Shown here: one piece after another, positions 1 through 64,000 of the stretch
Numbering within the stretch: position 1 is the first letter of the stretch
Layout of the letters: each line of letters opens with the position of its first letter
Origin: an uncultured Coriobacteriia bacterium
GTDB taxonomy: Bacteria; Actinomycetota; Coriobacteriia; Anaerosomatales; PHET01
Assembly (NCBI GenBank): GCA_963751505.1
Contig: CAVVUM010000005.1
Location: 5,122 to 69,121, forward strand
Direction of reading: 5' to 3'
Length of the DNA: 64,000 nt
Translations under genes and position numbers: made by a program
Notes under the pieces: generated by a model
The model's input: the letters and a program-made list of their open reading frames with translations, nothing else
What the model was told of the DNA's origin: nothing
The model's database searches: none

Positions 1-873
1 GCGCTCCGGCTAGCCGACCCCGACCTGCGCTCGCTGCTCAACGTGAACACGCCCGCCGATCTCGCGGATGCGCGTGAGGCGGTCACCGCCATGCCCTCGC
101 GCGAGCGGCGGCTCGAGGTCGTCCAGGTCCACGAGCGCCGCAGCCGTGGCGTGCCGAGCGAGCGGCCGATCACCATCCACCTGAACGACTGCGAGATCGC
201 CACCACACAGGCGACCCCGCGTGACCTCGAGGAGCTCGCGGTCGGCTTCCTGTTCGCCGAGGGCCTGCTCACCGATCGCGCGGCGTTCGTCTCGGCCGAG
301 GCCGACGCGAAGCGCGGCCTCGTCTGGGTCACCTCGACCGAGAGCGTCCCCGAGGACCTCGCCCAGCGCACCCGCTACCTGACGAGCGGTTGCGGGCGCG
401 GCATCACCTTCGCGAGCATCGGCCACGCTCGCGGGCTGGCGCCGATCGACGCCGGCTTCACCGTCGAGGCCGAGACCATCTACGCGCTCGTTCGGGCACT
501 TGCCGATGCGGCGGAGCTCTATCGCGACACGGGCGGCATGCACGCCGCGGGCATCGGCGTCGACGGGCGGCTCGTCGTCGCGCGCGAGGACGTGGGTCGC
601 CACAACGCCGTCGACAAGGTGCTCGGCCGGGCCTGGCTCGACGGCATCGCCCTCGACAGGGCGGTCCTCGTCGCGACCGGGCGCATCAGCTACGAGATGG
701 CGGTCAAGGCCGCCAAGGCCCGCGTGCCGGTCGCCGCTTCCCGCAGCGCCGTCACCGATCTGGCCGCCGAGCTCGGCGATTCGCTCGGCATCGCGCTGGT
801 CGGCTACGCGCGCGGGGGAAAGCTCACCGTATACACCCACCCCGAGCGGGTGCTTCATGAGCCGGAGGCGTGA
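1..873 (+). CDS. fdhD: FdhD/NarQ formate dehydrogenase sulfurtransferase, apparently fused to the C-terminus of a MobA-like domain (5' end outside window)
   Basis: FdhD motifs ELAVGFLFAEG, TSGCG, TGGMHAA, EDVGRHNAVDK, GRISYEM. Frame is open from base 1 and reads ALRLADPDLRSLLNVNTPADL, which resembles the MobA C-terminal NVNTPxDL motif. Confidence 0.9.
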   Translation, partial: ALRLADPDLRSLLNVNTPADLADAREAVTAMPSRERRLEVVQVHERRSRGVPSERPITIHLNDCEIATTQATPRDLEELAVGFLFAEGLLTDRAAFVSAEADAKRGLVWVTSTESVPEDLAQRTRYLTSGCGRGITFASIGHARGLAPIDAGFTVEAETIYALVRALADAAELYRDTGGMHAAGIGVDGRLVVAREDVGRHNAVDKVLGRAWLDGIALDRAVLVATGRISYEMAVKAAKARVPVAASRSAVTDLAAELGDSLGIALVGYARGGKLTVYTHPERVLHEPEA

Positions 874-874
874 C

Positions 875-2132
875 GTGACCGAGACGATGACCGTCGAGCA
901 GGCGCGCGAGCTCGTCTTCGAGCGCATCAGCGTCTTGCCCGCCGAGGACGTGCCCATCCTCGAGTCGCTCGGTCGCGTGCTTGCCGAGGACGTCCTGAGC
1001 GACATCGACGTGGCCCCGTTCGACAACTCGGCGATGGACGGCTTCGCGGTGCGTGCCGCCGATCTGGCCGGCTGCGACCGAGCGAGAACGCCGGAAGCCT
1101 GCTGGTCATCGCCCACATCGCGGCCGGCGACGACGTCGCCGGGCCTCGAGGTCGGCCCCGGCGAGGCGGCGCGCATCATGACGGGTGCCGCCGTTCCCGC
1201 CGGCGCCGACAGCGTCGTGATGGTCGAGCGAACCCGCGCCATCGACGGCGACGGCGGCATCGGCTCCCACGTCGCGTTCGAGATCGAGCCCAAGCTCGGC
1301 GAGCACATCCGGCGCCGCGGCGAGGAGGTGCGCGCCGGCGACGTCGTGCTCTCGGCAGGCGAGGTGATCGGCCCGGCCGCGATCGGGCTGCTCGCGTCGA
1401 CCGGCCATGCGACTGCGCGCGTACACCGACGCCCGCGCGTCGCGATCATCTCGACCGGCAGCGAACTCGTCGAGGTCGCCGAGAAGCCCGGGCCCCGGCA
1501 AGATCCGCAACTCGAACAGCTACTCGATCGCCGCGCAGGTGATCGCGGCCGGCGGCATCCCGCTGCGCTACCCGATCGTCGAAGACGATCTCGAGGTGAC
1601 GCGCAACGCGTTTCGGTGCGCTGCGGCCGACGCCGACTTCATCGCCACGAGCGGCGGCGTGTCCGTCGGCGACTTCGACTACGTCAAGCCGGTGCTCGAG
1701 GAGCTCGGCGAGCTTGCGTTCGCCAAGGTCATGATGCGCCCCGGCAACCCGCAGACGCTCGGTTCGATCTCGGGCGTTCCGTTCTTCGGCCTGCCGGGCA
1801 ACCCCACGAGCACGTATGTCGGCTTCGAGATCTTCGTGCGCCCGGCGCTGCGCTACATGCAGGGGTTCTCGGCGATCGACCGGCCGAGGACGATGGCACG
1901 ACTTGCGCACGACGTGAAGAAGAAGCAGGACCGCCGCTACTACCTGCGCGGGCGCGTCGAGCGCGTCGGCGATGGGTACGAGGCGTCGACGCCGTTCTCG
2001 CAGTCCTCGGCGCTGCTCACCGCGGCGCACCGAGGCAACTGCTTCGTCGTTCTGCCCGAAGGTGAAGGGTTGTTCCCCGCCGGCACGCTCGTCGAGTGCG
2101 TCCGGCTCGATATGGAGGAGGGTACGCCGTGA
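875..2132 (+). CDS. moeA: Molybdopterin molybdotransferase MoeA (frameshifted in assembly)
   Basis: GRVLAEDV, PFDNSAMDGFAV, IMTGAAVPAGADSVV, ISTGSEL, IRNSN, TSGGVSVGDFD and FGLPGNP, spread over two frames. Confidence 0.93.
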
Positions 2133-2347
2133 GCGACAAGGGACCGAAGGTGCACGACCCGCGCTGGGTCGAGCAGGTGACCGACGAGATGGTCGAGGCG
2201 ATCAAGGCCAAGGCGGTCGACGGCAAGGTGACCTGCCCGGTGCTGCGCAAGTTCGCCGAGGACTCCGGCGTGCCCTACAAGGTCGCCGGCACCGCCGCCG
2301 ACATGGCGGGCGTCAAGGTTCACAACTGCGATCTCGACTGCTTCTAG
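2129..2347 (+). CDS. Small conserved-looking Cys protein (72 aa) ending in CDLDCF
   Basis: GTG overlaps the moeA stop (GTGA) with a GGAGG RBS upstream; sequence has VTCP and VKVHNCDLDCF*. Confidence 0.7.
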   Translation: MSDKGPKVHDPRWVEQVTDEMVEAIKAKAVDGKVTCPVLRKFAEDSGVPYKVAGTAADMAGVKVHNCDLDCF

Positions 2348-2376
2348 GAGCGGTCGGTATCGCTGACAAAGGGGTT

Positions 2377-2928
2377 ATGCGCATGCACGAAGCACCGAAC
2401 GCGGTGCCCGTGGTCTCGATCGTGGGGAAGGGCGACTCCGGCAAGACGACCTTCCTCGAGAAGCTGATCCGAGAGCTGACCTCGCGCGGCGTGCGCGTCG
2501 CGACGGTCAAGCACCACGTGCACGACTACGACATCGACGTCCCCGGCAAGGACTCGTGGCGCCACGCCCGCGCGGGCGCGGTGGCCACGATGGTCTCGTC
2601 GCCGGAGAAGTTCGCGCTCATCAGCCGGGTCGAGCGCGAACTCACGCTGCCCGAGCTCGCCCGCGTCGCTCGCGACAGCGGCTGCGACCTGCTGCTCACC
2701 GAGGGCTACAAGCGCGAGGGCGTCAACCGCGTCGAGGTCTCGCGCGCGGCGCGCTCCGACGAGCTCATCTGCGCGCCGGGCGAGATGCTCGCGCTCGTGA
2801 CCGACAACGCCGACCTCACCTGCGACGGCGTGCCGCGCTTCGGGCTCGACGACGCTGCAGGCGTCGCCGACCTCATCGGCGAGCGCTTCCTCGGCGGCGG
2901 CGAAGGCGGTGAGGCCGATGGCGACTGA
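2377..2928 (+). CDS. mobB: Molybdopterin-guanine dinucleotide biosynthesis protein MobB
   Basis: P-loop GKGDSGKTT, VATVKH, DVPGKDSWRH, LLTEGYK. Confidence 0.92.
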   Translation: MRMHEAPNAVPVVSIVGKGDSGKTTFLEKLIRELTSRGVRVATVKHHVHDYDIDVPGKDSWRHARAGAVATMVSSPEKFALISRVERELTLPELARVARDSGCDLLLTEGYKREGVNRVEVSRAARSDELICAPGEMLALVTDNADLTCDGVPRFGLDDAAGVADLIGERFLGGGEGGEADGD

Positions 2929-3942
2929 CGCACACGGGCGCCGCATCGACTACCTGCGCATCTCGCTCACGGACCGCTGCAACCTGCGCTGCCGCTACTG
3001 CATGCCGGAAGAGGGCGTGGCGTTCAAGCCGCACGACGAGATCCTCACCTACGAGGAGATCGTGCGGTTCACCCGCATCGCCGCCGCGGAAGGCATCGGC
3101 AAGATCCGCCTCACCGGCGGAGAGCCGCTCGTGCGCCACGGCGTGCCCGAGCTCGTTCGCCAGATGATGGCGCTGCCCGGCCTCGAGTCGGTCGCGCTCA
3201 CGACCAACGGCATCCTGCTGCCGCGCTACGCCGACGAGCTCTTCGACGCCGGGTCTGCGGCGCGTCAACCTCTCGCTCGATTCGCTCGATCCGGATGTCT
3301 ACGCAGCAGATCACGCGCGGCGGCTCGCTCGCCGACGCCCTCGCGGGGCTCGAGGCCGCCTTCGCCGTGGGCTTCGACCCGGTCAAGCTCAACGCCGTCG
3401 TCGTGCGCTCGCTCGACCAAGACCTGCTCGGCTTCGCGAAGATGACGCTCGAGCGCCCGCTGCACGTGCGCTTCATCGAGTACATGCCGGTCGGCGCTGC
3501 CGAGGAGGGCGCCGGCTGCCACGGCGAGTCGGGCGGCTGGAGCCGAAGCGACACCGTCCCGAGCGACGAGGTCATCGAGACGATCTCGGCCGCAGGTGAG
3601 GCGGCGGGCATCGGACCGCTCGTCGCGGTCGAGCGCGATGCGGCACCCGGCGGCTGGGGCCCGGCGCGCTACTATCGCTTCGAGGAGTCGCTCGGCACCG
3701 TCGGCGTGATCTCGCCGCTCTCGCACCACTTCTGCGGCGAGTGCAACCGCCTGCGTCTCACCGCCGACGGCAAGCTGCGCCCGTGCCTGTTCAGCGACGA
3801 GGAACTCGACGTGCGCACCGTCCTTCGCAGCGGGAGCGACGAGGACGTTCGCGCTGTCGTGAAGCAAGCGCTGCACGACAAGCCCGAGAGTCACCACGAC
3901 CGCGTCGGCACCGAGCGGCGCATGTCGCAGATCGGAGGCTAG
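2918..3942 (+). CDS. moaA: GTP 3',8-cyclase MoaA (radical SAM; one frameshift near 3255)
   Basis: [47 protein letters not shown] and C-terminal MSQIGG. Confidence 0.96.
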
Positions 3943-3947
3943 CCTTC

Positions 3948-4448
3948 ATGTCCGAGGAACCCAGGCTCACGCACCTCGACGAGCAGGGCCGCGCGCGCAT
4001 GGTCGACGTCGCCGACAAGGCGGTCACGCACCGCCGCGCCGTCGCCGAGGCCCGCGTGCACGCGCTGCCGGAGACCATCGCGATGATCGCCGAGGGACGC
4101 GTGCCCAAGGGCGACGCGATCGCGGTCGCGCGCGTCGCCGGCATCATGGCGGCCAAGCGCACGAGCGATCTGATCCCGCTCTGCCACCCGCTCTCGCTCA
4201 CTCACGCTAAGGTAGACATCGAGGTGAGCGAGACCGATCTGCCGTACCTGCAGATCACCGCGACGGTGGAGACCGACGGCAAGACCGGCGTCGAGATGGA
4301 GGCGCTCACGGCGGCCTCTGTTGCCGCGCTCACGATCTACGACATGTGCAAGGCGGTCGATCGCGGGATGGAGATCGACGGCCTGCGTCTGCTCACCAAA
4401 GAGGGCGGGAAGTCCGGTACCTGGAACCGCGAGGAGGAATCGCGATGA
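3948..4448 (+). CDS. moaC: Cyclic pyranopterin monophosphate synthase MoaC
   Basis: [42 protein letters not shown]. Confidence 0.96.
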
Positions 4449-5046
4449 CCGAGCCCACCAACACGCGGAACCGCCGACGCTGAGGTCGCTGCTCAGACCC
4501 GCGCCCGCTCCCGGCGAGCACCGCATCGGCACCGTCGTCTCCGTCAACCTGTCCGAGCGCAAGACCGTGCGCAAGACGCGCGGCGAGCGCGGCACGCTGC
4601 TGCTCGATCGCGGCTTCGAGGGCGACGCGCACGCCGGCGACTGGCACCGTCAGGTCTCCCTGCTCGCTCGCGAGAGCATCGAGGAGATGCAGGCCAAGGG
4701 CCTCGACGTCGACGCCGGCGACTTCGCCGAGAACATCACCACCGAGGGCGTCGAGCTCATCACGCTGCCGGTGGGCACGATCATCCGCATCGGCGACGAC
4801 GTCGTGCTCGAGGTGAGCCAGATCGGCAAGACGTGCCACACGAAGTGCGCGATCTACTACCAGGCCGGCGACTGCGTGATGCCGCGCGAGGGCATCTTCG
4901 CCGTCGTGCGCTCGCCCGGTGAGGTCGTGGCGGGAGATCGCATCGTGGTGACCGCGATCGGCGACGGGACGTGCGACCGCTCGCCGGAAGATGCGCTCAA
5001 GGAGTCTGCCGAGGTGCTCGCGGCCAACCTGGACAAGAAGGCGTGA
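4445..5046 (+). CDS. MOSC-domain protein (Moco sulfur-carrier-like)
   Basis: [44 protein letters not shown]. The 5' end needs a frameshift. Confidence 0.88.
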
Positions 5047-5081
5047 GGACCGGCAGGCGAGTGGTGGGGGAGTGAACTGAC

Positions 5082-5561
5082 GTGGCGAAGCTGCGCATCG
5101 GCGTTCTCACGAGTTCGGACACGCGCACCGAGGCCGAGGACTCGGCCGGTCGCGCGCTGATGGACCTGTCGGCGGAGCGCGGCTGGGAGGTCGTGGCCTA
5201 CCGCGTGTGCCGCGACGACCGCGAGTGCCTCGCCGGCGCTCTCATCCGCATGGCCGACCTCGAGCACGCCGACGTCGTCTTCACCTGCGGCGGCACCGGA
5301 TTCGGCCCGCGCGACGTCACGCCCGAGGCCACCCTCGACGTCGCCGACCGAGAGGCGCCCGGCATCGCCGAGCACATCCGCGCCGAGTCCCTCAAGGTGA
5401 CGGCCCGCGCGATGCTCTCGCGCGGCGTCTCGGCGCTGCGAGGCACCACGCTCGTCATCAACCTGCCGGGCTCGGAGAAGGCGGCGCGCGAGTCGTTCGG
5501 CTTCGTCGCCGACCAGCTCGAGCACGCGGTCGAGATGATGGCGGGCGGGGGGCACGGCTAG
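5082..5561 (+). CDS. mog: MogA/MoaB molybdopterin adenylyltransferase
   Basis: TCGGTGFGPRDVTPEAT, AMLSRG, INLPGS. Confidence 0.9.
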   Translation: MAKLRIGVLTSSDTRTEAEDSAGRALMDLSAERGWEVVAYRVCRDDRECLAGALIRMADLEHADVVFTCGGTGFGPRDVTPEATLDVADREAPGIAEHIRAESLKVTARAMLSRGVSALRGTTLVINLPGSEKAARESFGFVADQLEHAVEMMAGGGHG

Positions 5562-5564
5562 CCG

Positions 5565-6752
5565 ATGACGCCCGCCGAGACAGCCGAGGCGCAGCCGCGC
5601 ACGATCTACCTCGACCACGCCGCCACCTCGTGGCCCAAGCCGCCGGGTGTCGCCGAGGCGATGGCCGACTCGCTCACGCGCTTCGGCGGCAACCCCGGCC
5701 GCGGCTCCTACCGGCTTGCGCTCGACACCGCACGCGCCATCCATGGCGCACGCGCGCGCATCGCCGCCTTCCTCGGCGTGCCGGACGCGAAGGACCTGCT
5801 CTTCCAGCCCGGCTGCACGCAGGCGATGAACCTCGTGCTCTTCGGGCTGATCAGGCCCGGCGACCGCATCGTCGTCGGATTCGCCGAGCACAACGCGGTC
5901 GCCCGTCCGCTGAACATGCTCGCGGCGCGCGGCGTCGAAGTCGTGCTCGCGCACCCCGATGACGCCGGCCTCGTGGATGCCGACGAGGTCGAGGCGCTGG
6001 TCCGCCGAGCGCCCACTCGCGCGGTCGTCTGCCAGCACGCCGGCAACCTGACCGGCGCCATCCAGCCCGTCGCCGACCTCGCCGACATCGCGCACGCCCA
6101 CGACGCGCTCCTGCTCGTCGACGGCGCGCAGGCCGGCGGCCACCTGCCGATCGATCTCGCGCTGCTCGGCGCGGACGCGTGGGCCTGCTCCGGCCACAAG
6201 GGGCTGCTCGGGCCGCAGGGCATCGGCGTGCTCTACCTCGCGCCCGGCTGCGAGCCGGACGAGCTCGTCGCGGGTGGCACCGGCGCCGGCGCGAGCGAGG
6301 AGCCGCTCCAGCCGCGCATCCGCCCCGATCGCTACGAGGCCGGCACCCCCAACACGCCCGGCATCCTCGGCCTCGACGCCGCGGTCGCCTGGGTCGCGCG
6401 CGCACGCCGAGAGCTCAGCGCGCCGAGGAGAGCCGGCTGACGCGCCGGCTCCACGAGGGGCTGCTCGGCCTCGAGCGGCTTCCGGGTGCTCGGGCCCGAG
6501 CCGGACGAGCCGCGCGTGCCGATCGTGGCCGCCGTTCACGATCGCGTCCCGGTCGACCAGCTCGCGTTCGGGCTCGACCGGCGCTACGGCATCGCGGTGC
6601 GCGGGGGCCTGCACTGCGCGCCGTGGGCGCACGAGGCGCTCGGCACGCTCGAATCGGGCGCGCTGCGCTTCGGCATCGGCTACGGCAACACCGACGACGA
6701 CGTCGACGCCGCGCTCGCCGCTCTGTCCGAGCTGACCCGGGCCGCGCGGTGA
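5565..6752 (+). CDS. PLP-dependent cysteine desulfurase/selenocysteine-lyase-like class V aminotransferase (frameshift near 6420)
   Basis: IYLDHAATSWPKP, EHNAV, LVDGAQ, SGHKGLLGPQG, YEAGTPN, VRGGLHCAP. Confidence 0.88.
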
Positions 6753-7009
6753 CGCCGGCCCCTCGACCGTTCCGCCTCTTCGGCTTCGCCTCGACCCACC
6801 AGGCACTCGACGCGGAGGCCCTTCTCGACGACCTGGGCATCGAGGTCGTGCCGGTTCCGACCCCCACGGCTCTGGGTGCGCTCTGCGGCATCGCCTTGCG
6901 GGTCCCGTCGGGCGATGCGGAGCAGGGCCGCGATCTACCTCGAAAGGGCCTCGATCGAGCCCGCAAAGACGCTGGATATCGAGGACGTCTGAGCCCTCCC
7001 TTTCGTTGA
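6749..7009 (+). CDS. DUF3343-like putative Se/S carrier protein
   Basis: FASTHQALDAE, PVPTPTALGALCGIALR; GTG overlaps the desulfurase stop. 3' end uncertain (~6992-7009). Confidence 0.7.
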   Translation: MTPAPRPFRLFGFASTHQALDAEALLDDLGIEVVPVPTPTALGALCGIALRVPSGDAEQGRDLPRKGLDRARKDAGYRGRLSPPFR

Positions 7010-7054
7010 CTTAACGGGCCTCCGTCCCTATCCTGTTCGTAACTGCTGTTACAA
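7006..7054 (+). promoter_or_regulatory. Sigma70-type promoter with downstream palindromic operator
   Basis: TTGACT (7006-7011), 17-bp spacer, TATCCT (7029-7034); operator TCGTAAC-TGCT-GTTACAA at 7037-7054. Confidence 0.75.
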
Positions 7055-7155
7055 AGCCCTCACTGGTTGCCGCGACGCCCGGACAGCGCCGCGGTTCGGC
7101 GTCTTCAGACGTCGCCGAGAAGGGCGCGACGCGACGGGGTAGGAGGTGTCAGTTC

Positions 7156-8073
7156 GTGGGACTGACGCAACTCAATGTCTGGCTGGACGCGGTGTTCGTG
7201 ACGCTCTGGGTCTTCATCATCCTCGCGCTCTCGGGCCACTTCCTCGGCAACATCCTCACCGGGCGCGTCAAGCGGCGCTTCGGCAAGGAGTGGGCGTGGC
7301 CGCATCACGACAGCCACCCACCCGCGCTGCCCAAGTGGATGCACTTCCAGCACGTCGCCTGCATGATCCTGCTGGCGATCTCGGGACTCTACATCCGGTT
7401 CCCGGGCTTGTTCGGCCTGCCTGACGGGTTCCGCACGCCGATGCGTTGGGTGCACTACTTCGCGATGATCATGGTCACGCTCAACCTCATCTGGCGCCTG
7501 TGGTACGCGTTCTCATCGCGCCAGCGTGACTATCGCGAGTTCGCGGTCACCAAGCGCGACATCACGACCGCGCCCCAGGTCATCCTCTACTACATCTTCG
7601 TCAAGAAGAGCAAGCCGCACCTCGGCAAGTACAACGTCATGCAGAAGGGGACCTACATCGTCTTCGTCCCGCTGCTGATCGTGCAGGCCTTCACCGGGTT
7701 CGCACTGCTGACCTTCACCATCCCGTACATCAACATGTCGCCACGGGATTTGCTAGTAGGCTGGTGGCTCGGCGTGCTTCTCGGCTCGACCGACCTTGCA
7801 GGATGGTGGGCGCGCACGGCGCATTACATCATCAACTGGCTGTTCATCATCCTGACCACGATCCACATGTACCTGTCCGTGACCGAGGACTTCCCGGCGT
7901 TCCTGGACTTCTTCGGGATGGGTGGGCTCGACAAGCGCAGCGGCCACGATGATGGGCACGACGAGCACTGCAGTCAGAGCCGGCACCGGCGTATGCTTCA
8001 GCCGAGCATGCAGGATGACCGTCAGATAGGAAACGTTGGGTGGGCAACCGCTTCCCATACGCATGCGCGGTGA
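7156..8073 (+). CDS. Di-heme cytochrome b (HyaC/FdnI-like quinone-reactive membrane subunit)
   Basis: Several TM helices with His ligands (WMHFQH, RWVHY, TAHY, TIHMY) and GKYNVMQK. His/Asp-rich tail GHDDGHDEH. True stop probably ~8020. Confidence 0.85.
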   Translation: MGLTQLNVWLDAVFVTLWVFIILALSGHFLGNILTGRVKRRFGKEWAWPHHDSHPPALPKWMHFQHVACMILLAISGLYIRFPGLFGLPDGFRTPMRWVHYFAMIMVTLNLIWRLWYAFSSRQRDYREFAVTKRDITTAPQVILYYIFVKKSKPHLGKYNVMQKGTYIVFVPLLIVQAFTGFALLTFTIPYINMSPRDLLVGWWLGVLLGSTDLAGWWARTAHYIINWLFIILTTIHMYLSVTEDFPAFLDFFGMGGLDKRSGHDDGHDEHCSQSRHRRMLQPSMQDDRQIGNVGWATASHTHAR

Positions 8074-9015
8074 TGTTGATCGCGCTCTCCGCCCCGGCAG
8101 TCGCCGCGGCGGCTGAGTCGTCTTCGACGGCGACCGCGTCTGCCGAGGCGAGCCGCACCTACGACCTCGACTTCACGCTTCCCACGGCCGGCAAGTCGGG
8201 CTGCATGGTGTGCCACGGCGACCCGAACCTCGTGAAGCTCAGCTCCGAGAGCACGTCTTCGATCTTCATCGACCCGGCAGTGCTCGCGAACACCGCTCAC
8301 GCCGACACGGTGTGCACCGGCTGCCACCTCGACTTCGCCTACCAGACGCCCCACCAGAACGTCACAGCCGGCGCCACGTGGGTCGACGTTGCCAAGTCGG
8401 CGTGCAAGAACTGCCACTCCAACGAGTTCACCAAGTCGTCTCCGGGGCGCACTCCCCGTCGGGTGAACCGGGGCAGACGGACGAGGAGATCCAGGCCAAG
8501 CGACTCGCCGAGGGCAAGCCCCCCGTGACACCACTTTGCGGGGATTGCCACGGTTCTCACGAAATCTCCTACATCGACGTAGAACGATGGGAGAATCGGG
8601 GACCGCCGAGGTGCAACAGGCCGCGCAAGACGGTGCAGCTGCGATGCACGGGACCGGCGACGAGATGTGCGGCAGTTGCCACGAGGACCAGACCACGACA
8701 TACGCGGACTACTACCACGGGGCCGCGTACCGCGAGGGAGCGCCGGACGCGCCGGCGTGCTGGGACTGTCACGGAGCGCACGAGATGCTGCCCGCGAGCG
8801 ATCTGAGGTCGCCGGTGAACCCGGCCAACCTCGAGGAGACCTGCGGCAAGTGCCACGACGATCCCAACGAGGACTACGTGGAGTACGCGAAACTCGTTCA
8901 CAGCAAGGAGCAAGTCGAAGAAGAGGTACCGCTCTACACGATTTGGGAGTCGGCCAGAGCCGCCGTCGACGACGCGATCCAGACGGTGGGCTCGTGGTTC
9001 GGGGGCGAAGGGTAG
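8040..9015 (+). CDS. Secreted multiheme cytochrome c, 7 CxxCH motifs (frameshifted)
   Basis: Signal peptide; CMVCH, CTGCH, CKNCH, CGDCH, CGSCH, CWDCH, CGKCH. Confidence 0.88.
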
Positions 9016-9055
9016 CAGGGGGCCTGTGGGCCCCCCGCGGAAGGGGTAGGTAAGG

Positions 9056-10382
9056 ATGGCGCTACGACTACAGAGCACGCACCGGTAGGCTGCTCGCCAT
9101 CGCTCTTGGCGTCGCTGGCGTTCAGCGTCGCGCTGAGCGGCGGCGTCGCATTCGCGCAGGACCAGGAGTTGCAGCTCGACCCGGCGACTTTGCAGCAGCT
9201 GTTCCAGCAGCTGCAGTCCTCGCCGGTCATCGAGCAGACCTGCAGCGGGTGTCACGGCAACATCGCCGACACCGACAACTACTCCTCCGAGATCATCTTC
9301 ACGCACGCGAACCACATCATGCTGCAGTGCTCGTCGTGCCACACGCGCTTCCCGCACCGCCCTGAGGGCACCTCGCGTCCCACGATGAAGGGCTGCTGGG
9401 ACTGCCACGGGCTCACCCACGGTCCGATGGGCGAGCTCGCCACCGGCGAGTGCGAAGACTGCCACAAGACGCCCAAGGAGCGCCTGCGCCCCGCATTCCA
9501 CGGCTACGACTGGGCCGGCAAGCCGCACGTCGCGCCCGCGAAGGAGGCGTTCAACACGCGCTGCGCGATGTGCCACGACCCCGCGTCCTGCAACGACTGC
9601 CACGAGCAGAAGGCGATCGAGTGGACTCCGGACAGCTGGGGCTACGACTCCAACGGCGGCTGCCTCTCGTGCCACGGCAACCCGCTGCTCCAGAAGCAGG
9701 GCCTCGCGGGCGGCAAGTCGTTCCAGGTCAGCGGACTCGAGGAGTCCGTGCACCAGGACCTGACGTGCCAGAAGTGCCACACCGACTTCAACTACGAGGG
9801 CACCCCGGGCGCCACGCCGCTGTGGACGATCAACGCCAGCATCGCGTGCGCCGACTGCCACAAGAGCCCGACACGGGTGACGCCGAGAAGGACAAGAAGC
9901 TCTCCGAGCCGGTCGCGCTCTACAACAAGTCGATCCACGCCACGGCGCTCAAGGACGGCAACACCGACTCGGCGACGTGCGGCTCGTGCCACGGCGGCCA
10001 CTTCATCTACAGCACCGACAACGCGCTCGGCGCCGCGCGCATGCACGGCTCGTCGTACCGGGTCTGCGCACGCTGCAAGCAGCACGGCGACGAGTACGAC
10101 ACCTACGACGACTACTACCACGGCAAGGCCTACAAGGCCGGCGCGCCTGATGCGCCCGCGTGCTGGGAGTGCCACGAGTCCCACGACATCCTGCCCAAGA
10201 GCGACCCCGAGTCGAGCGTGAACGCGGCGAACGTCGGCGAGACCTGCGGCCAGGAAGGCTGCCACAAGGGCTCGAGCGAGGAGTTCGGCACGGAGGCTGC
10301 TGCTCTGATCCACCAGAAGGCACAGGCCCAGCAGGACAACCCGCTCCTGCGCCTCATCGCCAACCTGACCGGCGGCGGCTAG
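9056..10382 (+). CDS. Secreted multiheme cytochrome c: 11 CxxCH, one CxxCK(QH) and one Cx4CH (frameshifted)
   Basis: Signal peptide AFA-Q; CSGCH, CSSCH, CWDCH, CEDCH, CAMCH, CNDCH, CLSCH, CQKCH, CADCH, CGSCH, CARCKQH, CWECH, CGQEGCH. Confidence 0.88.
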
Positions 10383-10418
10383 GCCCGCCACCGCGCGATA
10401 GGAGGCCTGCGGCAGCCC

Positions 10419-12062
10419 ATGCGCCGCATCACCGACAAGCGAACAGTGATCTGGGGGGTGGCCGCGATTATTGCCGCGGCCGCCTTCCTGCTTGCGACCG
10501 CTGTCGCCGGTGACGCCGTGGAGAGCGACCAGCAGACGAGCGCGTCAGCCGAGGCGACGACCGCGCCGGTCATCGACACCGCTGCGCCGATAGAGCCGAC
10601 CCAGTGCGCGCCCTGCCACCTCGACCTCGGCAACGTGACCCAGCCGGGGCTCATCTTCAGCCACGGCAACCACATGCTCGTGAGCTGCGACGGCTGCCAC
10701 GCCCGGATGCCGCACCGCGGCAGCGGGACCGAGACCGTCCCGATGGAGGTCTGCTTCACCTGCCACGGCATCGCGCACGGGCCGCAGGGCGAACTCGCCT
10801 CGAGCGAGTGCCGCGACTGCCACACCAAGTCGTTCGTGCTGCGTCCCAAGACGCACACCGAGGACTGGAAGGCCAAGCCGCACGCGGACAAGGCCAACAA
10901 GACCGGCGTCAACGACTGCATGATGTGTCACGACGCGCCCAAGGACTGCGACGAGTGCCACGAGAAGGAGAACGTGGACGTCGGCAAGATGCCGGATGCG
11001 TACCACTCCCTCGTGCAGCCTCGCGACAAGGGGCCGTCGGTCAAGGTCTACCCGGACGGTCCCGTCTCGATGTCGCAGTGCCAGTACTGCCACCCCGACC
11101 TCGACGAGATCACGCCGGGCCGGCTCATCTTCGCCCACGGCGCGCACCTGCGGGCGCAACTATCGCTGCGAGGCGTGCCACACCGAGTTCGCGCACCAGG
11201 AGAACGGGACGAGCAAGCCCGACATGATGTCGTGCTACCGGTGCCACAGCGTCTACCACAACGGCGGCGGTCAGATCGCCGAGGGGCAGGACTGCTACAA
11301 GTGCCACCCGAAGTCCTTCGAGCTCATGCCCAAGGACCACACGATGCCGTTCATCAAGGGCGAGCACGGCAAGAAGTCGAACGAGGACCCCGCCGTACTG
11401 CGCGATGTGCCACCCGTCCGAGTTCTGCGTCGGCTGCCATCGCGGCGAGAAGGTGAGCCCGAACGCTCCGGGCAAGCCGGTCATCCCCGACGATCACAAG
11501 AAGGCGGCGTGGCGGCACCAGCACGGCGGCCAGTACCTCGCCGGCGAGGGTGCGTGCGGCTCGTGCCACGACGGACCCGTCGTGCAAGCGGTGCCACAAG
11601 ACCGTCATGCCGCACCCCGTCGGCTGGCTCGAAGGACCACTCGCCCGAGCCGGGCACGACGCACCGAGGACTGCAACATCTGCCACACGGACCGCAGTCC
11701 AAGTGCCAGAAGTGCCACCACCAGAACGTGCGCAGCGCGCCGAGCTCATCGAGAAGAACTGCACGCCGTGCCACGACGAGATGAAGCAGAAGCCGGCGAC
11801 CGAGATCAAGAACAAGGGCTTCGCCGAGCACGCCGTGCACTTCGACGTCGCAGAAGAAGAAGGGCAAGCCCTACAAGTGCGACGAGTGCCACGTGGACTT
11901 CGGCACGTCGCGCGGCGGCAAAGGAGCTCGAACTGCAGCAGGGGCACGACCTTCGCTTGTGCTACGACTGCCACGGCGCGCTCGACCCCTTCAACAAGCA
12001 GATCGCCCCGTACAAAGGCGCGGCGCTGTGCGTCCGTTGCCACAAGGACGTCGGACGTCTAG
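10419..12062 (+). CDS. Membrane-anchored or secreted multiheme cytochrome c, ~20 CxxCH motifs (several frameshifts)
   Basis: N-terminal hydrophobic helix; CAPCH, CDGCH, CFTCH, CRDCH, CMMCH, CDECH, CQYCH, CEACH, CYRCH, CYKCH, CAMCH, CVGCH, CGSCH, CKRCH, CNICH, CQKCH, CTPCH, CDECH, CYDCH, CVRCH. Confidence 0.87.
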
Positions 12063-12130
12063 CGGGATCAGCGGCGCGACCATGCGCGCTGACGTCACGA
12101 CGAGAGACACACAGAGGAGTACACACGCGC

Positions 12131-13286
12131 ATGAGTGAGGTTGCGAGCGCCGCCGCGCCGGCTGCAGGCCCTGACAAGAGCAAGTCGCTCGACCGTCTGG
12201 CTCACCGTAGCCATCGCGGCTGCTTGTCAGTTGCGATCCTCGGGTTCGCGGGCTACTTCGCCTACACCGTGTGGACCGAACTACCAGCGGGACCAGCTGA
12301 CCAACGCGCCGATCCGCCTCATCAAGGGCATCGAGGCCGAGGTCCGCAAGACGCCCAACGACGTCATCCTTCGCGTGCGGCTCGGCGAGGCCTACGGCGC
12401 AGCCGGCAAGTACGACCAGGCGGTCGAGCAGTTCAAGCAGGCGCTCAAGATCGACCCGAAGCACGTCGGTGCGTATCTGGACCTCGGCATGGTGGCCGTG
12501 CTCACCGAGAACGACGCGGCCGCCGAGCGGTACTTCAAGAAGGTCATCGAGCTCACCGAGACCGCGCAGATTCGCGAACGTGGACCAGCGTCGCGAGAAC
12601 GCCTTCTACAACCTGGGCTGCTCAAGCTCAAGCAGAAGAAGTACGAGGAGGCGGCCGGCTACTTCAAGGAGGCGCTGCGCATCCGCAAGGACGCCTCGGA
12701 CACCTACGTCTAGTCTCGCGCGTGCGCTGAGGGGCATGGGGGACACGGACGGCGGCGATCGAGAACCTCGAGATCGCGCTCGCCTTCGACCCGGGCTTCG
12801 CCGAGGCGCACTACACGCTCGGCGAGATCTACCGCGAGAAGAAGGACGACGTCAACGCGTCGTACCACTTCCACCAGGCCGCTCGGCTGCGCGCCGGATG
12901 CCGAGCCGCCCCAAGAGGCGCTCGCCGGCTTCGGCACCGCCTCGGACTGGGTCGCGAAGGCGGAGAAGGCTCAGGCAGCGGGGACCGTACCGAGCGCAAT
13001 CACGGCGTACTGGTGGCGCGCAACCTCGATCCGAAGACCTCGCTGCGGCCAAGCTGCACGGCGCGATACTCGACCGAGCGCCGAGAGCTCGAAGGATGCG
13101 ATCGAGGTCTACCTCGAGGCGCTGAAGCGCTGGCGCCGAAGGACAAGGCCGTCCTCGAGGCCCTGAAGCGCTCGAGCGCGAGAACCCGAAGATCGCCATC
13201 GGTGCGTACAAGGCGAAGCTCAAGAAGGACCCGAGCAACTCGATCGTAGAAGGCGCGACTCGACAGGCTGCGACCAAGCCAAGTAG
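12131..13286 (+). CDS. Membrane-anchored tetratricopeptide-repeat protein (frameshifted)
   Basis: TM segment, then TPRs: LGEAYGAAGKYDQAVEQFKQALKIDP, AYLDLG, AFYNLG, YEEAAGYFKEALRI. Confidence 0.82.
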
Positions 13287-13293
13287 CGTCATC

Positions 13294-14861
13294 ATGCGAA
13301 CCGGCACCGCGGAGGATCAGTTGACCAGAGCACAGAAGCGCAAGATCGTCATCGTCGTCATCCTCGTACTGCTGCTCGCGCTGCTTGGCGCGCTACTACC
13401 TGTACTACCGCAGCACGCAGAAGCTCGCGCTCGACATCTCGCCGGTCGACAACGAGTTCGTCGAGCCGCCGCAGTTCCTCTACTCGTTCAACGGCGCCAG
13501 ACACCGGCACGCGCATGCAGCGGCCGGTCGGCGTGCTCGTCGACGGGAGCACGGTGTACGTCGTCGACTCGCGGCGCCACGTGATCGACGTCTTCGACCT
13601 CAGCGGGGCTACAGGCCGCAGCTGTCGGCGCGTCAGAGACGGTCGACGCCGCTCTACATCGCGAAGAACCCCAAGGACGAGCAACATCTACGTCACCGAC
13701 CGCGCACCCGCTCGATCCACATCTTCACGCCCGAGGGCAAGTACCTCGAGCGACTTCGACCCCAAGCTGCCCAAGAACCAGCTCCCCGACTTCGACACCA
13801 AGCGGCGTGCAGTGGGCGCCGGTGGCGCTCGCGTTCGCGCCGGACGGCACGATGTACGTGACCGAGATCCTCAACGGCCATCGCCTGCTCATCTTCGACC
13901 CGAACGGCAAGTTCAAGAAGTCGGTCGGCACGTCGGGCATCGGTCGAACGAGGCCGAGCAAGGCGCCGGAGGTCTTCCAGTTCCCGAACGGGCTCGCGGT
14001 CCGGCAAGGAGGTCTACGTCGCCGACAGCAACAACCGGCGCGTCCAGGTCTTCGACAAGGACGGCGAGTTCAAGCGGATCATCGTCACCCAGGGCCTGCC
14101 GCGGGCATCGCGTTCCTCGGCACGCTTCCCGCAGGACGATGCCACGACGCCCGCAGCGCTTCGTCGTCGTCGACACGCTCGCGCACGACGGCACGATCTG
14201 GAGCGCCGAGGGCGAGAAGCTCGCTCAGCTTCGGCAGCAGGGCGTGCTCGAAGGCCAGTTCAGCTACCCGAACGGCGTCGTCGGTCGGGGCGCAGCAACA
14301 AGATCTTCATCACCGACACGGCCAACGGTCGCGTCCAGGTCTGGGGCTGGCCCGAGCAGGTCTCGCCGGTCCCGATCGCCGCGCATCCCGCAGAACTGGG
14401 TCTTGTGTCTGCTGCCGCTGCTGCTGCTGCCGCTGCTGCTCCTGCTTCCGCAAGCAAGCGCTTCTTCGCCACGGCGGACTTCGTGCTCGAGATGGTCGAC
14501 GCCGGCGAGGTCGACCTGATGCCGCAGCGCGGGCGCAAGTGGTACGTGACCGCCGAAGACTACGAGCAGCTCAAGGACATCGAGCAGGGCGACATCAAGC
14601 TGGCCGAGTTGCTGAACGAGGCCGAGCTACTCCGAGTCCGATGCGCGCGCGCTCAGGAGCGCCTCGAGATCGGCGAGCGCTGACTCGATCATCCTGTCGA
14701 TCGCGAAGCGTCGAAGGTGTTCTGCACGAGGACGAGGAGCTGCGCCGCCTCGCGAAGGTCCTGGAGATCGACGTCGTCGACCGCGTCGAGTACATCGAGC
14801 GGTTCACCCGTCGCGACACGACGTCACGAGCCGCCCGCCGGACGCACCGCGAGAGCAGTAG
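13294..14861 (+). CDS. NHL-repeat beta-propeller membrane protein with second TM and C-terminal cytoplasmic domain (heavily frameshifted; end approximate)
   Basis: PVGVLVDGSTVYVVDS, FQFPNGLAV, VYVADSNNRRVQVF, GQFSYPNG, IFITDTANGRVQVW; poly-Leu TM near 14410-14450. Confidence 0.8.
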
Positions 14862-14894
14862 TGCGGAACGCCTGACGAATCTGGCCGAAAATGC

Positions 14895-14948
14895 TTGACG
14901 AACCTGTGTGCGGCACATAGAGTGTGCACGTTGTAACTTCTGTTACAA
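14895..14948 (+). promoter_or_regulatory. Sigma70-type promoter of the hydrogenase operon with perfect palindromic operator
   Basis: TTGACG (14895-14900), 17-bp spacer, TAGAGT (14918-14923); operator TTGTAAC-TTCT-GTTACAA at 14931-14948. Confidence 0.8.
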
Positions 14949-15244
14949 ACCTGACCAGCATCGTGCAATTGGTACCCACGAAGGAGGGTACTGGGAATAG
15001 ACCACCGGGTTGGAGCCGGCACGAAGACCCGACTGGTCAGTTGACCCTCACCCGATCCAGCACTATCCGTAGCTCCGGTCAGGGTCCTGCCAGCGACTTC
15101 ATTCGAGACGCCGTCTCCACCCGGTCTCCCGCACTGCGGGCCAGAGGAGGTGGCGTTTCTTCATATACCGCAGCTGGGAGAGAGAAGTTTGAGCACGTGG
15201 GCTTACCTGTACTGTTCATCGAGCCAAGTGAAGGAGGAGAGAGT

Positions 15245-16596
15245 ATGGCCATAACCAGGCGACAGTTCGTCACCCGTTGGGTGCCCTTGCTGCCGCCGTT
15301 GGCATGAGCCAGGCCGAGGTCTCGAAGATCACCGAGGCCTTCGCTGGCAACGGCACGACTGCTCGGCGGCACGCTGCGGCAAGCCGAAGGTCGTATGGGT
15401 CCACGGCGCTGAGTGCACCGGTTGTTCGACGTCACTTCTGGGCCTCTTTGAGGACGTCGGACCGGCAAGGCGATTCGAGGGGTACGGCGATCACCACGTC
15501 GGCTGCAGCGCTGCGGTCTCGCGGCGTGAGTCATCCGACGGCGCTCGACGCAGCGGCTGCACCATCGGACTCACGCTCTCGAGTGGCGACTCGTCAACGC
15601 CGATCGACGGCCAACGCGTGAACATCGCGGACGTCGTTGTCGACTTCATCGACCTCAGTATCACGAGACCGTCATGGGCATGGGCGGCGACCTCGCGGCC
15701 CAGTGGCTGGAGGACTTCAGCGACATGCGCCGACACGACACCGAGCCGTTCGTGCTCGTCGTCGAGGGCGCGGTCCAGGACAAGACGCACGGCGGCGCGT
15801 GGAACGACGACCAGCGACGCGCAGCGTGCCGTGGTGCTCGATCGGCATGTCGGCGACGACGGCGGACCGCTCGAGCACGACATGCCCGAGACGTCGTCGC
15901 GACCTCGCACAAGGCCAACTGCGTGGCGATCATCCCGATCGGCCAGTGCGCCACGCTTCGGCGGCTATCCCGGCTGCAAGCCGCCGATCAGCGCCACGCG
16001 CCGACGGGCTGGCGGCTTCAACCCGACGCAGTCGCAGACCGGCGCCATGGGCATCTACGACTACCTGCTCGCGCACGGCGCACTGCCGGCGCGCGCCGAC
16101 AAGGTCATCAACGTTCCGGGCTGCCCGACCAACCCGTGGTGGTTCGTCCTGACGGTCGTCGCTGGCTCGTCGACCTGTCGACCCGTCCGCTGGTCCGCTC
16201 GGCGACGTGCTCGGATCCTGCACGGCTCGCAGGCATCGACCTCGACCGCCGCCGACTGCGACCGCCGCCTCAAGGCCGTCTACCCGACTCCGATCCACAG
16301 CCCGTACTGCCCGCGCTACCGCGACTACGTCAAGGGCGTGTTCGCCGCGCAAGCCCGGCGATCCCGGCTGCCTGCAGAAGCATCGGCTGCAAGGGCCCGT
16401 CGACCAACTCGCTGTGCGGCACGCACGGCTGGAACAGCCAGCAGCCGCAGAACAGCCGCGATGTCAGCCGGCAGGCGTCTCCGCTCAGCCTGCAACGGCA
16501 ACAAGCCGGCGGCCACTGCACGCCGGCTGGCCATCCCTGCATGGCCTGCACCGAGAAGGGCTATCCGGACGCTTCGTCCCGTTCGTGGAGCGCTAG
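15245..16596 (+). CDS. [NiFe] hydrogenase small subunit with Tat signal (frameshifted)
   Basis: MAITRRQFV twin-arginine signal; VVWVHGAECTGC, VLVVEGAV, GQCA.FGG, INVPGCP, IHSPYCPRY, GCKGP, HCT.AGHPCMACTE. No C-terminal TM anchor. Confidence 0.9.
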
Positions 16597-16620
16597 AGAA
16601 GGAAAGGAGGGAAAAACTAG

Positions 16621-18657
16621 ATGGCTATACGATCTTACCGGTACTCGGCAACGATCACGAAGTCGACCCGATCTCACGTATCGAGGGTCACCTCGGCGTC
16701 AAGGTCGACGTCGACGCGGCGGCAACATCACCGAGGCCGACGCCCACGGTAACCTGTGGCGTGGCTTCGAGAACTTCCTGCTCGGCCGCGACGCCAACGA
16801 CGCGATCACGTTCACGCAGCGCATCTGCGGCGTTGCCCGGTTCCGCACGGCATGACGTCGACGTACGCGGTTGAGGCGTGCTCGGCTACAGCCAGCGGCC
16901 ACATCACGTTCTGCACGACGGACCGCCGGCGCCTACGGCGTTCCGCCGAAGGCGGTCCTCATCCGCAACCTGGTGCTCGGCGTCCGAGTTCCTGATGTCG
17001 AGCATCACGCACTTCTATCACCTGGCTGCGCCGAGCTACGTCCAGGGCCCGGCTATCCCGCCGTGGACCCCGTACTTCGCCGACAGCTACTACACCCGCT
17101 GCTTCGTCGAGCCCGCGGTCGGCGCTGACGGCACGGCGCCGCTGCCGGCGTCGTTCCGGACGCCGATCTGGCTCCGATGCACCTCTGGGCCGCGGTCATC
17201 ATCAGTACGTCAAGGCTCTCCGCATCCGCCGCCTCACCTTCGAGGCCGGCGCGCTGTTCGCGGGCCGTATGCCGATGACCTCGTGCTTCGTCGCCGGCGG
17301 CGTCACCCGACAGGCGCACGAGGACCTCGACGGAAGTGCAACAAGTTCCACGACGATCATACGCGAGATCGGCCACTTCGTCATCCAGGAGTACGTGCCG
17401 ATCGTCCTGGCGCTCGGGCGTCCTGTACCCGGACTTCGACAACCTGCAACAACGCGGTCCGACAGCTCGACGGCTCACGATCGCGCACGGCTGCGGCTAT
17501 GGCTGCGGCGCCGGCCTCGGCAACTTCCTCGCGTGGGGCGCGTTCCCGAGATCGACGGCGACGCTCCCGCACCAACGCGCGCTGCGCTTCGCGAGCGGCA
17601 TCTTCAGGACGTCACGGCTCGCGGGCCCGAGCAACTTCACCGTCGTCAACAAGGCCGAGGTCTACGGCAAGTTCCTCGAGCGGCCGCTGCCATCTCGTTC
17701 CGGCTGAACCTGCACCGAGGACATCGCGCACTCCCGCTACGCCGATCACGACGTTCGACGACACCGGCGACGGCTACATCGCCGTCGACGGCACAGCACG
17801 CGCTATCCGGGCGACGTCTCCCGCACCGAAGCCGACGCGCTGACGACGGGTACACGTACATGAAGGCTCCGCGCTGGAGCGGCAACGCCATGGAGGTCGG
17901 CCCGCTGGCGCGCTGGTCGTCGACCGGCCACTATCCCGTCGACGGCACGCACGCTCGCCGACGGTACGTCCCAGGCTACACCGGACATCGTACCTCAACG
18001 GCGGCGCGACGCTCGACATCGCGCGTCCTCGCGGACCACGACTCGTCCACGGCACGATCGTCACACTCCGGGCCACGCCGCCTCTCGGCGTACCGGCGAG
18101 CGGCGCTACATCGGTGCATCGCCGTGCATCACGAGCCTGGACTCATCGCCATCAAGGGCGGCCTGTCCACGATGGATCGCCTCCGCGCTCGTGCGCTCGA
18201 GTCCTCGTCCTCGTCCAGCGGATGATCGGTGCGTTCGACCAAGGCCGACCGGACCTGCGCAACAGCTCAGTTCGCCGACACGGCTGGGTCGACCAGCTCA
18301 AGGCCGCGGCTGGGCGCGGCCTACATACATCGAACAAGCCGATCCCGCCGGTCAGCATCACAGGGCTGGGGTGCACCGAGGCTCCGCGTGGTGCGCTCAT
18401 GCACCATGTGCACCACAACACGGCAAGATCACGGCGTACCAGTGCATCGTGCCGACGACGTGGAACGGCTCGCCGAAGGACGCCGCTGGGACGCGGCGCC
18501 ATCGAGCAGGCCATCATCGTGCCCCGTTCGCACGACGGCACCACTCCAGACGCATCCGTGCGCAGGCGGCTGCGCCAGCACCGCATCGGTCGGTGGCGTC
18601 GAGGCCCTGCGTATCGCCCAGTCCTTCGACCCGTGCATCGCATGCGCGGTACACTAG
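16621..18657 (+). CDS. [NiFe] hydrogenase large subunit, group 1a-like (frameshifted)
   Basis: DPISRIEGH, RGFE.FL.GRD, L1 motif QRICGV(C)PVPHG across an indel, HFYHL, YMKAPR, EVGPLAR, EAPRGALMH, YQCIVPTTWN, L2 motif SFDPCIACAVH*. Confidence 0.92.
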
Positions 18658-18675
18658 AAACAGGAGGTGAGAGAT

Positions 18676-19932
18676 TTGAAGAGACTCTACTCTCGTTCTT
18701 CTCGCTGTTCGCGCTGTCCTCCTCTTCGGCGGCGTGGCGTACGCGAACTTCGGTCCGCACGGCGGATACTCGACGACACCGACTCTTGCGCCGGTTGTCA
18801 CCGGGCTCACACGTCGTTCTCGACGGTGACGTGGACGACGGCACGGCAACGAGCACAGCGCCGTTGCTCTGCTCGTCGCTCGGCGGCGACGATGAGGAGT
18901 TCTGCTACGCGTGCCACGGTGACGCCGCACCTGGCGCGTCGACGAACGTCTGAGCGGCGTCGTTCGACGCCGGCCCCTCGGGCGACTCGGTCACGGCATC
19001 TGCGCGCAACGGCGGCGTCATGAAGGCCTACCGACGGACTCGACGTTCAACGCGGCCCTCAACGGCGGCGGCTTCGTTCATGCTCCGACTCGTAAACTGG
19101 GAGACCAGGCGACTGCGCTTCGCGCCGGTCACGTCGATGCACAACATGGATGCCGGTCGGCGATCTGTGGGGCGACGGTATGCGGTTCCGACCCCGACCA
19201 TGAACCTGACCTGCACCGACTGCCACGACCCGCACGGCTCCTCGAACTACCGCCTGCTCAAGGACGAGGTCAACGGTATTCCGTAGGTGGCTACACCCGG
19301 GCGACGTGCCGGAACGGTCGTCTCCTCGGCCGAGACCGGCTACACGACGGCCGGGCGGCGGCTGGCTCAAGCACGAGGCTGGCCACCCAGATGCAACTAC
19401 GTGCCGAACTACACCGTCGGCAGCTCGCAGATCCGTGCTGGCAGCGCTCGGCAAGACCATCTCGACGTGGTGCGCGGCATGCCACCAGGAGTACGACAAC
19501 CGACAAGCGCCTACAGCTACGGTGACTACGAGGGCGGCTGACCGGTACGGTCGGTCGCGACCCGTCATCGCCACCCGGTCAACATCACGCTCGTTCAGCG
19601 GCGAGGACGTCTTGCAGATCGATGCGCCGGCTACGATTCCTCGATCGAGATGATACCGCTCGAAGTCAAGCCGAACGATCCGGCGTTCGTCGGAATCAAA
19701 TTGGCTGCCTCACTTGCCACTACGCTCATGGCTCCAGTGCGATATGACCGGTTGGTCGGCTGCCCAGCTGGAGAAGAACGACGATAACACGTGGATTCCT
19801 GTCCGCGACGACGGATCGCTGGCGTCAGCCTGACAAGAACGACGACCCTCAGGCCGCTGGTCTCCGAGCGGCACCAGCTCGCTCCTTCGCGCCGACAACC
19901 GCGGCGTGTGCGAACGCTGCCACGACAAGTAG
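18676..19932 (+). CDS. Secreted hexaheme cytochrome c with OmcS-like motif spacing (frameshifted)
   Basis: GGAGG RBS and signal peptide; GPHGGY..DTDSCAGCHRAH, FCYACH, CTDCHDPHG, WCAACH, RHPVN, GCLTCHYAHG, VCERCHDK*. Confidence 0.82.
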
Positions 19933-19976
19933 GGTTTCCCTGAACAACGACGTGGGCATGCATGATGCATGCTGAT

Positions 19977-20007
19977 GGGGGTCCCAGGATTACTCCCTGG
20001 GGCCCCC
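19977..20007 (+). terminator. GC-rich hairpin after the hydrogenase-cytochrome operon
   Basis: GGGGGTCCCAGG ... CCTGGGGCCCCC inverted repeat; weak U-tract. Confidence 0.5.
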
Positions 20008-20120
20008 TCATATTGGTGCGTGTCAGTTCGGCGGTGACCGCGTCTCCGCAGTACGATACGCATATCAGCGAAACCCAGCTATTGGAAGATGGTGATCCGG
20101 TTGTCCTTCGGTCTCCGACG

Positions 20121-21362
20121 ATGCCCAAGCTCCGGCAAGTCCCCAACCTAGCGCGCTACGCTTCGCTCGGCCTGATCGCGAACCCGTTCGCCGGTGCGCT
20201 GGGAGACCGGAGCCCGCAATGGCGTGAGAAATCCAGGCTGCGGGCAACAGGCTTCTGCAGGCGATTCTCGCGGCCTCGCAGCGAGTCCACGCCGAAACCC
20301 TTGTGGGTGGACAAGGATCCAGACATCCCTTCCTCGTACTCCCTGAATGCAGTGAGCCATGCGGAGGCGCTCGCTTGCAACGGATGACTCGCTCAACATC
20401 CTTTACGCGTACGTGCAGCTGTTCATGTTCAGGGTGGGTGTCACCCGGGCGACACTTGGCGTGGTCGCTCGAGCGGTTTCGCGTTTCGGGACATCGAATC
20501 CGTGCTCGCGCTCTACATCGAGCAGGTGCTCGCTGAGCCGGATCACGCCCTGACCTCCTATGCCGTTGTCGGCCCTGAACGGCTTGATGCATTTCGTCGA
20601 GGAGTTTCGCAACGACGTCGGGCGGTTGCGTGACGAGGGTGTTCGGCACGCCTGAGGTCGAGCGCCACGACGAGTTCATCGGCCTTGCGGATCCGCGCCG
20701 CGCGGATCTCGACGATGACGGAGACGAGCAGGACGAGTCGCCAGAGGTCGACGAGACCGTCGGGGACGCCCCGGGCACAGCAGCCCTTATCGCGGAGGCC
20801 CGCCGAGGTCAGCGATGAGTACGAGGGCGTGAGAGACTACCTCATCGAGTACACCCGGGCTCACATCTCGCCCGTGTTGGCGAGGGGGCTGCGGATGTAT
20901 CACGCACGCGGTCTCTCGGCGCTGTCCGAAGAGCTCAAGATTACCAAGGCGCCTCGCAAAACGCTGGCGAAGATCATTGACTGGGCGGAGATCCGCTACG
21001 CCAGGACCGCGCTGCTGTACGACGAGTTCGGCCACTGGCTGGAGATCGAGCCTGACCTCCGGGCGCAGGTGGTCGCCTCTATGACGAGCCTACGGTGGCG
21101 GCTCAAGGACTCTGCCGTCCTGGTGATCATGGCCGCTCCGGGCGAGGCACCGGAGCTTGAGGAGACGTTCGCCGGCGGTCGACGGATCGAGTGGCACTTC
21201 TCGAATCTCTTTACGATGCAGGAGAACCCGGACGCGCTCGATGCTGCGATCATCCGGGGCTGGATCGAGTCCGCCGCACTGCCTGATGAGGCGCGCCCTC
21301 TGTTCTCGGCGGATGCCGGGCGGACAATCGAGGCGGGCGGCTTCCGCCCGCTCGATGAGTAG
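20121..21362 (+). CDS. Hypothetical protein, possibly a degenerate P-loop/AAA-like fold (frameshifted)
   Basis: N-terminal YASLGLIANPF and Walker-B-like LLYDEF; no clear Walker A seen. Start uncertain. Confidence 0.45.
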
Positions 21363-21471
21363 GTACCTGAGGGTCGCTCGCGCTGCGGTCGAGCACGCCG
21401 CCGACCGCGCGCTTGATGCGGTCGACGGCGGTTGCCGTCGACGCCGCCATCGCGGAGCTCGGTGATGCGAC

Positions 21472-22370
21472 GTGAGTCCCGACTTGCGGACGCGCCTGGC
21501 AGGGCTGACGACGCGCAAGGCGCTGCTCTCGGGCCTTGCCGGAGTGGCTGTGCTCGCGCTCGTGGTCTTTGCCTTCTCCGCGCTGTCTCCTTCGGGTACC
21601 GCTCGGGGGGCAGCGGCGACCAGTCGACGTCCGGCACATCGACTGCGAGTCTCACGCAGCAGTCCTTGGCCGCGCTCGCGTCCGGTGACGCGACCGAGGC
21701 GGTCAGACTCGCGGAACTCGCGGTGAGGAGAGCCCGAAGTGATCCGGTAGTGAAGGCGGCGCTCGTCAAGGCGACGGCGGTGCAGAAGTCGCAGTCGGCC
21801 TCGGTGACGAAGTCCGTGCAGTCGACATCCAAGATGGAGCGGAAGGACTCGACCTCGAGCGGGTCCGGCTCGACCTCGGGAGAATCCTCCCCTGGGGGCT
21901 CGGCCTCCACTGACACCTCGCCCGCGGCTCCACTCCTGAGCAGCCAGCGCCCACCGACGACGCCTTCCTCACGAAGGTCCCGAAGATGGCGGCGCTTCTG
22001 CCGAGCGAGTTCACCAAGTTCGCTCTTGGCGATATCACGACCACGGAGGACCAGGCGCAGGTGTCGGCCACGTCGGCCGAGCAGTCGTCAGCCATCGGGC
22101 AGATCATTTGGACCGTTCACCAGCGCGCGGACGCCGCTCGCGCAGGCCTTCATGGCCAGCACGACCCAGAAGCTCTACGCAAAGACGCATCCACCAACCG
22201 ATCGACGGCGCCGAGGCGTACTTCGGCACCGACGGCACAAGGTATGCTACTGCGACCTATGTACGCGGCCGGTAGTCTTCGAAGTGCTCGTCGCTGTGGG
22301 CGACTCAAGACCCGCAGGCAGCAAGTCGCAGGCGGTTGCCGCAGCCGAGGCGTTCAAGGACGCTCCCTAG
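21472..22370 (+). CDS. Membrane-anchored extracellular protein with Ser/Thr-rich linker (frameshifted)
   Basis: N-terminal TM helix GLAGVAVLALVVFAF, S/T/G-rich stretch, globular C-terminal domain. Confidence 0.6.
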
Positions 22371-22407
22371 CGCCCGAGTGACGCTCTAGACGTTGGGTAG
22401 GGTTCGT

Positions 22408-24221
22408 ATGAAGCGCATCCTCGCATTCCTGTTCTTGCTCGCGGCCCTTTCCGCATCCGCGCTGCCGGCGTTCGCAGCGTCGGACGACGCGATCCCGGGC
22501 GTTGTGGCCGCCAGCCCGATTGCGGATTCGCTCGACCAGTTCACCGACCTCCGCGACGTGTACGCGATCAGCCTGATGGCTGGGCAGGCCCTGAACGTGA
22601 GCCTCACCGGGTCCGCTGGAACCAACTTCGATCTTCACCTCATATAAGCCGGGCACCGCCTCGGCAGACTTCGTCAGTGCTGTGGCCACGTCCCGCAACT
22701 CCTGGTATCCGGATTCGATCTCGTACACCGCGCCCACGACAGGAACGTACTACCTTGAGGTGTTCGCGTACTCGGGCGCGGGTGACTACACGGCTACCTA
22801 CAGCAAGGTCACCCCCGATGCGGCGGCTGACAACCAGATCCCAGGTGTCGCCGCTCCTGCCAGCCCGATTACCGGCTCACTTGTGAAGAACGGCGGCGGG
22901 TCTTGGTGATGCCCACGACGTGTACGCATTCGACCTCTGGCGGGACAGCTCTTCACTGCGACTCTCACCGATCCGAGCACCGCGGAGTTCACCGACTTCG
23001 ATCTGTGGCTGTTCGGCCCCAGTGCAACGACTGTCAACGGCACTGCGGTTGCGGGTGCGGACGGCCGCTACTACCCGAACCGCATCGAGTACATCGTGCC
23101 GTCGAGCGGGACCTATTACCTTGACGTGTACGCGAATGCGGGCGCGGGCACCTACCAGGTCGCCTACACCGTGGGGGACCCTGCCCACCTACACGATTTC
23201 GACCTATGCGGGGCCTGGAGGCACTATCAGCCCGGTCTCGCCGGTCGTCGCCCAGGGATCGGACAAGACGTTCACCATCACGCCGAAGGTCGGTTACCAT
23301 ATCACCTCGCTCGTCATCGATGGCACACCGATCAACCCCAGCTCGAGCTACACGTTTTGGAACGTGACCAAGTCACACACCATCTCCGCGGTCTTCGCGC
23401 TCAACACCTACCAGCTGAAGTACACCGCAGGTACGGGCGGCTCCATCTCCGGGTCCGCCACGCAGGTTGTGGCGTACGGCTCGAGCGGCGCCCGAGTTAC
23501 GGCGGTGCCGGCCACGGGCTATCGCTTCGTCCGATGGTCCGACGGCAGTACGAGTGCTTCCCGCACAGACAGCAACGTACACGGCAACCTGACCGTCGCG
23601 GCAAGTTTCGCCAAGTCCACGTCGATCTCACTGACCGCACCCGCCACCTCAGACTACGCCTCGGCCAAGCTCTACGGCTATCTCAAGTACGGCTCGGGAA
23701 GTGCCCTTGCCGGTAAGCCGGTCGCGATCGAGCAGTACGTCGGTTCCGGGGCCTGGAAGAAGATCGCCACGGCCACCACCACCTCGAGCGGGTATTTCAC
23801 CTACACCGCCAAACCGACGGTCAAGACCGCGTATCGCGCCCGCTATCTCGGCGACAGCGTCTACAACGCGTCTGCCACCTCCTCGCGCTGGGTGCTGCCG
23901 AAGGTGCGCCTGAGCCGCACGAGCTCGTTGTCTACCCTCACCTACGCCAAGACCTACTACGCCACCGGCTACATCGAGCCGAGGCACTACTCGACCTCGG
24001 GCAAGGTGCGCATCTACGCCTACAAGCGCGCGAGCAACGGCACCTACTACTACAAGGCGAGCTACGCGGCGGCCTACAGCTACTACTCGGCGACCAAGAC
24101 CCGCTACAAGGCCGGGGTCAAGCTGCCGTCCAAGGGTGCTTGGAAGCTCGTGGCGTATCACGCCGCCGACAGCTCCAACGCCGCGACCTGGGGCAGTGCG
24201 GACTACCTGACGGTCAAGTAG
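22408..24221 (+). CDS. Secreted surface protein: two pre-peptidase C-terminal (PPC)-like domains, InlB-B-like repeats and a basic Tyr-rich C-terminal domain (frameshifted)
   Basis: Signal peptide MKRILAFLFLLAALSASALPAFA; twice DVYA...DFDL...TYYL.V.A; YRFVRWSDG repeat; K/Y-rich C-terminus. Confidence 0.7.
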
Positions 24222-24330
24222 CAGGCGCAGTGAGGCGCCCGCGAGTGCGGTTGACGGGCGAGTACTAGTGCCTCCGAAGGATGCGTTGTCGCTGCTCGGG
24301 GGCGTACAATGGAAGTTCACCTGAATCAAG

Positions 24331-27300
24331 GTGAACGCCCATCGGACTCGTGATCTGAGCACTCGGAAGGGAGTAGCGGCACTGACGCATCGGCCGGCCA
24401 CAGCATCACGCGCGTGGCACCAGAAGGCGGTCGCGGCAGCGGTCGTCCTTTCGGCGTTTGTGTTCGCCGCGCTGGGCTTCGCGCTGCTCGGAGTTTCCCC
24501 GGCGCATGCGGTGACCGTCTCGGCCACGGCTGGCACCGGCGCCAACGTCACCGGTATTGGCGCGATCCCGTGGTCGAACGCGGGCAACATCACCACTGTC
24601 GGCACGCCTTACGCGACCGTGCGTCTCGGGAATGCGGAAACAAGCAACTACCTGCTGGGCAACAACTTCGGCTTCAACGTACCCGCAACGGCCACCATCA
24701 CCGGCATCCAAGTCACCATCATGCGCCAGAGCAGTGCGGCCGCTGCACCGTACATCAGGGACAACGTGGTCAGGCTGGTCAAGGGCGGCACCATCACTGG
24801 AAGCGACTATGCCGCGACTACCACCAACTGGCCCGGCTCCATGGCCGCTGCCCCCCCCTACGGCGCTGCACCGGCCGACCCCCTGTGGGGCACCACCTGG
24901 ACGCCAGCTGATATCAACAGTCCCGGTTTCGGTGTCGTTCTCTCAGCCACGCACCCCGCCAACGGTGCCCCCCGAACGGCGAGTGTCGACTACATCCAGG
25001 TCACCGTGGACTACGCTCCGGATTCGACCAAACCCGATGTGGTGGTCAACCAGGCTGTTGGCCAGGCGGACCCAACCAACTCTAAGACGATCTCCTATGA
25101 CGTGGTCTTCAGCGAGCCAGTCACGGGCGTCGACGTGAGCGACTTCTCGGTCGGCGGAAGCGCTACTGGCTTCGCAGTATCGAGCGTGACCGGCTCAGGG
25201 AGCACGTATGTGGTCACCGCGAGCGGAACGACGGTCACGGATGGCACCGTCGCGCTGTCGATGCCCGCGGGCGGGGCACAGGATGCGGCTGAAAACACCA
25301 ACAATGCTTCAACCTCGGCCGATAGCAGCGTCACCTACGACGGTACGCCGCCCACGGTCTCGGTCACCGCTCCATACGCCGATGAGACGCTCACGGGCAC
25401 GGCAACCACCGTCGGCGGCTTGGTAGCCGATGCTGGCACCGGCGTTGCCTCGGTAGGCGTGGTCATCCAGTACACCGACGTTCCCAGCGCAACGACGTAC
25501 TACTGGAACGGAATAGGGTGGCAGACGACTCCCTACCTGAACCCGGCGACCATCACTGGGGCCAGCTGGGCCTACGACTGGGCGTTCAGCCCGGCGCGTC
25601 AGCAGCCGACAGGACGTACACCATCCAGGCAACTGCGGCCGACGCCGTTGGGAACGGCGCCACCTCGGCCGCGGTGACCGGCGTCACCGTGCACAACCAG
25701 TTCACCCTCACCTACAACGCCGGCCCGGGCGGCTCCATCACCGGCACCACGCCCCAGACGGTGAACCACGGGGCGAGCGGCACCGCGGTGACCGCCACGC
25801 CGAATGCCGGCTACCGCTTCGTCAGCTGGTCTGACGGCAACCTCAACGCCACGCGCACCGACGCCAACGTGACAGCCGACCTCACGGTGACGGCGACCTT
25901 CGCGATCAACACCTACACCCTCACCTACATCGCCGGCCCGGGCGGCTCCATCACCGGCACCACGCCCCAGACCGTGAACCACGGGGCGAGCGGCACCGCG
26001 GTCACCGCCACGCCGAATGCCGGCTACCGCTTCGTCAGCTGGTCTGACGGCAACCTCAACGCCACGCGCACCGACGCCAACGTGACAGCCGACCTCACGG
26101 TGACGGCGACCTTCGCGATCAACACCTACACCCTCACCTACCTCGCCGGCCCGGGCGGCTCCATCACCGGCACCACGCCCCAGACGGTGAACCACGGGGC
26201 GAGCGGCACCGCGGTCACCGCCACGCCGAATGCCGGCTACCGCTTCGTCAGCTGGTCTGACGGCAACCTCAACGCCACGCGCACCGACGCCAACGTGACA
26301 GCCGACCTCACGGTGACGGCGACCTTCGCGATCAACACCTACACCCTCACCTACAACGCCGGCCCGGGCGGCTCCATCACCGGCACCACGCCCCAGACGG
26401 TGAACCACGGGGCGAGCGGCACCGCGGTGACCGCCACGCCGAATGCCGGCTACCGCTTCGTCAGCTGGTCTGACGGCAACCTCAACGCCACGCGCACCGA
26501 CGCCAACGTGACAGCCGACCTCACGGTGACGGCGACCTTCGCGATCAACACCTACACCCTCACCTACAACGCGGGCCCCGGCGGCTCCATCACCGGCACC
26601 ACGCCCCAGACCGTAAACCACGGGCCGAGCGGCACCGCGGTCACCGCCACGCCGAATCCGGCTACAGCTTCGTCAGCTGGTCTGACGGCAACCTCAACGC
26701 CACGCGCACCGACACCAACGTGACAGCCGACCTCACGGTGACCGCGACCTTCGCGGTCGCCACCTACACCCTCACCTCTCGGCGGGCCCGGCGGCTCCAT
26801 CACGCCACTCGCCCCAGACGGTGAACCAGGGCGGCAGCGGGACCGCGGTACACCTCACGCCGGATCCCGGCTACCACGTCGCTGACGCTGGTTGACGGAG
26901 CGTCAAGGGCCCGCGCACCGACGCCAACGTGACGGCCGACCATCACGATGGCGGCGACCTTCGCGCTCAACACCTACACGATCACGACGAGCCCGGGTGC
27001 CAACGGCACCATCACGCCGCGCGAACCCGAGCGTTGCGCACGGTGCGAACCAGACGTTCCTCATCGTGCCCGAACGCTGGCTTCCACGTGGCCGACGTCG
27101 TGGTCGACGGGGTATCGCAGGGGCCGATCGGCACCTACACGTTCTCGAACGTCACGGCGGCCCACACGATCGCGGCGACCTTCGAGGTCAACACCTACAC
27201 CCTGACCTACACCGCCGGCACCGGTGGCACGATCACCGGCACCTCGCCGCAGACCGTCAACCACGGGCGGACGGCACCGCCGTCACCGCCGTGCCCGACG

Positions 27301-30300
27301 CCGGCTACTCCTTCGTGAAGTGGTCCGACGATGTCATGACCGCCACTCGCACCGACACCAACGTGCAGGCCGATCTGTCGGTGACCGCGATCTTCACGGC
27401 GAGCACCACCTACACGATCACGTCATCGGCAGGCGCGAACGGCTCGATCTCGCCGCTCGGCGACACGACCGTGCCTGAGGGCGGCAGCCAGACCTACACC
27501 ATCACGCCCGACACGGGCTACCACGTTGCGAGTCTCACCGTCGACGGCGCGCCCGTGTCGCCCGCGACCGAGCTACACCTTCACCAACGTGACGGCGGCC
27601 CACACGATCGCTGCGACCTTCGACCTCAACACCTACACCCTGACCTACACCGCCGGCACCGGCGGCTCGATCACGGGCACCACGCCGCAGACCGTCGACT
27701 CACGGCGCGGACGGCAGCGAGGTCACCGCCGTGCCGGACACCGGCTACACCTTCAAGAAGTGGTCCGACAACGTCATGACAGCCGCGCGCACCGACACTA
27801 ACGTGCAGTCGGACCTCACGGTGAATGCGGTCTTCAGCAAGCTGCCGATCACGCCCGGCGAACAGACGATTCCGCCGCACGTGGCCACCTCGGAGGACAC
27901 CGACGCGTGCGCCATGTGTCACCGGTCGCACACGGCGGCGTCGCAGGTCTCCGCGATGGGTGCGCTCGAGACCACGTTCAACGCGCTGATAGTCGGTGCG
28001 ATCTCGCCAGAGCAGGGCGACGTGCCGCTGTGCTACTCCTGCCACGGCGTGGACAGCCTCGGCGCGCTGACCGACGTGCAGACGGCGTTCGAGGAGCGCT
28101 CCTCCCACAAGCTCGCGCCCGAGACCTCGGACGTACGGGCCCGAGAACAAGCAGTGCAGCTCGTGCCATGACAGCCACGGCACCGAGAAGACGGCCGAGG
28201 GCGACCCCTTCCCGGGCCTGCTCAGGAGTCGTGACGCGAGCGACCACGTCGTGATGAGCGGCGACGAGTACTGCACGTCCTGCCACGACCAGAACATCAA
28301 GGGCGCGCTGGGACGGCATCGAGATCTGGCGTCAGACCGCGCACGTCGACCTGACGCCCACCGTGTCGGGCACCGAGGTCGTCTGCTCTGTGTGCCACGA
28401 GGCGCACGGCTCGTCCAACACCGCGCTGATCCGCACGACGCTCACGCCGCCGTCGGTCGAAGACACCGTGGCGGTTCCGGGCAACGATCGCTGGCTCTGC
28501 TACGCCTGCCACCCCGGCGGGCTCGCGACGTACTCGGGCGGTCTCACCTACGAGGCCTCGACCCACGGCTCTTCCGATGCGACCGTCGCCATCACCACCG
28601 AGTGGGCGAAGCGCTTCCCGGCCGGTTCCGCCGAGACGAGCCGCGCGGCAGGGGAGTGCCAGGTCTGTCACGCGGCCACCGGTCGCAACGACGGCACCGG
28701 TAAGCCCTACCCGAAGCTGCAGGACGCGGTCGGCCCGGCGCTCTGCTACCGCTGCCACGACCGGGGCTCCACCATCGCGAGCGACGTCGCCTCTCTCTAT
28801 CCGACGACCACCGCCGACGTGCCCGAGGTCATCGCGGCCTACGGCGCGTCGCCCACGACCCAGCAGTTCTCGCTCGTGCAGGTCTACTCACGGGAGTCGA
28901 GTGCTGTCGGCCGGTCTCCCCTCGCCGCGACAGGCGATCGAGGGCACCGTCGGGCCGATGGCCGCCGGTGACATCGACGGCGACCCGCGCGCCGAAGCCG
29001 AGGCGATCGTCGTGCGGCCGGGCGGCGTCGGTGTTACGGTCCTGCGCCGCTCAGCACTTGCGGGTCTGACCGAGACCTCGGCGAATCTGCTCGCCGAAGC
29101 GTCGTATGTCGCCATCGGCGATGTGCTGAGCGACACCGGCGACCTGAACGAGGTCGTCGCCGCCACCGACAACGTCGTTCGCGTCTACCGCTGGAGCGGT
29201 TCGACACTGACGTTCGTGCCGTCCACCGCGACCACGGTGAGCGGCACCATCTCGGGCCTCACGACCGGCGATGTGCTCGGCACGGATGGTGACGAGATCG
29301 TGCTCACCACCAACGCGCCCGACCAGCTCTACATCATCGACGGCGGCTCGGGCTCGCTCTCCGTGAACGGCCCCTACGCGACTCAGGCGTTGCCCAAGGG
29401 TCCGTCCGTCGGCGATCTCGACGGGGCCGCCGACGACAAGGGCGAGATCGCGGTCGCCTTCTCGGGCGAGGCCGTCTCGCCGATGGTGGGCATCTACGGG
29501 CCGACCGGCAGCTCTCATCACCAGCGCAGGGGCGACCGGCGGAGGCGAGAGGCGAGCGCAGCGTGCGCTGATCCGTGACGTCCTGTGGGGGACCCAGGCG
29601 GCGGGTCGCACGCGGGCCGAGGTCACGGTGAGCGTTGCCGACCCGGTCGACGGAGCCGCCGACGGGGCCCGCGTCGATGTCTTCCCGCAAGACACCGGCA
29701 ACGACCTGGCTTCTGCCGTCTCCTACTCGCTCCCGGCATTCAGCAACCCCGCCGAGATGGACACCGCCGACATCGATGGCGACGGCCACAAGGAACTGCT
29801 CGTCGCCCGCGCCGGCTCGCGCGTCCAGACCGCGACGCCGAATCCCCCGGGCTGAGCGCGGTCAAGACCAACGGCGACGGCACCGCTATCGCCGGCGACA
29901 CGTTCTACCAGGCGGCCGGTATCGAAGCCGCCGATTCGGGCCCGGGTTCCGCCTGGGTCGCAGCGGCCGAGATGGGCGACGTCGGCGCCTCGAAGCACGC
30001 CGTAGGCGCGGTGGAGGACACGCACGTCTCGACCGAGACCGCGTCGTTCGAGCGTCACGTCGAGTGTGTGGACTGCCACAACGTCCACGAGGCCACGAGC
30101 ACGCCGGCGCCGGCTCCACTCGCCTACGGCGCCATCAAGGGCACGCAGGGCGTCTCTGTGGCCAACTCGCCCGCGGGCCAGATCACCTACACGCAGAAGC
30201 CGCGCATCGACAACGAGTACGAGCTCTGCATGAAGTGCCACAGCGGCTGGTCGGCCTCGACAGACACCCGCAACATCGCCAAGGAGATCGACACGCGCAA

Positions 30301-30810
30301 CGCTTCGGTTCACGCGATCGAGGAGACCTCGACGACCAGCAACGCGACGGCCGGCTCGTTCGTCTCCGGCTGGGGCAACGACTCGGTCCTGCACTGCCGA
30401 GACTGTCACGGCACCGCGGACAAGACGGCTGTCCAGGGCCCGCACGCCTCAGATCAGGCGCCACTGCTCGTGAAGCCCTACTGGGGTGTCACGCCGAGCG
30501 ACGCCTCGCAGCTGTGCTTCGACTGCCACCGCCGCGAGGTGTACTTCACCGGCGCCGAGGACGGCGTCCCTGCCTCCACGAGCCGCTTCTACAACGACTC
30601 TGGTGCCGGGGCGCGCCAAGCTTCTGCACAGCTGGCACACGCAGACCCAGGGCAGGAGCTGCTCGGCCTGTCACGTCACGCACGGCGGGACCGTCAAGGC
30701 GCTCCTCCGCGTCGGACGTCGGCTACACGGTCGCGGTCGACGGGAACGGCGGCTCGTGCCTCAACGGTTGCCACAACGGCGACTCGCACGCGTACGCGCC
30801 CAACCCCTAG
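24331..30810 (+). CDS. Giant (~2100 aa) surface multiheme cytochrome c with Ig-like domains, tandem InlB-B-like repeats, ~14 heme motifs and an FG-GAP-like propeller (many frameshifts)
   Basis: Signal peptide ..PAHA-V; Ig-like (FSEPVTG, DGTPPTVSVT); 71-aa repeats; CAMCH, CYSCH, CSSCH, CTSCH, CSVCH, CYACH, CQVCH, CYRCH; GDIDGD/GDLDG/ADIDGDG repeats; CVDCH, CMKCH, CRDCH, CFDCH, CSACH, CLNGCH. No new RBS plus signal peptide seen between segments, but a split into two genes cannot be excluded. Confidence 0.72.
25704..26980 (+). repeat. Tandem direct repeat, 213-bp unit (71 aa): five near-identical copies and one degenerate copy
   Basis: Unit starts (ACCCTCACCTAC) at 25704, 25917, 26130, 26343, 26556 and ~26768; encodes TLTYxAGPGGSITGTTPQTVNHGASGTAVTATPNAGYRFVSWSDGNLNATRTDANVTADLTVTATFAINTY. 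Confidence 0.97.
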
Positions 30811-30927
30811 GCGCCGCTCGGTCGTGTGCCACTGCCTCGACATCGCTCCGTTCGAGGAGTATCTATGGTAGGCACAGGGCGAGGCCGGTCTGCGGCTTCG
30901 CCTAGGCGTGTCTGAGGGGAGGGCACC

Positions 30928-31279
30928 ATGAGCCTGCGCAGGGCGCTCGACGCCCTGCCCGACGATCGGGCGACAGCATCTGAGTTGCGCTCGGCGTTGA
31001 GCTTCCTGCAGACACACCAGGACGAGCCCGTGGACGAGGCACGGATGGCGCGCGCCACCGGAGTGCCTGAGCAGCATCTTCACCGACTGATGCGCAGTCT
31101 TGGCCGACGCCTTCGTGGTAGACTGCGTCGGCTCGGACCGTACCGGGTGGATCTACACGGAGAGCCCGATGCTCGCTCTCGAGGTCTCGAGGTTCCTCCG
31201 GACCGCTTCCACCTCGGATGCGCGCCTGCAACGGGGCGCCGAGCGATTCCGGAATCGGTTCGGCCCCAGGGCCGTCTGA
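30928..31279 (+). CDS. Hypothetical protein, possibly winged-helix (frameshifted)
   Basis: GGAGG RBS; helix pattern EARMARATGVPEQHLHRLM. Confidence 0.45.
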
Positions 31280-31299
31280 GTACACGAGGGGTAGGGGCG

Positions 31300-32193
31300 A
31301 TGAGATCGGTTCGGCCGGGCGATCGCGGTCCGGCAGTCGAAGACATCCAGCGCAGGCTTCGCGCGCTCGGCTATGACCTTGGGCGGGCGGGGATCGACGG
31401 CATCTTCCTCGGCGCGACGGCCGACGCGGTCAAGTCGTTCCAGCGCGAGCTGGGCCTGACCGAGGACGGCTTCGTCGGCGACGAGACCTGGTCCGCGCTC
31501 GTCGACGCGACGTTCACCCTTGGCGATCGCATGCTCTATCTGCGCGTGCCGCACTTCCACGGCAACGACGCGAGGCTGCTGCAGCAGGCGCTCAACACGC
31601 TCGGTTTCGCCTGCGGCGCCGTCGACGGCATCTTCGGGGGCTTCACCGAGCGCGCCGTCCGCGAGTTCCAGCGCAACGCGGCCCTGCCGGCCGACGGCAT
31701 CGTGGGGCCGGAGACGGTGCGCGCGCTCATGGCGCTGAGGCACGTCTGGGAGGGCAAGGAGCCGAAGGCCCACTCCGAGGCCCGGCTCGGCCAGGCTCGC
31801 GCCGCAGAGGTGCTCTCGCAGGTCTGCGCTTGCGGTCGGCGGGATCGATGAGGTGGGTGGCCGCGTCGCTCGGCGCATCGTGAACCTCGCCTCGGCCACC
31901 ACCGTCGATTCCGCGGTCGGGCTGCTCGAGCCGCCTGCCGAGCCGCCCGCCGACACGCGCCTGGTGCTGCTGATCGGCGAGAGCGGCACGACATCTGCTC
32001 TAACGGGTCGTCCCGTCGTCACGGTGCCATCGGACACACTGGCAGCCCGGCTCGTGACGGCAACGGCGAGCAGACCGCGTCGGAGCACCCCGAGGTGCTC
32101 GTGGAACTCGGGTGCGAAGTCGCCGGGGACGAGCGCGAAGAGCAGCGCTCAGCGGTGAGTCTGCTCGACGCGGTGTGCGCCCTCTACGCCTAG
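31300..32193 (+). CDS. Peptidoglycan-binding domain protein (two PG_binding_1 repeats; frameshifted)
   Basis: GDRGPAVEDIQRRLRALGY..DGIF..T..AVKSFQ..GL..DGFVG..TW, then a second copy LQQALNTLGF..DGIFG..T..AVREFQ. Confidence 0.85.
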
Positions 32194-32232
32194 GGGAGCA
32201 CGCTGCTCCGTGGTATACTTCCGCGGAGTGTC

Positions 32233-33282
32233 ATGCCACCGGTCAGCCAGGGAGGCAACGAACTGACTACCCGCCGTGCGGCATTCGCGGTCGTGGCCCT
32301 CGTGGTCGCGTTCGCCATTGGTGCCACCTCCGCTCACGCGGTTCCGAGCAGCAAGCTCGAACAGGCGCGAGCCGTCAAATCGAAGATCGACCGACTCGAC
32401 CAGCAGGTCTCGGTCGCCGATGAGCGCTACCTCCAGGCGTCGCTCAAGCACGCCAAGATCGCCAAGGAGAAGAAGCAGGTCGAGCGCAAGCTGCGCAAGG
32501 TCACGAAGCGCATGGGCGTCGTGCAGACGCACCTGAACGTGCGCGCGGGCAGCATGTATCGCAGCGGACAGATGGCGTTCGTGCAGGTCCTGGTCGGCGC
32601 CGAGTCCTTCGAGGAGTTCGCGGCGACGTGGGACGTGCTCAAGGACCTCAACAAGGACGACGCGGCGTCGATCGCTGAACTGAAGGACCTCCGCGCGGAG
32701 GCGAAGCGGACGCGCCGCAAGCTGGTCACCAAGGAGAAGGCGGCCGCGAAGCAAGTCGCGATCATGCGCGCGAACAAGAACGCGATCCAAGCCAAGCTGT
32801 CCGCCCGCCGCTCCGAACTCGCCGGTCTCGAAGCCGAGATCAACGCTCTCGAGAACGCCGAGCGCCGTGCTCGCACCGCTCGCGCGGCCTCGTTCACCTC
32901 GTCGCCCTCACGCGAGCGGAGATTCCCGCCACCCACGCGGGCGCCTCGCAGCGGGGTCGTGGGTGTCGCGCGCCGCTACCTGGGCGCTCCGTACGTCTGG
33001 GCCGCCTCAGGCCCGAACTCGTTCGACTGCTCCGGGTTCACGATGTTCGTCTACCGCCAGGTCGGCGTCTCGCTGCCGCACAGCTCGCGAGCGCAGATCG
33101 GCTACGGCCAGCGTGTCAGCCGCGGCAACCTGCAGGCCGGCGACCTCGTGTTCTTCGGCTCGCCCATCCACCACGTGGGCATCTACGTGGGCGGCGGCAT
33201 GATGATCCACGCGCCTCACAGCGGCGCGGTCGTGCGCATCGACCCGCTGCACTCGAACTACTCCGGCGCCACTCGCCCGTAG
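32233..33282 (+). CDS. Secreted NlpC/P60 peptidoglycan endopeptidase with coiled-coil N-terminus
   Basis: Signal peptide, coiled coil, YLGAPYVWAASGPNSFDCSG, GDLVFF, HVGIY, MIHA. Confidence 0.93.
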   Translation: MPPVSQGGNELTTRRAAFAVVALVVAFAIGATSAHAVPSSKLEQARAVKSKIDRLDQQVSVADERYLQASLKHAKIAKEKKQVERKLRKVTKRMGVVQTHLNVRAGSMYRSGQMAFVQVLVGAESFEEFAATWDVLKDLNKDDAASIAELKDLRAEAKRTRRKLVTKEKAAAKQVAIMRANKNAIQAKLSARRSELAGLEAEINALENAERRARTARAASFTSSPSRERRFPPPTRAPRSGVVGVARRYLGAPYVWAASGPNSFDCSGFTMFVYRQVGVSLPHSSRAQIGYGQRVSRGNLQAGDLVFFGSPIHHVGIYVGGGMMIHAPHSGAVVRIDPLHSNYSGATRP

Positions 33283-33396
33283 TACTTCAGTCTCGCGCCA
33301 ACTTCGACGATACCTGTAGTGGGTGCCGCTGAGCGGCATCGTCCTGTAGGTATCGTGGCGCCGCGATTCGATGCGGCGCGAAGGAGTGGCGCGGCT

Positions 33397-34502
33397 GTGG
33401 CTGAGATCGACGGCCTGCTGAAGCTGATGACGGACAAGGGCAGCTCCGACCTGCACATCAAGGTCGGCAGCCCTCCCGCCGTGCGCCTCAACGGCCGGCT
33501 GGTCGTGCTCGACCAGATCCAGACCCTCACGCCCGGAGCAGACGCAGATGCTCGCCGTCGGCATGATGGACGAGCGGCAGCGTCAGACCTTCGAGAACCA
33601 CCGCGAGGTCGACTTCGCCTACTCGCTGTCCGGCGTCGGGCGCTTTCGCGTGAACGTGTTCCGCCAGCGCGGCAGCATCGGCATGACACTGCGGCGCGTT
33701 GCGACCGAACGCGCGACCATGGAGGAGCTCGGGCTGCCTCCGATCCTCGAGCGTCTGGCCGACGAGCCGCGCGGGCTGATACTCGTCACCGGCACCGCCG
33801 GCTCGGGCAAGACCACGACGCTCGCGGCGATGATCGACCACATCAACCACACGCGCGAGGGTCACATCGTGACCATCGAGGACCCGATCGAGGTGCTTCA
33901 CCAGGACGTGAAGTGCATCGTCAACCAGCGCGAGATCGGTATCGACACCGAGAGCTACGCCGACGCGCTGCGCCACGTCGTGCGCCAGGACCCCGACGTC
34001 GTGCTCATCGGCGAGATGCGCGATCACGAGACGGTGTCGGCCGCGCTCACCGCAGCCGAGATCGGCAACCTCGTGCTCTCGACGCTGCACACCATCGACG
34101 CCACCGAGACGATCAACCGCATCATCGACTTCTTCCCGCCCTACCAGCAGAAGCAGGTGCGGCTGATGATGGCCGCGACGCTCAAGGGCATCGTGTCGAT
34201 GCGCCTCATCCCGTCGCTGCAGGGCGGGCTCGTGCCCGCGGTCGAGGTGCTGGTGATGACCGGCACGGTTCGCGAGTACATCACCGATCCCGGACAAGAC
34301 CTACATGATCCGGGACGCGATGGAGGAGGGGGAGTACTACGGCATGCAGACGTTCGACCAGTCGCTGATCACGCTCTACGCGAACCAGCGGATCACCCTG
34401 GACGACGCGATCGCGATGTCGCAGAACGCCCACGACTTCAAGATCAAGGTCCGCGCGCTCGGCATCGACCAGACCTCGGCGGCCCAGACCGGCGTCTACT
34501 AG
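33397..34502 (+). CDS. pilT: Type IV pilus retraction ATPase PilT/PilU (frameshifted)
   Basis: SDLHIKVGSPP, RFRVNVF, GTAGSGKTTT, TIEDPIE, RQDPDVVLIGEMRD, TLHT, GMQTFDQSL. Confidence 0.9.
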
Positions 34503-34897
34503 GTTCCCGGCGTCTGCGGTGCCGCGGCGCCGGGCGCAGCCGCTCGACGGCGAGTGCGGCGAGCACGCCGACTGCCGCCCCCGTCGTGTCGAGCAGCCAG
34601 TCCACCGGGTCGGGCGTCCGCATCGGCACGAACGACTGGTGCCACTCGTCGCTGATCCCGTACGCCGAGGCGAGCGCGATCGCGAGCACTGCGGCGCGGG
34701 CCGGCGGATGGTCGACGCGGAGGGCCGCGTAGAGCGCCACAGCCGAGCATGGCGTACTCGATGAGGTGCGCCTGCACGCTGTACCCGCCGGGAAGTGCCG
34801 AGCCGGGCGTCGACGAGAAGGCGAAGATCACCGTCGCCCATGCAACGACGAGACCCCACCTCCAGCCGCGCGACAGCCTCGGTATGCGCATGGGCAT
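34499..34897 (-). CDS. VanZ-family membrane protein (frameshifted)
   Basis: IFAFSS, AHLIEYAMLG, YGISDEWHQSFVPMR, DWLLD. Confidence 0.85.
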   Translation of the reverse strand: MPMRIPRLSRGWRWGLVVAWATVIFAFSSTPGSALPGGYSVQAHLIEYAMLGCGALRGPPRRPSAGPRRSARDRARLGVRDQRRVAPVVRADADARPGGLAARHDGGGSRRARRTRRRAAAPGAAAPQTPGT

Positions 34898-35005
34898 GAC
34901 ACCTCTCGAACTCCGCTAACGAGGCGTGAGTCTAGCATGGTTGACCGGCATCGGCGGGCGTGGGACGGTAGTCGCCCCGCTCGGCTAAGCAGGAGGTCTG
35001 CGCAC

Positions 35006-35916
35006 GTGAATCGGCGTTGGTCGCTCGCGGCTGTGGTGCTGTCGGCCGCGTGCTTCGGCACGCTCGCGGTTCTCACGCCGCTCGCATATCGCGAGGGCGC
35101 GGAGCCGCTGCCGCTGCTTGCGTGGCGCTTCGTGTTCGCGGCCTTGCTGCTGGGCGGCCTCGCCACGCTTGCGCGACCGCCGAGCGCTGCTCGTGCCGAG
35201 GGCGGACCTGGCTCGCTACGCGGTGCTCGCGCTCACCGGCTACGGCGCGGCGTCGGTGTGCTTCTTCTTCGCGCTCACGTTCGCCGACGCCTCGGTCGTC
35301 GCCGTGCTGCTCTACGCGTATCCGGCGCTCGTGACGGTATCGAGCTGGCTGTTCCTCGGGCAGCGTGCGTCGTGGCAGCAGGGGCTCGCGGTCGCCATCA
35401 CGTTCCTCGGCTGCGCTCTGGTGGTTGGACTCGGGAGCTCGCAGCTGTACGCGGCGTGGCAGGGCATCGTGCTCGGACTGCTGGCAGCGGTCGGCTACAC
35501 GGTGTTCAACCTGTTCTCCCACCGGTGGCTGCCGGGCCGCTCTCGCCTCACGATGATGGCGTACACGTTCGGCATCGCGGTGCTGCTCCCGACCGTCGGC
35601 AGCGTGGCGCTCGACGGGTGGGGGTCACTGTCGGTCGCCGGCTGGTCGACCACGCTGTGGCTGATCCTTGCCGCGATCGTGCTGGTGCCGACGTTCGCCG
35701 CCGTGGTGCTCTACCTCGAGGGCATCCGAGGCCTCGGGCCCTCGCAGGCGGCTGTCGTCTCGACACTCGAGCCGCTGTTCACCATCGCGCTCGCCGCCGT
35801 GGTGCTCGGCGAGAGACTCGCGCCTCTGCAGCTCGCGGGAGCAGTGCTCGTGCTGGTGGGCGTCGTGACCGCCGAGGTCGCGCAGCGCGCGGTGGGGCGA
35901 GCCAGCGCCGTCCTAG
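35006..35916 (+). CDS. EamA/DMT-family transporter (frameshifted)
   Basis: About 10 TM helices in two EamA halves; LEPLFTIALAAVVLGERL. Confidence 0.88.
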
Positions 35917-36023
35917 GCACGGGTGCGCTCGGCGGCGGCCGGATCGATCTGAGCGCGCGCGCATCCCCGGATGCTACGATTGCCGCGCCCTTTGCCCCTC
36001 GCCAGACCGCCACCGGAGCGCTC

Positions 36024-36327
36024 GTGACCGATCACTACCGCACACTGCAGGTGACCCGGGATGCCGAGCCGGAGGTGATCGAGCGCGCGTACAAGGCGCT
36101 CTCCCTCAAGTACCACCCCGACCGCCGGCCGACGCCCGAGCGCGAGCGAGCGACGCGCCGCATGCAGCGGATCAACGAGGCCTACACGGTGCTGAGGGAT
36201 CCGGAGCGACGTCGGCGCTACGACGCGACCCTGCCGCCCGAGACAGCGGGGGCGTGGGACGTCTTCTGGGAGCGCGGCCTCGTGGGGATGTTCACCGAGC
36301 GCTTCGGGGCCCGCGCCGCGCTCCTAG
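36024..36327 (+). CDS. Small J-domain (DnaJ-like) protein
   Basis: DHYRTLQV, AYKALSLKYHPD, INEAYTVLRDPERRRRYD. Stop position uncertain. Confidence 0.82.
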
Positions 36328-37469
36328 CGACGCTTGGAGGCCATGCGCGCCAGCGGGGGCACGGCCAGGCCGATCGCCTGCGGCGGACAGAGCTCCTGGC
36401 AGCAGTAGCAGCGTATGCAGAGCCCTCGGTCGAAGTGCGGGCCTGCCGAGTCGACCTCGATGGCGCTCACCGGGCACACCTTGGCGCAGTTGCCGCAGCG
36501 CGTGCAGTCGCGCTCTCGCTCGAGCACCGGGCGCGCGGTGACCCAGCTGCGGAGCCGCCTGCCGAGCCACGGCGGCATCTTGCTGCTGAGGTCCCGCGCC
36601 GGCAGCACGAAGTCGGCCGGGGCCAGCTCGCGCCAGTCCGCGCCAACGACGTCGACCGCATCGAGGCTCGCAGGGCCGAGTCCGCGTGCGGCGGCCGCCC
36701 GGTTCGTGTAGACCTCCATGGGGTCGAAGCCGGCCATCGCGGAGGCGACCACGTCGAGCGCGACGCAGTCGGCGGAGGCGAGCACGGCGCCGATGTGCCG
36801 CGGTGTGCCACCGGCGGGCCCTTCGCCCTCCATGCCGACGATGGCGTCCATGATCGCCAGTCGCGGCTTGGTCACGAGCATGAGGTCCACGAGCATCGAG
36901 GCGAAGTCGTCGCGGTCAGGCACCTTGACGTGGTACTGCGCCTTCTCGAGCCCCGGGATGCACCCGAACTGGTTCTTCACCGCGCCGGTGAACATCATGA
37001 ACCCGTGCGTCTTGAGCTTCGGCAGGGTGATGACCACGTCGGCGTCGACGACGGCCTTGCCGATAGTGAACGCACCGTAGAGGGCGCCGTCGGGGTTGGG
37101 CACGCGGACGGTCTCGTCGTCGAAGAGCACCAGTGGCACGCTCTCGGCTTCACACACGCCTGCGATCCCGGAGTCCTGCCAGACTCGCCGCACCTGGCCA
37201 GCCGTGTTCGGCCCGCCCGGGCTGTCGCCGACGAACGGCTCGCCGCCCGCTTCGCGGACCAGGCGGATGACCGAGCGTACGATCTCGGGATGCGTCGTGA
37301 CGGCGCGCTCGGGCTCTGCTCGGCTAAGCAGATTGACCTTGAGCAGCACGCGTGACCCTGCGGCAACGAACGCAGCGATGCCGCCGATCGGGTCGAGCGC
37401 TTCGCGCACGGACGATTCGACGGCATCTGGTTCGTAGCCCGCGCAGCGGGCGATGGATACGGTAGTCAC
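36324..37469 (-). CDS. DUF362-domain protein with C-terminal 2x[4Fe-4S] ferredoxin domain
   Basis: VLLKVNL, TTHPE, LPKLKTH, TGAVKN.FG, MEGEGP; CTRCGNCAKVCP and CIRCYCCQELCP. Confidence 0.92.
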   Translation of the reverse strand: MTTVSIARCAGYEPDAVESSVREALDPIGGIAAFVAAGSRVLLKVNLLSRAEPERAVTTHPEIVRSVIRLVREAGGEPFVGDSPGGPNTAGQVRRVWQDSGIAGVCEAESVPLVLFDDETVRVPNPDGALYGAFTIGKAVVDADVVITLPKLKTHGFMMFTGAVKNQFGCIPGLEKAQYHVKVPDRDDFASMLVDLMLVTKPRLAIMDAIVGMEGEGPAGGTPRHIGAVLASADCVALDVVASAMAGFDPMEVYTNRAAAARGLGPASLDAVDVVGADWRELAPADFVLPARDLSSKMPPWLGRRLRSWVTARPVLERERDCTRCGNCAKVCPVSAIEVDSAGPHFDRGLCIRCYCCQELCPPQAIGLAVPPLARMASKRR

Positions 37470-37503
37470 GCGCCGAGTCTAGCGCACCGCGCCGCGGTTC
37501 GCG

Positions 37504-37851
37504 CTAGGCGTTCGCGGCCGTCTCGCGCTCGAGCAGCTTGTTGTGCACCGCTCGCATGATAGCGGGGTAGCTCACGGCGCCGTCGTAGACGGGCACGCCG
37601 TCCACCACGGTGACCGGGTAGAGCAGCCCGCGCGTCTCGATCTCGTCGACCAGCGTGGCGCGCGCCTCGCGAATCTCGCCGACCTCGACGTTGTGGTAGA
37701 GCACCTGGGCGTCATCGCCGTAGCGACGCTCGATCTCGGTGCGGACGATCGCGGTGATCTCCTCCGGAGACCACGAGGGGCCTCAACCGCCGGAGAAGCA
37801 GTCGGTCGTGGTGGGGATGTCGAAGACTTCGACGACGACTGGGTCAGCCAT
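37504..37851 (-). CDS. Predicted selenoprotein, thioredoxin-fold (YuzD/DUF1462-like), 115 aa with Sec at codon 23
   Basis: GAAGGAG RBS and ATG at 37851; MADPVVVEVFDIPTTTDCFSGG-UGA-GPSWSPEE..RRYG..LLYPVTVVDG reads in frame through TGA (37783-37785); SECIS-like hairpin 3' of the UGA. Confidence 0.75.
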
Positions 37852-37862
37852 GATCTCTCCTT

Positions 37863-38066
37863 CTAGCCGAGCCGGACGGCGCCGGTTGGACAGACGCGCG
37901 AACAGATGCCGCAACCCGAGCACTTCTCCTCGATGACGGTGTACCCGTTCGCGCCCGCGTAGTGACCGCCTTCAACGGGAACGATAGCACCCTTCGGGCA
38001 GACCCTGCGCGCCGGGCATCCAGGTGAGCGGTCGCACGACGGTCCATCGATTCGATAGGTCGACAT
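37863..38066 (-). CDS. Small 4Fe-4S dicluster ferredoxin
   Basis: CDRSPGCPARRVCPKGAI and CSGCGICSRVCPTGAV; AGGA RBS. Confidence 0.88.
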   Translation of the reverse strand: MSTYRIDGPSCDRSPGCPARRVCPKGAIVPVEGGHYAGANGYTVIEEKCSGCGICSRVCPTGAVRLG

Positions 38067-38115
38067 TCTTCCTGACGCTCCTTGTCGATCGAGACGTCTC
38101 TGATTGCTATCGTGC

Positions 38116-38144
38116 AGTATACCCCATGGGGTATCGTCAGACAA
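38116..38144 (-). promoter_or_regulatory. Sigma70 promoter with CsoR/RcnR-type operator in the spacer
   Basis: On the minus strand, TTGTCT-N17-TATACT; perfect palindrome ATACCCCATGGGGTAT at 38119-38134. Confidence 0.72.
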
Positions 38145-38226
38145 CCATACCAAAGCCGATTCACATGCTTGAGGCCTGCAATCGGCGCGTTCTCGCCGCG
38201 CTTCTCGGCCGACACGGCACGCAGAT

Positions 38227-39399
38227 GTGGAGAGGGCGAACGTGACCGAGAACCTGAAGGGTGGCACTCGCAGGCGACTCGTTCTGACGATGGGCGGCGT
38301 GGGACTGGCCGTCGGCCTCGTGTTCCCGCTCGCAGCGCGGCTGCTCGTCGAGCCTCGCAGCACCGGAGCGCTCGCGCTCTTCTGGGGGCTCTGCGTGCTC
38401 GCCGGGGTGGGCGTGGGAGTAGGCTGTGCTCTGCTTGCCGAGAACGTCGGCGCCGGGATGTTCCGATCGGTCCTGCTCGAGGCGCGGGAGCGCTACGGCA
38501 TGCAGGTTGAGACCGAGGGGGACGGAGATGCCCTGCAGCTCGAGGTCTTGCGCCAGTTCGCCGAGGTAAGCGAGGTCCTGCGCCAGGCGGGCTCGGTCAA
38601 CCGCGATCTGCGCGCTCTGACAGCACAGGTACTCGCCGCCACAGAGCAGCAGGCATCGGGCGCGGCGCAGCAGGCCGCAGCGGTCACGCAGACCTCGGCC
38701 ACCGTCGAGGAGCTCGCGCAGACGTCGCGGCAGATCGCCGACAACTCGAAGGCGGTGGCGCTCACGGCCGAGCACACGCTCGCCAGCGCAGAAGAGGGCA
38801 TGCAGGCGGTCATCGACACCGCCTCCGGCATCGATGAGATAGGCGCGAGCACCGAGCTCGCCTCCGATCGCATCCTCCAGCTCGGCGAACGCAGCCAGGA
38901 TATCGGTCGCGTGCTGGTCATCATCGACGACATCGCCGAGCAGACCAAGATCCTGGCCCTCAACGCGGCGATAGAGGCCGCGCGGGCAGGAGATGCTGGA
39001 CGAGGATTCGCAGTCGTTGCCGAGGAGATCCGCAAGCTGGCCGACTCGGTGACCGAGTCGACCTCGGAGATCGGCAAGGTCGTGAGAGAGATTCAGACCA
39101 GCGCAAGCTCCCTCGTTATGTCGACCGAGCGCGCCCGCGCAAAGGTCGATGAGGGCCGTGGGCTTGCACGTCGCACCGCCGACGCACTCGACCGGATCGT
39201 GAGCCAGGTCGAAGATACCACCGATGCCGCCAAGCAGATATCGATAGCGACGCAACAGCAACGCACCGCCTCTGAGCAGGTCGTTCTCTCGATGCGCGAG
39301 ATGACGCAGACGTCGCTATCAGGTGCAGACGCATCGCGCCAAATCCAGACGGCCATCGCCGAGGTCGACCGGCTCGCAGACGCCGTGCTCGTGCGCTGA
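38227..39399 (+). CDS. Methyl-accepting chemotaxis protein
   Basis: Two N-terminal TMs; [37 protein letters not shown]. Confidence 0.93.
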
Positions 39400-39574
39400 T
39401 CGCTGCGACAGGCGGTCCTGCGTTCGTGCAGGACGCGCGCGCGACTCGTCGAACTCCCCAAGTGAACGGCGTCCTTCTGTTGTGGGGGCGTTAAGATTCT
39501 TATATTGTTCTCGTGGCGGTGCCTGGCCGCCGATTGTGTCGTGGGTGGGCGACTCGAAGCAAGGAGAGATGCAA

Positions 39575-41814
39575 ATGGCGAAGATCTCCCTGGCCGGATT
39601 CAAAGATCCGGTCCGGCGGCCGCGGTACATCATCTGGGCGCTCGTTGCGGTCCTCGTGGTGGCCGGGGTCATGGTCCCGGTCCTGGGAATCACCTCGACC
39701 AGGTGGTTCTGCGCCGAGGGCTGCCACAAGGTGCAGGACGACACGATCCTCGCGTACGAGGCATCCACCCACTCCGAGATCAGCTGCATGGCGTGCCACA
39801 TGCCGGTGAACGCCAACCCCGTCGTCTTCCTGCTTCACAAGGCCGAGGCGCTCGGCGAACTGTATCTGACCGTTCGGGACGACTTCGAGTTGCCCCTGAA
39901 CGCCGAGAGCGAAGTCGCTCTCACGATGGCAACGAAGCAGTGCACCCAGTGTCACAACATGCCGAACCGCATCGTTACGCCTAGCACCAGGCATCAAGAT
40001 AGAGCACGAGCCGCATGCCGAGATCAACGCCGCGTGCCCTGTGTGCCACAACCGTGTCGCCCACAACGAGAACTTCGAGCTGACACTCACCGATCCTCAA
40101 ACCGGAGAGCCCAACCAGAAGCACGCGAACTTCATGACGATGACCGCGTGCTACCGCTGCCACGGTCTCGAGAAGGGCGCGGCCGCTCCTGGACGCTGCC
40201 CGGCCTGCCACACTTCGGACTTCACGCTGAAGCCGGACAATCACAACGAGGCTACCTTCAAGCGCCAGGGTCACGCAGAGATGGCCAAGGAGGCGCAGGC
40301 CGAGGTCGCGAAGGCGAAGGCCGAGGCGGCAAGCCCCGAGGGGGAGGCCGAGACCTCCGAGCAGGAGGGTGAGGCCGAGAAGCAGAACGAGACCCCCAAG
40401 GAGGAGAAGCAGTCCGAGGAGACCTCCTTCCTCGGCGTCGAGAAGGCCTACGCATCCGGGGGCGGGGAGGAGTCTGCACCGTCCACCAAAGAGGATGTGC
40501 CTGAGGTCATCGCTGCTCAGCGAAGCCACGGTGCCGATGACTCCGAGTCGATCGGCGAGGAGTTGCCGCCGGTGGACACGATCTACTACTGCGGCACCTG
40601 CCACCTCGAGACCTTCTGCACGAACTGTCACGGCATGGAGATGCCGCACCCCGCGGAGTTCAAGGAGCCGGCGAAGCCCACCGATCCTCAGGGCCACCCG
40701 GTCATCTCGAAGGCCAAGCCCAAGAAGTGCGTCATGTGCCACGGCGAGAACGAGAAGACGCACTTCTGCGACGAGTGCCACCACGGCACCCAGGCCGGCG
40801 GATGGAAGTACGATCCGAAGGTCGCCGTGGACTGCCAAGCAGCACCCGCAGGCCGTCGCAGCGGGCGGCGTGAAGGCGTGCACCGAGAAGTGCCATACCG
40901 CCAAGTTCTGCGTGACGTGCCACACCCAAGGCAAGGTCGTACCGACCTCGCACAAGCAGAAGAACTGGACCAAGCCGAAGCCTCCGGGAGCCCTGACGAT
41001 CTACGGCAAGCAGCCCGCGAAGGTCAGCGCGAAGCACGCGCTCGATGCGCAGACCTCGATCGAGAGCTGTGCCGTGTGCCACGGCGAGGGCGGTCCGAAC
41101 GCGAAGTTCTGCAAGAGCTGTCACAAGCTCGAGATGCCGCACTCGGCAGAGTTCAAGAAGCAGCACGTGAGCAGCAAGAAGAACAAGAAGCAGTGCCAGA
41201 ACTGCCACCTCTTCAAGGAAGTGTGCAGCAACTGCCACCACATCGACTCGTCGCTGACGAAGCCTTGGATCAAGGTCCACGGTGGGTCCGTGAACAAGAA
41301 CGGCGCGGCGGGTTGCGTCGAGAAGTGCCACACGAAGGACGACTGCGTGAAGTGCCACACGAGCCGCAAGGTCGTGCCGGACTCCCACAAGGCGAAGAAC
41401 TTCGTGAGGAACTACTCGAGCAAGGACGCCAAGCACGCCGAGCTTTACAAGAAGGACGGCGACACCTGCACCTACTGCCACAAGGGCGCGGCTGCCGAGT
41501 TGCCGAACTCGAAGTTCTGCAAGGGCTGCCACAAGCTCGAGATGCCGCACAAGATCGATGACGGCAGCAAGGAGAAGTTCCCGCACAAGGAAGGCTTCGA
41601 GAAGAAGACCTACAAGAAGGCCCAGTGCGCGAACTGCCACAAGACCTCGTTCTGCGACAGCTGCCACCACGAGGCGTCCGTTGCCGGCAAGCCGTGGGTC
41701 CGCTACCACCCGAACGTGGTCAAGAAGGACGGAGCCGATCCGTGCTTCGAGTGCCACGAGGAGACGTACTGCTCGAACTGCCACGTCAACCTGGCGAAGC
41801 GGGGGTTGCAGTAG
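39575..41814 (+). CDS. Membrane-anchored NapC/NirT-like multiheme cytochrome c, ~24 heme motifs (two frameshifts)
   Basis: TM helix, then TSTRWFCAEGCHKV..STHSEISCMACH; 21 CxxCH and 3 CxxxCH counted by eye. Confidence 0.86.
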
Positions 41815-41837
41815 GCAGGAACTGCTCAGAGAACACG

Positions 41838-41867
41838 GCGAGGGCCCGGCGCATGCCGGGCCCTCGC
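41838..41867 (+). terminator. Hairpin after the 24-heme cytochrome gene
   Basis: GCGAGGGCCCGGC-GCAT-GCCGGGCCCTCGC perfect inverted repeat. Confidence 0.65.
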
Positions 41868-41956
41868 TCGTTGCCCGCACGTTGGTGCGCGGCGTTCGTC
41901 CCTTGGTGAGCCGGGGCTTGGCGCGCCTAGTGGGGCGTGCTAGCATAGCGCCTCGC

Positions 41957-42033
<77 letters not shown>

Positions 42034-42090
42034 TTCGGCTGAGACGGTGGGTCGCCCTGCGGCCCGCCGTTTTCGTTTCTTGGAGCAGGA

Positions 42091-42780
42091 TTGCTCGAGA
42101 ACCTCATCATGTCGCTCGGCTACGGCCTGTGCCATCAGCTCCCTGAGCGCTCCTATGTCGCCGGCGGCCTGCAGGCGCCGGTCTGCGTTCGCGATACGGG
42201 GATCTACGTCGGCACGGTAGTGGCGCTTGCGCTGATCGTCCTCCTGCACAGAGGGGAGCGCCCGCTTGGCTTTCCGAGCGCCCGTGTGTGGGTTGCCATG
42301 GGGGTCTTCTTCCTCGCCCTCGGTGTCGATGGTGTTACCTCCTACGCCGGCCTGCGCACGACGACGAACGAGATTCGCCTCCTGACAGGCCTTGGACTTG
42401 GCTTCTCGATAGCGGTGATCCTCGTCCCGATGCTCAACGACGAGCTGTGGCGGCGCGCCGACCAGATTCGCGTTCTCGACACCAACTGGCGCTTCGTTGC
42501 CTGGCTGCTCGGCGTGCCGGCGTCCTTTGTCCTCGTCCACTACGGCGGGCCGCAGCTAGGAGTCGCCTTTCCGTTGCTGATAACTCTCTGCATCATTGCG
42601 ACGCTCACCGCGGTCAACCTGGTGATCGTTGCCATGTTGCCGTGGTTCGACCGTGCGGGCACGGACGCGCGCAGTCTGCTTGCGCCGCTCGCGCTGGCCA
42701 TGCTCGTCGCCTTCATCGAGATCGGCCTATCGGCAGGGTTCAGGCTTATCCTGGTCGGACTCGTCGCCCGCTACACGTGA
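42091..42780 (+). CDS. DUF2085-family membrane protein
   Basis: LCHQLPERSY, PVCVRDTGIYVG, DGVTSY, NEIRLLTG. Confidence 0.85.
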   Translation: MLENLIMSLGYGLCHQLPERSYVAGGLQAPVCVRDTGIYVGTVVALALIVLLHRGERPLGFPSARVWVAMGVFFLALGVDGVTSYAGLRTTTNEIRLLTGLGLGFSIAVILVPMLNDELWRRADQIRVLDTNWRFVAWLLGVPASFVLVHYGGPQLGVAFPLLITLCIIATLTAVNLVIVAMLPWFDRAGTDARSLLAPLALAMLVAFIEIGLSAGFRLILVGLVARYT

Positions 42781-42841
42781 GTTGTCAGAGCCGTGCGCTA
42801 ACTTCGCCTCGAAGACGCAACGAGGAGAAGCAGGTGGCGCC

Positions 42842-43213
42842 GTGGCAACAATCGAGACGAACCAGGAAAGCCTTCGCAGCAGCGTCGCACGGCTGCGCGG
42901 GTCAGCTGAATTCCCGGACGAAGCGATCGACTACGCTCAGCGCGTGACCAGGGCCGCTATGTCTCGCCCTGGATCGGGGCGATGGACACCTACCCGCGTC
43001 GAGGCCTATCTGACCGCGGTCGTCCGTCGCCGTGTGCTCCGGCGTCATCCCGCTACGCCGGCGGCCGCTCGGGTCGTTGCGGACTCGGTCGTGGCGGACC
43101 TACTCGCCCACGGGCGTACCGGCAAGGACGCATACGATGAGCTACGACGCGGCTGGCGAAGCGCGGTCCCAGAAGCGCTGCTCGAGGAGTACCGGCAGGC
43201 GCTGTGCGCCTAG
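42842..43213 (+). CDS. Hypothetical protein
   Basis: Open frame with GGAG upstream; no motif recognised. Confidence 0.5.
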   Translation: MATIETNQESLRSSVARLRGSAEFPDEAIDYAQRVTRAAMSRPGSGRWTPTRVEAYLTAVVRRRVLRRHPATPAAARVVADSVVADLLAHGRTGKDAYDELRRGWRSAVPEALLEEYRQALCA

Positions 43214-43659
43214 CGTGTCCCCGAGAGCAGCACGTCGCCGTCCTCGGACAGCACCCATATACGCTTGTCCACGAGCGAGCCGTCCGCTGGACCTATCGCC
43301 TCGATGATCACGAACGCGGGCATCGAGGCGAATGTCGCGCGTTCAACATGGAAAGGGACGGCAGCCGCGTCTGACGGGAACGTTTGCGTGATGAGGCTAG
43401 CGGCCTCTGCTCCGGCGGCACCCTTGCTCCTGAGATCCACGAGCGCGTCGTGCCGCAGCGCTTTGGCTTCGCGCGTGGAGCGGCCGGCGAGGTCCCCCGA
43501 GTTGGCCGCTTCGGCGAGGGCGAGCGCGGACTCTCGGTCGTACGAGCCGCCCTTCTCGATGAAGGTGAGATTGGACGCCGAGCAGCCCGACAGTGCGAGC
43601 GCGAGAACGAGTGCGGCCGCGGCTACCGTCGAGCGTGTTGTTCGGCGACGCACCTGCAC
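43210..43659 (-). CDS. Putative lipoprotein
   Basis: GGAG RBS, basic N-terminus, hydrophobic stretch and lipobox LSGC. Confidence 0.7.
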   Translation of the reverse strand: MQVRRRTTRSTVAAAALVLALALSGCSASNLTFIEKGGSYDRESALALAEAANSGDLAGRSTREAKALRHDALVDLRSKGAAGAEAASLITQTFPSDAAAVPFHVERATFASMPAFVIIEAIGPADGSLVDKRIWVLSEDGDVLLSGTR

Positions 43660-43720
43660 CTCCAGGACCGGCTACTGCCATACTACAGGGTAGTGTCGAA
43701 CTCCAGAGGGGGCCTTTCGG

Positions 43721-44523
43721 TTGCAGTCCATCATCAGCTTCGTGTCCGACTTCGGCTTGGAAGACACGTGGGTCGGCGTCTGTCATGCGGTCATACACCG
43801 CGCGTGCCCGCAAGCTCACGTCGTGGACCTTGGCCATCAGATTCCCCCGTTCGACATCCGTAAGGGCGCCGCGACGGCCGCATCCGGCGTGTACCAGCTG
43901 CCCGAGGCGATTCACCTCGTGGTCGTCGACCCAGGGGTCGGAGGTGGTCGTCGGGACCTGTGTCTGGTGACCGCGGGGGGTACAAAGCTCGTGGGCCCGG
44001 ACAACGGCGTGCTTATTCCCGCAGCCTGGCGCGCGGGCGGTATGACCGAGGCGTACGCGATCGACCCGGCGAAGATCGACTTCCGAGGTCCGCTCGCCAC
44101 GTTCCACGCGCGCGATGTGTTGGCTCCCGCTGCCGCCGCGCTCGCCTGCGGGGTCGAGCCAAGTCGCTCGGCGATGCGGTCGCACTTGAGTCGCTGGCGC
44201 CGGCGCCTTTCGGCCAGTGCGGCCGCGACGGCGACTACGTGCACGGCGAGGTGCTGGAGGCCGACCGGTTCGGCTCCCTGAGGTTCAACATCCCTGCCGA
44301 GGACCTCGAGGCACTGGGCCTGCGGGCAGGCACGCTCGAGCTCTCGATCGGCCACAACCGAATCACCGCACCATTCGGGAGAACGTTCTCAGACGTAGGT
44401 GAAGGTGAGCCCGTCGTTCTCGTTGATTCGTCGGGCTGGCTCACGCTGTCGGTCAACACCGGCGATGCAGCCGATCGCTACGGCGTCGAACCCGGGACGA
44501 ACCTGCGCATTCGCTCCCTCTGA
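43721..44523 (+). CDS. SAM hydroxide adenosyltransferase (DUF62, fluorinase/chlorinase superfamily; frameshift near 44170)
   Basis: SDFG, VDLGHQIPPFD, VVVDPGVG, GPDNG, TFHARDV, DRFG, TFSDV. Confidence 0.9.
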
Positions 44524-44631
44524 CGCCTGCTCACGACCCAGCAGCTCACCTTGTCTCGCGCTCCCTCGGCCGCGTGTCAGAGCCGGGGGCTACGCTTCAG
44601 GCGCAGCGTGGGCAAGGGAAAGGCGGGAGTC

Positions 44632-45630
44632 GTGCGAGCCACTTTCATCAATGAGCTGACCGAAGGCTGTCGGGTGGACGGGACCTACTTCCTGCGCGCG
44701 CGTGACCTACGCGCGGCACGCAACGGAGACGCCTATCTCGCGATGGAGCTTTCGGACAAGACCGGCGCGATCCAGGCCGTCCTCTTCCGCCCCGCGCCGG
44801 CCGCAACGGCGATCCCGACCGGTGCGGCTGTCGATGTGACAGGTACGATCACCAGCTATCGTGGAGTCCGGCGGGTGTCCGTCGACGGTCTGCTGCCCGC
44901 TCGTCAGTGGGACCCCGCCAGCCTCGTGGGCGAGTGCACCCGGTCCTCCGACGAGTTGACAGCCGAGCTGCGCCAGATCTGGCGCAGCGTCACGCACCCC
45001 GGTCTTCGCCGGACCCTCAGGCAGGTCTTCTCCGAGAGGTCTTTCTCGCCAGCTTCCGCACCTGTCCCGCTTCGCAGACCTACCATCACGCCTACATCGG
45101 CGGTCTGCTCGAGCACACGGTCGCGGTCGCATCGCTGTGTGACGAACTCGCCCCGCGCTATGACGGTGTCGATGCACCCCTGCTGGTCACCGCTGCGCTG
45201 CTTCACGACATCGGCAAGGTAGACGAGCTCACCTACGACACGGGGATCGGCTACACGGACGAGGGGCGGCTCACCGGTCACGTCGTGCTGGGCGCGATGC
45301 GCGTCCGAGAGGCGGCACGCCGGGCCAGACTCGACCGCCAGACGCTGATGAAGCTCGAGCATGCGATCCTGTCCCACCACGGCGAGCTCGAGTGGGGTTC
45401 GCCGAAGCGGCCCTCGACACTCGAGGCGCTCATCTTGCACCACGTCGACAATCTCGATGCGAAGGCGGCAGGATTCGCGTCGCTGCTGAAGGGGGCCAGC
45501 TCGATAGAGGAGAGCTGGACGGATGCGGCGAACCTGTTCCGTCGTCCGCTCTACTCCCCGCGGGCGATCGAAGACGATCGCCCGCATCGGCCCGCCGAGG
45601 ACGAGTCAGTACTTCAGCATCTCCGCCTAG
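44632..45630 (+). CDS. YhaM/Cbf1-like 3'-5' exoribonuclease (OB plus HD domains; frameshift near 45040)
   Basis: LSDKTG, HHAYIGGLLEHT, LLHDIGK, GHVVLG, ILSHHG..EWGSP, HHVDNLDAK. Confidence 0.88.
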
Positions 45631-45713
45631 TCGCTGCGGAGCCGAGGATGCGACTAGAATCGAGCGTACGCGCCTTGTGGCGCCTGACTGACGCCGGTTC
45701 GCGAGGAGGAATC

Positions 45714-46517
45714 ATGAGTGGGTTGCCGCAGGTCGAGATCGGCGTGTTCGGCGGCAGCGGTTTCTACTAGCTGCTCGACAACCCGAAGGAGTACCGCGTC
45801 AACACCCCGTTCGGCGCGCCTTCCTCGCCGCTCATGGTCGGCGAGATCGGCGGCCGGTCGGTCGCGTTCCTGCCGCGGCATGGCAAGGACCACCAGCTGC
45901 CGCCGCACATGATCAACTTCCGCGCGAACGTCTGGGCGATGAAGGAGCTCGGCGTGAGCCGGATCATCGGACCCAACGCGTGCGGGTCGCTGCAGACGCA
46001 CGTCAAGCCTGGCGACTTCGTCATCTGCGACCAGTTCGTCGACCGGACCTGGGGCCGCAAGGACACCTTCTACGACGGGCCGATCACCACGCACGTCTCC
46101 TCGGCGGACCCCTACTGCCCGACGATGCGGCAGGTCGCGATCGACGAAGGCGAGGACGCTCGGCATCACCGTTCACCCGACCGGGACGGTGGTGGTCATC
46201 CAGGGGCCGCGCTTCTCGACCCGCGCCGAGTCGCAAGTGGTTCGCCTCGCAGGGCTGGGAGGTCATCAACATGACCCAGTATCCCGGAGTGCTACCTCGC
46301 CCGCGAACTCGAGATCTGCTACTGCAACATCTCGCTCGATCACCGACTATGACGCGGGCACCGAGGACGTTCGCCCCGGTCACCAACGAAGAGGTCATGC
46401 GCGTCTTCAACGAGAACAACAGCAAGGTCAAAGACCTCATCTACCGCGATGATTCCGGCGCTGCCGGCCGAGCGCGCGTGCGTGTGCGCGACGGCGCTGG
46501 AGGGAGCGGCGTTCTAG
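45714..46517 (+). CDS. mtnP: S-methyl-5'-thioadenosine/purine nucleoside phosphorylase (in-frame TAG at 45768 plus frameshifts, probably assembly errors)
   Basis: IGVFGGSG, TPFG.PS, FLPRHG, NFRANVWA, DQFVDRT, QGPRFSTRAES, TDYDAG. Confidence 0.85.
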
Positions 46518-46550
46518 ACCCGATTCGCGCGACGGGGCAGGTCGCGACCG

Positions 46551-47698
46551 ATGTTCGACGTCCCGTCATTCAAGCTCGGACGCTTCTTCGGCATACCGGT
46601 CGAGGTCAACGCGACGTGGCTGGTCATATTCGGCCTGGTGGCGTTCGCTCTCGCGACGAACTACTTCCCGAGGTGGTGCGCAGCCGCAGGTGCGAGGTCG
46701 GCCTCGATGTCGCGTACTACGCCGTCTCGCGTCACGGCGCTCCTGTTCTTCGCCTCGATCGTTGCGCACGAGCTCTGCCACTCGCTCGTCGTGCGCGGCG
46801 GGCGGCGGTCACGTCGAGCAAGATCACGCTGTTCATCTTCGGCGGCGTCGCGCAGATGGACGAGGAGCCGCAGGACGCCCGGGTCGCGAGTTCGTGATGG
46901 CGGTCGCCGGGCCGGCGATGAGCCTGGTGCTGGCGGCGTCTGTCCTACGTCGCGCTTCCGTGCTCGCCGCTCGAGCGGCGCTGCATGGTGGATCTGGGCG
47001 CCCGCTGCAGTACCTCGGCGGTCATCAATCTGCGTTTGTCGGCGTGTTCAACCTGCTGCCCGGGTTTCCCGCTGGACGGCGGCCGCGTACTGCGCGCGAT
47101 CCTGTGGGCTGATCACCGACGACCATGCTGAAGGCCACGCGCTGGGCGGTGCGCGTCCGGCCAGTTCATCGGCTGGTCGATGGTCGTTGCTCGCGGTTCT
47201 CGGCGTGCTGCGAGGGAGCGCTCGATCTCATCTGGTTCGGCCTGATCGGGTGGTTCATCGCGTCACTCGCGGCGGCAGGCCTATCGGCAGCAACTCGTGA
47301 AGTCGAGCTCGCGTGGCTCACGGTGGCTCGATCATGTCGCGAGTCTCCCGATTGCGGTGCACGGCGAGGACTCCGCTCGAGCCACTCGTCAACGAGCACT
47401 TGCTCGGGAGGCCGCCACAGCCGCTATCCGGTCGTCTACGACGGGCGATCGTCGGGCTGGTGACCCTGCCGGCGTCAAGGGCGTCGACGGGCCGGACTGG
47501 CCGTTCGTACGGACGATCGACGTGACCGATCGCGACATCGCAGGTCGCTGAGGTCGCCGACCGATGCGCCCGTGGAATCGCTCGCTGCCGCGCTCGCCGG
47601 GGATCGACCGGGCGCACTGCTCGTGGTCGGCGATGGCAGCGCTCGTCGGCATCGTGACCCGGGCCGATGTCATCGCGGCGCTCGAGCGCTCCTCCTAG
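46551..47698 (+). CDS. M50 site-2 metalloprotease with C-terminal CBS pair (frameshifted)
   Basis: HELCHS, LFIFGGVA, AVAGP, FNLLPGFPLDGGR, HSRYPVV, VGIVTRADVI. Confidence 0.85.
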
Positions 47699-47738
47699 CG
47701 CCGTTCGGCGCGCATTACTGAACGCTCAGCGACGCGGC

Positions 47739-47767
47739 TTGTCCGAGTTTGTAACAGTTGTTACGAT
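47739..47767 (+). promoter_or_regulatory. rex promoter overlapped by palindromic operator
   Basis: TTGTCC (47739-47744), 17-bp spacer, TACGAT (47762-47767); operator TTGTAAC-AGTT-GTTACGA at 47749-47766. Confidence 0.78.
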
Positions 47768-47810
47768 TCGCGCGCACCGAATCGTCCGGCAGCGATTCGA
47801 GGTCACTCGA

Positions 47811-48476
47811 GTGACGACGCAGTCGAGACGCGACGAGTCGCATATCCCGCAGGGCGTCATCGAGCGCCTGCCGGCTATCTGAACGTTCTCATCCAGCTAG
47901 CGGCAGACGGGCAGTCCGACGGTCTCCTCGGCCCGGCTCGGCGAGCTCACGACGTCAACCCCGCCCAGATCCGCCGCGACCTCGCCCACTTCGGCTCAGT
48001 TCGGCAAGCGCGGCGTCGGATACGACATCGTCACTGCTCGTCGATCGCATCCAGCGGATCCTCGGCTCGGACCACATGCACCGGCTCGTGCATCGTCGGG
48101 GCGGGCAACCTGGGTTCGGCGATCGCCGGCTACGACGGACTCGGGCAGCACGGATTCGTCGTCGCGGCGATCTTCGACAACGATCCGCGCAAGATCGGCA
48201 ACGCGGATCGGCGACATCATCGTGCGCGATGTCGCGGAGCTCGAGCGGGTCGTGAGCGAGCAGGGCATCCGCATCGGCGTGATCGCGGTCCCGCCCGATG
48301 CCGCGCAGCAGGTGACGGACCGGCTCGCGACGCGGGGATCGAGGTCATCCTCAACTACACGCCGGCGATCGTGCGCGTGCCCGACGGGCGTGACGCTGCA
48401 CAACACCGATCCCGGTGCAGGAGCTGCTGCACACCCTGTACTACCTGTCGCGCGCCGAGGGCGTGGCGGGGCATGA
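47811..48476 (+). CDS. rex: Redox-sensing transcriptional repressor Rex (frameshifted)
   Basis: [65 protein letters not shown]. Confidence 0.88.
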
Positions 48477-48552
48477 CGCAGGTGGTACGCTAGCCTGCGG
48501 CGACAGCCGGCGCCGGTGATGGCCGGTTACCGAATTCGACGTAGGAGGAGTC

Positions 48553-48810
48553 ATGGCGCATTTTCGGTCTGCCCGGCAGGACAGGAGCTCTGGATCATCC
48601 TGGTGGTCGTGCTGCTGCTCTTCGGCCCCACGCAGCTCCCCAAGCTCGCCAAGATGTTCGGCAAGTCGGCGAAGGCCCTCAAGGAGGGCATGGAGGGCAA
48701 GCTCGAGGACGACGACGACGATGACGGCGAGACGAGACCGCCGCGAGCGACGCCAAGGCAGAGGCGAAGGCCGAGACGCCGTCCGAAGACGAGGACGCCA
48801 AGCGACCCGG
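48553..48810 (+). CDS. tatA: Twin-arginine translocase TatA (3' end uncertain)
   Basis: ELWIILVVVLLLFGPTQLPKLAKMFGKSAKALKEGM. Confidence 0.88.
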
Positions 48811-48980
48811 CGCACGGTCCGGACGCCGCCTGCGGCGCTCTGCGTCCGCGGGTTGCCTCGAGCGCGGTCGATTCGCTATACTCTCGTGGCCATTCATCGG
48901 GCTGCCGCGCTACGCGGGCAGCCCGCGCGTTTCCGGCGAGGCGCTCTAACGGACGCCTGAACGCTGACAGGAGTCGCACG

Positions 48981-53732
<4,752 letters not shown>

Positions 53733-53735
53733 GCG

Positions 53736-55103
53736 ATGGTGACAAGGCGCGGACGATGTGGCGCTGCCAGCAGTGCGGCACGAGGCGCCGCGCTGGATCG
53801 GCCGCTGCCGCGAGTGCGGCGAGTTCGGCACGTTCGTCGAGGAGACGCGAGGTCAGCGCTCGCAGGCCACGGGCCTCTCGCGGTTGCGAGCGCCGTGCTC
53901 CGGTCGTACGACCTGGCCGAGGTCGGCGCGGCCGAGGCACGCGCGATCTCCACCGGGATCGCGGAGCTCGATCGCGTCCTCGGCGGCGGTCTGGTGCGCG
54001 GCTCGCTCGTGCTGCTCGGCGGCGAGCCGGGCATCGGCAAGTCCACGCTGCTGCTGCAGGCGGCCGATCGGCTCGGCCAGACGGGTGACGAGCGTGCTCT
54101 ACGTCTGCGGCGAGGAGTCGCCGCAGCAGGTCGGCTCGCGCGCTCGATCGACTGGCGCGGCATCCGAGCGGCATGACGCTCCTGCCGGAACTGGACATCC
54201 AAGCGGTCGAGGCGACCGTACTCGAGGAGCGGCCCGGCGTGCTGGTCGTCGACTCGATACAGACCGCATTCGACCCTGACCTCGACGGCGCGCCCGGGAG
54301 CGTGGGGCAGGTGCGCGCGTGCACCGCCCGGCTCATGCGGATGGCCAAGGACCAGGGGGTCACCACACTGATCGTCGGCCACGTCACCAAAGAGGGAGCG
54401 ATCGCGGGCCCGCGCGTCCTCGAGCACATGGTGGACGCGGTGCTGTACTTCGAGGGCGACCGGGACCATGCGTTCCGGATCGTGCGTGCGTGAAGAACCG
54501 GTTCGGGTCCGTCGAGCGAAATCGGCATCTTCGAGATGACGGAGGCCGGGCTCGAGGCGGTGGGCTCAACCCTCCGAGCTGCTCCTTGCCGAGCGCACGC
54601 GAGCCGGTCTCCGGATCGGCGGTGATGGCTGACGATGGAGGGCACCCGACCGCTCCTCGTCGAGATCCAGGCGCTCGTGAGCCCGAGCTATCTGCCGGCT
54701 CCGCGCCGGCTGGCGACGGGGATCGAGACCGCGCGGCTTGCTCCAGGTGCTCGCGGTGCTCGAGCGCCGTGCGGGCTTGCGTTCTCCGGGCACGACGTCT
54801 TCGTCTCCGTCGCCGGTGGGATGAGGGTGTCCGAGCCGGCCGTCGATCTGCCGCTCGCGCTCGCGTTGGCCTCGGCCTGCGGGACGTGCCGATACCGCTC
54901 GACGTGGCCGCCTTCGGCGAGGTCGGGCTGACAGGGCACGTGCGGCCGGTGCCGCAGTCGGCCGCACGCGTGCGCGAGGCGGCCGGGCTCGGGATGCGTC
55001 GCATCTGGCGGGCGGAACCGCGAGGAGCGGGGCGCCTGCCGTCGCACGGGTGGATGAGGTGTCCCTGATCGCCGACGCGCTGAGGGCGGTCGGCTGCGGG
55101 TAG
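53736..55103 (+). CDS. radA: DNA repair protein RadA/Sms (frameshifted)
   Basis: CxxC..W.G.CxxC zinc finger, [43 protein letters not shown]. Confidence 0.93.
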
Positions 55104-55173
55104 GTAGGCTGCTGCGGTTTCGCGCAGCTGCCGGTGGGGCACGAATCAAAGGGAAGGTGAGGGGCGCAGGCGC

Positions 55174-56250
55174 ATGGGGGAGATGAAGGCGACGAGTACA
55201 GAAGACCTGATGGTCGCCGCGCTGCAGGAAGGTCGCGCCGGGGACTCGGCTGCGCGAAGCGCTCGACATGCTCATCTCGGCCCGCGCGGGTGCCCTGATC
55301 GTGATCGGTCGACTCTCCGAGATCGAGCCGCTCTCCGACGGCGGGTTCACGATCGACATGCCGTTCACGCCCAGCGTCTGTTCGAGCTTGCGAAGATGGA
55401 CGGCGCCATCATCCTCGACGCGGACTGCGAGACGATCCTGCGCGCGAACGTGCACCTGCAGCCGGATCCCGGGCTATCCGACCGCCGAGACCGGCATGCG
55501 GCACCGCACCGCCGAACGCGTCAGCCGCCAGGCCGGGGTGCTCGTGATATCCATCTCGCAGCGGCGCAACGTCATCAACCTCTACACCCAGGGCCGAAAG
55601 GTCACGCTCGACGAGATCGAGGTACTGCTGGCCAAGGCGAACCAGGCGATCCAGACGCTCCAGAACTACCGGCAGCGCCTCGACGAGATGCTCGAGCGTC
55701 TGACGCTGCTCGAGTTCCAGGACGTCGTCACGCTCGAGGACGTCGCCGAGGTCCTCGGCCGCTTCGAGATGGTGCGGCGGGTCCAGCGCGAGGTCGGTCG
55801 CTTCACGCTCAGGCTTGGCACCGAGGGTCGGCTCGTGCGCATGCAGTCAGACGAGCTTGCCGCCGGAGTGAGCGAGCAGTACGCGCTTGTACTCCGCGAC
55901 TACGTCGACGATCCGTCCGCGCGTCGCATCGCCGAGGTGCGCGAGCGGCTGTCGGAGCTCCCTCCGGACCGGTTGCTCGAGGCTGAGGCGATAGCGCAGG
56001 AGCTGGGGCTCACACGCGGTCGACCACGCCGAGCAGCACCTTAGGCCGCGTGGCTACCGCGCGCTCGCGCAGATCCCGATGCTGCCCGGCAGCGTCGTCG
56101 GCCGCATCGTCGAGCGCTTCGGCAACCTCAGACGATATCTCGCGCGCCAGCGTCGAGCGAACTGGACTCGGTCGACGGGGTGGGAGAGCGCCGCGCGCGC
56201 GCCGTCAAGTATCGGGCTCGCCCGCATCAGAGGCGCACGTGTCGATCTGA
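55174..56250 (+). CDS. disA: DNA integrity scanning diadenylate cyclase DisA (frameshifted)
   Basis: ELAKMDGAIIL, ETGMRHRTAERV, ISQRR, KANQAIQTL, LGTEGRLV, C-terminal HhH (VDGVG). Confidence 0.92.
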
Positions 56251-56365
56251 GCGCGGTCAAGACGGCGCGCTTCAAGGCCGATACACCTGGGTGAGAGCGC
56301 CGGAGCCCCCGGCGTTGGAAGGGAGGTGAGGGCGTAGCGGCACACGAACCGCGCACGCCAAGCCC

Positions 56366-57454
56366 ATGATCCGAGCGATCACCCGATTCGCGTTTGTCGC
56401 GGCGGGGCTCTTGGGCGGGTACGTGGCATCGCGAGTCGTCGACTGGCAGACCCAACTCGGACTTGCTCCCTCCTACGTCATCTTTCTCTTCGTCATTCTT
56501 GGAGCAGCGATCGGGTACGTCGTCGGCGGCATCGTGGGCAGGGAGATGAGCCTGGCCTGGCAGCGTGCCGAGGTCCGGCTGTCCGAGTTGGCGGCGGCCG
56601 ATATCGTCCTCGCCACCGTCGGCCTCATCGTTGGCCTGCTCGTCGCGTTCCTCGCATCGCAGCCCTTGCGCCTGCTCGAGCCGCAGCCGCTGGCGCTCGC
56701 CGTTAGCATCACCGCATACGTCGTAGCAGCCTACGTCGGCGTGAGCATCGCGCTCACGCGTCGGCGTGAGTTCGTGGCCGCCTTCCCCAAGCTCGCGCCG
56801 CCCGAGCTGATGCCGGCCACCGAGCGACTGGTTGTGCTGGACACGAGCGCCGTCATCGACGGGCGTTTCGTGGAGTTGAGACGCCTCGGTTTCATCCCCG
56901 GCGCCCCGCGCGTCCCGCGGTTCGTTCTGGCCGAGCTGCAGACCCTGTCCGACTCGGCTGATGACACGCGGCGTGCCCGCGGACGTCGCGGCCTCGACCT
57001 GCTCACGACGCTGCCCGACGAGGATGCCATCGAGGTGATCGAGGTCGACTATCCCGACATGGCGCTGGTCGACGAGAAGCTCATGCGTCTCGCCTTCGAC
57101 ACGCGTGCCACGATCGTGACCGTCGACTACAACCTCACAAAGGTCGCGGACGTCCGCGGAATCAGCGTGCTGAACCTCAACGAAGCGGCGGCGGCCCTAC
57201 GGCCGGCGTTCCTTCCCGGCGACACGGTGATGATCCGGGTCACCAAGCCCGGCAAGGAGGCCGGGCAGGGGGTCGGCTATCTGGAGGACGGCACGATGGT
57301 GGTCGTCGCCGACGGTCGGCCGCTCGTCGGCGAAGACGCCGTGGTCGAAGTGACCTCGGTGCTCCAAACGTCGGCAGGTCGTATGATATTCGCGCGCCCG
57401 GCCGACGCCGACGCGCACACGACGACCATGGCGGACGCGGAGGACACTGCATGA
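56366..57454 (+). CDS. Membrane PIN/TRAM-domain protein (YacL family)
   Basis: TM helices; VLDTSAVIDGR, RARGRRGLD, GQGVGYLEDGTMVVV, TSVLQTSAGRMIFA. Confidence 0.92.
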   Translation: MIRAITRFAFVAAGLLGGYVASRVVDWQTQLGLAPSYVIFLFVILGAAIGYVVGGIVGREMSLAWQRAEVRLSELAAADIVLATVGLIVGLLVAFLASQPLRLLEPQPLALAVSITAYVVAAYVGVSIALTRRREFVAAFPKLAPPELMPATERLVVLDTSAVIDGRFVELRRLGFIPGAPRVPRFVLAELQTLSDSADDTRRARGRRGLDLLTTLPDEDAIEVIEVDYPDMALVDEKLMRLAFDTRATIVTVDYNLTKVADVRGISVLNLNEAAAALRPAFLPGDTVMIRVTKPGKEAGQGVGYLEDGTMVVVADGRPLVGEDAVVEVTSVLQTSAGRMIFARPADADAHTTTMADAEDTA

Positions 57455-58168
57455 GCGAAGCTCCCCGGACGGCGGCGGTTCTTCTCGCCGGAGGCTCCGG
57501 GGAGCGCTTTGGGCGCCCTGGCGGCAAGCAGCTGGCGACGGCCGCGGGGATGCCCGTAGCGTCGTGGGCGCTCAAGGCGCTTGCGGAAGCGGCGAGCGTG
57601 GATGTGCTCGTGTTCGTGTGTCCCGCCGAACGGCGGGACGAGTATGACTCGATCGCCGTGGCCCCCCTCGGTCTCGAGAAAGCCGGTGCTCTACGCGGCG
57701 TCGGGCCCGACACGCCAAGCATCCGTCGCCTCGGGCATGGAGAGGCTGACCGCCGACATCGAGGTCGTCGCGGTACACGACGGGGCCCGTCCCTTGGTGT
57801 CACCCGGGGTCGTGGACGAGGCGATCGCGCTCCTGCGCTCCTCGGGCGCGGACGGTGTGGTCATCGGCCACCCGGCCTACGACACTCTCAAGATCGTCGA
57901 GGGAGCGACAGTCATCAACACGCCGGACCGCTCGTTGTACTGGATCGCCCAGACGCCGCAGGTGTTCCGCCGTGCGGTCATCGACGATGCTCTGGCGGCG
58001 GCGGCCCTCGATGGCTTCGTTGCTACCGATGACTCGGGGCTCGTCGAACACTACGGGGCTCGCGTCCTCATGATGGAGGGCCCTCGCGATAACGTGAAGG
58101 TCACGGTCGCCGATGACCTCGACTACGTCGGGTCGCTGCTCGCAGCTCGGAAGGAAGGTGCCCGATAG
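57451..58168 (+). CDS. ispD: 2-C-methyl-D-erythritol 4-phosphate cytidylyltransferase (frameshift near 57680)
   Basis: [42 protein letters not shown]. Confidence 0.93.
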
Positions 58169-58641
58169 TGCGAATCGGTCTCGGCTATGACGTGCACGCG
58201 TTCGCTTCTGGTCGGCGGCTCGTTCTTGGCGGCGTGGATATCGAGCACCCCGTCGGCCTGGCCGGCCACTCCGACGCGGATGTGCTCGCACATGCGCTCA
58301 TGGATGCGATCATCGGGGCATTGCGCGAGGGCGACGTCGGCCAGCTCTTTCCCGATACCGACCCTGCGTTCAAAGACGCCGACTCGCTCGTGCTGCTATC
58401 GCAGGTGTCCGAGGTGATGAGGGCGAAGGGATTCGCGCTGGTCGACGCGGACTGTGTCGTCGTCTGCGAGCGGCCGAAGCTTGCGCCGCACCGCAATCTG
58501 ATGCGGGAGCGCTTGGCGGCGGCACTCGGTGTGCCCGCCGGCTCGCTGGGGGTCAAGGCGACTACCACGGAGCACCTCGGCTTCACCGGGAGGGAAGAGG
58601 GGATCGCGGCGTACGCGGTCGTGCTCCTCGAGCAGCTGTAG
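58168..58641 (+). CDS. ispF: 2-C-methyl-D-erythritol 2,4-cyclodiphosphate synthase
   Basis: [35 protein letters not shown]. Confidence 0.96.
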
Positions 58642-58729
58642 CGCGCGTTCGTACTGCTAGACTAGGGCGACGTTGAACTGCATCGTGCCGTGCGCTTGCG
58701 GCGCGGAGGAGAAGCGAGCGGCTTCAGGG

Positions 58730-59480
58730 ATGTTTGACCGCACTCGTGAAGACATTCGAGCGGTGCGCGAGCGCGATCCGGCGGCGACGTCGACGCTCAG
58801 CGTGCTGTTCAACTACCCCGGACTGCACGCGCTGTGGGCCCATCGCGCGAACCACTGGCTCTGGCGCCATCGGCGACATGGGCTCGCGCGCTTCCTCTCG
58901 CAGGTCGCACGCTGGCTGACCGGAATCGAGATCCACCCCGGAGCCACCATCGGCCTGCGCTTCTTCATCGACCATGGGATGGGCGTTGTGATCGGCGAGA
59001 CCACCATCATCGGCGACGACGTCACGCTGTATCAGGGGGTCACCCTCGGCGGAACAGGCAAGGAGACCGGTAAGCGTCACCCTACGCTGGAAGACTGCGT
59101 GGTCGTTGGCGTCGGCGCATCCGTGCTCGGCGACATCACGGTCGGGCGAGGTAGCAAGGTGGGTGGCGGTGCGGTCGTTATCGACGACGTGCCGCCGAAC
59201 TGCACGGTCGTCGGCGTGCCGGGGCGCGTCGTCGTCCGCTCGGGCGAGCGCGTCGACGCGGTCGACCTGCACCACGAAGACCTGCCCGACCCTGTCGTGG
59301 AGATGTTCCGGTGCCTCACCCGCCGTCTGGACAGGCTCGACCAGCGGCTCACGCACGACGAGGGGATAGCGCGCGAGCTGCAAGGGGCCGCGGCAGCGCG
59401 ACAGCGGCGATGCGGGTCGGGCGGGCGAGAACGAGAAGCCGATCGGTGTCGAATTCGAAGGCGGGTACTGGGAGATCTAG
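58730..59480 (+). CDS. cysE: Serine O-acetyltransferase (3' frameshift)
   Basis: [52 protein letters not shown]. Confidence 0.94.
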
Positions 59481-59517
59481 CCGGGACAGCCTCGTACCAC
59501 GCAGACGAGGGAGAACG

Positions 59518-61002
59518 ATGCGCGTCTACAACACGCTTCACCGCAAGAAGGAAGAGTTCGTGCCGCGCGAGGCCGGCAGGGTCTCGATCTACGTCTGCGG
59601 ACCGACGGTCTACAACCACATCCACATCGGCAACGCGCGCACGTTCCTGTCGTTCGATGTCATCAGGCGCTACCTGGAGTGGAAGGGCTACGACGTCCGC
59701 TACATCCAGAACATCACCGACGTCGACGACAAGATAATCAACCGTGCGAACGAAGAGGGCCGTCCCGCCCACGAGGTGGCAGCCGAGTACTCGGCTGCAT
59801 TCATCGACGCGATGCACCGACTCGGCGTGGAAGACCCAACGGTGCGCCCGAAGGCCACCGAGACGATTCCGCAGATGATCGGCATGATCGAGCGTCTCAT
59901 CGAGCGTGGCAACGCCTACGTGGTCGACGGTGACGTGTACTTCTCGGTACGAAGCTTCCCAGGTTACGGAAAGCTGTCCGGCAGGGACATCGACGAGATG
60001 CACTCTGGCGCACGCGTCGAGGTCGACGAGCGCAAGCAAGACCCTTTGGACTTCGCGCTCTGGAAGTCGTGCAAGCCGGGCGAGCCGCACTGGCCGAGCC
60101 CCTGGGGTGACGGGCGTCCCGGCTGGCACATCGAGTGCTCGGTGATGTCCGAGGAGGAGCTCGGTCTGCCGTTCGACATCCACGGCGGCGGCGCCGACCT
60201 GATCTTCCCGCACCATGAGAACGAACTGGCGCAGTCGGAGGCCGCAACGGGGACCGAGTTCGCGCGCTACTGGCTCCACGGCGGTATGTTGCAGGTCAAC
60301 GCCGAGAAGATGAGCAAGTCGCTCGGCAACTTCCTTCTCCTGAAAGAGGTGCTCGACCGTCACGAGACGCCCGTGATCCGGCTCCTCATGCTCCAGACGC
60401 ACTATCGCAGCCCGCTCGACTTCTCCGACTCTCGGCTCGACGAGACGGTTCATGCCTATGAGCGGCTCGCGAATCTGGTTCGCAACCTGCGCTGGGCAGG
60501 GACGCTCGCGGCCCAGGGTTCCGGCGCACCGCCCGAGGCTTGCAGCGGCCTCAACCTCCACATCGACACCGCTCGCAAGAAGTTCGCAGCCGAGATGGAC
60601 GACGACTTCAACACGGCCGGTGCGCTTGCCGCGGTATTCGAGCTCGCCCGCGCCGCGAACGTCTTCCTCTCGGAGTTCCAAGTCGACCTATGCGCCGAGG
60701 ACAAGGAAGCGATCGGCGCTGCCGCGCAAACCGTCGTCGAGCTGCTCGGTGTGCTCGGCATCGAGATCGCCGATGACCAGCAGGGCACCTATCCCCCGGA
60801 GGTTCTCATCCTCGCTGCCGACCTCGCCGGCTACACGGGGAGCGACTCCGGCGCAGCGGTGGAGGCGCTCCTTGCCGCGCGCGCAGCCGCACGGACCGAG
60901 CGCAATTGGGCGCTGGCCGACGGTGTCCGCGACGGGCTGATGCGCCTCGGGTTCAACGTGGAGGACACGCCGCAGGGCGCTCGCGTTACCTTCTCGGGCT
61001 AG
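59518..61002 (+). CDS. cysS: Cysteine-tRNA ligase
   Basis: [48 protein letters not shown]. Confidence 0.97.
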
Positions 61003-61006
61003 AGCC

Positions 61007-61747
61007 ATGGTGATCGAGGGACGAAACGCCATCATCGAGGCACTCCGCGCGGACGTGCCGCTCTCGCGGGTCCTGATTGCGGAGGGCGCACGTCCGGATC
61101 GCGCGCTCATCGAGATCGAGCGGCGGGCTTCCGAGCAGGGTGTGCGGGTCGAGCGCGTGCGCAAACGAACGCTCGACGAGTTGAGCGAGCGCGGCGCGCA
61201 CCAAGGGGTGCTTGCGCAGGCGGCGCCGTTCGCCTACACGTCGGTGGGGACCCTGATCGAGCGAGCAAGCGGCAGGGAGCAGGCACTCATCATCGCCCTC
61301 GATCACGTCACCGACCCGGGCAACCTTGGCGCGGTGGCGCGCACCGCGGAGGTCGTGGGTGCGGTCGGCCTGCTGGTTCCCGAGCGCCGGAGCGCCGCGA
61401 TCACGCCCGCGGCATGGAAAGCCGCTGCTGGAGCGCTCGCACACATCCCGGTAGCACGTGTGACGAACCTCGTGAGGGCCCTAGACGAACTCAAGCAGGA
61501 GGCGTTCTGGGTTGCAGGGGCCTCTGAGCGTGCCGAGCAGACGGTCTGGCGGGCCCCGCTGGAAGGCCGGCTGGTGCTCGTGATGGGCTCGGAGGGGACA
61601 GGATTGTCGCGGCTGACCAGCGAGCGCTGCGATTTTCTCGTGCGGCTGCCTCAGGCCGGCGAGGTCGGGTCGCTCAACGTCGCGCAGGCGACGACCGCGC
61701 TTGCCTACGAGTGGCTGCGGCGCACCAACGGGGGAGCGGATTCGTGA
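61007..61747 (+). CDS. rlmB: 23S rRNA (Gm2251) 2'-O-methyltransferase RlmB (SpoU family)
   Basis: HQGV, DPGNLGAV.RTA, VMGSEG.G, SLNVA. Confidence 0.92.
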   Translation: MVIEGRNAIIEALRADVPLSRVLIAEGARPDRALIEIERRASEQGVRVERVRKRTLDELSERGAHQGVLAQAAPFAYTSVGTLIERASGREQALIIALDHVTDPGNLGAVARTAEVVGAVGLLVPERRSAAITPAAWKAAAGALAHIPVARVTNLVRALDELKQEAFWVAGASERAEQTVWRAPLEGRLVLVMGSEGTGLSRLTSERCDFLVRLPQAGEVGSLNVAQATTALAYEWLRRTNGGADS

Positions 61748-62250
61748 AGGTCCTGCTTGTCGATGGCTACAACGTCGTGCGGTGTACGCCGCCGTACCGC
61801 GAGCTCGCTGATGCCGACCTCGCTGCGGCGCGAGAGGCGCTCGTGTCCGACGTCGCCGCGTTCGCTCAAGGCGAGTGGGAGGCGACCGTCGTCTTCGACG
61901 GGGCGGGCAACCAGCACTCGGACGGGGTCCCCCACCGGTTCGCCGGCATCACCGTGGTGTTCTCGCGGCACGGGACGACCGCAGACAGTGTGATCGAGGG
62001 GCTTGCTCGCTCAGCTCGAGACGGTGGCCATGCCGTCGAGGTCGTGACGAGCGACGCGCAGACCCAGTGGACCGTTCTCGGCGGCGGGGTAGTGAGGCGT
62101 TCCTCTGCCGAGTTCGCCGGCGACCTCCGGGTCACTGAGGCCGAGTGGCGCGAGAGCGTGCCGGCCGGTAGCGCATCGTGCAGGATCGAGGATCGGATCC
62201 CTACCGACGTGCGCGCGGAGCTGGATCGCTGGGCGCGCGGTGAGCGCTAG
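61744..62250 (+). CDS. NYN-domain ribonuclease, YacP/Rae1 family
   Basis: LLVDGYNV, VVFDG, TADSVIE, VVTSD. Confidence 0.88.
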   Translation: MKVLLVDGYNVVRCTPPYRELADADLAAAREALVSDVAAFAQGEWEATVVFDGAGNQHSDGVPHRFAGITVVFSRHGTTADSVIEGLARSARDGGHAVEVVTSDAQTQWTVLGGGVVRRSSAEFAGDLRVTEAEWRESVPAGSASCRIEDRIPTDVRAELDRWARGER

Positions 62251-62513
62251 GCAACGGACCGCGGCGCGCTAACGGTCACTCTGAGCAGGCGAAGGACCGC
62301 TGAATCGCGAATCGGCTTCCGTGAACGGCTAAGAATCCCGTGCCGACCCTCATCGAATCCTACGTCCGGATGATGTGTTTTCATACCCACCACGCTTGAC
62401 CCCGCTGTCCCGCAGGACTAGGGTCGGTTGTGGGTCGCGATTAGCCCAGCGCCGTGCCGGCGGCCGGAGGTGCCCCTCCTGCAAAAGGGCTTGCGATACA
62501 AGGGGGTGTGGCT

Positions 62514-63167
62514 GTGAGTGATCACATGCCTGCCGTGCAACGTGTGCCTGCACAGCGCGGCGGCGATGTGGCCCTGGTAAGGGCCGCACAGACGGGGGAC
62601 CAGCACGCGAGCTGCGAGCTGGTGAAGCGATACAGGGGACTGATCCGCTGCAAAGCGCGGTCATACTACTTGGTCGGCGCGGACCGCGACGACATCATCC
62701 AAGAGGGCATGATCGGCCTGTTCAAGGCCATTCGCGACTACGATCCCGGCCGTCAGGCGAGCTTCCACTCGTTCGCGGAGCTGTGCGTCACCCGGCAGAT
62801 CATCACCGCGGTCAAATCGGCGACGCGACGCAAGCACTCTCCGCTCAACGGCTATGTGTCCCTTTCGCGCTCCGCGTCATCCGCCGATGACGACGGGGAG
62901 CGCCTGCTCTCCGACATTCTCGCGGCGCGCGATGTGTGCGACCCCGCCGAGATCGTCATCGGTGCCTGGGAGACCGACTTCATCCGGACCGGTGTCGTGG
63001 AGGCGCTCTCACCGTTCGAGGCCGACGTGCTTCGCTTGTACACGGGGGGCAGTTCGTACCAGGACATCGCGGAGCGCCTCGGTCGTCACACCAAAGCGGT
63101 AGACAACGCCCTGCAACGGGTCAAGCGCAAGATGGAGACACAGATCAAGCGCTGCCGCGCGTGCTAG
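62514..63167 (+). CDS. sigH: RNA polymerase sigma factor, SigH family
   Basis: KARSYYLVGADRDDIIQEGMIGLFKAIRDY, FAELCVTRQIITAVKSATR.KH.PLN.YVS, SYQDIA, VDNALQRVKRK. Confidence 0.92.
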   Translation: MSDHMPAVQRVPAQRGGDVALVRAAQTGDQHASCELVKRYRGLIRCKARSYYLVGADRDDIIQEGMIGLFKAIRDYDPGRQASFHSFAELCVTRQIITAVKSATRRKHSPLNGYVSLSRSASSADDDGERLLSDILAARDVCDPAEIVIGAWETDFIRTGVVEALSPFEADVLRLYTGGSSYQDIAERLGRHTKAVDNALQRVKRKMETQIKRCRAC

Positions 63168-63215
63168 ACGGTGTGGCGGAGGAACGGCGCGGTCGTCTAC
63201 ACTGAGCGACGCTTC

Positions 63216-63292
63216 GCTGGCGTAGCTCAATTCGGTAGAGCAACTGATTTGTAATCAGTAGGTTGCGGGTTCAAGTCCTGTCGCCAGCTCCA
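63216..63292 (+). tRNA. tRNA-Thr (anticodon TGT)
   Basis: GCTGGCG/CGCCAGC acceptor stem, anticodon arm ACTGA-TTTGTAA-TCAGT, GGTTCAAGTCC, encoded CCA. Confidence 0.96.
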
Positions 63293-63303
63293 ATGAGCAC
63301 ACG

Positions 63304-63332
63304 AGGGCTCGGCGCGCGCCGGGCCCTCTCTC
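63304..63332 (+). terminator. Hairpin after tRNA-Thr, between convergent genes
   Basis: GAGGGCTCGGC-GCGC-GCCGGGCCCTC followed by TCTC. Confidence 0.55.
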
Positions 63333-63402
63333 GTTGCCGTGCGATCGGCTCGCGCCTCCTCAGCCCGTCGTTCTCGTTCGCGGATCCACGGGTTGCTGGT
63401 CT

Positions 63403-64000
63403 TCATACCAGAGCACTTCGATGACCTCGACCGGCTTGTCGATGTTCTTCAGCTCGAACTGTCCGTGCGAGTGTGTGGGGGTCTGCAGGCCCGGCTCGGC
63501 CGATCACGGTCGCAGTCGTGAACGTCTGGCCGCCGTCCGCGAGGTTCATGATGCGTGCGGCCACATTGAGCGCGTTGCCTATGAACGGTCGGCCGCCACG
63601 ATCGAGAACCACCTCGCCGTACGCGATCCCGATGCGGACCGTCATGTCGTGTTCGTAGGGATGGTTCCGGTTGTGCTCGGCGAGTACCTGCTGCATCTCG
63701 ATCGCCGCCGCGACCGCCGTGGAGGCGTCGTCGAACGCAGCAATGATGCCGTCGCCGCCCGTCGACTTTCCCTGCCCGCCATGGCGCTGGATCGCGGGCA
63801 GAAGGAGGTCGCGATGGCGTTGTACCGCCTTGGCGGTGAGCGCGCTTCCGTATTCCTCGGTCATGTGCGAGAACGACTTCATGTCGGTGATGAGCACCGT
63901 CTTGACCGAGGTGTACTGCGTCGCCACCTTCTCCTCGGCGGTGGCGATGAGGCGTAGAAGCTCGTCCACATCCTCGTCCTCTGCGGCCATGGTGCTCATC
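63403..64000 (-). CDS. Class III adenylate/guanylate cyclase domain protein (5' end outside window; probable 3' frameshift)
   Basis: VLITDMKSFS, KSTGGDG, VRIGIAYGEV, FIGNALNVAARI. Confidence 0.85.
   Translation of the reverse strand, partial: MSTMAAEDEDVDELLRLIATAEEKVATQYTSVKTVLITDMKSFSHMTEEYGSALTAKAVQRHRDLLLPAIQRHGGQGKSTGGDGIIAAFDDASTAVAAAIEMQQVLAEHNRNHPYEHDMTVRIGIAYGEVVLDRGGRPFIGNALNVAARIMNLADGGQTFTTATVIGRAGPADPHTLARTVRAEEHRQAGRGHRSALV

Follow-up and report, generated by a model that had tools for sequence, protein, structure and literature searches.

OmcS-type multihaem cytochromes are known as outward respiratory wires, and OmcS filaments are approximately 4–5 nm wide. In Desulfovibrio, periplasmic [NiFeSe]/[NiFe] hydrogenases and formate dehydrogenases (FDHs) feed cytochrome c3 and Hmc/Qrc. 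The locus described here, from an uncultured Coriobacteriia bacterium of the order Anaerosomatales (OPB41), resembles the Desulfovibrio systems in having a group 1a-like hydrogenase or, in relatives, an FDH, predicted to be exported and lacking its own cytochrome b, with multihaem cytochromes leading to a membrane complex. It differs from Desulfovibrio in its OmcS-family carrier, its monoderm host, a longer large subunit (approximately 610–830 residues) and the lack of a cleavable C-terminal extension.

With OmcS of Geobacter sulfurreducens (PDB entries 6EF8 and 6NEF) and its osc cluster, the hexahaem cytochrome of the locus shares six CxxCH motifs in register, the His pattern, the best-matching fold and a nearby β-propeller gene. 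Here, however, the host is monoderm, there is no β-barrel, the gene lies behind a dehydrogenase operon, identity in the structural alignment is approximately 25% and a filament is putative. The β-barrel secretion or anchor protein of the Geobacter osc and omcE clusters has no counterpart among the cluster proteins scanned, and no Omp85 was found in the six genomes searched. The ImdcA-PdcA-CwcA-OcwA model of Thermincola is likewise porin-free and places an OmcS-like hexahaem within the wall (PMC7911101), and the candidate CwcA locus of T. ferriacetica (L082) has the TPR–NHL–hexahaem order seen here, with no hydrogenase or FDH found in it. Membrane entry in Thermincola is of the NapC type, whereas here it is a cytochrome b with 7-, 12- and 20-haem proteins.

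The same gene order is present in EMTCatB1 (1c0406-1c0413), whose 6-haem protein has been described as a probable subunit of the FDH (PMC7943316), and a Parvivirga cluster of multihaem cytochromes and a molybdopterin enzyme (MCL4079376-90; PMC9686372) is, we infer, the same locus. The name OmcS has 0 occurrences in the main text of either paper, and passages of PMC9686372 and PMC7943316 contain no mention of a hydrogenase version of the cassette.

Gene content and assembly state

The window, a stretch of 64,000 nucleotides (contig CAVVUM010000005.1, positions 5,122 to 69,121), contains a real cluster at positions 7006–30810. A CxxCH count, which a preliminary description of the sequence had proposed as a check, gave 57 canonical motifs in this region, compared with a mean of 0.32 (maximum of 2) in 60 base shuffles. 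In the feature list, gene ends within the cluster are approximate, the TPR, NHL and hydrogenase proteins were identified via intact orthologues, and some of the cofactor-gene names at 43..6700 were read off translations, with no family scan behind them.

43..6700, +, fdhD and Mo/W-cofactor genes (moeA, MOSC/moaB-like, aminotransferase class V; Pfam FdhD and MoeA_N, orthologue PF00266, synteny)
7006..7034, +, σ70-like site 5' of the cytochrome b gene (promoter scan; hint only)
7156..8016, +, cytochrome b of the FdnI/HyaC/CbcB type, probable menaquinone interface, ends approximate (PF01292, His pairs)
8079..9015, +, 7-haem cytochrome c, CbcA-like, with N-terminal signal and amphipathic C-terminal tail (motif count, profile)
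9069..10382, +, 12-haem cytochrome c (11 CxxCH and one CX4CH), CbcC-like by position and count
10419..12062, +, 20-haem cytochrome c (motif count)
12135..13290, +, TPR protein, membrane-anchored, ends approximate (intact orthologues)
13385..14835, +, NHL β-propeller protein, membrane-anchored, ends approximate (intact orthologues)
14895..14923, +, σ70-like site in the gap 5' of the hydrogenase (promoter scan; hint only)
15245..16596, +, [NiFe] hydrogenase small subunit with twin-arginine leader, without C-terminal membrane anchor
16650..18657, +, [NiFe] hydrogenase large subunit, group 1a-like, with Cys rather than Sec
18664..19932, +, OmcS-family hexahaem cytochrome c of the hydrogenase-linked type (profile, fold, tree)
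20115..21362, +, cytoplasmic P-loop/AAA-fold protein (orthologues)
21432..22381, +, conserved exported protein of approximately 270 residues, no family assigned
22440..24221, +, secreted surface protein with InlB B-type repeats, start approximate
24331..30810, +, giant surface cytochrome of approximately 2,150 residues with 14 haems
39569..41814, +, 24-haem NapC/NirT-type membrane cytochrome, outside the operon (PF03264)

The cofactor genes directly 5' of the cluster provide a context for the FDH cassette of relatives. The cluster cytochromes carry 59 haems, with motifs distributed by gene as 7, 11 canonical plus one CX4CH, 20, 6 and 13+1; the NapC-type protein has 21+3. The preliminary description had placed a single supercluster of co-oriented genes here, and all of these genes were found in place on the plus strand, but the region probably comprises at least two transcription units, with a gap of approximately 400 bp 5' of the hydrogenase. 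Its counts of 7, 20, 6 and 14 haems are confirmed, whereas its ~13-haem protein has 12 (11–13 motifs in relatives). The ~24-haem NapC/NirT-type gene lies 9 kb away, as it had reported, with unrelated genes between, and conservation, which it had left to be checked, is reflected in matches to the 12-haem protein in 38 of 41 genomes of relatives. The promoter scan returned three σ70-like sites against 1.7 expected, which is chance level.

Most cluster genes are split by single-base indels (2–25 per gene), with the heaviest load in the hydrogenase (17) and hexahaem (25) genes. These numerous frameshifts look like sequencing errors; no in-frame stop occurs in six aligned cluster genes, and most relatives have intact orthologues. 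Decay of the hydrogenase/hexahaem copy is a residual possibility beside sequencing error.

The earlier view of the host as a monoderm actinobacterium without a porin gene agrees with its placement in the Coriobacteriia and with searches for Omp85, which was found neither in its own genome (59% complete) nor in five of five near-complete relatives. No β-barrel family was detected among the cluster proteins scanned, as expected for a monoderm host.

The hexahaem cytochrome and its paired enzymes

Judged by its profile and by the modelled fold of an orthologue, the hexahaem cytochrome is an OmcS-family protein. The profile matches OmcS (PDB entry 6EF8) with an E-value of 6.6e-11 over residues 9–405, the six CxxCH motifs being in register over the full length; a single-sequence search of the PDB returned chance matches only. 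The model of the orthologue from genome G008 gives a VIA Z of 10.4 (r.m.s.d. of 4.2 Å, 227 residues aligned), with the next match at 4.9, and Foldseek with the same model ranks OmcS first, a moderate match (E-value of 1.5e-3, TM of 0.33). The 12 haem-ligand His residues are invariant or nearly so in 119 sequences. The six distal His residues are present, and a His three residues past the first CxxCH, present here and invariant in the 119 sequences, aligns with OmcS position 16, which we take to be the inter-subunit haem ligand. Complex prediction for the hexahaem and the hydrogenase small subunit (pair from G009) gave a score of 0.00, which is uninformative either way, and no C-terminal likeness was found between the 20-haem protein and the hexahaem.

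The hydrogenase small subunit has a Tat leader and Fe–S ligands, the large subunit has the L1 and L2 motifs, and the nearest solved and curated relatives belong to group 1a; export of the enzyme is predicted. Cut-offs of the curated NiFeSe families are not reached (290.7 of 600 and 258.6 of 780 bits). The large subunit stops at the L2 His without a C-terminal extension, here and in 15 of 16 sequences, some of which come from overlapping loci. Elsewhere the genome encodes a membrane hydrogenase of the conventional kind, complete with cytochrome b and protease, so H2 uptake would be possible without the locus.

A survey of 90 genomes of the order yielded 113 OmcS-type hexahaems, of which 44 immediately follow a Tat hydrogenase and 58 an FDH-like enzyme (102 in all), while 11 follow neither. 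Viewed from the enzymes, a hexahaem gene is directly 3' of all 58 FdhB-like genes and of 44 of the 46 hydrogenase large-subunit genes. The hexahaems form two enzyme-specific clades in a quick tree (SH-aLRT of 99 and 94), and no cytochrome b gene was found beside either the hydrogenase or the FDH-like enzyme. Because the FDH-like enzyme occupies the slot more often than the hydrogenase across the order, the locus is not H2-specific. Outside the order, a profile search found no such enzyme in 56 of 57 loci, and adjacency of NHL and hexahaem genes is common; from this pattern the enzyme genes look like an insertion into an older NHL–hexahaem module. The NHL protein probably helps to assemble or anchor the hexahaem. 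The P-loop/AAA-fold gene occurs behind hydrogenase-type hexahaems, and a canonical Walker A motif is unmatched in six of six orthologues.

On this evidence, a single lineage has duplicated an OmcS-type gene, and each copy goes with its own dehydrogenase, predicted to be exported; this would give the OmcS family a new job and provide a concrete route across the Gram-positive wall.

The membrane head and the giant surface cytochrome

The head of the cluster resembles Geobacter CbcB/A/C (Cbc5), as the preliminary description had recognized: a PF01292 cytochrome b adjoins 7-haem and 12-haem cytochromes, as in CbcBA/CbcC. At E ≤ 0.001 the 7-haem profile matches a single PDB entry, 28PB (E-value of 4.4e-7 over approximately 150 positions), which is probably CbcA, judging from review text that prints '2BPB'. 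Passages of PMC13591261 give CbcA an Eapp of −279 mV and describe electron transfer with the 12-haem CbcC. CbcA possesses a C-terminal transmembrane helix with a b-haem His, whereas the 7-haem protein here has no C-terminal transmembrane segment, and hydropathy analysis finds none in nine of nine orthologues. The C-terminal half of the 12-haem protein is homologous to the 7-haem protein. The 20-haem protein is an addition relative to Cbc5, and its gene is duplicated along with the enzyme cassette in several relatives. The head is probably fed by H2 or formate and may therefore run inward, unlike Geobacter Cbc5.

The 24-haem NapC/NirT-type protein (PF03264, 42.7 bits against a cut-off of 24.1) has an N-terminal membrane helix and is a probable quinol oxidase. 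An MqnA-family gene is present in 33 of 41 genomes and was not found in the host's own genome (59% complete); quinones were undetected in both cultured isolates of the order (PMC9686372).

The giant cytochrome consists of a leader, an Ig-like part, approximately 9–10 InlB B-type repeats, eight haems, an FG-GAP β-propeller and six further haems. The fusion of repeat stalk and cytochrome is real, with frame 2 open at 27644–28168, a stretch that runs from the final repeat over haem motifs 1 and 2. These two haems are homologous to the hexahaem N-terminus (P of 99.5). The profile has no match in the PDB, and the model is confident for the propeller only (residues ~310–690). Longer homologues fused to a stalk were sought and not found, although this counts as weak evidence. 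CFE_2239 of Carboxydocella (PMC6085454) is alike by description, as a large secreted multihaem protein with an adhesin-like part encoded 3' of a hexahaem gene; it has 17 haems compared with 14 here, and its description mentions neither an FG-GAP propeller nor a repeat stalk.

Direction of electron flow

The preliminary description had proposed a porin-free wire from H2 to minerals. The porin-free conduit holds up, with an OmcS-family hexahaem that the description had not recognized, whereas outward flow from H2 is doubtful and the locus is not H2-specific: a hydrogenase outside the membrane and wired straight to a mineral would leave the membrane uncharged, the cultured relative Anaerosoma does not reduce Fe(III) despite a similar set of cytochromes (PMC9686372), and the FDH-like enzyme is commoner in the slot. 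Since such a direct wire would conserve no energy, we favour inward flow, with a probability of roughly 0.5: the hexahaem would be the electron carrier of the exported hydrogenase, passing electrons from H2 through the 20-, 12- and 7-haem cytochromes and cytochrome b to a predicted menaquinone pool. The gene content, OmcS homology, order-wide pairing and absence of both a membrane anchor and a cytochrome b are observed, and from them we infer the steps of the flow. The exported enzyme would oxidize H2 and release protons outside. The hexahaem, assembled with the help of the TPR and NHL proteins and probably joined head to tail into a short polymer within the wall, would take the electrons. Downhill transfer through the CbcB/A/C-like head into menaquinone would be the charge-separating step, after which the 24-haem NapC-type protein may re-oxidize the quinol and surface cytochromes hand them on to Fe(III), humics or an electrode. 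It is likely that the stalked 14-haem protein docks on the haem site left free at the end of the hexahaem chain and brings the wire into contact with solid surfaces, so use of the wire outward or in reverse may also occur.

Inward flow draws support from the OmcS homology, the enzyme pairing with its two clades, the probable CbcA match, the MqnA-family genes of 33 genomes, growth of both cultured members of the order on H2 or formate when an acceptor is supplied (PMC9686372) and, in the relative EMTCatB1, transcripts of the FDH genes and the following 6-haem gene within the top 10% (PMC7943316). Several observations stand against it: the Geobacter CbcBA is described as outward (bioRxiv 2021.04.15.440034), the genome has the conventional membrane hydrogenase, the isolates lack detected quinones and the host's own incomplete genome a detected MqnA, the fold match is moderate, 11 of the 113 hexahaems are unpaired, and the hydrogenase and hexahaem genes carry the most indels. 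The two cultured members (PMC9686372) make flow direction and filament formation directly testable. Members of the order are frequent in subsurface, oil and electrode communities, and the direction of flow matters for H2/formate cycling, biocathodes and biocorrosion.

An outward conduit, in which electrons pass from menaquinol through cytochrome b and the 7/12/20-haem proteins to an OmcS-type filament capped on minerals or cells by the 14-haem protein, with the hydrogenase as an accessory, is possible but doubtful. It would fit the enzyme-free order multihaem–TPR–NHL–hexahaem–large multihaem of loci outside the order, including that of T. ferriacetica, the role of CwcA as an OmcS-like cell-wall wire in the published Thermincola model (PMC7911101), the direction of CbcBA in Geobacter (bioRxiv 2021.04.15.440034) and the N-terminal homology of the 14-haem protein to the hexahaem. 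Further support comes from the cluster of multihaem and molybdopterin-enzyme genes that Khomyakova et al. highlight in the Fe(III) reducer Parvivirga (PMC9686372), and from Carboxydocella, whose Fe(III) reductase is proposed to be an adhesin–cytochrome fusion (PMC6085454). However, an H2-oxidizing enzyme on the same wire would presumably short-circuit the membrane, a separate hexahaem clade for each enzyme is left unexplained, Anaerosoma with its similar cytochromes does not reduce Fe(III) (PMC9686372), and the 14-haem gene is absent from the region fetched in two of ten relatives.

A broader conjecture, which we consider unlikely, is that Anaerosomatales build enzyme-loaded nanowires, that is, an OmcS-type filament dedicated to an exported hydrogenase (in the sister cassette, to formate dehydrogenase) with a stalked 14-haem adhesin cap. 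At the surface of a mineral, a metal or a partner cell, such a wire would let the Gram-positive cell turn H2 or formate into electrons and the reverse.

Electron uptake is improbable; here the stalked cytochrome and hexahaem would draw electrons from a low-potential solid or partner cell, and the enzyme would make H2 (or formate) at the surface, to be consumed by a partner or by the membrane hydrogenase of the same cell. In EMTCatB1, the dominant organism of a methanogenic biocathode, the FDH cassette is highly transcribed with the circuit closed (FDH genes at ~1250 TPM, 6-haem gene at 2716 TPM) and less so in two control conditions (PMC7943316). The host genome of the present locus encodes its membrane uptake hydrogenase separately, and for Methanococcus it has been proposed that a secreted Tat hydrogenase forms H2 from Fe0 (PMC6181927). 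Strong expression at a cathode, however, also fits use of H2 or formate formed there, only the Fe–S subunit among the cassette genes examined passed an FDR of 0.05 (hexahaem FDR of 0.64; PMC7943316), and suitable low-potential donors are presumably rare in most habitats.

Least probable is a hexahaem that serves as a monomeric or stoichiometric third subunit, with the multihaems as a cell-wall electron store and neither filament nor exchange with solids (or, as a sub-case, a decaying copy), which would suit a hexahaem transcript only ~2x those of FDH in EMTCatB1 (PMC7943316), Parvivirga appendages reported as 0.8–0.9 nm wide (PMC9686372), thinner than OmcS filaments, and the many indels, but sits poorly with the invariant His at the OmcS-16 position, the retained NHL companion and stalked 14-haem cytochrome, and, for decay, the stop-free frames and intact orthologues.

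Gene content, sequence quality and host

All of the genes that the preliminary description assigned to the cluster are present, and all were read on the + strand in six-frame translation. Haem motifs number, gene by gene, 7, 12 (11+1), 20, 6 and 14 (13+1) in the cluster and 24 (21+3) at 39.6–41.8 kb. The earlier numbers of 7, ~20, 6, ~14 and ~24 therefore stand, and the cytochrome put at ~13 haems has 12. Canonical CxxCH motifs within 7006–30810 total 57, where 60 shuffled sequences gave 0.32 on average.

7006–30810, + strand: cluster under study
15245–18657, + strand: [NiFe] hydrogenase genes (large subunit, 16650–18657)
18664–19932, + strand: six-haem cytochrome c (hexahaem)
20115–21362, + strand: P-loop/AAA-fold protein
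39569–41814, + strand: 24-haem NapC/NirT-type membrane cytochrome
41957–42033: tRNA-Pro(cgg), directly downstream of the NapC-type gene
63216–63292: tRNA-Thr(tgt)

Single-base indels are so frequent that annotation was taken from intact orthologues in relatives. Alignments gave 3 indels in cytochrome b, 2 each in the 7- and 12-haem genes, 9 in the 20-haem gene, 17 in the hydrogenase small subunit and 25 in the hexahaem, the higher counts possibly being inflated by divergence; these six alignments contain no in-frame stops. Our reading is that the indels are errors of sequencing; the genome bin is 59% complete. The hydrogenase cassette is also more broken than adjoining genes in few-contig assemblies of relatives (G011, G024 and G031), perhaps through homology-based polishing missing novel genes. 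The cluster is separated from the NapC-type gene by genes (at 31300–34500 and 38227–39399) for a peptidoglycan-binding protein, an NlpC/P60 hydrolase, an MCP and, judged by eye, a PilT-like ATPase, with synteny in the relative G008.

Named homologues are mostly from Coriobacteriia, Anaerosomatales or Actinobacteria, and the closest loci carry Coriobacteriia-type names, except three under Eubacteriales; the order is probably Anaerosomatales (OPB41), the order name being inferred. The host is a monoderm, as had been proposed together with a porin-free cluster: Omp85 was found neither in its own genome (59% complete) nor in any of five near-complete relatives (control positive in 7 of 14).

The hexahaem and its probable partner enzymes

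On sequence and modelling grounds, the hexahaem is an OmcS-family protein. A profile of ten hexahaem sequences found OmcS (6EF8) over its whole length (E 6.6e-11), and a structure model of the G008 orthologue (pLDDT 75.8) had OmcS as best match in both Foldseek (E 1.5e-3, TM 0.33) and VIA-align (Z 10.4, r.m.s.d. 4.2 Å, 227 aligned; next match 4.9). Twelve histidines, all readable in the window, are invariant or almost so across 119 hexahaem sequences, including one aligned with OmcS His16, which we take to be the inter-subunit ligand. According to PMC12203936, a histidine from the next subunit ligates haem 5 of OmcS.

The expected conservation in relatives was borne out, with the 12-haem protein matched in 38 of 41 genomes and the hexahaem (E ≤ 1e-45) in 70 of 90 genomes from the order. 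Pairing was tabulated for 113 of 114 hexahaem, 58 of 59 FdhB-like (formate-dehydrogenase-like, FDH) and 46 hydrogenase rows, leaving out second halves of split genes and hydrogenase rows weaker than 1e-21 (other enzymes). The hexahaem lies directly behind an FdhB-like gene in 58 cases, behind a hydrogenase large subunit in 44 and behind neither in 11; it is the next gene after 58/58 FdhB-like and 44/46 hydrogenase genes (descriptive counts, kin not being independent). Taking a single cytochrome b gene from each genome (73 in all), a cassette no more than 30 kb away holds FDH (19), hydrogenase (14), both (6) or neither (1), and in 33 it is off the contig or farther away, again descriptively, with kin not independent. 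The conserved unit runs 20-haem protein, TPR, NHL, enzyme, hexahaem and accessory genes, and several genomes have two copies. A quick tree of 51 proteins separates 14 hydrogenase-linked from 12 FDH-linked hexahaems (SH-aLRT 99 and 94); the best match of the window's protein is of hydrogenase type.

The contig opens (G000:C5:2-307, L103) with part of the gene (~270 aa) that forms the tail of such cassettes, arranged as in the FDH–hexahaem cassette of G008, which suggests that an FDH cassette lies just past the contig end; none was found in the organism's own assembly (59% complete). The P-loop/AAA-fold protein follows hydrogenase-type hexahaems; in relatives the place behind FDH-type hexahaems is taken by a 12–14-TM membrane protein. 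In many genomes of the order the FDH genes are split at one point.

The 69 hexahaem loci fetched comprise 12 of this order's type, one (L044) in which both enzymes flank the hexahaem, and 56 others; the scan patterns demanded the first haem motif and its histidine, so that this histidine is no independent evidence there. Profiles found neither enzyme in the 56, which include Chloroflexota, Thermincola and Neobacillus and many short contigs, and an NHL gene lies upstream in ~38 (counted by eye). The simplest reading takes the enzyme as a later insertion into a pre-existing TPR–NHL–OmcS module. L044, from outside the order, runs hydrogenase large subunit, hexahaem, FDH genes, and its hydrogenase retains a 24-residue extension. 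L043, L045–L056, L067 and L096 (mostly Chloroflexota) combine 10-haem, 8-haem, TPR and NHL genes with at least one OmcS-like hexahaem and large multihaem proteins in which the hexahaem N-terminus recurs; they make up a broader family of candidate wires in monoderms.

The component parts are of known kinds. The element that may be new is the OmcS–dehydrogenase pairing, of which no published description was found in the open literature searched.

Hydrogenase and cytochrome b head

The closest solved structures and curated families of the hydrogenase are group 1a [NiFeSe] enzymes, with scores under family cut-offs. The small subunit carries a twin-arginine leader and no C-terminal anchor. The large subunit, ~610–830 aa with long insertions across the window and orthologues, ends at its last histidine, as do 15 of 16 related sequences, so that no maturation protease would be needed. 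Such a Tat-type, group 1a-like enzyme without C-terminal extension may represent an unclassified subgroup. Elsewhere the genome encodes an anchored hydrogenase of conventional type, together with a cytochrome b and a protease (C11/C9). A second hydrogenase large subunit, with a single in-frame TGA close to its C-terminus that probably encodes selenocysteine, occurs in many genomes of the order.

Cytochrome b and the 7- and 12-haem proteins repeat the make-up of Geobacter CbcB, CbcA and CbcC, as described in bioRxiv 2021.04.15.440034 and PMC13591261. CbcA has a membrane anchor that the 7-haem protein lacks. The only PDB match of the 7-haem profile at E ≤ 0.001 is 28PB, probably CbcA. An MqnA-family gene occurs in 33 of 41 genomes and was not found in the organism's own (59% complete); PMC9686372 gives quinones as undetected in the order's two isolates. 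A second cytochrome b copy (G000:C13:51339-52073) has no adjoining multihaem cluster, and such copies are common across the order.

Direction of electron flow

H2 oxidation outside the membrane with direct coupling to a mineral translocates no charge. The potentials of H2 and menaquinone are about −414 and −74 mV. For CbcA, −279 mV is given in PMC13591261. By these values, flow from H2 through a CbcA-like protein to menaquinone would be downhill and electrogenic. For both reasons we favour, at a probability of roughly one half, a model in which the hexahaem serves the enzyme as input wire and output runs through the NapC-type protein, acting as quinol oxidase. The hydrogenase would oxidize H2 outside the membrane, electrons would enter the predicted wire and run inward, downhill and electrogenically, to menaquinone, and the NapC-type protein would oxidize quinol on the output side.

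The first two haems of the giant 14-haem cytochrome, histidine included, are homologous to the hexahaem N-terminus (P 99.5, E 2.8e-22), a likeness that could let this protein cap a chain of hexahaems. A cap-like protein fits an outward conduit, a rather unlikely alternative, better than the inward model. Electron uptake with H2 evolution would suit the cap better too, and is less probable still. The middle of the giant cytochrome is an integrin-like propeller. The window's version of this cytochrome forms a single reading frame with ~9–10 InlB B-type repeats, six of them making up a 213-bp tandem array (93% identity) whose copy number is possibly misassembled; the repeat stalk is absent from all 11 orthologues examined.

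PMC9686372 describes growth of Parvivirga with Fe(III) on either H2 or formate, and no Fe(III) reduction in Anaerosoma, whose cytochrome set is similar. Biocathode strain EMTCatB1 has an identical gene order; with the circuit closed, the six-haem gene reached 2716 TPM, FDH genes ~1250, upstream multihaem genes 142–273 and TPR 57, with wide replicate spread and no significant hexahaem change (PMC7943316). These transcripts support a separate, strong transcription unit of enzyme and hexahaem, and neither direction of flow. Other multihaem clusters in the genome lie at C6:48044-49942 (17 motifs), C7:17704-18445 (10), C8:4676-5824 (17) and C10:88706-90179 (5), the last resembling, by eye, a cbb3-type oxidase region.

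Follow-up and report, generated by a model that had tools for sequence, protein, structure and literature searches.

An 18-bp palindrome, TTGTAAC-N4-GTTACAA, occurs three times in the window, the whole 64,000-nucleotide stretch of Coriobacteriia DNA analysed here, and in each case it lies on or just behind the promoter of a cytochrome operon, a [NiFe] hydrogenase operon or a rex gene, rexA, whose product very probably binds it. Operator 1 (TCGTAAC-TGCT-GTTACAA, 7037-7054) stands 3 bases past the -10 element and over the predicted start site of the sigma-70-type promoter of the cytochrome b/multihaem operon (TTGACT-17-TATCCT, 7006-7034, forward strand). Operator 2 (TTGTAAC-TTCT-GTTACAA, 14931-14948) is a perfect copy, placed 8 bases past the -10 element and at the predicted +1 of the sigma-70-type promoter of the hydrogenase operon (TTGACG-17-TAGAGT, 14895-14923, forward strand), while operator 3 (TTGTAAC-AGTT-GTTACGA, 47749-47766) overlaps the spacer and -10 element of the rex promoter (TTGTCC-17-TACGAT with a TG extension, 47739-47767, forward strand). 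The rex promoter was identified by eye, as it falls below the threshold of the scan tool; its hexamers (TTGTCC at 47739-47744 and TACGAT at 47762-47767) give 8 of 12 matches, and like arrangements precede the orthologs. The promoter scan covered positions 6700-15400 and returned two promoter-like sites, the cytochrome b and hydrogenase promoters, against a shuffle mean of 0.5; a TTGAC..TAT arrangement was also noticed upstream of 14 aligned ortholog sites of the cytochrome b operator. The three operators, with 1, 0 and 1 mismatches, are the sole matches in the window at up to two mismatches, and 100 dinucleotide shuffles of the window gave none (mean 0.00, maximum 0). The initial annotation had pointed out these three palindromes, their repressor positions and the placement of the third in front of rex, and all of this was recovered. 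The 18-bp length, 7-4-7 symmetry and repressor position together give the geometry of Rex operator (ROP) sites.

All genes behind these operators lie on the forward strand, and rex and most of the cluster genes are broken by frameshifts in this assembly. Operator 1 is followed by a di-haem cytochrome b of the b561 type (PF01292; 7156-8073, frameshifted at its 3' end), 82% identical to the G007 ortholog over residues 1-257, and by three frameshifted multihaem c-type cytochrome genes (8040-12055, ends approximate), which in their intact orthologs encode 7, 11-12 and 19-20 CxxCH motifs. Genes for a TPR protein and an NHL beta-propeller protein come next (12135-14814, ends approximate), with no operator of their own here and one in 3 of 20 relatives. 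Operator 2 precedes a twin-arginine [NiFe] hydrogenase small subunit (PF14720; 15245-16596), the large subunit (PF00374, ending in DPCIACAVH; 16621-18657) and a six-haem cytochrome c (18676-19932), all three frameshifted; a phmmer search of the last against PDB gave no matches. The rexA gene itself (47811-48476, end approximate) is spread over three frames, which is probably an assembly error, and its fragments align over residues 1-212. It encodes the recognition helix AQIRRDL already read in the initial annotation, with its QIRRD core, and a C-terminal HNTDP..HTLYY, and it sits in the conserved gene order MTAP - M50 peptidase - rexA - tatA - greA.

In the host genome as a whole (G000), which probably belongs to the order Anaerosomatales, the palindrome with a 4-bp spacer was found five times at up to two mismatches, while spacers of 3, 5 or 6 bp and the reversed-genome control at spacer 4 gave no match. 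Four strong sites, the fourth being at nuoA, precede energy genes and rex. Among 20 relatives, 102 of 114 sites precede nine gene classes, namely nuoA (two operons), rex, this hydrogenase, acetyl-CoA synthetase (acs), cytochrome b, formate dehydrogenase (fdh), the TPR gene and tupA, with the box upstream of cytochrome b in 14 and of this hydrogenase in 16 of the 20. Sites upstream of rex itself together with redox and energy genes are what is expected of ROP sites. The hydrogenase and multihaem operons were supported as targets; the extent of the regulon had been drawn too narrowly, since it takes in nuo, fdh and acs as well. The hydrogenase, fdh, cytochrome b and acs promoters have a -35/-10 pair of their own with the complete palindrome downstream of it, and the palindrome is kept while its distance to the promoter varies. 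Across the order rexA was found in 93 of 99 genomes, and these 93 contain 500 sites, at least one in every genome, against 96 for the reversed pattern; a looser pattern scored in 100 genomes did not rise above its control. Single sites are lost in some genomes that retain rexA: G015 has none at rex or cytochrome b, G013 none at rex or the second nuoA, G389 none at cytochrome b or acs, and G000 none at acs. Hence absence at one promoter is weak evidence. Outside the order, 20 genomes of the same class had no Rex and 44 sites against 111 in the control. The box does accompany rexA into other classes; the genomes outside the order are AT-richer and their genome-wide counts lie near control, so that only the site at the rex promoter is supported there. 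Four unpublished genomes (G088, G041, G160 and G128) count only in the phylum tallies.

The box is tied to one type of rex gene. The order has three Rex paralog types, RexA, the canonical-type RexB and the degenerate RexC, and many relatives carry two or three Rex genes; the window encodes RexA, and the second, divergent Rex of G000 (C10:66298) is RexC. We noticed the box upstream of 103 of 114 non-redundant RexA genes (76 with a 4-bp and 27 with a 5-bp spacer), leaving 11 without it, whereas none of the other 47 Rex genes was preceded by it (RexB 0/17, RexC 0/18, canonical actinobacterial Rex 0/12); the canonical box was instead present upstream of 4 of the 12 canonical actinobacterial genes. 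Likewise, at 80 rexA loci scored with up to two mismatches, the 4-bp-spacer site was found in 54 and the canonical box in none. The autoregulation and the lineage-specific Rex box proposed earlier are both supported by these counts. A search for homologs with the C-terminal region gave 664 matches. FastTree grouped all 114 RexA (support 0.86); in a quick IQ-TREE run on 99 of 173 rows, with the RexA rows made up of 18 drawn at random from the remaining 92 and 22 from other classes, RexA was not recovered as one clade (2 changes), and the supports were 99 for the RexA of the order, 100 for RexC and 100 for canonical Rex with RexB.

Natural deletions tie the box to rexA a second time. In G036, G016 and G344, members of three separate families, rexA is cleanly deleted with its flanking genes intact, and the genomes hold 0, 3 and 0 sites against 0, 4 and 1 in their controls. 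No site was found at their retained nuoA, acs or cytochrome b genes, though at nuoA of G016 a remnant with three mismatches persists; two congeners that kept rexA, G389 and G013, also kept the nuoA site, and three genomes that lack rexA merely by an assembly gap kept their sites. The losses are few, three in all. No close fdh ortholog is present in the deletion genomes either, and this hydrogenase is missing from G036 and G016, which leaves few targets to compare.

These observations bear on whether something other than RexA occupies the box. A different dimeric regulator, of the Crp/Fnr family or otherwise, with rexA merely one of its targets, would account for the fact that nothing in the RexA helix explains the changed bases, and the Crp/Fnr site TGTGA-N6-TCACA does share its spacing with the TGTAA-N6-TTACA core of the box; such proteins were found in 5 of 5 genomes searched. 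However, the box was lost in three families exactly where rexA was deleted and follows rexA into other classes, while G036 retains both Crp/Fnr types (61-65% identity to the G007 and G009 copies) and G016 one type (53-56%), yet both are without regulon sites. None of the 15 Crp/Fnr loci scored had a box nearby, the best reaching 1.8 against at least 20.8 for the training sites, and we therefore regard this reading as improbable, though a further factor lost with rexA on all three occasions is conceivable. Binding by RexB, or by RexC as the second Rex of G000, is suggested by the co-occurrence of these paralogs in G000 and in many relatives, but G007 and G010 each have a single Rex match, RexA, and still carry 7 and 8 sites, G036 has RexB alone and no site, neither gene type is preceded by the box (0/35), and RexC lacks GXGXXG. 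The comparative data exclude RexC as a needed binder, and either paralog as the binder is very improbable. Least credible of all is a reading of the palindromes as parts of the promoters or as AT-rich words arisen by chance. Their right half does overlap the rex -10 element (extended TGnTACGAT) and supplies the nuoA -35 (TTTACA/TTGCAA), but the hydrogenase, fdh, cytochrome b and acs promoters have their own -35/-10 upstream, both halves are conserved, and the shuffled and reversed controls gave zero. The LexA SOS box has an inner AAC-N4-GTT, common to this box. LexA was rejected as a candidate, as no repair gene is among the assigned classes and both the four strong sites of G000 and the 102 assigned sites of the relatives precede energy genes and rex.

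By its domains and its nearest matches RexA itself is a Rex protein. The intact ortholog L024 scores above the cut-offs of six NCBIfam Rex models and combines an N-terminal winged helix (PF06971) with a C-terminal Rossmann domain (PF02629); all eight PDB matches of RexA are Rex proteins (Thermotoga Rex 5zz5, E 5e-48), as are the top Foldseek matches of its model. In the monomer model residues 193-214, including the C-terminal helix 196-205, are unreliable (pLDDT <50). Residues of the NAD(H) site are kept throughout the 114 RexA (G90, G92, G95 and A97 in 100%, Y101 and D116 in 99%, D193 in 96%), and so are R49 and R50 (100%), the base-reading pair that in the Rex family is Arg-Arg/Lys. The position of the Thermus switch Arg16 holds Asn, Gly or Ser, and Thermotoga Rex also lacks an arginine there. 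Bacillus and Streptococcus Rex, which have the RRD helix, bind the canonical box. The roles of the base-reading arginines in helix 3 have been described, including the Streptococcus pair Arg50/Arg51, whose second arginine reads G7 in the complex (PMC8376106); the corresponding base is A in our box though both arginines are unchanged. The suggestion that the recognition helix is the source of the new specificity was thus not sustained.

With the canonical Rex of Streptomyces, Bacillus, Staphylococcus, Streptococcus, Thermus and Thermotoga, which recognizes TTGTGAA-N4-TTCACAA, RexA has in common the winged-helix and Rossmann architecture, an 18-bp 7-4-7 palindrome with TTG..CAA ends and autoregulation. 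It differs in the half-site, where position 5 is A instead of G and position 7 is C instead of A (99% and 96% across 103 training sites), in the spacer, which is 5 bp long at 27 of 114 rex promoters, and in targets, which here are respiratory input enzymes and acs in place of fermentation genes. Measured against the canonical box the window sites have at least four mismatches and G000 has no site at up to two; the canonical box gave low counts in 28 of 41 genomes, at unrelated genes in the 12 loci looked at. The complex I operon nuo is among canonical Rex targets (PMC6125430, PMC8376106), and in other organisms Rex has nuo, [NiFe] hydrogenase and rex among its targets (PMC6125430, PMC6391272). 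A lineage-specific change at position 5 of the half-site has been seen before, in Thermoanaerobacter and Thermoanaerobacterium, where the variant box ATTGTTA-N6-TAACAAT governs a regulon that includes hydrogenase operons (PMC5886521); in that type position 5 is T and the helix QIRQD (structure 3wg9), whereas RexA combines A at position 5 with C at position 7 and QIRRD. In Caldicellulosiruptor bescii, Rex occupies sites in front of [NiFe] hydrogenase genes and of its own gene, the majority of these sites overlap or follow promoter elements, and NADH disrupts binding (PMC6391272, PMC8579813); that organism is an H2-evolving fermenter with a near-canonical box, while here a twin-arginine hydrogenase, formate dehydrogenase, multihaem cytochromes and complex I are concerned. 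The nearest physiological analogue is probably the Rex regulon of Desulfovibrio. Christensen et al. are said to have described in 2015 that in this anaerobic oxidiser of H2 and formate an NADH-responsive Rex represses the respiratory chain, reportedly through a GTGAA-type box and with sulfate-reduction targets.

On these grounds a RexA dimer would bind TTGTAAC-N4-GTTACAA and, as the site positions make likely, repress, by blocking RNA polymerase at its own promoter and likewise at the cytochrome b/multihaem, hydrogenase, formate dehydrogenase, complex I and acetyl-CoA synthetase promoters. Rex proteins are domain-swapped homodimers that NADH releases from DNA, with NAD+ competing. By analogy with them RexA, if it binds, would fairly probably let go as NADH rises relative to NAD+, so that one switch could scale the electron flow that starts from H2 or formate and runs by way of multihaem cytochromes and cytochrome b to quinone, together with complex I. 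The NuoI of this complex I carries a fused FAD/NAD(P) oxidoreductase domain, which implies that complex I touches the pyridine nucleotide pool. As a side observation, the logic of switching on electron-input enzymes at already-high NADH is not obvious. We consider the whole explanation, binding, repression and release by NADH, to be on balance the probable one.

Of the earlier proposal that NADH controls H2 uptake and the multihaem conduit, the Rex-box part is supported and the NADH part is doubtful, because the NADH-binding backbone position is proline in every RexA. In Thermotoga Rex the backbone N of Ile192, at the start of the swapped helix, binds the NADH carboxamide, and such a contact of NADH to backbone N is described as shared by Rex structures and central to sensing (PMC6125430). 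At the sequence level RexA does not offer this nitrogen: Pro194 occupies the Ile192/Phe189 position in 114 of 114 RexA, unlike in canonical Rex, and His replaces a conserved basic residue four places before it. It is conceivable, if rather unlikely, that RexA binds and represses through a rewired switch, with NADH release absent or weak and occupancy set by another signal (NAD+ level, NADP(H), ADP-ribose, AMP/ADP, or NADH as co-repressor), and that the donor-oxidising enzymes are made when reductant is short. The invariant proline with its histidine, and a regulon of H2, formate and acetate input genes, would suit such a switch. But the P-loop, Tyr101, Asp193 and the Asp116 that contacts the adenosine ribose are no less conserved than in canonical Rex, a second backbone contact through the carbonyl O at the Ile190 position may persist, and the NADH-released Rex of Caldicellulosiruptor also represses hydrogenases (PMC6391272).

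Our literature search returned no report of TTGTAAC-N4-GTTACAA or of a Coriobacteriia Rex regulon, though a related motif may be listed in earlier Rex surveys. None of these sites would be picked up with standard Rex matrices. The system bears on how specificity shifts with the base-reading arginines unchanged, and on whether the NADH switch survives loss of a backbone contact. Only tentatively, RexA may form a Rex subfamily of its own among the deep-branching anaerobic Actinomycetota, with a new operator read by the same arginines and, with proline in the way of the usual NADH contact, a response to another nucleotide state or an inverse one to NADH; it would then be a master switch governing electron flow from H2 and formate to cytochromes, complex I and acetate activation. 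The predicted regulon is a first one for an order that is widespread and mostly uncultured; the two members in culture use H2 or formate for growth, together with sulfur compounds or Fe(III) (PMC9686372). Through co-regulation cytochrome b, the multihaem chain, hydrogenase, formate dehydrogenase, complex I and acs form one module, and this common control supports reading its parts as one electron path.

The initial annotation proposed three 18-bp palindromes as a variant Rex operator, and all three are present, at 7037-7054 (site 1), 14931-14948 (site 2) and 47749-47766 (site 3), with 1, 0 and 1 mismatches to TTGTAAC-N4-GTTACAA. In this window of 67.6% G+C they are the sole matches at up to two mismatches, and 100 shuffles of the window gave none. 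The whole assembly (G000; 1.28 Mb, 59% complete) holds five such matches, each with a 4-bp spacer. A weight matrix built from 103 related sites, the hydrogenase and nuoA sites of G000 among them, returned four strong sites (scores 28.6-32.5), at rex, hydrogenase, cytochrome b and nuoA (contig C12:138285); the next score was 14.1, and the reversed genome gave no score above 12. The repressor position claimed for the sites was borne out, as site 1 begins 3 bases and site 2 8 bases past the -10 element, while site 3 overlaps the rex promoter TTGTCC-17-TACGAT, read by eye. The two promoters at the cytochrome b and hydrogenase sites are the only promoter-like sequences in 6700-15400.

Downstream of site 1 come genes for cytochrome b, for a trio of multihaem cytochromes (7, 11-12 and 19-20 CxxCH motifs in intact orthologs) and for TPR and NHL proteins. 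The genes behind site 2 encode a twin-arginine [NiFe] hydrogenase together with a six-haem cytochrome, and rex follows site 3. The site-2 hydrogenase (15245-18657) is distinct from the class-wide hydrogenase (about 26-38% match); it is divergent, with long insertions, and lies nearest to NiFeSe-family profiles, yet has Cys in DPCIACAVH. A six-haem cytochrome is encoded last in both the hydrogenase and the formate dehydrogenase (fdh) operon, neither of which has a cytochrome b of its own. No operator accompanies a further multihaem cytochrome region at 39300-41900, which weakly resembles the 20-haem protein, or a second free-standing cytochrome b paralog (C13:51242-52073, L463). The majority of the cluster genes, and rex likewise, are spread over two or three frames. 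Because the housekeeping genes of the window (clpC, radA, MTAP and others) are broken in the same manner, these frameshifts, including those in rex, are likely assembly errors, and their density in housekeeping genes points to an unpolished long-read assembly.

Among the relatives, 41 genomes were searched and 20 gave complete site lists, from which all 114 sites were retrieved; 102 of them lie upstream of nine gene classes. These are nuoA and rexA (17 genomes each), the site-2-type hydrogenase (16), acetyl-CoA synthetase, acs (15), cytochrome b (14), formate dehydrogenase (11), a second nuoA (6), a TPR gene (3) and tupA (1). The remaining 12 sites, left unassigned, are mostly low-scoring, and five lie within genes. 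The inner AAC-N4-GTT of the box resembles a LexA box, but this reading is contradicted by the assigned targets, none of which is a repair gene. At cytochrome b the box directly follows the -10; at hydrogenase and fdh a gap of up to about 15 bases separates the two, at nuoA the box covers the -35, and at rex it covers the -10. Site-anchored alignments showed unconserved flanks and a promoter that shifts relative to the box, a pattern that fits a repressor operator and does not fit a promoter element. In the main nuo operon nuoEFG are absent, and NuoI carries a fused GltD-like FAD/NAD(P) oxidoreductase (Fer4_20, Pyr_redox_2 and Fer4; C12:132659-133871 in G000, L429:12558-14696). This fusion could serve complex I as an alternative NAD(P)H module, and it ties the regulon to the pool of pyridine nucleotides.

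Several promoters carry additional elements. A lone TTGTAAC-like half-site lies about 20-22 bases 5' of the operator at nuoA promoters of the window's family (L068, L081, L088, L091, L075), and nuoA of G037, G040 and G386 has a second full site close to the start codon. The acs promoters (L082, L089, L310, L313 and others) have a conserved GGGAAGGGAAA element as -35 region and CCGTCCACCGAC-like motifs in their leaders, both persisting even where the operator is lost; hydrogenase and fdh have long conserved leaders of 250-480 bases. These elements and leaders possibly reflect a second regulator or RNA structure. In G119, of another class, candidate sites (L403-L406) precede an ATP synthase operon, an H+-pyrophosphatase/pyridine nucleotide-disulphide oxidoreductase pair, an RsbRD_N gene and a C_GCAxxG_C_C protein gene; site counts in such AT-richer genomes are close to control.

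Rex genes were found in 40 of the 41 genomes, one to three per genome, and fall into three types. RexA has a QIRRD helix, a C-terminal HNTDP..HTLYY and a position between an M50 peptidase gene and tatA-greA; RexB is the canonical type, with a QVRKD helix; RexC, the second Rex of G000 (L001, C10:66298), has lost GXGXXG, with G[ST]AxM in its place, and differs at the C-terminus also. In four genomes (L234, L244, L246, L249) a second multihaem cytochrome cluster lies between RexB and RexC. Within the order's three types only RexA has the box upstream: a 4-bp-spacer site (up to two mismatches) was found at 54 of 80 rexA loci and the canonical box, TTGTGAA-N4-TTCACAA, at none, and upstream of 114 non-redundant RexA the 4-bp form occurred in 76, a 5-bp form in 27 and neither in 11. 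The box was absent upstream of RexB (0/17), RexC (0/18) and canonical actinobacterial Rex (0/12, four with the canonical box), and was present in 1 of 12 members of a sister group having the RexA-type proline. In other classes of the phylum, RexA-like genes likewise have the box at their own promoters (for example L190, L192-L195, L197, L198, L203-L208, L210 and L213). Operators with a 5-bp spacer occur at rex promoters (a subset of L135-L189, L199, L213), where the -35/-10 spacer is also longer (18), and at nuoA of G386, G388, G389 and G040, being perfect in L213 and at a second G386 nuoA site; they suggest that RexA tolerates either spacer.

Loss of the gene is accompanied by loss of the sites. 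Of 99 further genomes from the order, 93 have RexA; together these contain 500 sites against 96 with the reversed pattern, 87 exceed their own control and none has zero sites. In three genomes of three families, G036 (on one contig), G016 and G344, rexA is deleted with its flanking genes contiguous, and sites against control number 0 and 0, 3 and 4, and 0 and 1, respectively; at the nuoA, acs and cytochrome b promoters that they retain, no site is present save a 3-mismatch remnant at G016 nuoA, while the congeners G389 and G013 retain both rexA and the nuoA site. The other three absences are assembly gaps, since greA is missing too (G368, G386) or the contig ends after greA (G388), and these genomes keep sites at nuoA, G368 and G386 also at acs. 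In twenty genomes that belong to the class but not to the order, Rex is absent and the sites number 44, against 111 in control. The losses are few (n=3) among non-independent genomes, none of the three deletion genomes has a close fdh ortholog and two of them lack the site-2-type hydrogenase, and single sites are lost in rexA-bearing G015, G013, G389, G000 and G025. RexB and RexC are excluded as needed binder because G007 and G010, with one Rex each, have 7-8 sites and G036, with RexB alone, has none. A Crp/Fnr protein, whose sites share the core spacing of the box, is disfavoured, as its orthologs persist where sites are absent, both in G036 and one in G016.

Near-canonical Rex/Crp-like boxes (TTGTGAA..TTCAC) precede cytochrome or TPR/NHL clusters at L264:8425 (G015) and L225:1501 (G027), possibly as RexB/RexC or Crp targets. 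A TGTGA-N6-TCACA-like site, likely of the Crp family, recurs in at least four genomes (L077:2469, i.e. G000 C12:126868; L219, L222, L223) between the nuo operon end and a small gene ahead of a pilB-like ATPase gene.

Profile, PDB sequence match and fold all identify the intact ortholog in G007 (L024) as a Rex. G9, V10, R50, H190 and P194 are among the positions distinguishing RexA from RexB and canonical actinobacterial Rex. In the Streptococcus agalactiae Rex-DNA structure, as described in PMC8376106, Arg50 and Arg51 read G5 and G7 of the canonical operator. The comparison of recognition helices suggested by the annotation found both arginines kept in RexA; because they are unchanged while the second base they read is A in 99% of sites, the helix does not explain the changed operator. 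The NAD(H) pocket is mostly intact by sequence. In Thermotoga Rex the NADH carboxamide contacts Ile190 O and Ile192 N; PMC6125430 describes this mode as shared by Rex structures and central to sensing. Ile192 aligns with Pro194 of RexA, which is proline in 114 of 114. As proline has no backbone NH, and this invariant residue sits at the Ile192 position, NADH release is the least secure step of the model.

The sites, their positions and conservation, the regulon genes and the loss of sites together with rexA are observations. Beyond these, we consider it very probable that a RexA dimer binds the box and occludes RNA polymerase; given binding, NADH would probably release it. Overall we lean towards a classic NADH-released switch, as RexA retains the P-loop, Tyr101 and Asp193 and such a Rex represses hydrogenases in Caldicellulosiruptor, according to PMC6391272. 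A rewired RexA switch, with which a regulon of electron-input genes is also compatible, seems rather unlikely.

A literature search, with the Ravcheev 2012 Rex survey and RegPrecise outside its scope, found no account of a TTGTAAC box or regulon. The available portion of the Anaerosomatales description has one mention of a Rex-type gene, in a cytochrome cluster and likely RexB or RexC by context, and none of an operator (PMC9686372). Lineage-specific Rex boxes as such are already known, Thermoanaerobacter likewise having one, ATTGTTA-N6-TAACAAT, as reported in PMC5886521; what appears to be new is the TTGTAAC variant and its regulon. The box is predicted from sequence to be a real, well-supported variant Rex operator, with an energy regulon across the order.

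Follow-up and report, generated by a model that had tools for sequence, protein, structure and literature searches.

A broken locus in an uncultured Coriobacteriia bacterium very likely encodes one giant secreted 14-heme cytochrome with an inserted propeller and an N-terminal repeat arm

In a 64,000-nucleotide stretch of DNA from an uncultured Coriobacteriia bacterium (hereafter the window), positions 24331..30810 of the plus strand very likely encode a single protein, about 2,150 aa long, with 14 heme sites, an FG-GAP propeller and a long N-terminal arm. The first-pass annotation had described a giant secreted multiheme cytochrome with an FG-GAP propeller, likely acting in extracellular electron transfer, and this part of its interpretation holds; we also consider such a function probable. 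Our best explanation, held tentatively and just short of even confidence, is one secreted protein whose continuous 14-heme chain docks on a hexaheme wire, with the propeller and the arm used for binding. The N-terminal hemes would dock on an OmcS-type hexaheme wire encoded upstream, the chain would conduct electrons onward at the cell surface, and the propeller and arm would serve binding while carrying no electrons. The arm is best read as a swappable adhesion module on a surface electron conductor.

The features listed in that annotation (signal peptide, beta-rich and Ig-like domains, ten InlB-B modules, eight and then five CxxCH, CLNGCH and FG-GAP repeats) were all recovered where it had placed them. 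The gene, on the plus strand throughout, opens with a predicted Sec signal peptide (24331..24510), read by eye and cleaved after AHA; its start codon is uncertain, the earliest candidate being GTG at 24331. An N-terminal beta-rich domain to which sequence searches assigned no Pfam family (24511..25020) is followed by a bacterial Ig-like domain (25021..25320; Big_12, Pfam E 1.3e-5, under the curated cut-off), a second Ig-like domain located by tblastn, with a frame switch near 25590 (25321..25697), and an arm of ten InlB-B-type modules with a 213-bp period, delimited by Pfam and DNA comparison (25698..27840). The core of about 980 aa consists of a Pro-rich linker with hemes 1-8 (27841..28812; CxxCH at 27908, 28031, 28155, 28272, 28384, 28498, 28657 and 28744), an FG-GAP beta-propeller of about 385 aa, found by Pfam, with borders mapped from a model of ortholog L021 (28813..29978), and hemes 9-14 (29979..30810), comprising five CxxCH (30065, 30227, 30395, 30515 and 30660) and the terminal CxxxCH, CLNGCH, at 30757. 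The heme positions follow from motifs and, for hemes 1-8, also from profiles. By chance, a mean of 0.11 and a maximum of 2 CxxCH were expected (200 base shuffles, three forward frames). Pfam E values were 3e-61 for Flg_new_2, a divergent InlB B-repeat, 3e-9 for FG-GAP_3 (37.9 bits versus a cut-off of 26.9) and 9e-12 for Paired_CXXCH_1; Flg_new_2 passed its cut-off with 204 bits over five stretches in one fragment, and in further fragments too. SpoVAD, NDK and ATP synthase models also matched the repeats; these chance matches were dismissed as artefacts of repetition. The C-terminus of the protein has no membrane helix and no LPxTG, and no Cys that could serve as a lipoprotein anchor follows the signal peptide.

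As assembled, the stretch is not a single ORF. Its motifs are spread over three frames, and at least 15 frame switches are needed to read it through, comprising one in the Ig domain, at least seven in the repeats and seven in the core. If the stretch were not one functional gene, but two genes (for an adhesin and for a cytochrome), a pseudogene in decay or a wrongly assembled repeat, this would account for these switches, for the garbled module 6 (about 26760-26960), for the fact that the repeat-cytochrome fusion was seen in no relative, and for the failure to find the strain's own reads in the one run searched (share 0.05), where relatives mostly showed 85-95% identity. We nevertheless regard this as very unlikely. 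All five domain junctions tested read through without a stop codon, including that from repeat 10 to heme 1, which lies in one open frame and has no signal peptide. The hydrogenase, NHL and hexaheme genes nearby are broken to an equal degree in the same assembly, and all 14 heme motifs are intact despite the breaks. Moreover, contigs of close relatives differ from the window by single-base indels at 27568, 29509, 29831-29845, 30616 and 30714, all five in the direction that the frame switches require. The frame breaks are very probably assembly errors, and because the neighbours are broken too, the junctions are in frame and 46 distinct relatives (Coriobacteriia) carry the core in a single uninterrupted ORF, the stretch very likely encodes one protein. 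As module 6 is garbled and resembles a hybrid of both module types, the repeat number read from this assembly may change once the sequence is polished.

The annotation had divided the hemes into two blocks around the propeller; instead, the propeller sits within a single loop of what is likely one uninterrupted cytochrome chain. Between hemes 8 and 9 there are about 430 aa in the window and 422-463 aa in orthologs, versus 46-49 aa across the equivalent junction in 58 propeller-free 12-heme relatives. In each of the 29 intact orthologs examined, the profile of these 58 relatives picks up again directly behind the propeller, at profile positions 266-269 (277 in two), and in 21 of the 29 it also covers hemes 7-8, to position 251-262. 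The propeller is inserted past the heme-8 motif but ahead of the conserved His that comes next. Since the propeller-free relatives bridge the same junction in 46-49 aa, the 14 heme sites likely form one continuous chain, and contact between hemes 8 and 9 is highly probable. In a model of ortholog L021, built without hemes and of low confidence in its first 120 residues, residues 317-700 form a closed propeller with high pLDDT that matches integrin alpha and other seven-bladed propellers at Z 25-30, so that seven blades are predicted. The loose DxDxDG Ca2+-loop motif occurs one to four times per ortholog in eight orthologs, with many degenerate copies. That a 385-aa propeller is tolerated within a heme chain, with long arms at both ends, makes conduction and attachment look modular.

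The proposed partner is an OmcS-like hexaheme cytochrome encoded upstream on the same strand (18680..19932, +; frameshifted, start approximate), identified by profiles and motifs. It has six CxxCH and shares with OmcS and CwcA both the six hemes and full-length OmcS homology, a profile of 16 orthologs matching OmcS (6ef8) in the PDB at E 1.2e-11 over query positions 14-366 of 382. Of the 24 loci whose upstream DNA spans 8 kb or more, 15 carry an intact hexaheme gene 1.4-7.4 kb upstream on the same strand, and a further five a broken or edge-cut one. The N-termini of the 14-heme and hexaheme families match in profile-profile comparison (probability 99.7%, E 9e-26) and share a CxxCHxxH start. 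Across 362 heme ORFs, hemes 1-2 of the 14-heme family scored 31-61 bits with the hexaheme N-terminal profile (55.7 in the window), and no other heme position exceeded 20 bits. This likeness is specific and kept across the order, suggesting constraint.

From these comparisons, physical docking on the hexaheme polymer is possible, though we would not call it probable. In OmcS, one heme is ligated by a His of the adjacent subunit (PMC6584659). The 14-heme family has 16 conserved non-proximal His, plus one Met, for its 14 hemes, and all 27 members compared keep the His that follows the heme-1 motif. Counting His as proof of a donor ligand was dropped, because the propeller-free 12-heme relatives also have surplus His. 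Several observations run against docking. The OmcS fold match (Z 5.7) lies under that of MtrA (7.7) and is tied with that of OcwA (6.0), and the two genes do not always occur together: 13 of 49 hexaheme-bearing genomes are without a close 14-heme ortholog, and the hexaheme, present in 36 of 39 genomes bearing the 14-heme gene, was not detected in the other three. In addition, the hexaheme begins at an invariant Asn straight after its signal peptide, whereas the 14-heme N-terminus tolerates long extensions, so the two N-termini need not be used alike.

The protein could alternatively be a stand-alone terminal reductase of the surface that takes up electrons transiently from wall cytochromes, its likeness to the hexaheme being the record of a gene duplication. 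It would then be held by the propeller as a wall-glycopolymer lectin, or adsorb loosely as OmhA and OcwA do. The closest solved folds of the propeller include carbohydrate- and protein-binding propellers, and its best Foldseek matches include Streptomyces UmbA4, described as TUA-bound (9oee, E 7e-10), and fungal GlcNAc lectins. These structural matches are at 10-17% identity, however, and at that level they indicate fold, not ligand. The TUA of the 9oee entry is, we assume, wall teichuronic acid. Also in keeping with a stand-alone reductase, no other anchor motif was found in 29 orthologs except one lipobox-like string (1 of 29), and the surplus His is not diagnostic. There are precedents as well: the surface reductase OmhA of a Gram-positive bacterium is weakly bound (PMC7829351), and in the Thermincola model the OmcS homolog CwcA delivers electrons to OcwA (PMC7911101). 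Given the specific N-terminal likeness to the hexaheme, kept across the order, we consider the stand-alone reductase rather unlikely.

Further upstream lie genes for the small and large subunits of a [NiFe] hydrogenase (15230..18657, +; frameshifted), syntenic with the family; the orthologous small subunit starts with a twin-arginine motif. Such genes also lie upstream in the clustered loci, the large subunit in 13 and the small subunit in 11 of 40, many of which are short. They would fit a reversed current, in which an outside donor (reduced minerals, metal or a partner cell) feeds the chain and, through it, the exported hydrogenase or the quinone pool, as would a cultured relative with 18 multihemes that does not reduce Fe(III) (PMC9686372). 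The cultured relatives, however, consume H2, and for one of them Fe(III) reduction is obligate (PMC9686372); we judge this direction of flow improbable. The reversed current is compatible with our best explanation, as the architecture would be the same.

The annotation had further proposed that the non-heme part is a spacer lifting the hemes past the cell wall, which the relatives speak against. InlB repeats ahead of the core occur in none of the 46 intact relatives, and a long N-terminal extension (550-1,090 aa) in four of 46, the other 42 being without one. Because no intact relative carries the repeats, the arm is dispensable to the family; it is a new element added in this genome and the most extreme such example seen. 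Its ten modules comprise eight of one type and two of a second, and DNA identity to module 1 is 98.5-100% for modules 1-4 and 95% for module 5. Two domains ahead of the repeats recur in relatives: the second Ig-like domain is also fused ahead of the cytochrome in the intact orthologs L025 and L041, and the N-terminal beta-rich domain occurs in tandem at the N-terminus of relatives' heme-free surface proteins (45-51% identity). The top matches of an Atlas search with the latter were unnamed clusters, mostly phage.

Domain order in the lineage suggests that the arm is oriented outward. It comes directly behind a signal peptide predicted to be cleaved, and no anchor motif was seen in it. Just upstream of the 14-heme gene, the window encodes a heme-free surface protein (22393..24221, +) with a PPC-like domain, two InlB-B modules and a C-terminal domain shared in the lineage (23661-24218). 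Of 29 proteins checked, 28 carry the shared domain at their very C-terminal end, and most genomes possessing it have 7-22 copies. In heme-free proteins it is preceded by InlB repeats or by the same N-terminal domains as in the arm, which thus lie at the opposite end, and it is absent from the 14-heme orthologs. Judging solely by its position and copy number, this domain is probably a wall anchor; an Atlas search with it gave only unnamed clusters as top matches and no family name. We therefore somewhat favour an outward-facing arm that acts as adhesin or tether, its target being a surface, the matrix or a partner cell.

The opposite arrangement, in which the N-terminus grips the wall and the ten modules raise the cytochrome to the mineral, perhaps by PgcA-like tethered diffusion, draws on an arm that is real and fused, and on the tethered heme domains known from PgcA (PMC11520253). 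A second multiheme giant of the same genome (contig C6) has the same repeats, located after its hemes, so this genome does combine such modules with cytochromes. Nonetheless, a wall-gripping N-terminus appears quite unlikely. The repeats are missing from all of the relatives counted above, and long extensions from 42 of the 46; the arm's N-terminus showed neither a lipobox or helix nor any known wall-binding domain; the N-terminal domains lie opposite the presumed anchor in heme-free relatives; and the PgcA linkers are flexible (PT)x repeats, unlike folded modules. A heme-free rod of tens of nm beneath the hemes would, moreover, insulate them.

The termination, anchoring and tipping of cytochrome nanowires are stated as an open question in PMC13712944. 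With its gene close to that of the wire subunit, the 14-heme family is a concrete candidate for a nanowire end-piece, and its lineage has cultured members, including an obligate Fe(III) reducer (PMC9686372). It is conceivable, though doubtful, that OmcS-type nanowires of Gram-positive Coriobacteriia have this protein as their end-piece, which would copy the docking segment of the subunit and stop polymer growth. Past the subunit-like docking segment at the N-terminus the heme chain would continue for 14 hemes, and the end-piece would carry exchangeable binding modules, much like pili with tip adhesins or anchor pilins. Across the family, the propeller is found in all members, and Ig, fn3, BNR or carbohydrate-binding-like domains in some. 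The window's arm, not needed by the family, adds detail and not a new principle. No description of the family was found in the openly accessible papers searched; PMC11492766 mentions no propeller or Ig terms.

Compared with known systems, the 14-heme protein resembles several multihemes in part. Searched by sequence against the PDB, the whole core gave nothing at E <= 0.01, OcwA of Thermincola and OmhA of Carboxydothermus ferrireducens included, and the model of hemes 1-8 gave nothing in Foldseek at E <= 0.001. Hemes 1-6 align with OmcS of Geobacter sulfurreducens (6ef8; Z 5.7, rmsd 3.8, 164 aligned), to which the direct sequence match is weak, short and local (E 0.002). Whereas an OmcS-family subunit has six CxxCH in about 400 aa, the 14-heme protein has 14 motifs in its core, and unlike the nanowire subunits OmcS and CwcA (Thermincola) it also has the inserted propeller and variable extensions at both termini. 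For hemes 1-8, MtrA of Shewanella is the best match in fold (Z 7.7); OcwA and OmhA match at Z 6.0 and 4.3. The latter two are surface multihemes that Gram-positive Fe(III) reducers secrete, and the 14-heme protein is likewise predicted to be secreted. OcwA carries 9 hemes, and the OmhA structure 11 according to its entry title.

Like MtrC, OmcA and MtrF, the protein is an extracellular-type multiheme with non-heme domains among its heme motifs. MtrC combines beta-barrels with a lipid anchor and acts on a porin; in the window, by contrast, the propeller loops out of a continuous chain, the lineage is Gram-positive and there is no lipid-anchor Cys. Pfam and NCBIfam matches to MtrC domains are weak and all far under their cut-offs, the MtrC/OmcA decaheme family (TIGR03507) scoring 19-21 bits on fragments versus a cut-off of 209, with 14 and not ten hemes. 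With PgcA of Geobacter the protein shares heme domains and long non-heme repeats that extend reach (PMC11520253). PgcA has three single-heme domains on flexible PT linkers, whereas the window's repeats lie outside the heme chain and its heme 8-9 spacer is a folded propeller. Related in sequence are widespread, uncharacterised 12-heme paired-CxxCH cytochromes of Planctomycetota, Bacteroidota, Calditrichota and others, whose hemes 5-12 correspond to hemes 7-14 of the window at 27-38% identity over the C-terminal block, but which have other N-terminal hemes and neither propeller nor arm. InlB B-repeat proteins and FG-GAP propellers, such as those of integrin alpha, fungal lectins and UmbA4, are known in their own right, and in the window both are parts of a cytochrome.

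All the features claimed for the 14-heme gene at window positions 24331-30810 (+ strand) were found, namely eight CxxCH motifs, FG-GAP repeats, five further CxxCH motifs and CLNGCH; by chance, CxxCH reached a mean of 0.11 and a maximum of 2 in 200 shuffles. Pfam matches comprise InlB-B-type modules, FG-GAP_3 and Paired_CXXCH_1, along with a weak match to the Big_12 Ig domain. As assembled, at least 15 frame switches are needed across the gene, which speaks for a split or dead gene rather than the single giant gene first described. The same kind of breakage affects the upstream hydrogenase, NHL-repeat and hexaheme genes, and no stop occurs at five domain junctions tested, including the one joining repeat 10 and heme 1. 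In close relatives' contigs taken from a single run, which represent a different strain from that of the window, single-base indels occur at five predicted switch points, all in the needed direction, and the core (heme 1 to heme 14 with the propeller) occurs in relatives as 46 distinct intact single ORFs among 52 ORFs gathered. These observations make the frame switches very likely assembly errors, as far as sequence comparison goes, and a split or dead gene is very improbable. The predicted product would be ~2,150 aa.

The two heme blocks had been read as separate units around the propeller, a view that the propeller-free relatives speak against. The C-terminal heme block is common to 58 propeller-free 12-heme proteins of other phyla, in which 46-49 aa separate the counterparts of heme motifs 8 and 9, compared with 422-463 aa in the Coriobacteriia 14-heme proteins. 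The 12-heme profile resumes directly after the propeller, at position 266-269 (277 in 2), in 29/29 intact orthologs tested, and spans hemes 7-8 too, to position 251-262, in 21/29. In an AlphaFold model of ortholog L021, built without hemes (mean pLDDT 74.5, pTM 0.71), residues 317-700 form a confident, closed propeller resembling seven-bladed propellers, including integrin alpha (Z 25-30), which bears out the FG-GAP propeller; its best Foldseek matches include a UmbA4 entry and fungal lectins. A closed ring places entry and exit side by side, as insertion requires. Judging from the profiles and this model, the two blocks likely form one chain with an inserted propeller.

The arm N-terminal of the core consists of ten InlB-B-type modules with a 213-bp period, a provisional count with module 6 garbled. 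At the DNA level the first five share 95-100% identity, a sign of recent tandem expansion of the arm. InlB modules were found in 0/46 intact cores; four are extended N-terminally by 550-1,090 aa of Ig, fn3 or BNR type, ten carry C-terminal extensions, and in the remainder heme 1 comes shortly after the signal peptide. The arm is, by this comparison, an add-on to the core. A ~140-aa C-terminal beta domain with a weak GH114_assoc match is present on eight orthologs (L028, L036, L037, L042, L044, L045, L047 and L053), and tandem Ig-like repeats take its place in ortholog L030.

The second Ig domain of the target matches the extensions of orthologs L025 and L041. The counterparts of the target's N-terminal domain and of its Big_12 unit lie at the N-termini of heme-free surface proteins of two relatives. 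The Atlas clusters nearest to the N-terminal domain (24511-25020) are unnamed and dominated by proteins of tailed phages (cosine 0.95-0.96, low recognition score), a hint that it is shared with phage surface proteins. One of the heme-free proteins is complete and ends in a Tyr/Lys-rich ~186-aa domain without a family name, which also terminates the gene directly upstream of the target (23661-24218). Present in 25/31 genomes, mostly in 7-22 copies, and at the extreme C-terminus in 28/29 proteins checked, it is a candidate wall-anchoring or sorting domain of this lineage; the 14-heme orthologs checked have no such domain, no LPxTG and no C-terminal helix. In the domain order of the heme-free proteins, the N-terminal domains would be distal, and in the target the cytochrome would occupy the anchor's place. 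This order would imply an arm polarity opposite to that of the first-pass annotation, which took the modules adjoining the hemes for a stalk lifting them beyond the wall. A heme-free rod of ten modules, estimated at tens of nm, beneath the hemes would isolate them from the cell. With no modules in the intact cores either, the stalk model is quite improbable for the target. "Cytochrome on a stalk" would better fit a second giant multiheme gene of the source genome (L156, G000:C6 ~48500-53500), in which 13 or more CxxCH precede beta-rich domains and, on the C-terminal side, seven InlB-B modules.

Upstream of the target lies an OmcS-like six-heme gene (18680-19932), directly after [NiFe] hydrogenase genes (15230-18657). 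The same order occurs in relatives, the large-subunit gene preceding the hexaheme in 13/40 loci and the small-subunit gene in 11/40. Of the 24 loci that extend 8 kb or more upstream, 15 have an intact hexaheme in the same orientation at a distance of 1.4-7.4 kb upstream, and five more have a broken or edge-cut one; none was found in four within the available DNA. A conserved gene without a Pfam family (19962-21362; upstream in 16/40 loci), possibly an assembly factor, lies between the hexaheme and 14-heme genes. A cytochrome b561-type gene and several multihemes (7156-12100; 38 CxxCH between 8202 and 12029) lie upstream of the hydrogenase and are followed by TPR and NHL-repeat genes. A NapC/NirT-like multiheme and a further multiheme (39323-41814; 22 CxxCH in total) adjoin a methyl-accepting chemotaxis gene at 38227.

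A profile built from 16 hexahemes matches OmcS over its full length (E 1.2e-11), and over their first three hemes the hexaheme and the 14-heme protein align at a probability of 99.7%. Across 362 heme ORFs, the hexaheme N-terminal profile reached 31-61 bits, besides hexahemes, only at hemes 1-2 of the 14-heme family, with 20 bits or less at all other heme positions; at the profile level, the N-terminal likeness is specific. The inter-subunit ligand donor in OmcS is the His directly following heme 1, and the corresponding His is invariant in 27/27 14-heme orthologs. OmcS heme 5 receives a His ligand from the adjacent subunit (PMC6584659, PMC9473688). The hexaheme is a likely partner of the 14-heme protein. 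Thermincola CwcA, an OmcS homolog, is proposed in PMC7911101 to polymerise through the wall and supply a surface reductase.

As the likeliest reading, we tentatively suggest that H2 or formate oxidation would deliver electrons to the quinone pool and then to membrane multihemes (candidates are the cytochrome b at 7156 and the NapC/NirT-like protein at 39323), and onward to an OmcS-type hexaheme polymer within the wall. Docked on this polymer, the 14-heme protein would lengthen the chain and pass electrons to an outside acceptor. Attachment of this complex to a surface, matrix or cell would fall to the propeller and arm. Several observations count against docking. A close 14-heme ortholog is missing in 13/49 hexaheme genomes, and no hexaheme was found in 3/39 genomes with a 14-heme ortholog, counts from related genomes that are not independent. 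The 14-heme N-terminus accepts long arms, an invariant Asn stands at the start of the hexaheme, and surplus His in the 14-heme family is not diagnostic of a donor ligand. The fold of hemes 1-8 gives middling matches (MtrA Z 7.7, OcwA 6.0, OmcS 5.7, OmhA 4.3), and Foldseek with the hemes 1-8 model returned no match at E <= 0.001. A reductase that acts on its own, with the propeller holding it in place, fits less well with the specific likeness to the hexaheme; it is somewhat unlikely. According to PMC9686372, cultured Anaerosomatales metabolise H2 or formate together with Fe(III) or sulfur compounds, and their genomes code for 17-18 multihemes; a reverse current, although compatible with the docked chain, is clearly unlikely.

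The named best matches of the target are Coriobacteriia/Actinomycetota genome bins; the host probably falls close to the OPB41/Anaerosomatales lineage, and an ortholog of the C-terminal block is present in 39/61 genomes of the same order, its own included (E <= 1e-35). A more distant 15-CxxCH variant of 1,357 aa (L056:5933-10006 and L057:5770-9846), with a heme-free gap of ~430 aa that is similar to the target's and contains FG-GAP-like motifs, occurs in two genomes without a close 14-heme ortholog.

No description of the 14-heme family was found in targeted searches of the main texts of largely open-access papers. Nanowire termination and tipping are stated as an open question in PMC13712944, which makes this family of interest for experiment. 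Although one of its segments also occurs in OmcS-type subunits, the 14-heme protein falls outside the OmcS class, as it does outside MtrC/OmcA and PgcA (for PgcA, as described in PMC11520253). In function, it may be likened to OcwA and OmhA, surface multihemes from metal-reducing Gram-positive bacteria (for OmhA, as presented in PMC7829351).
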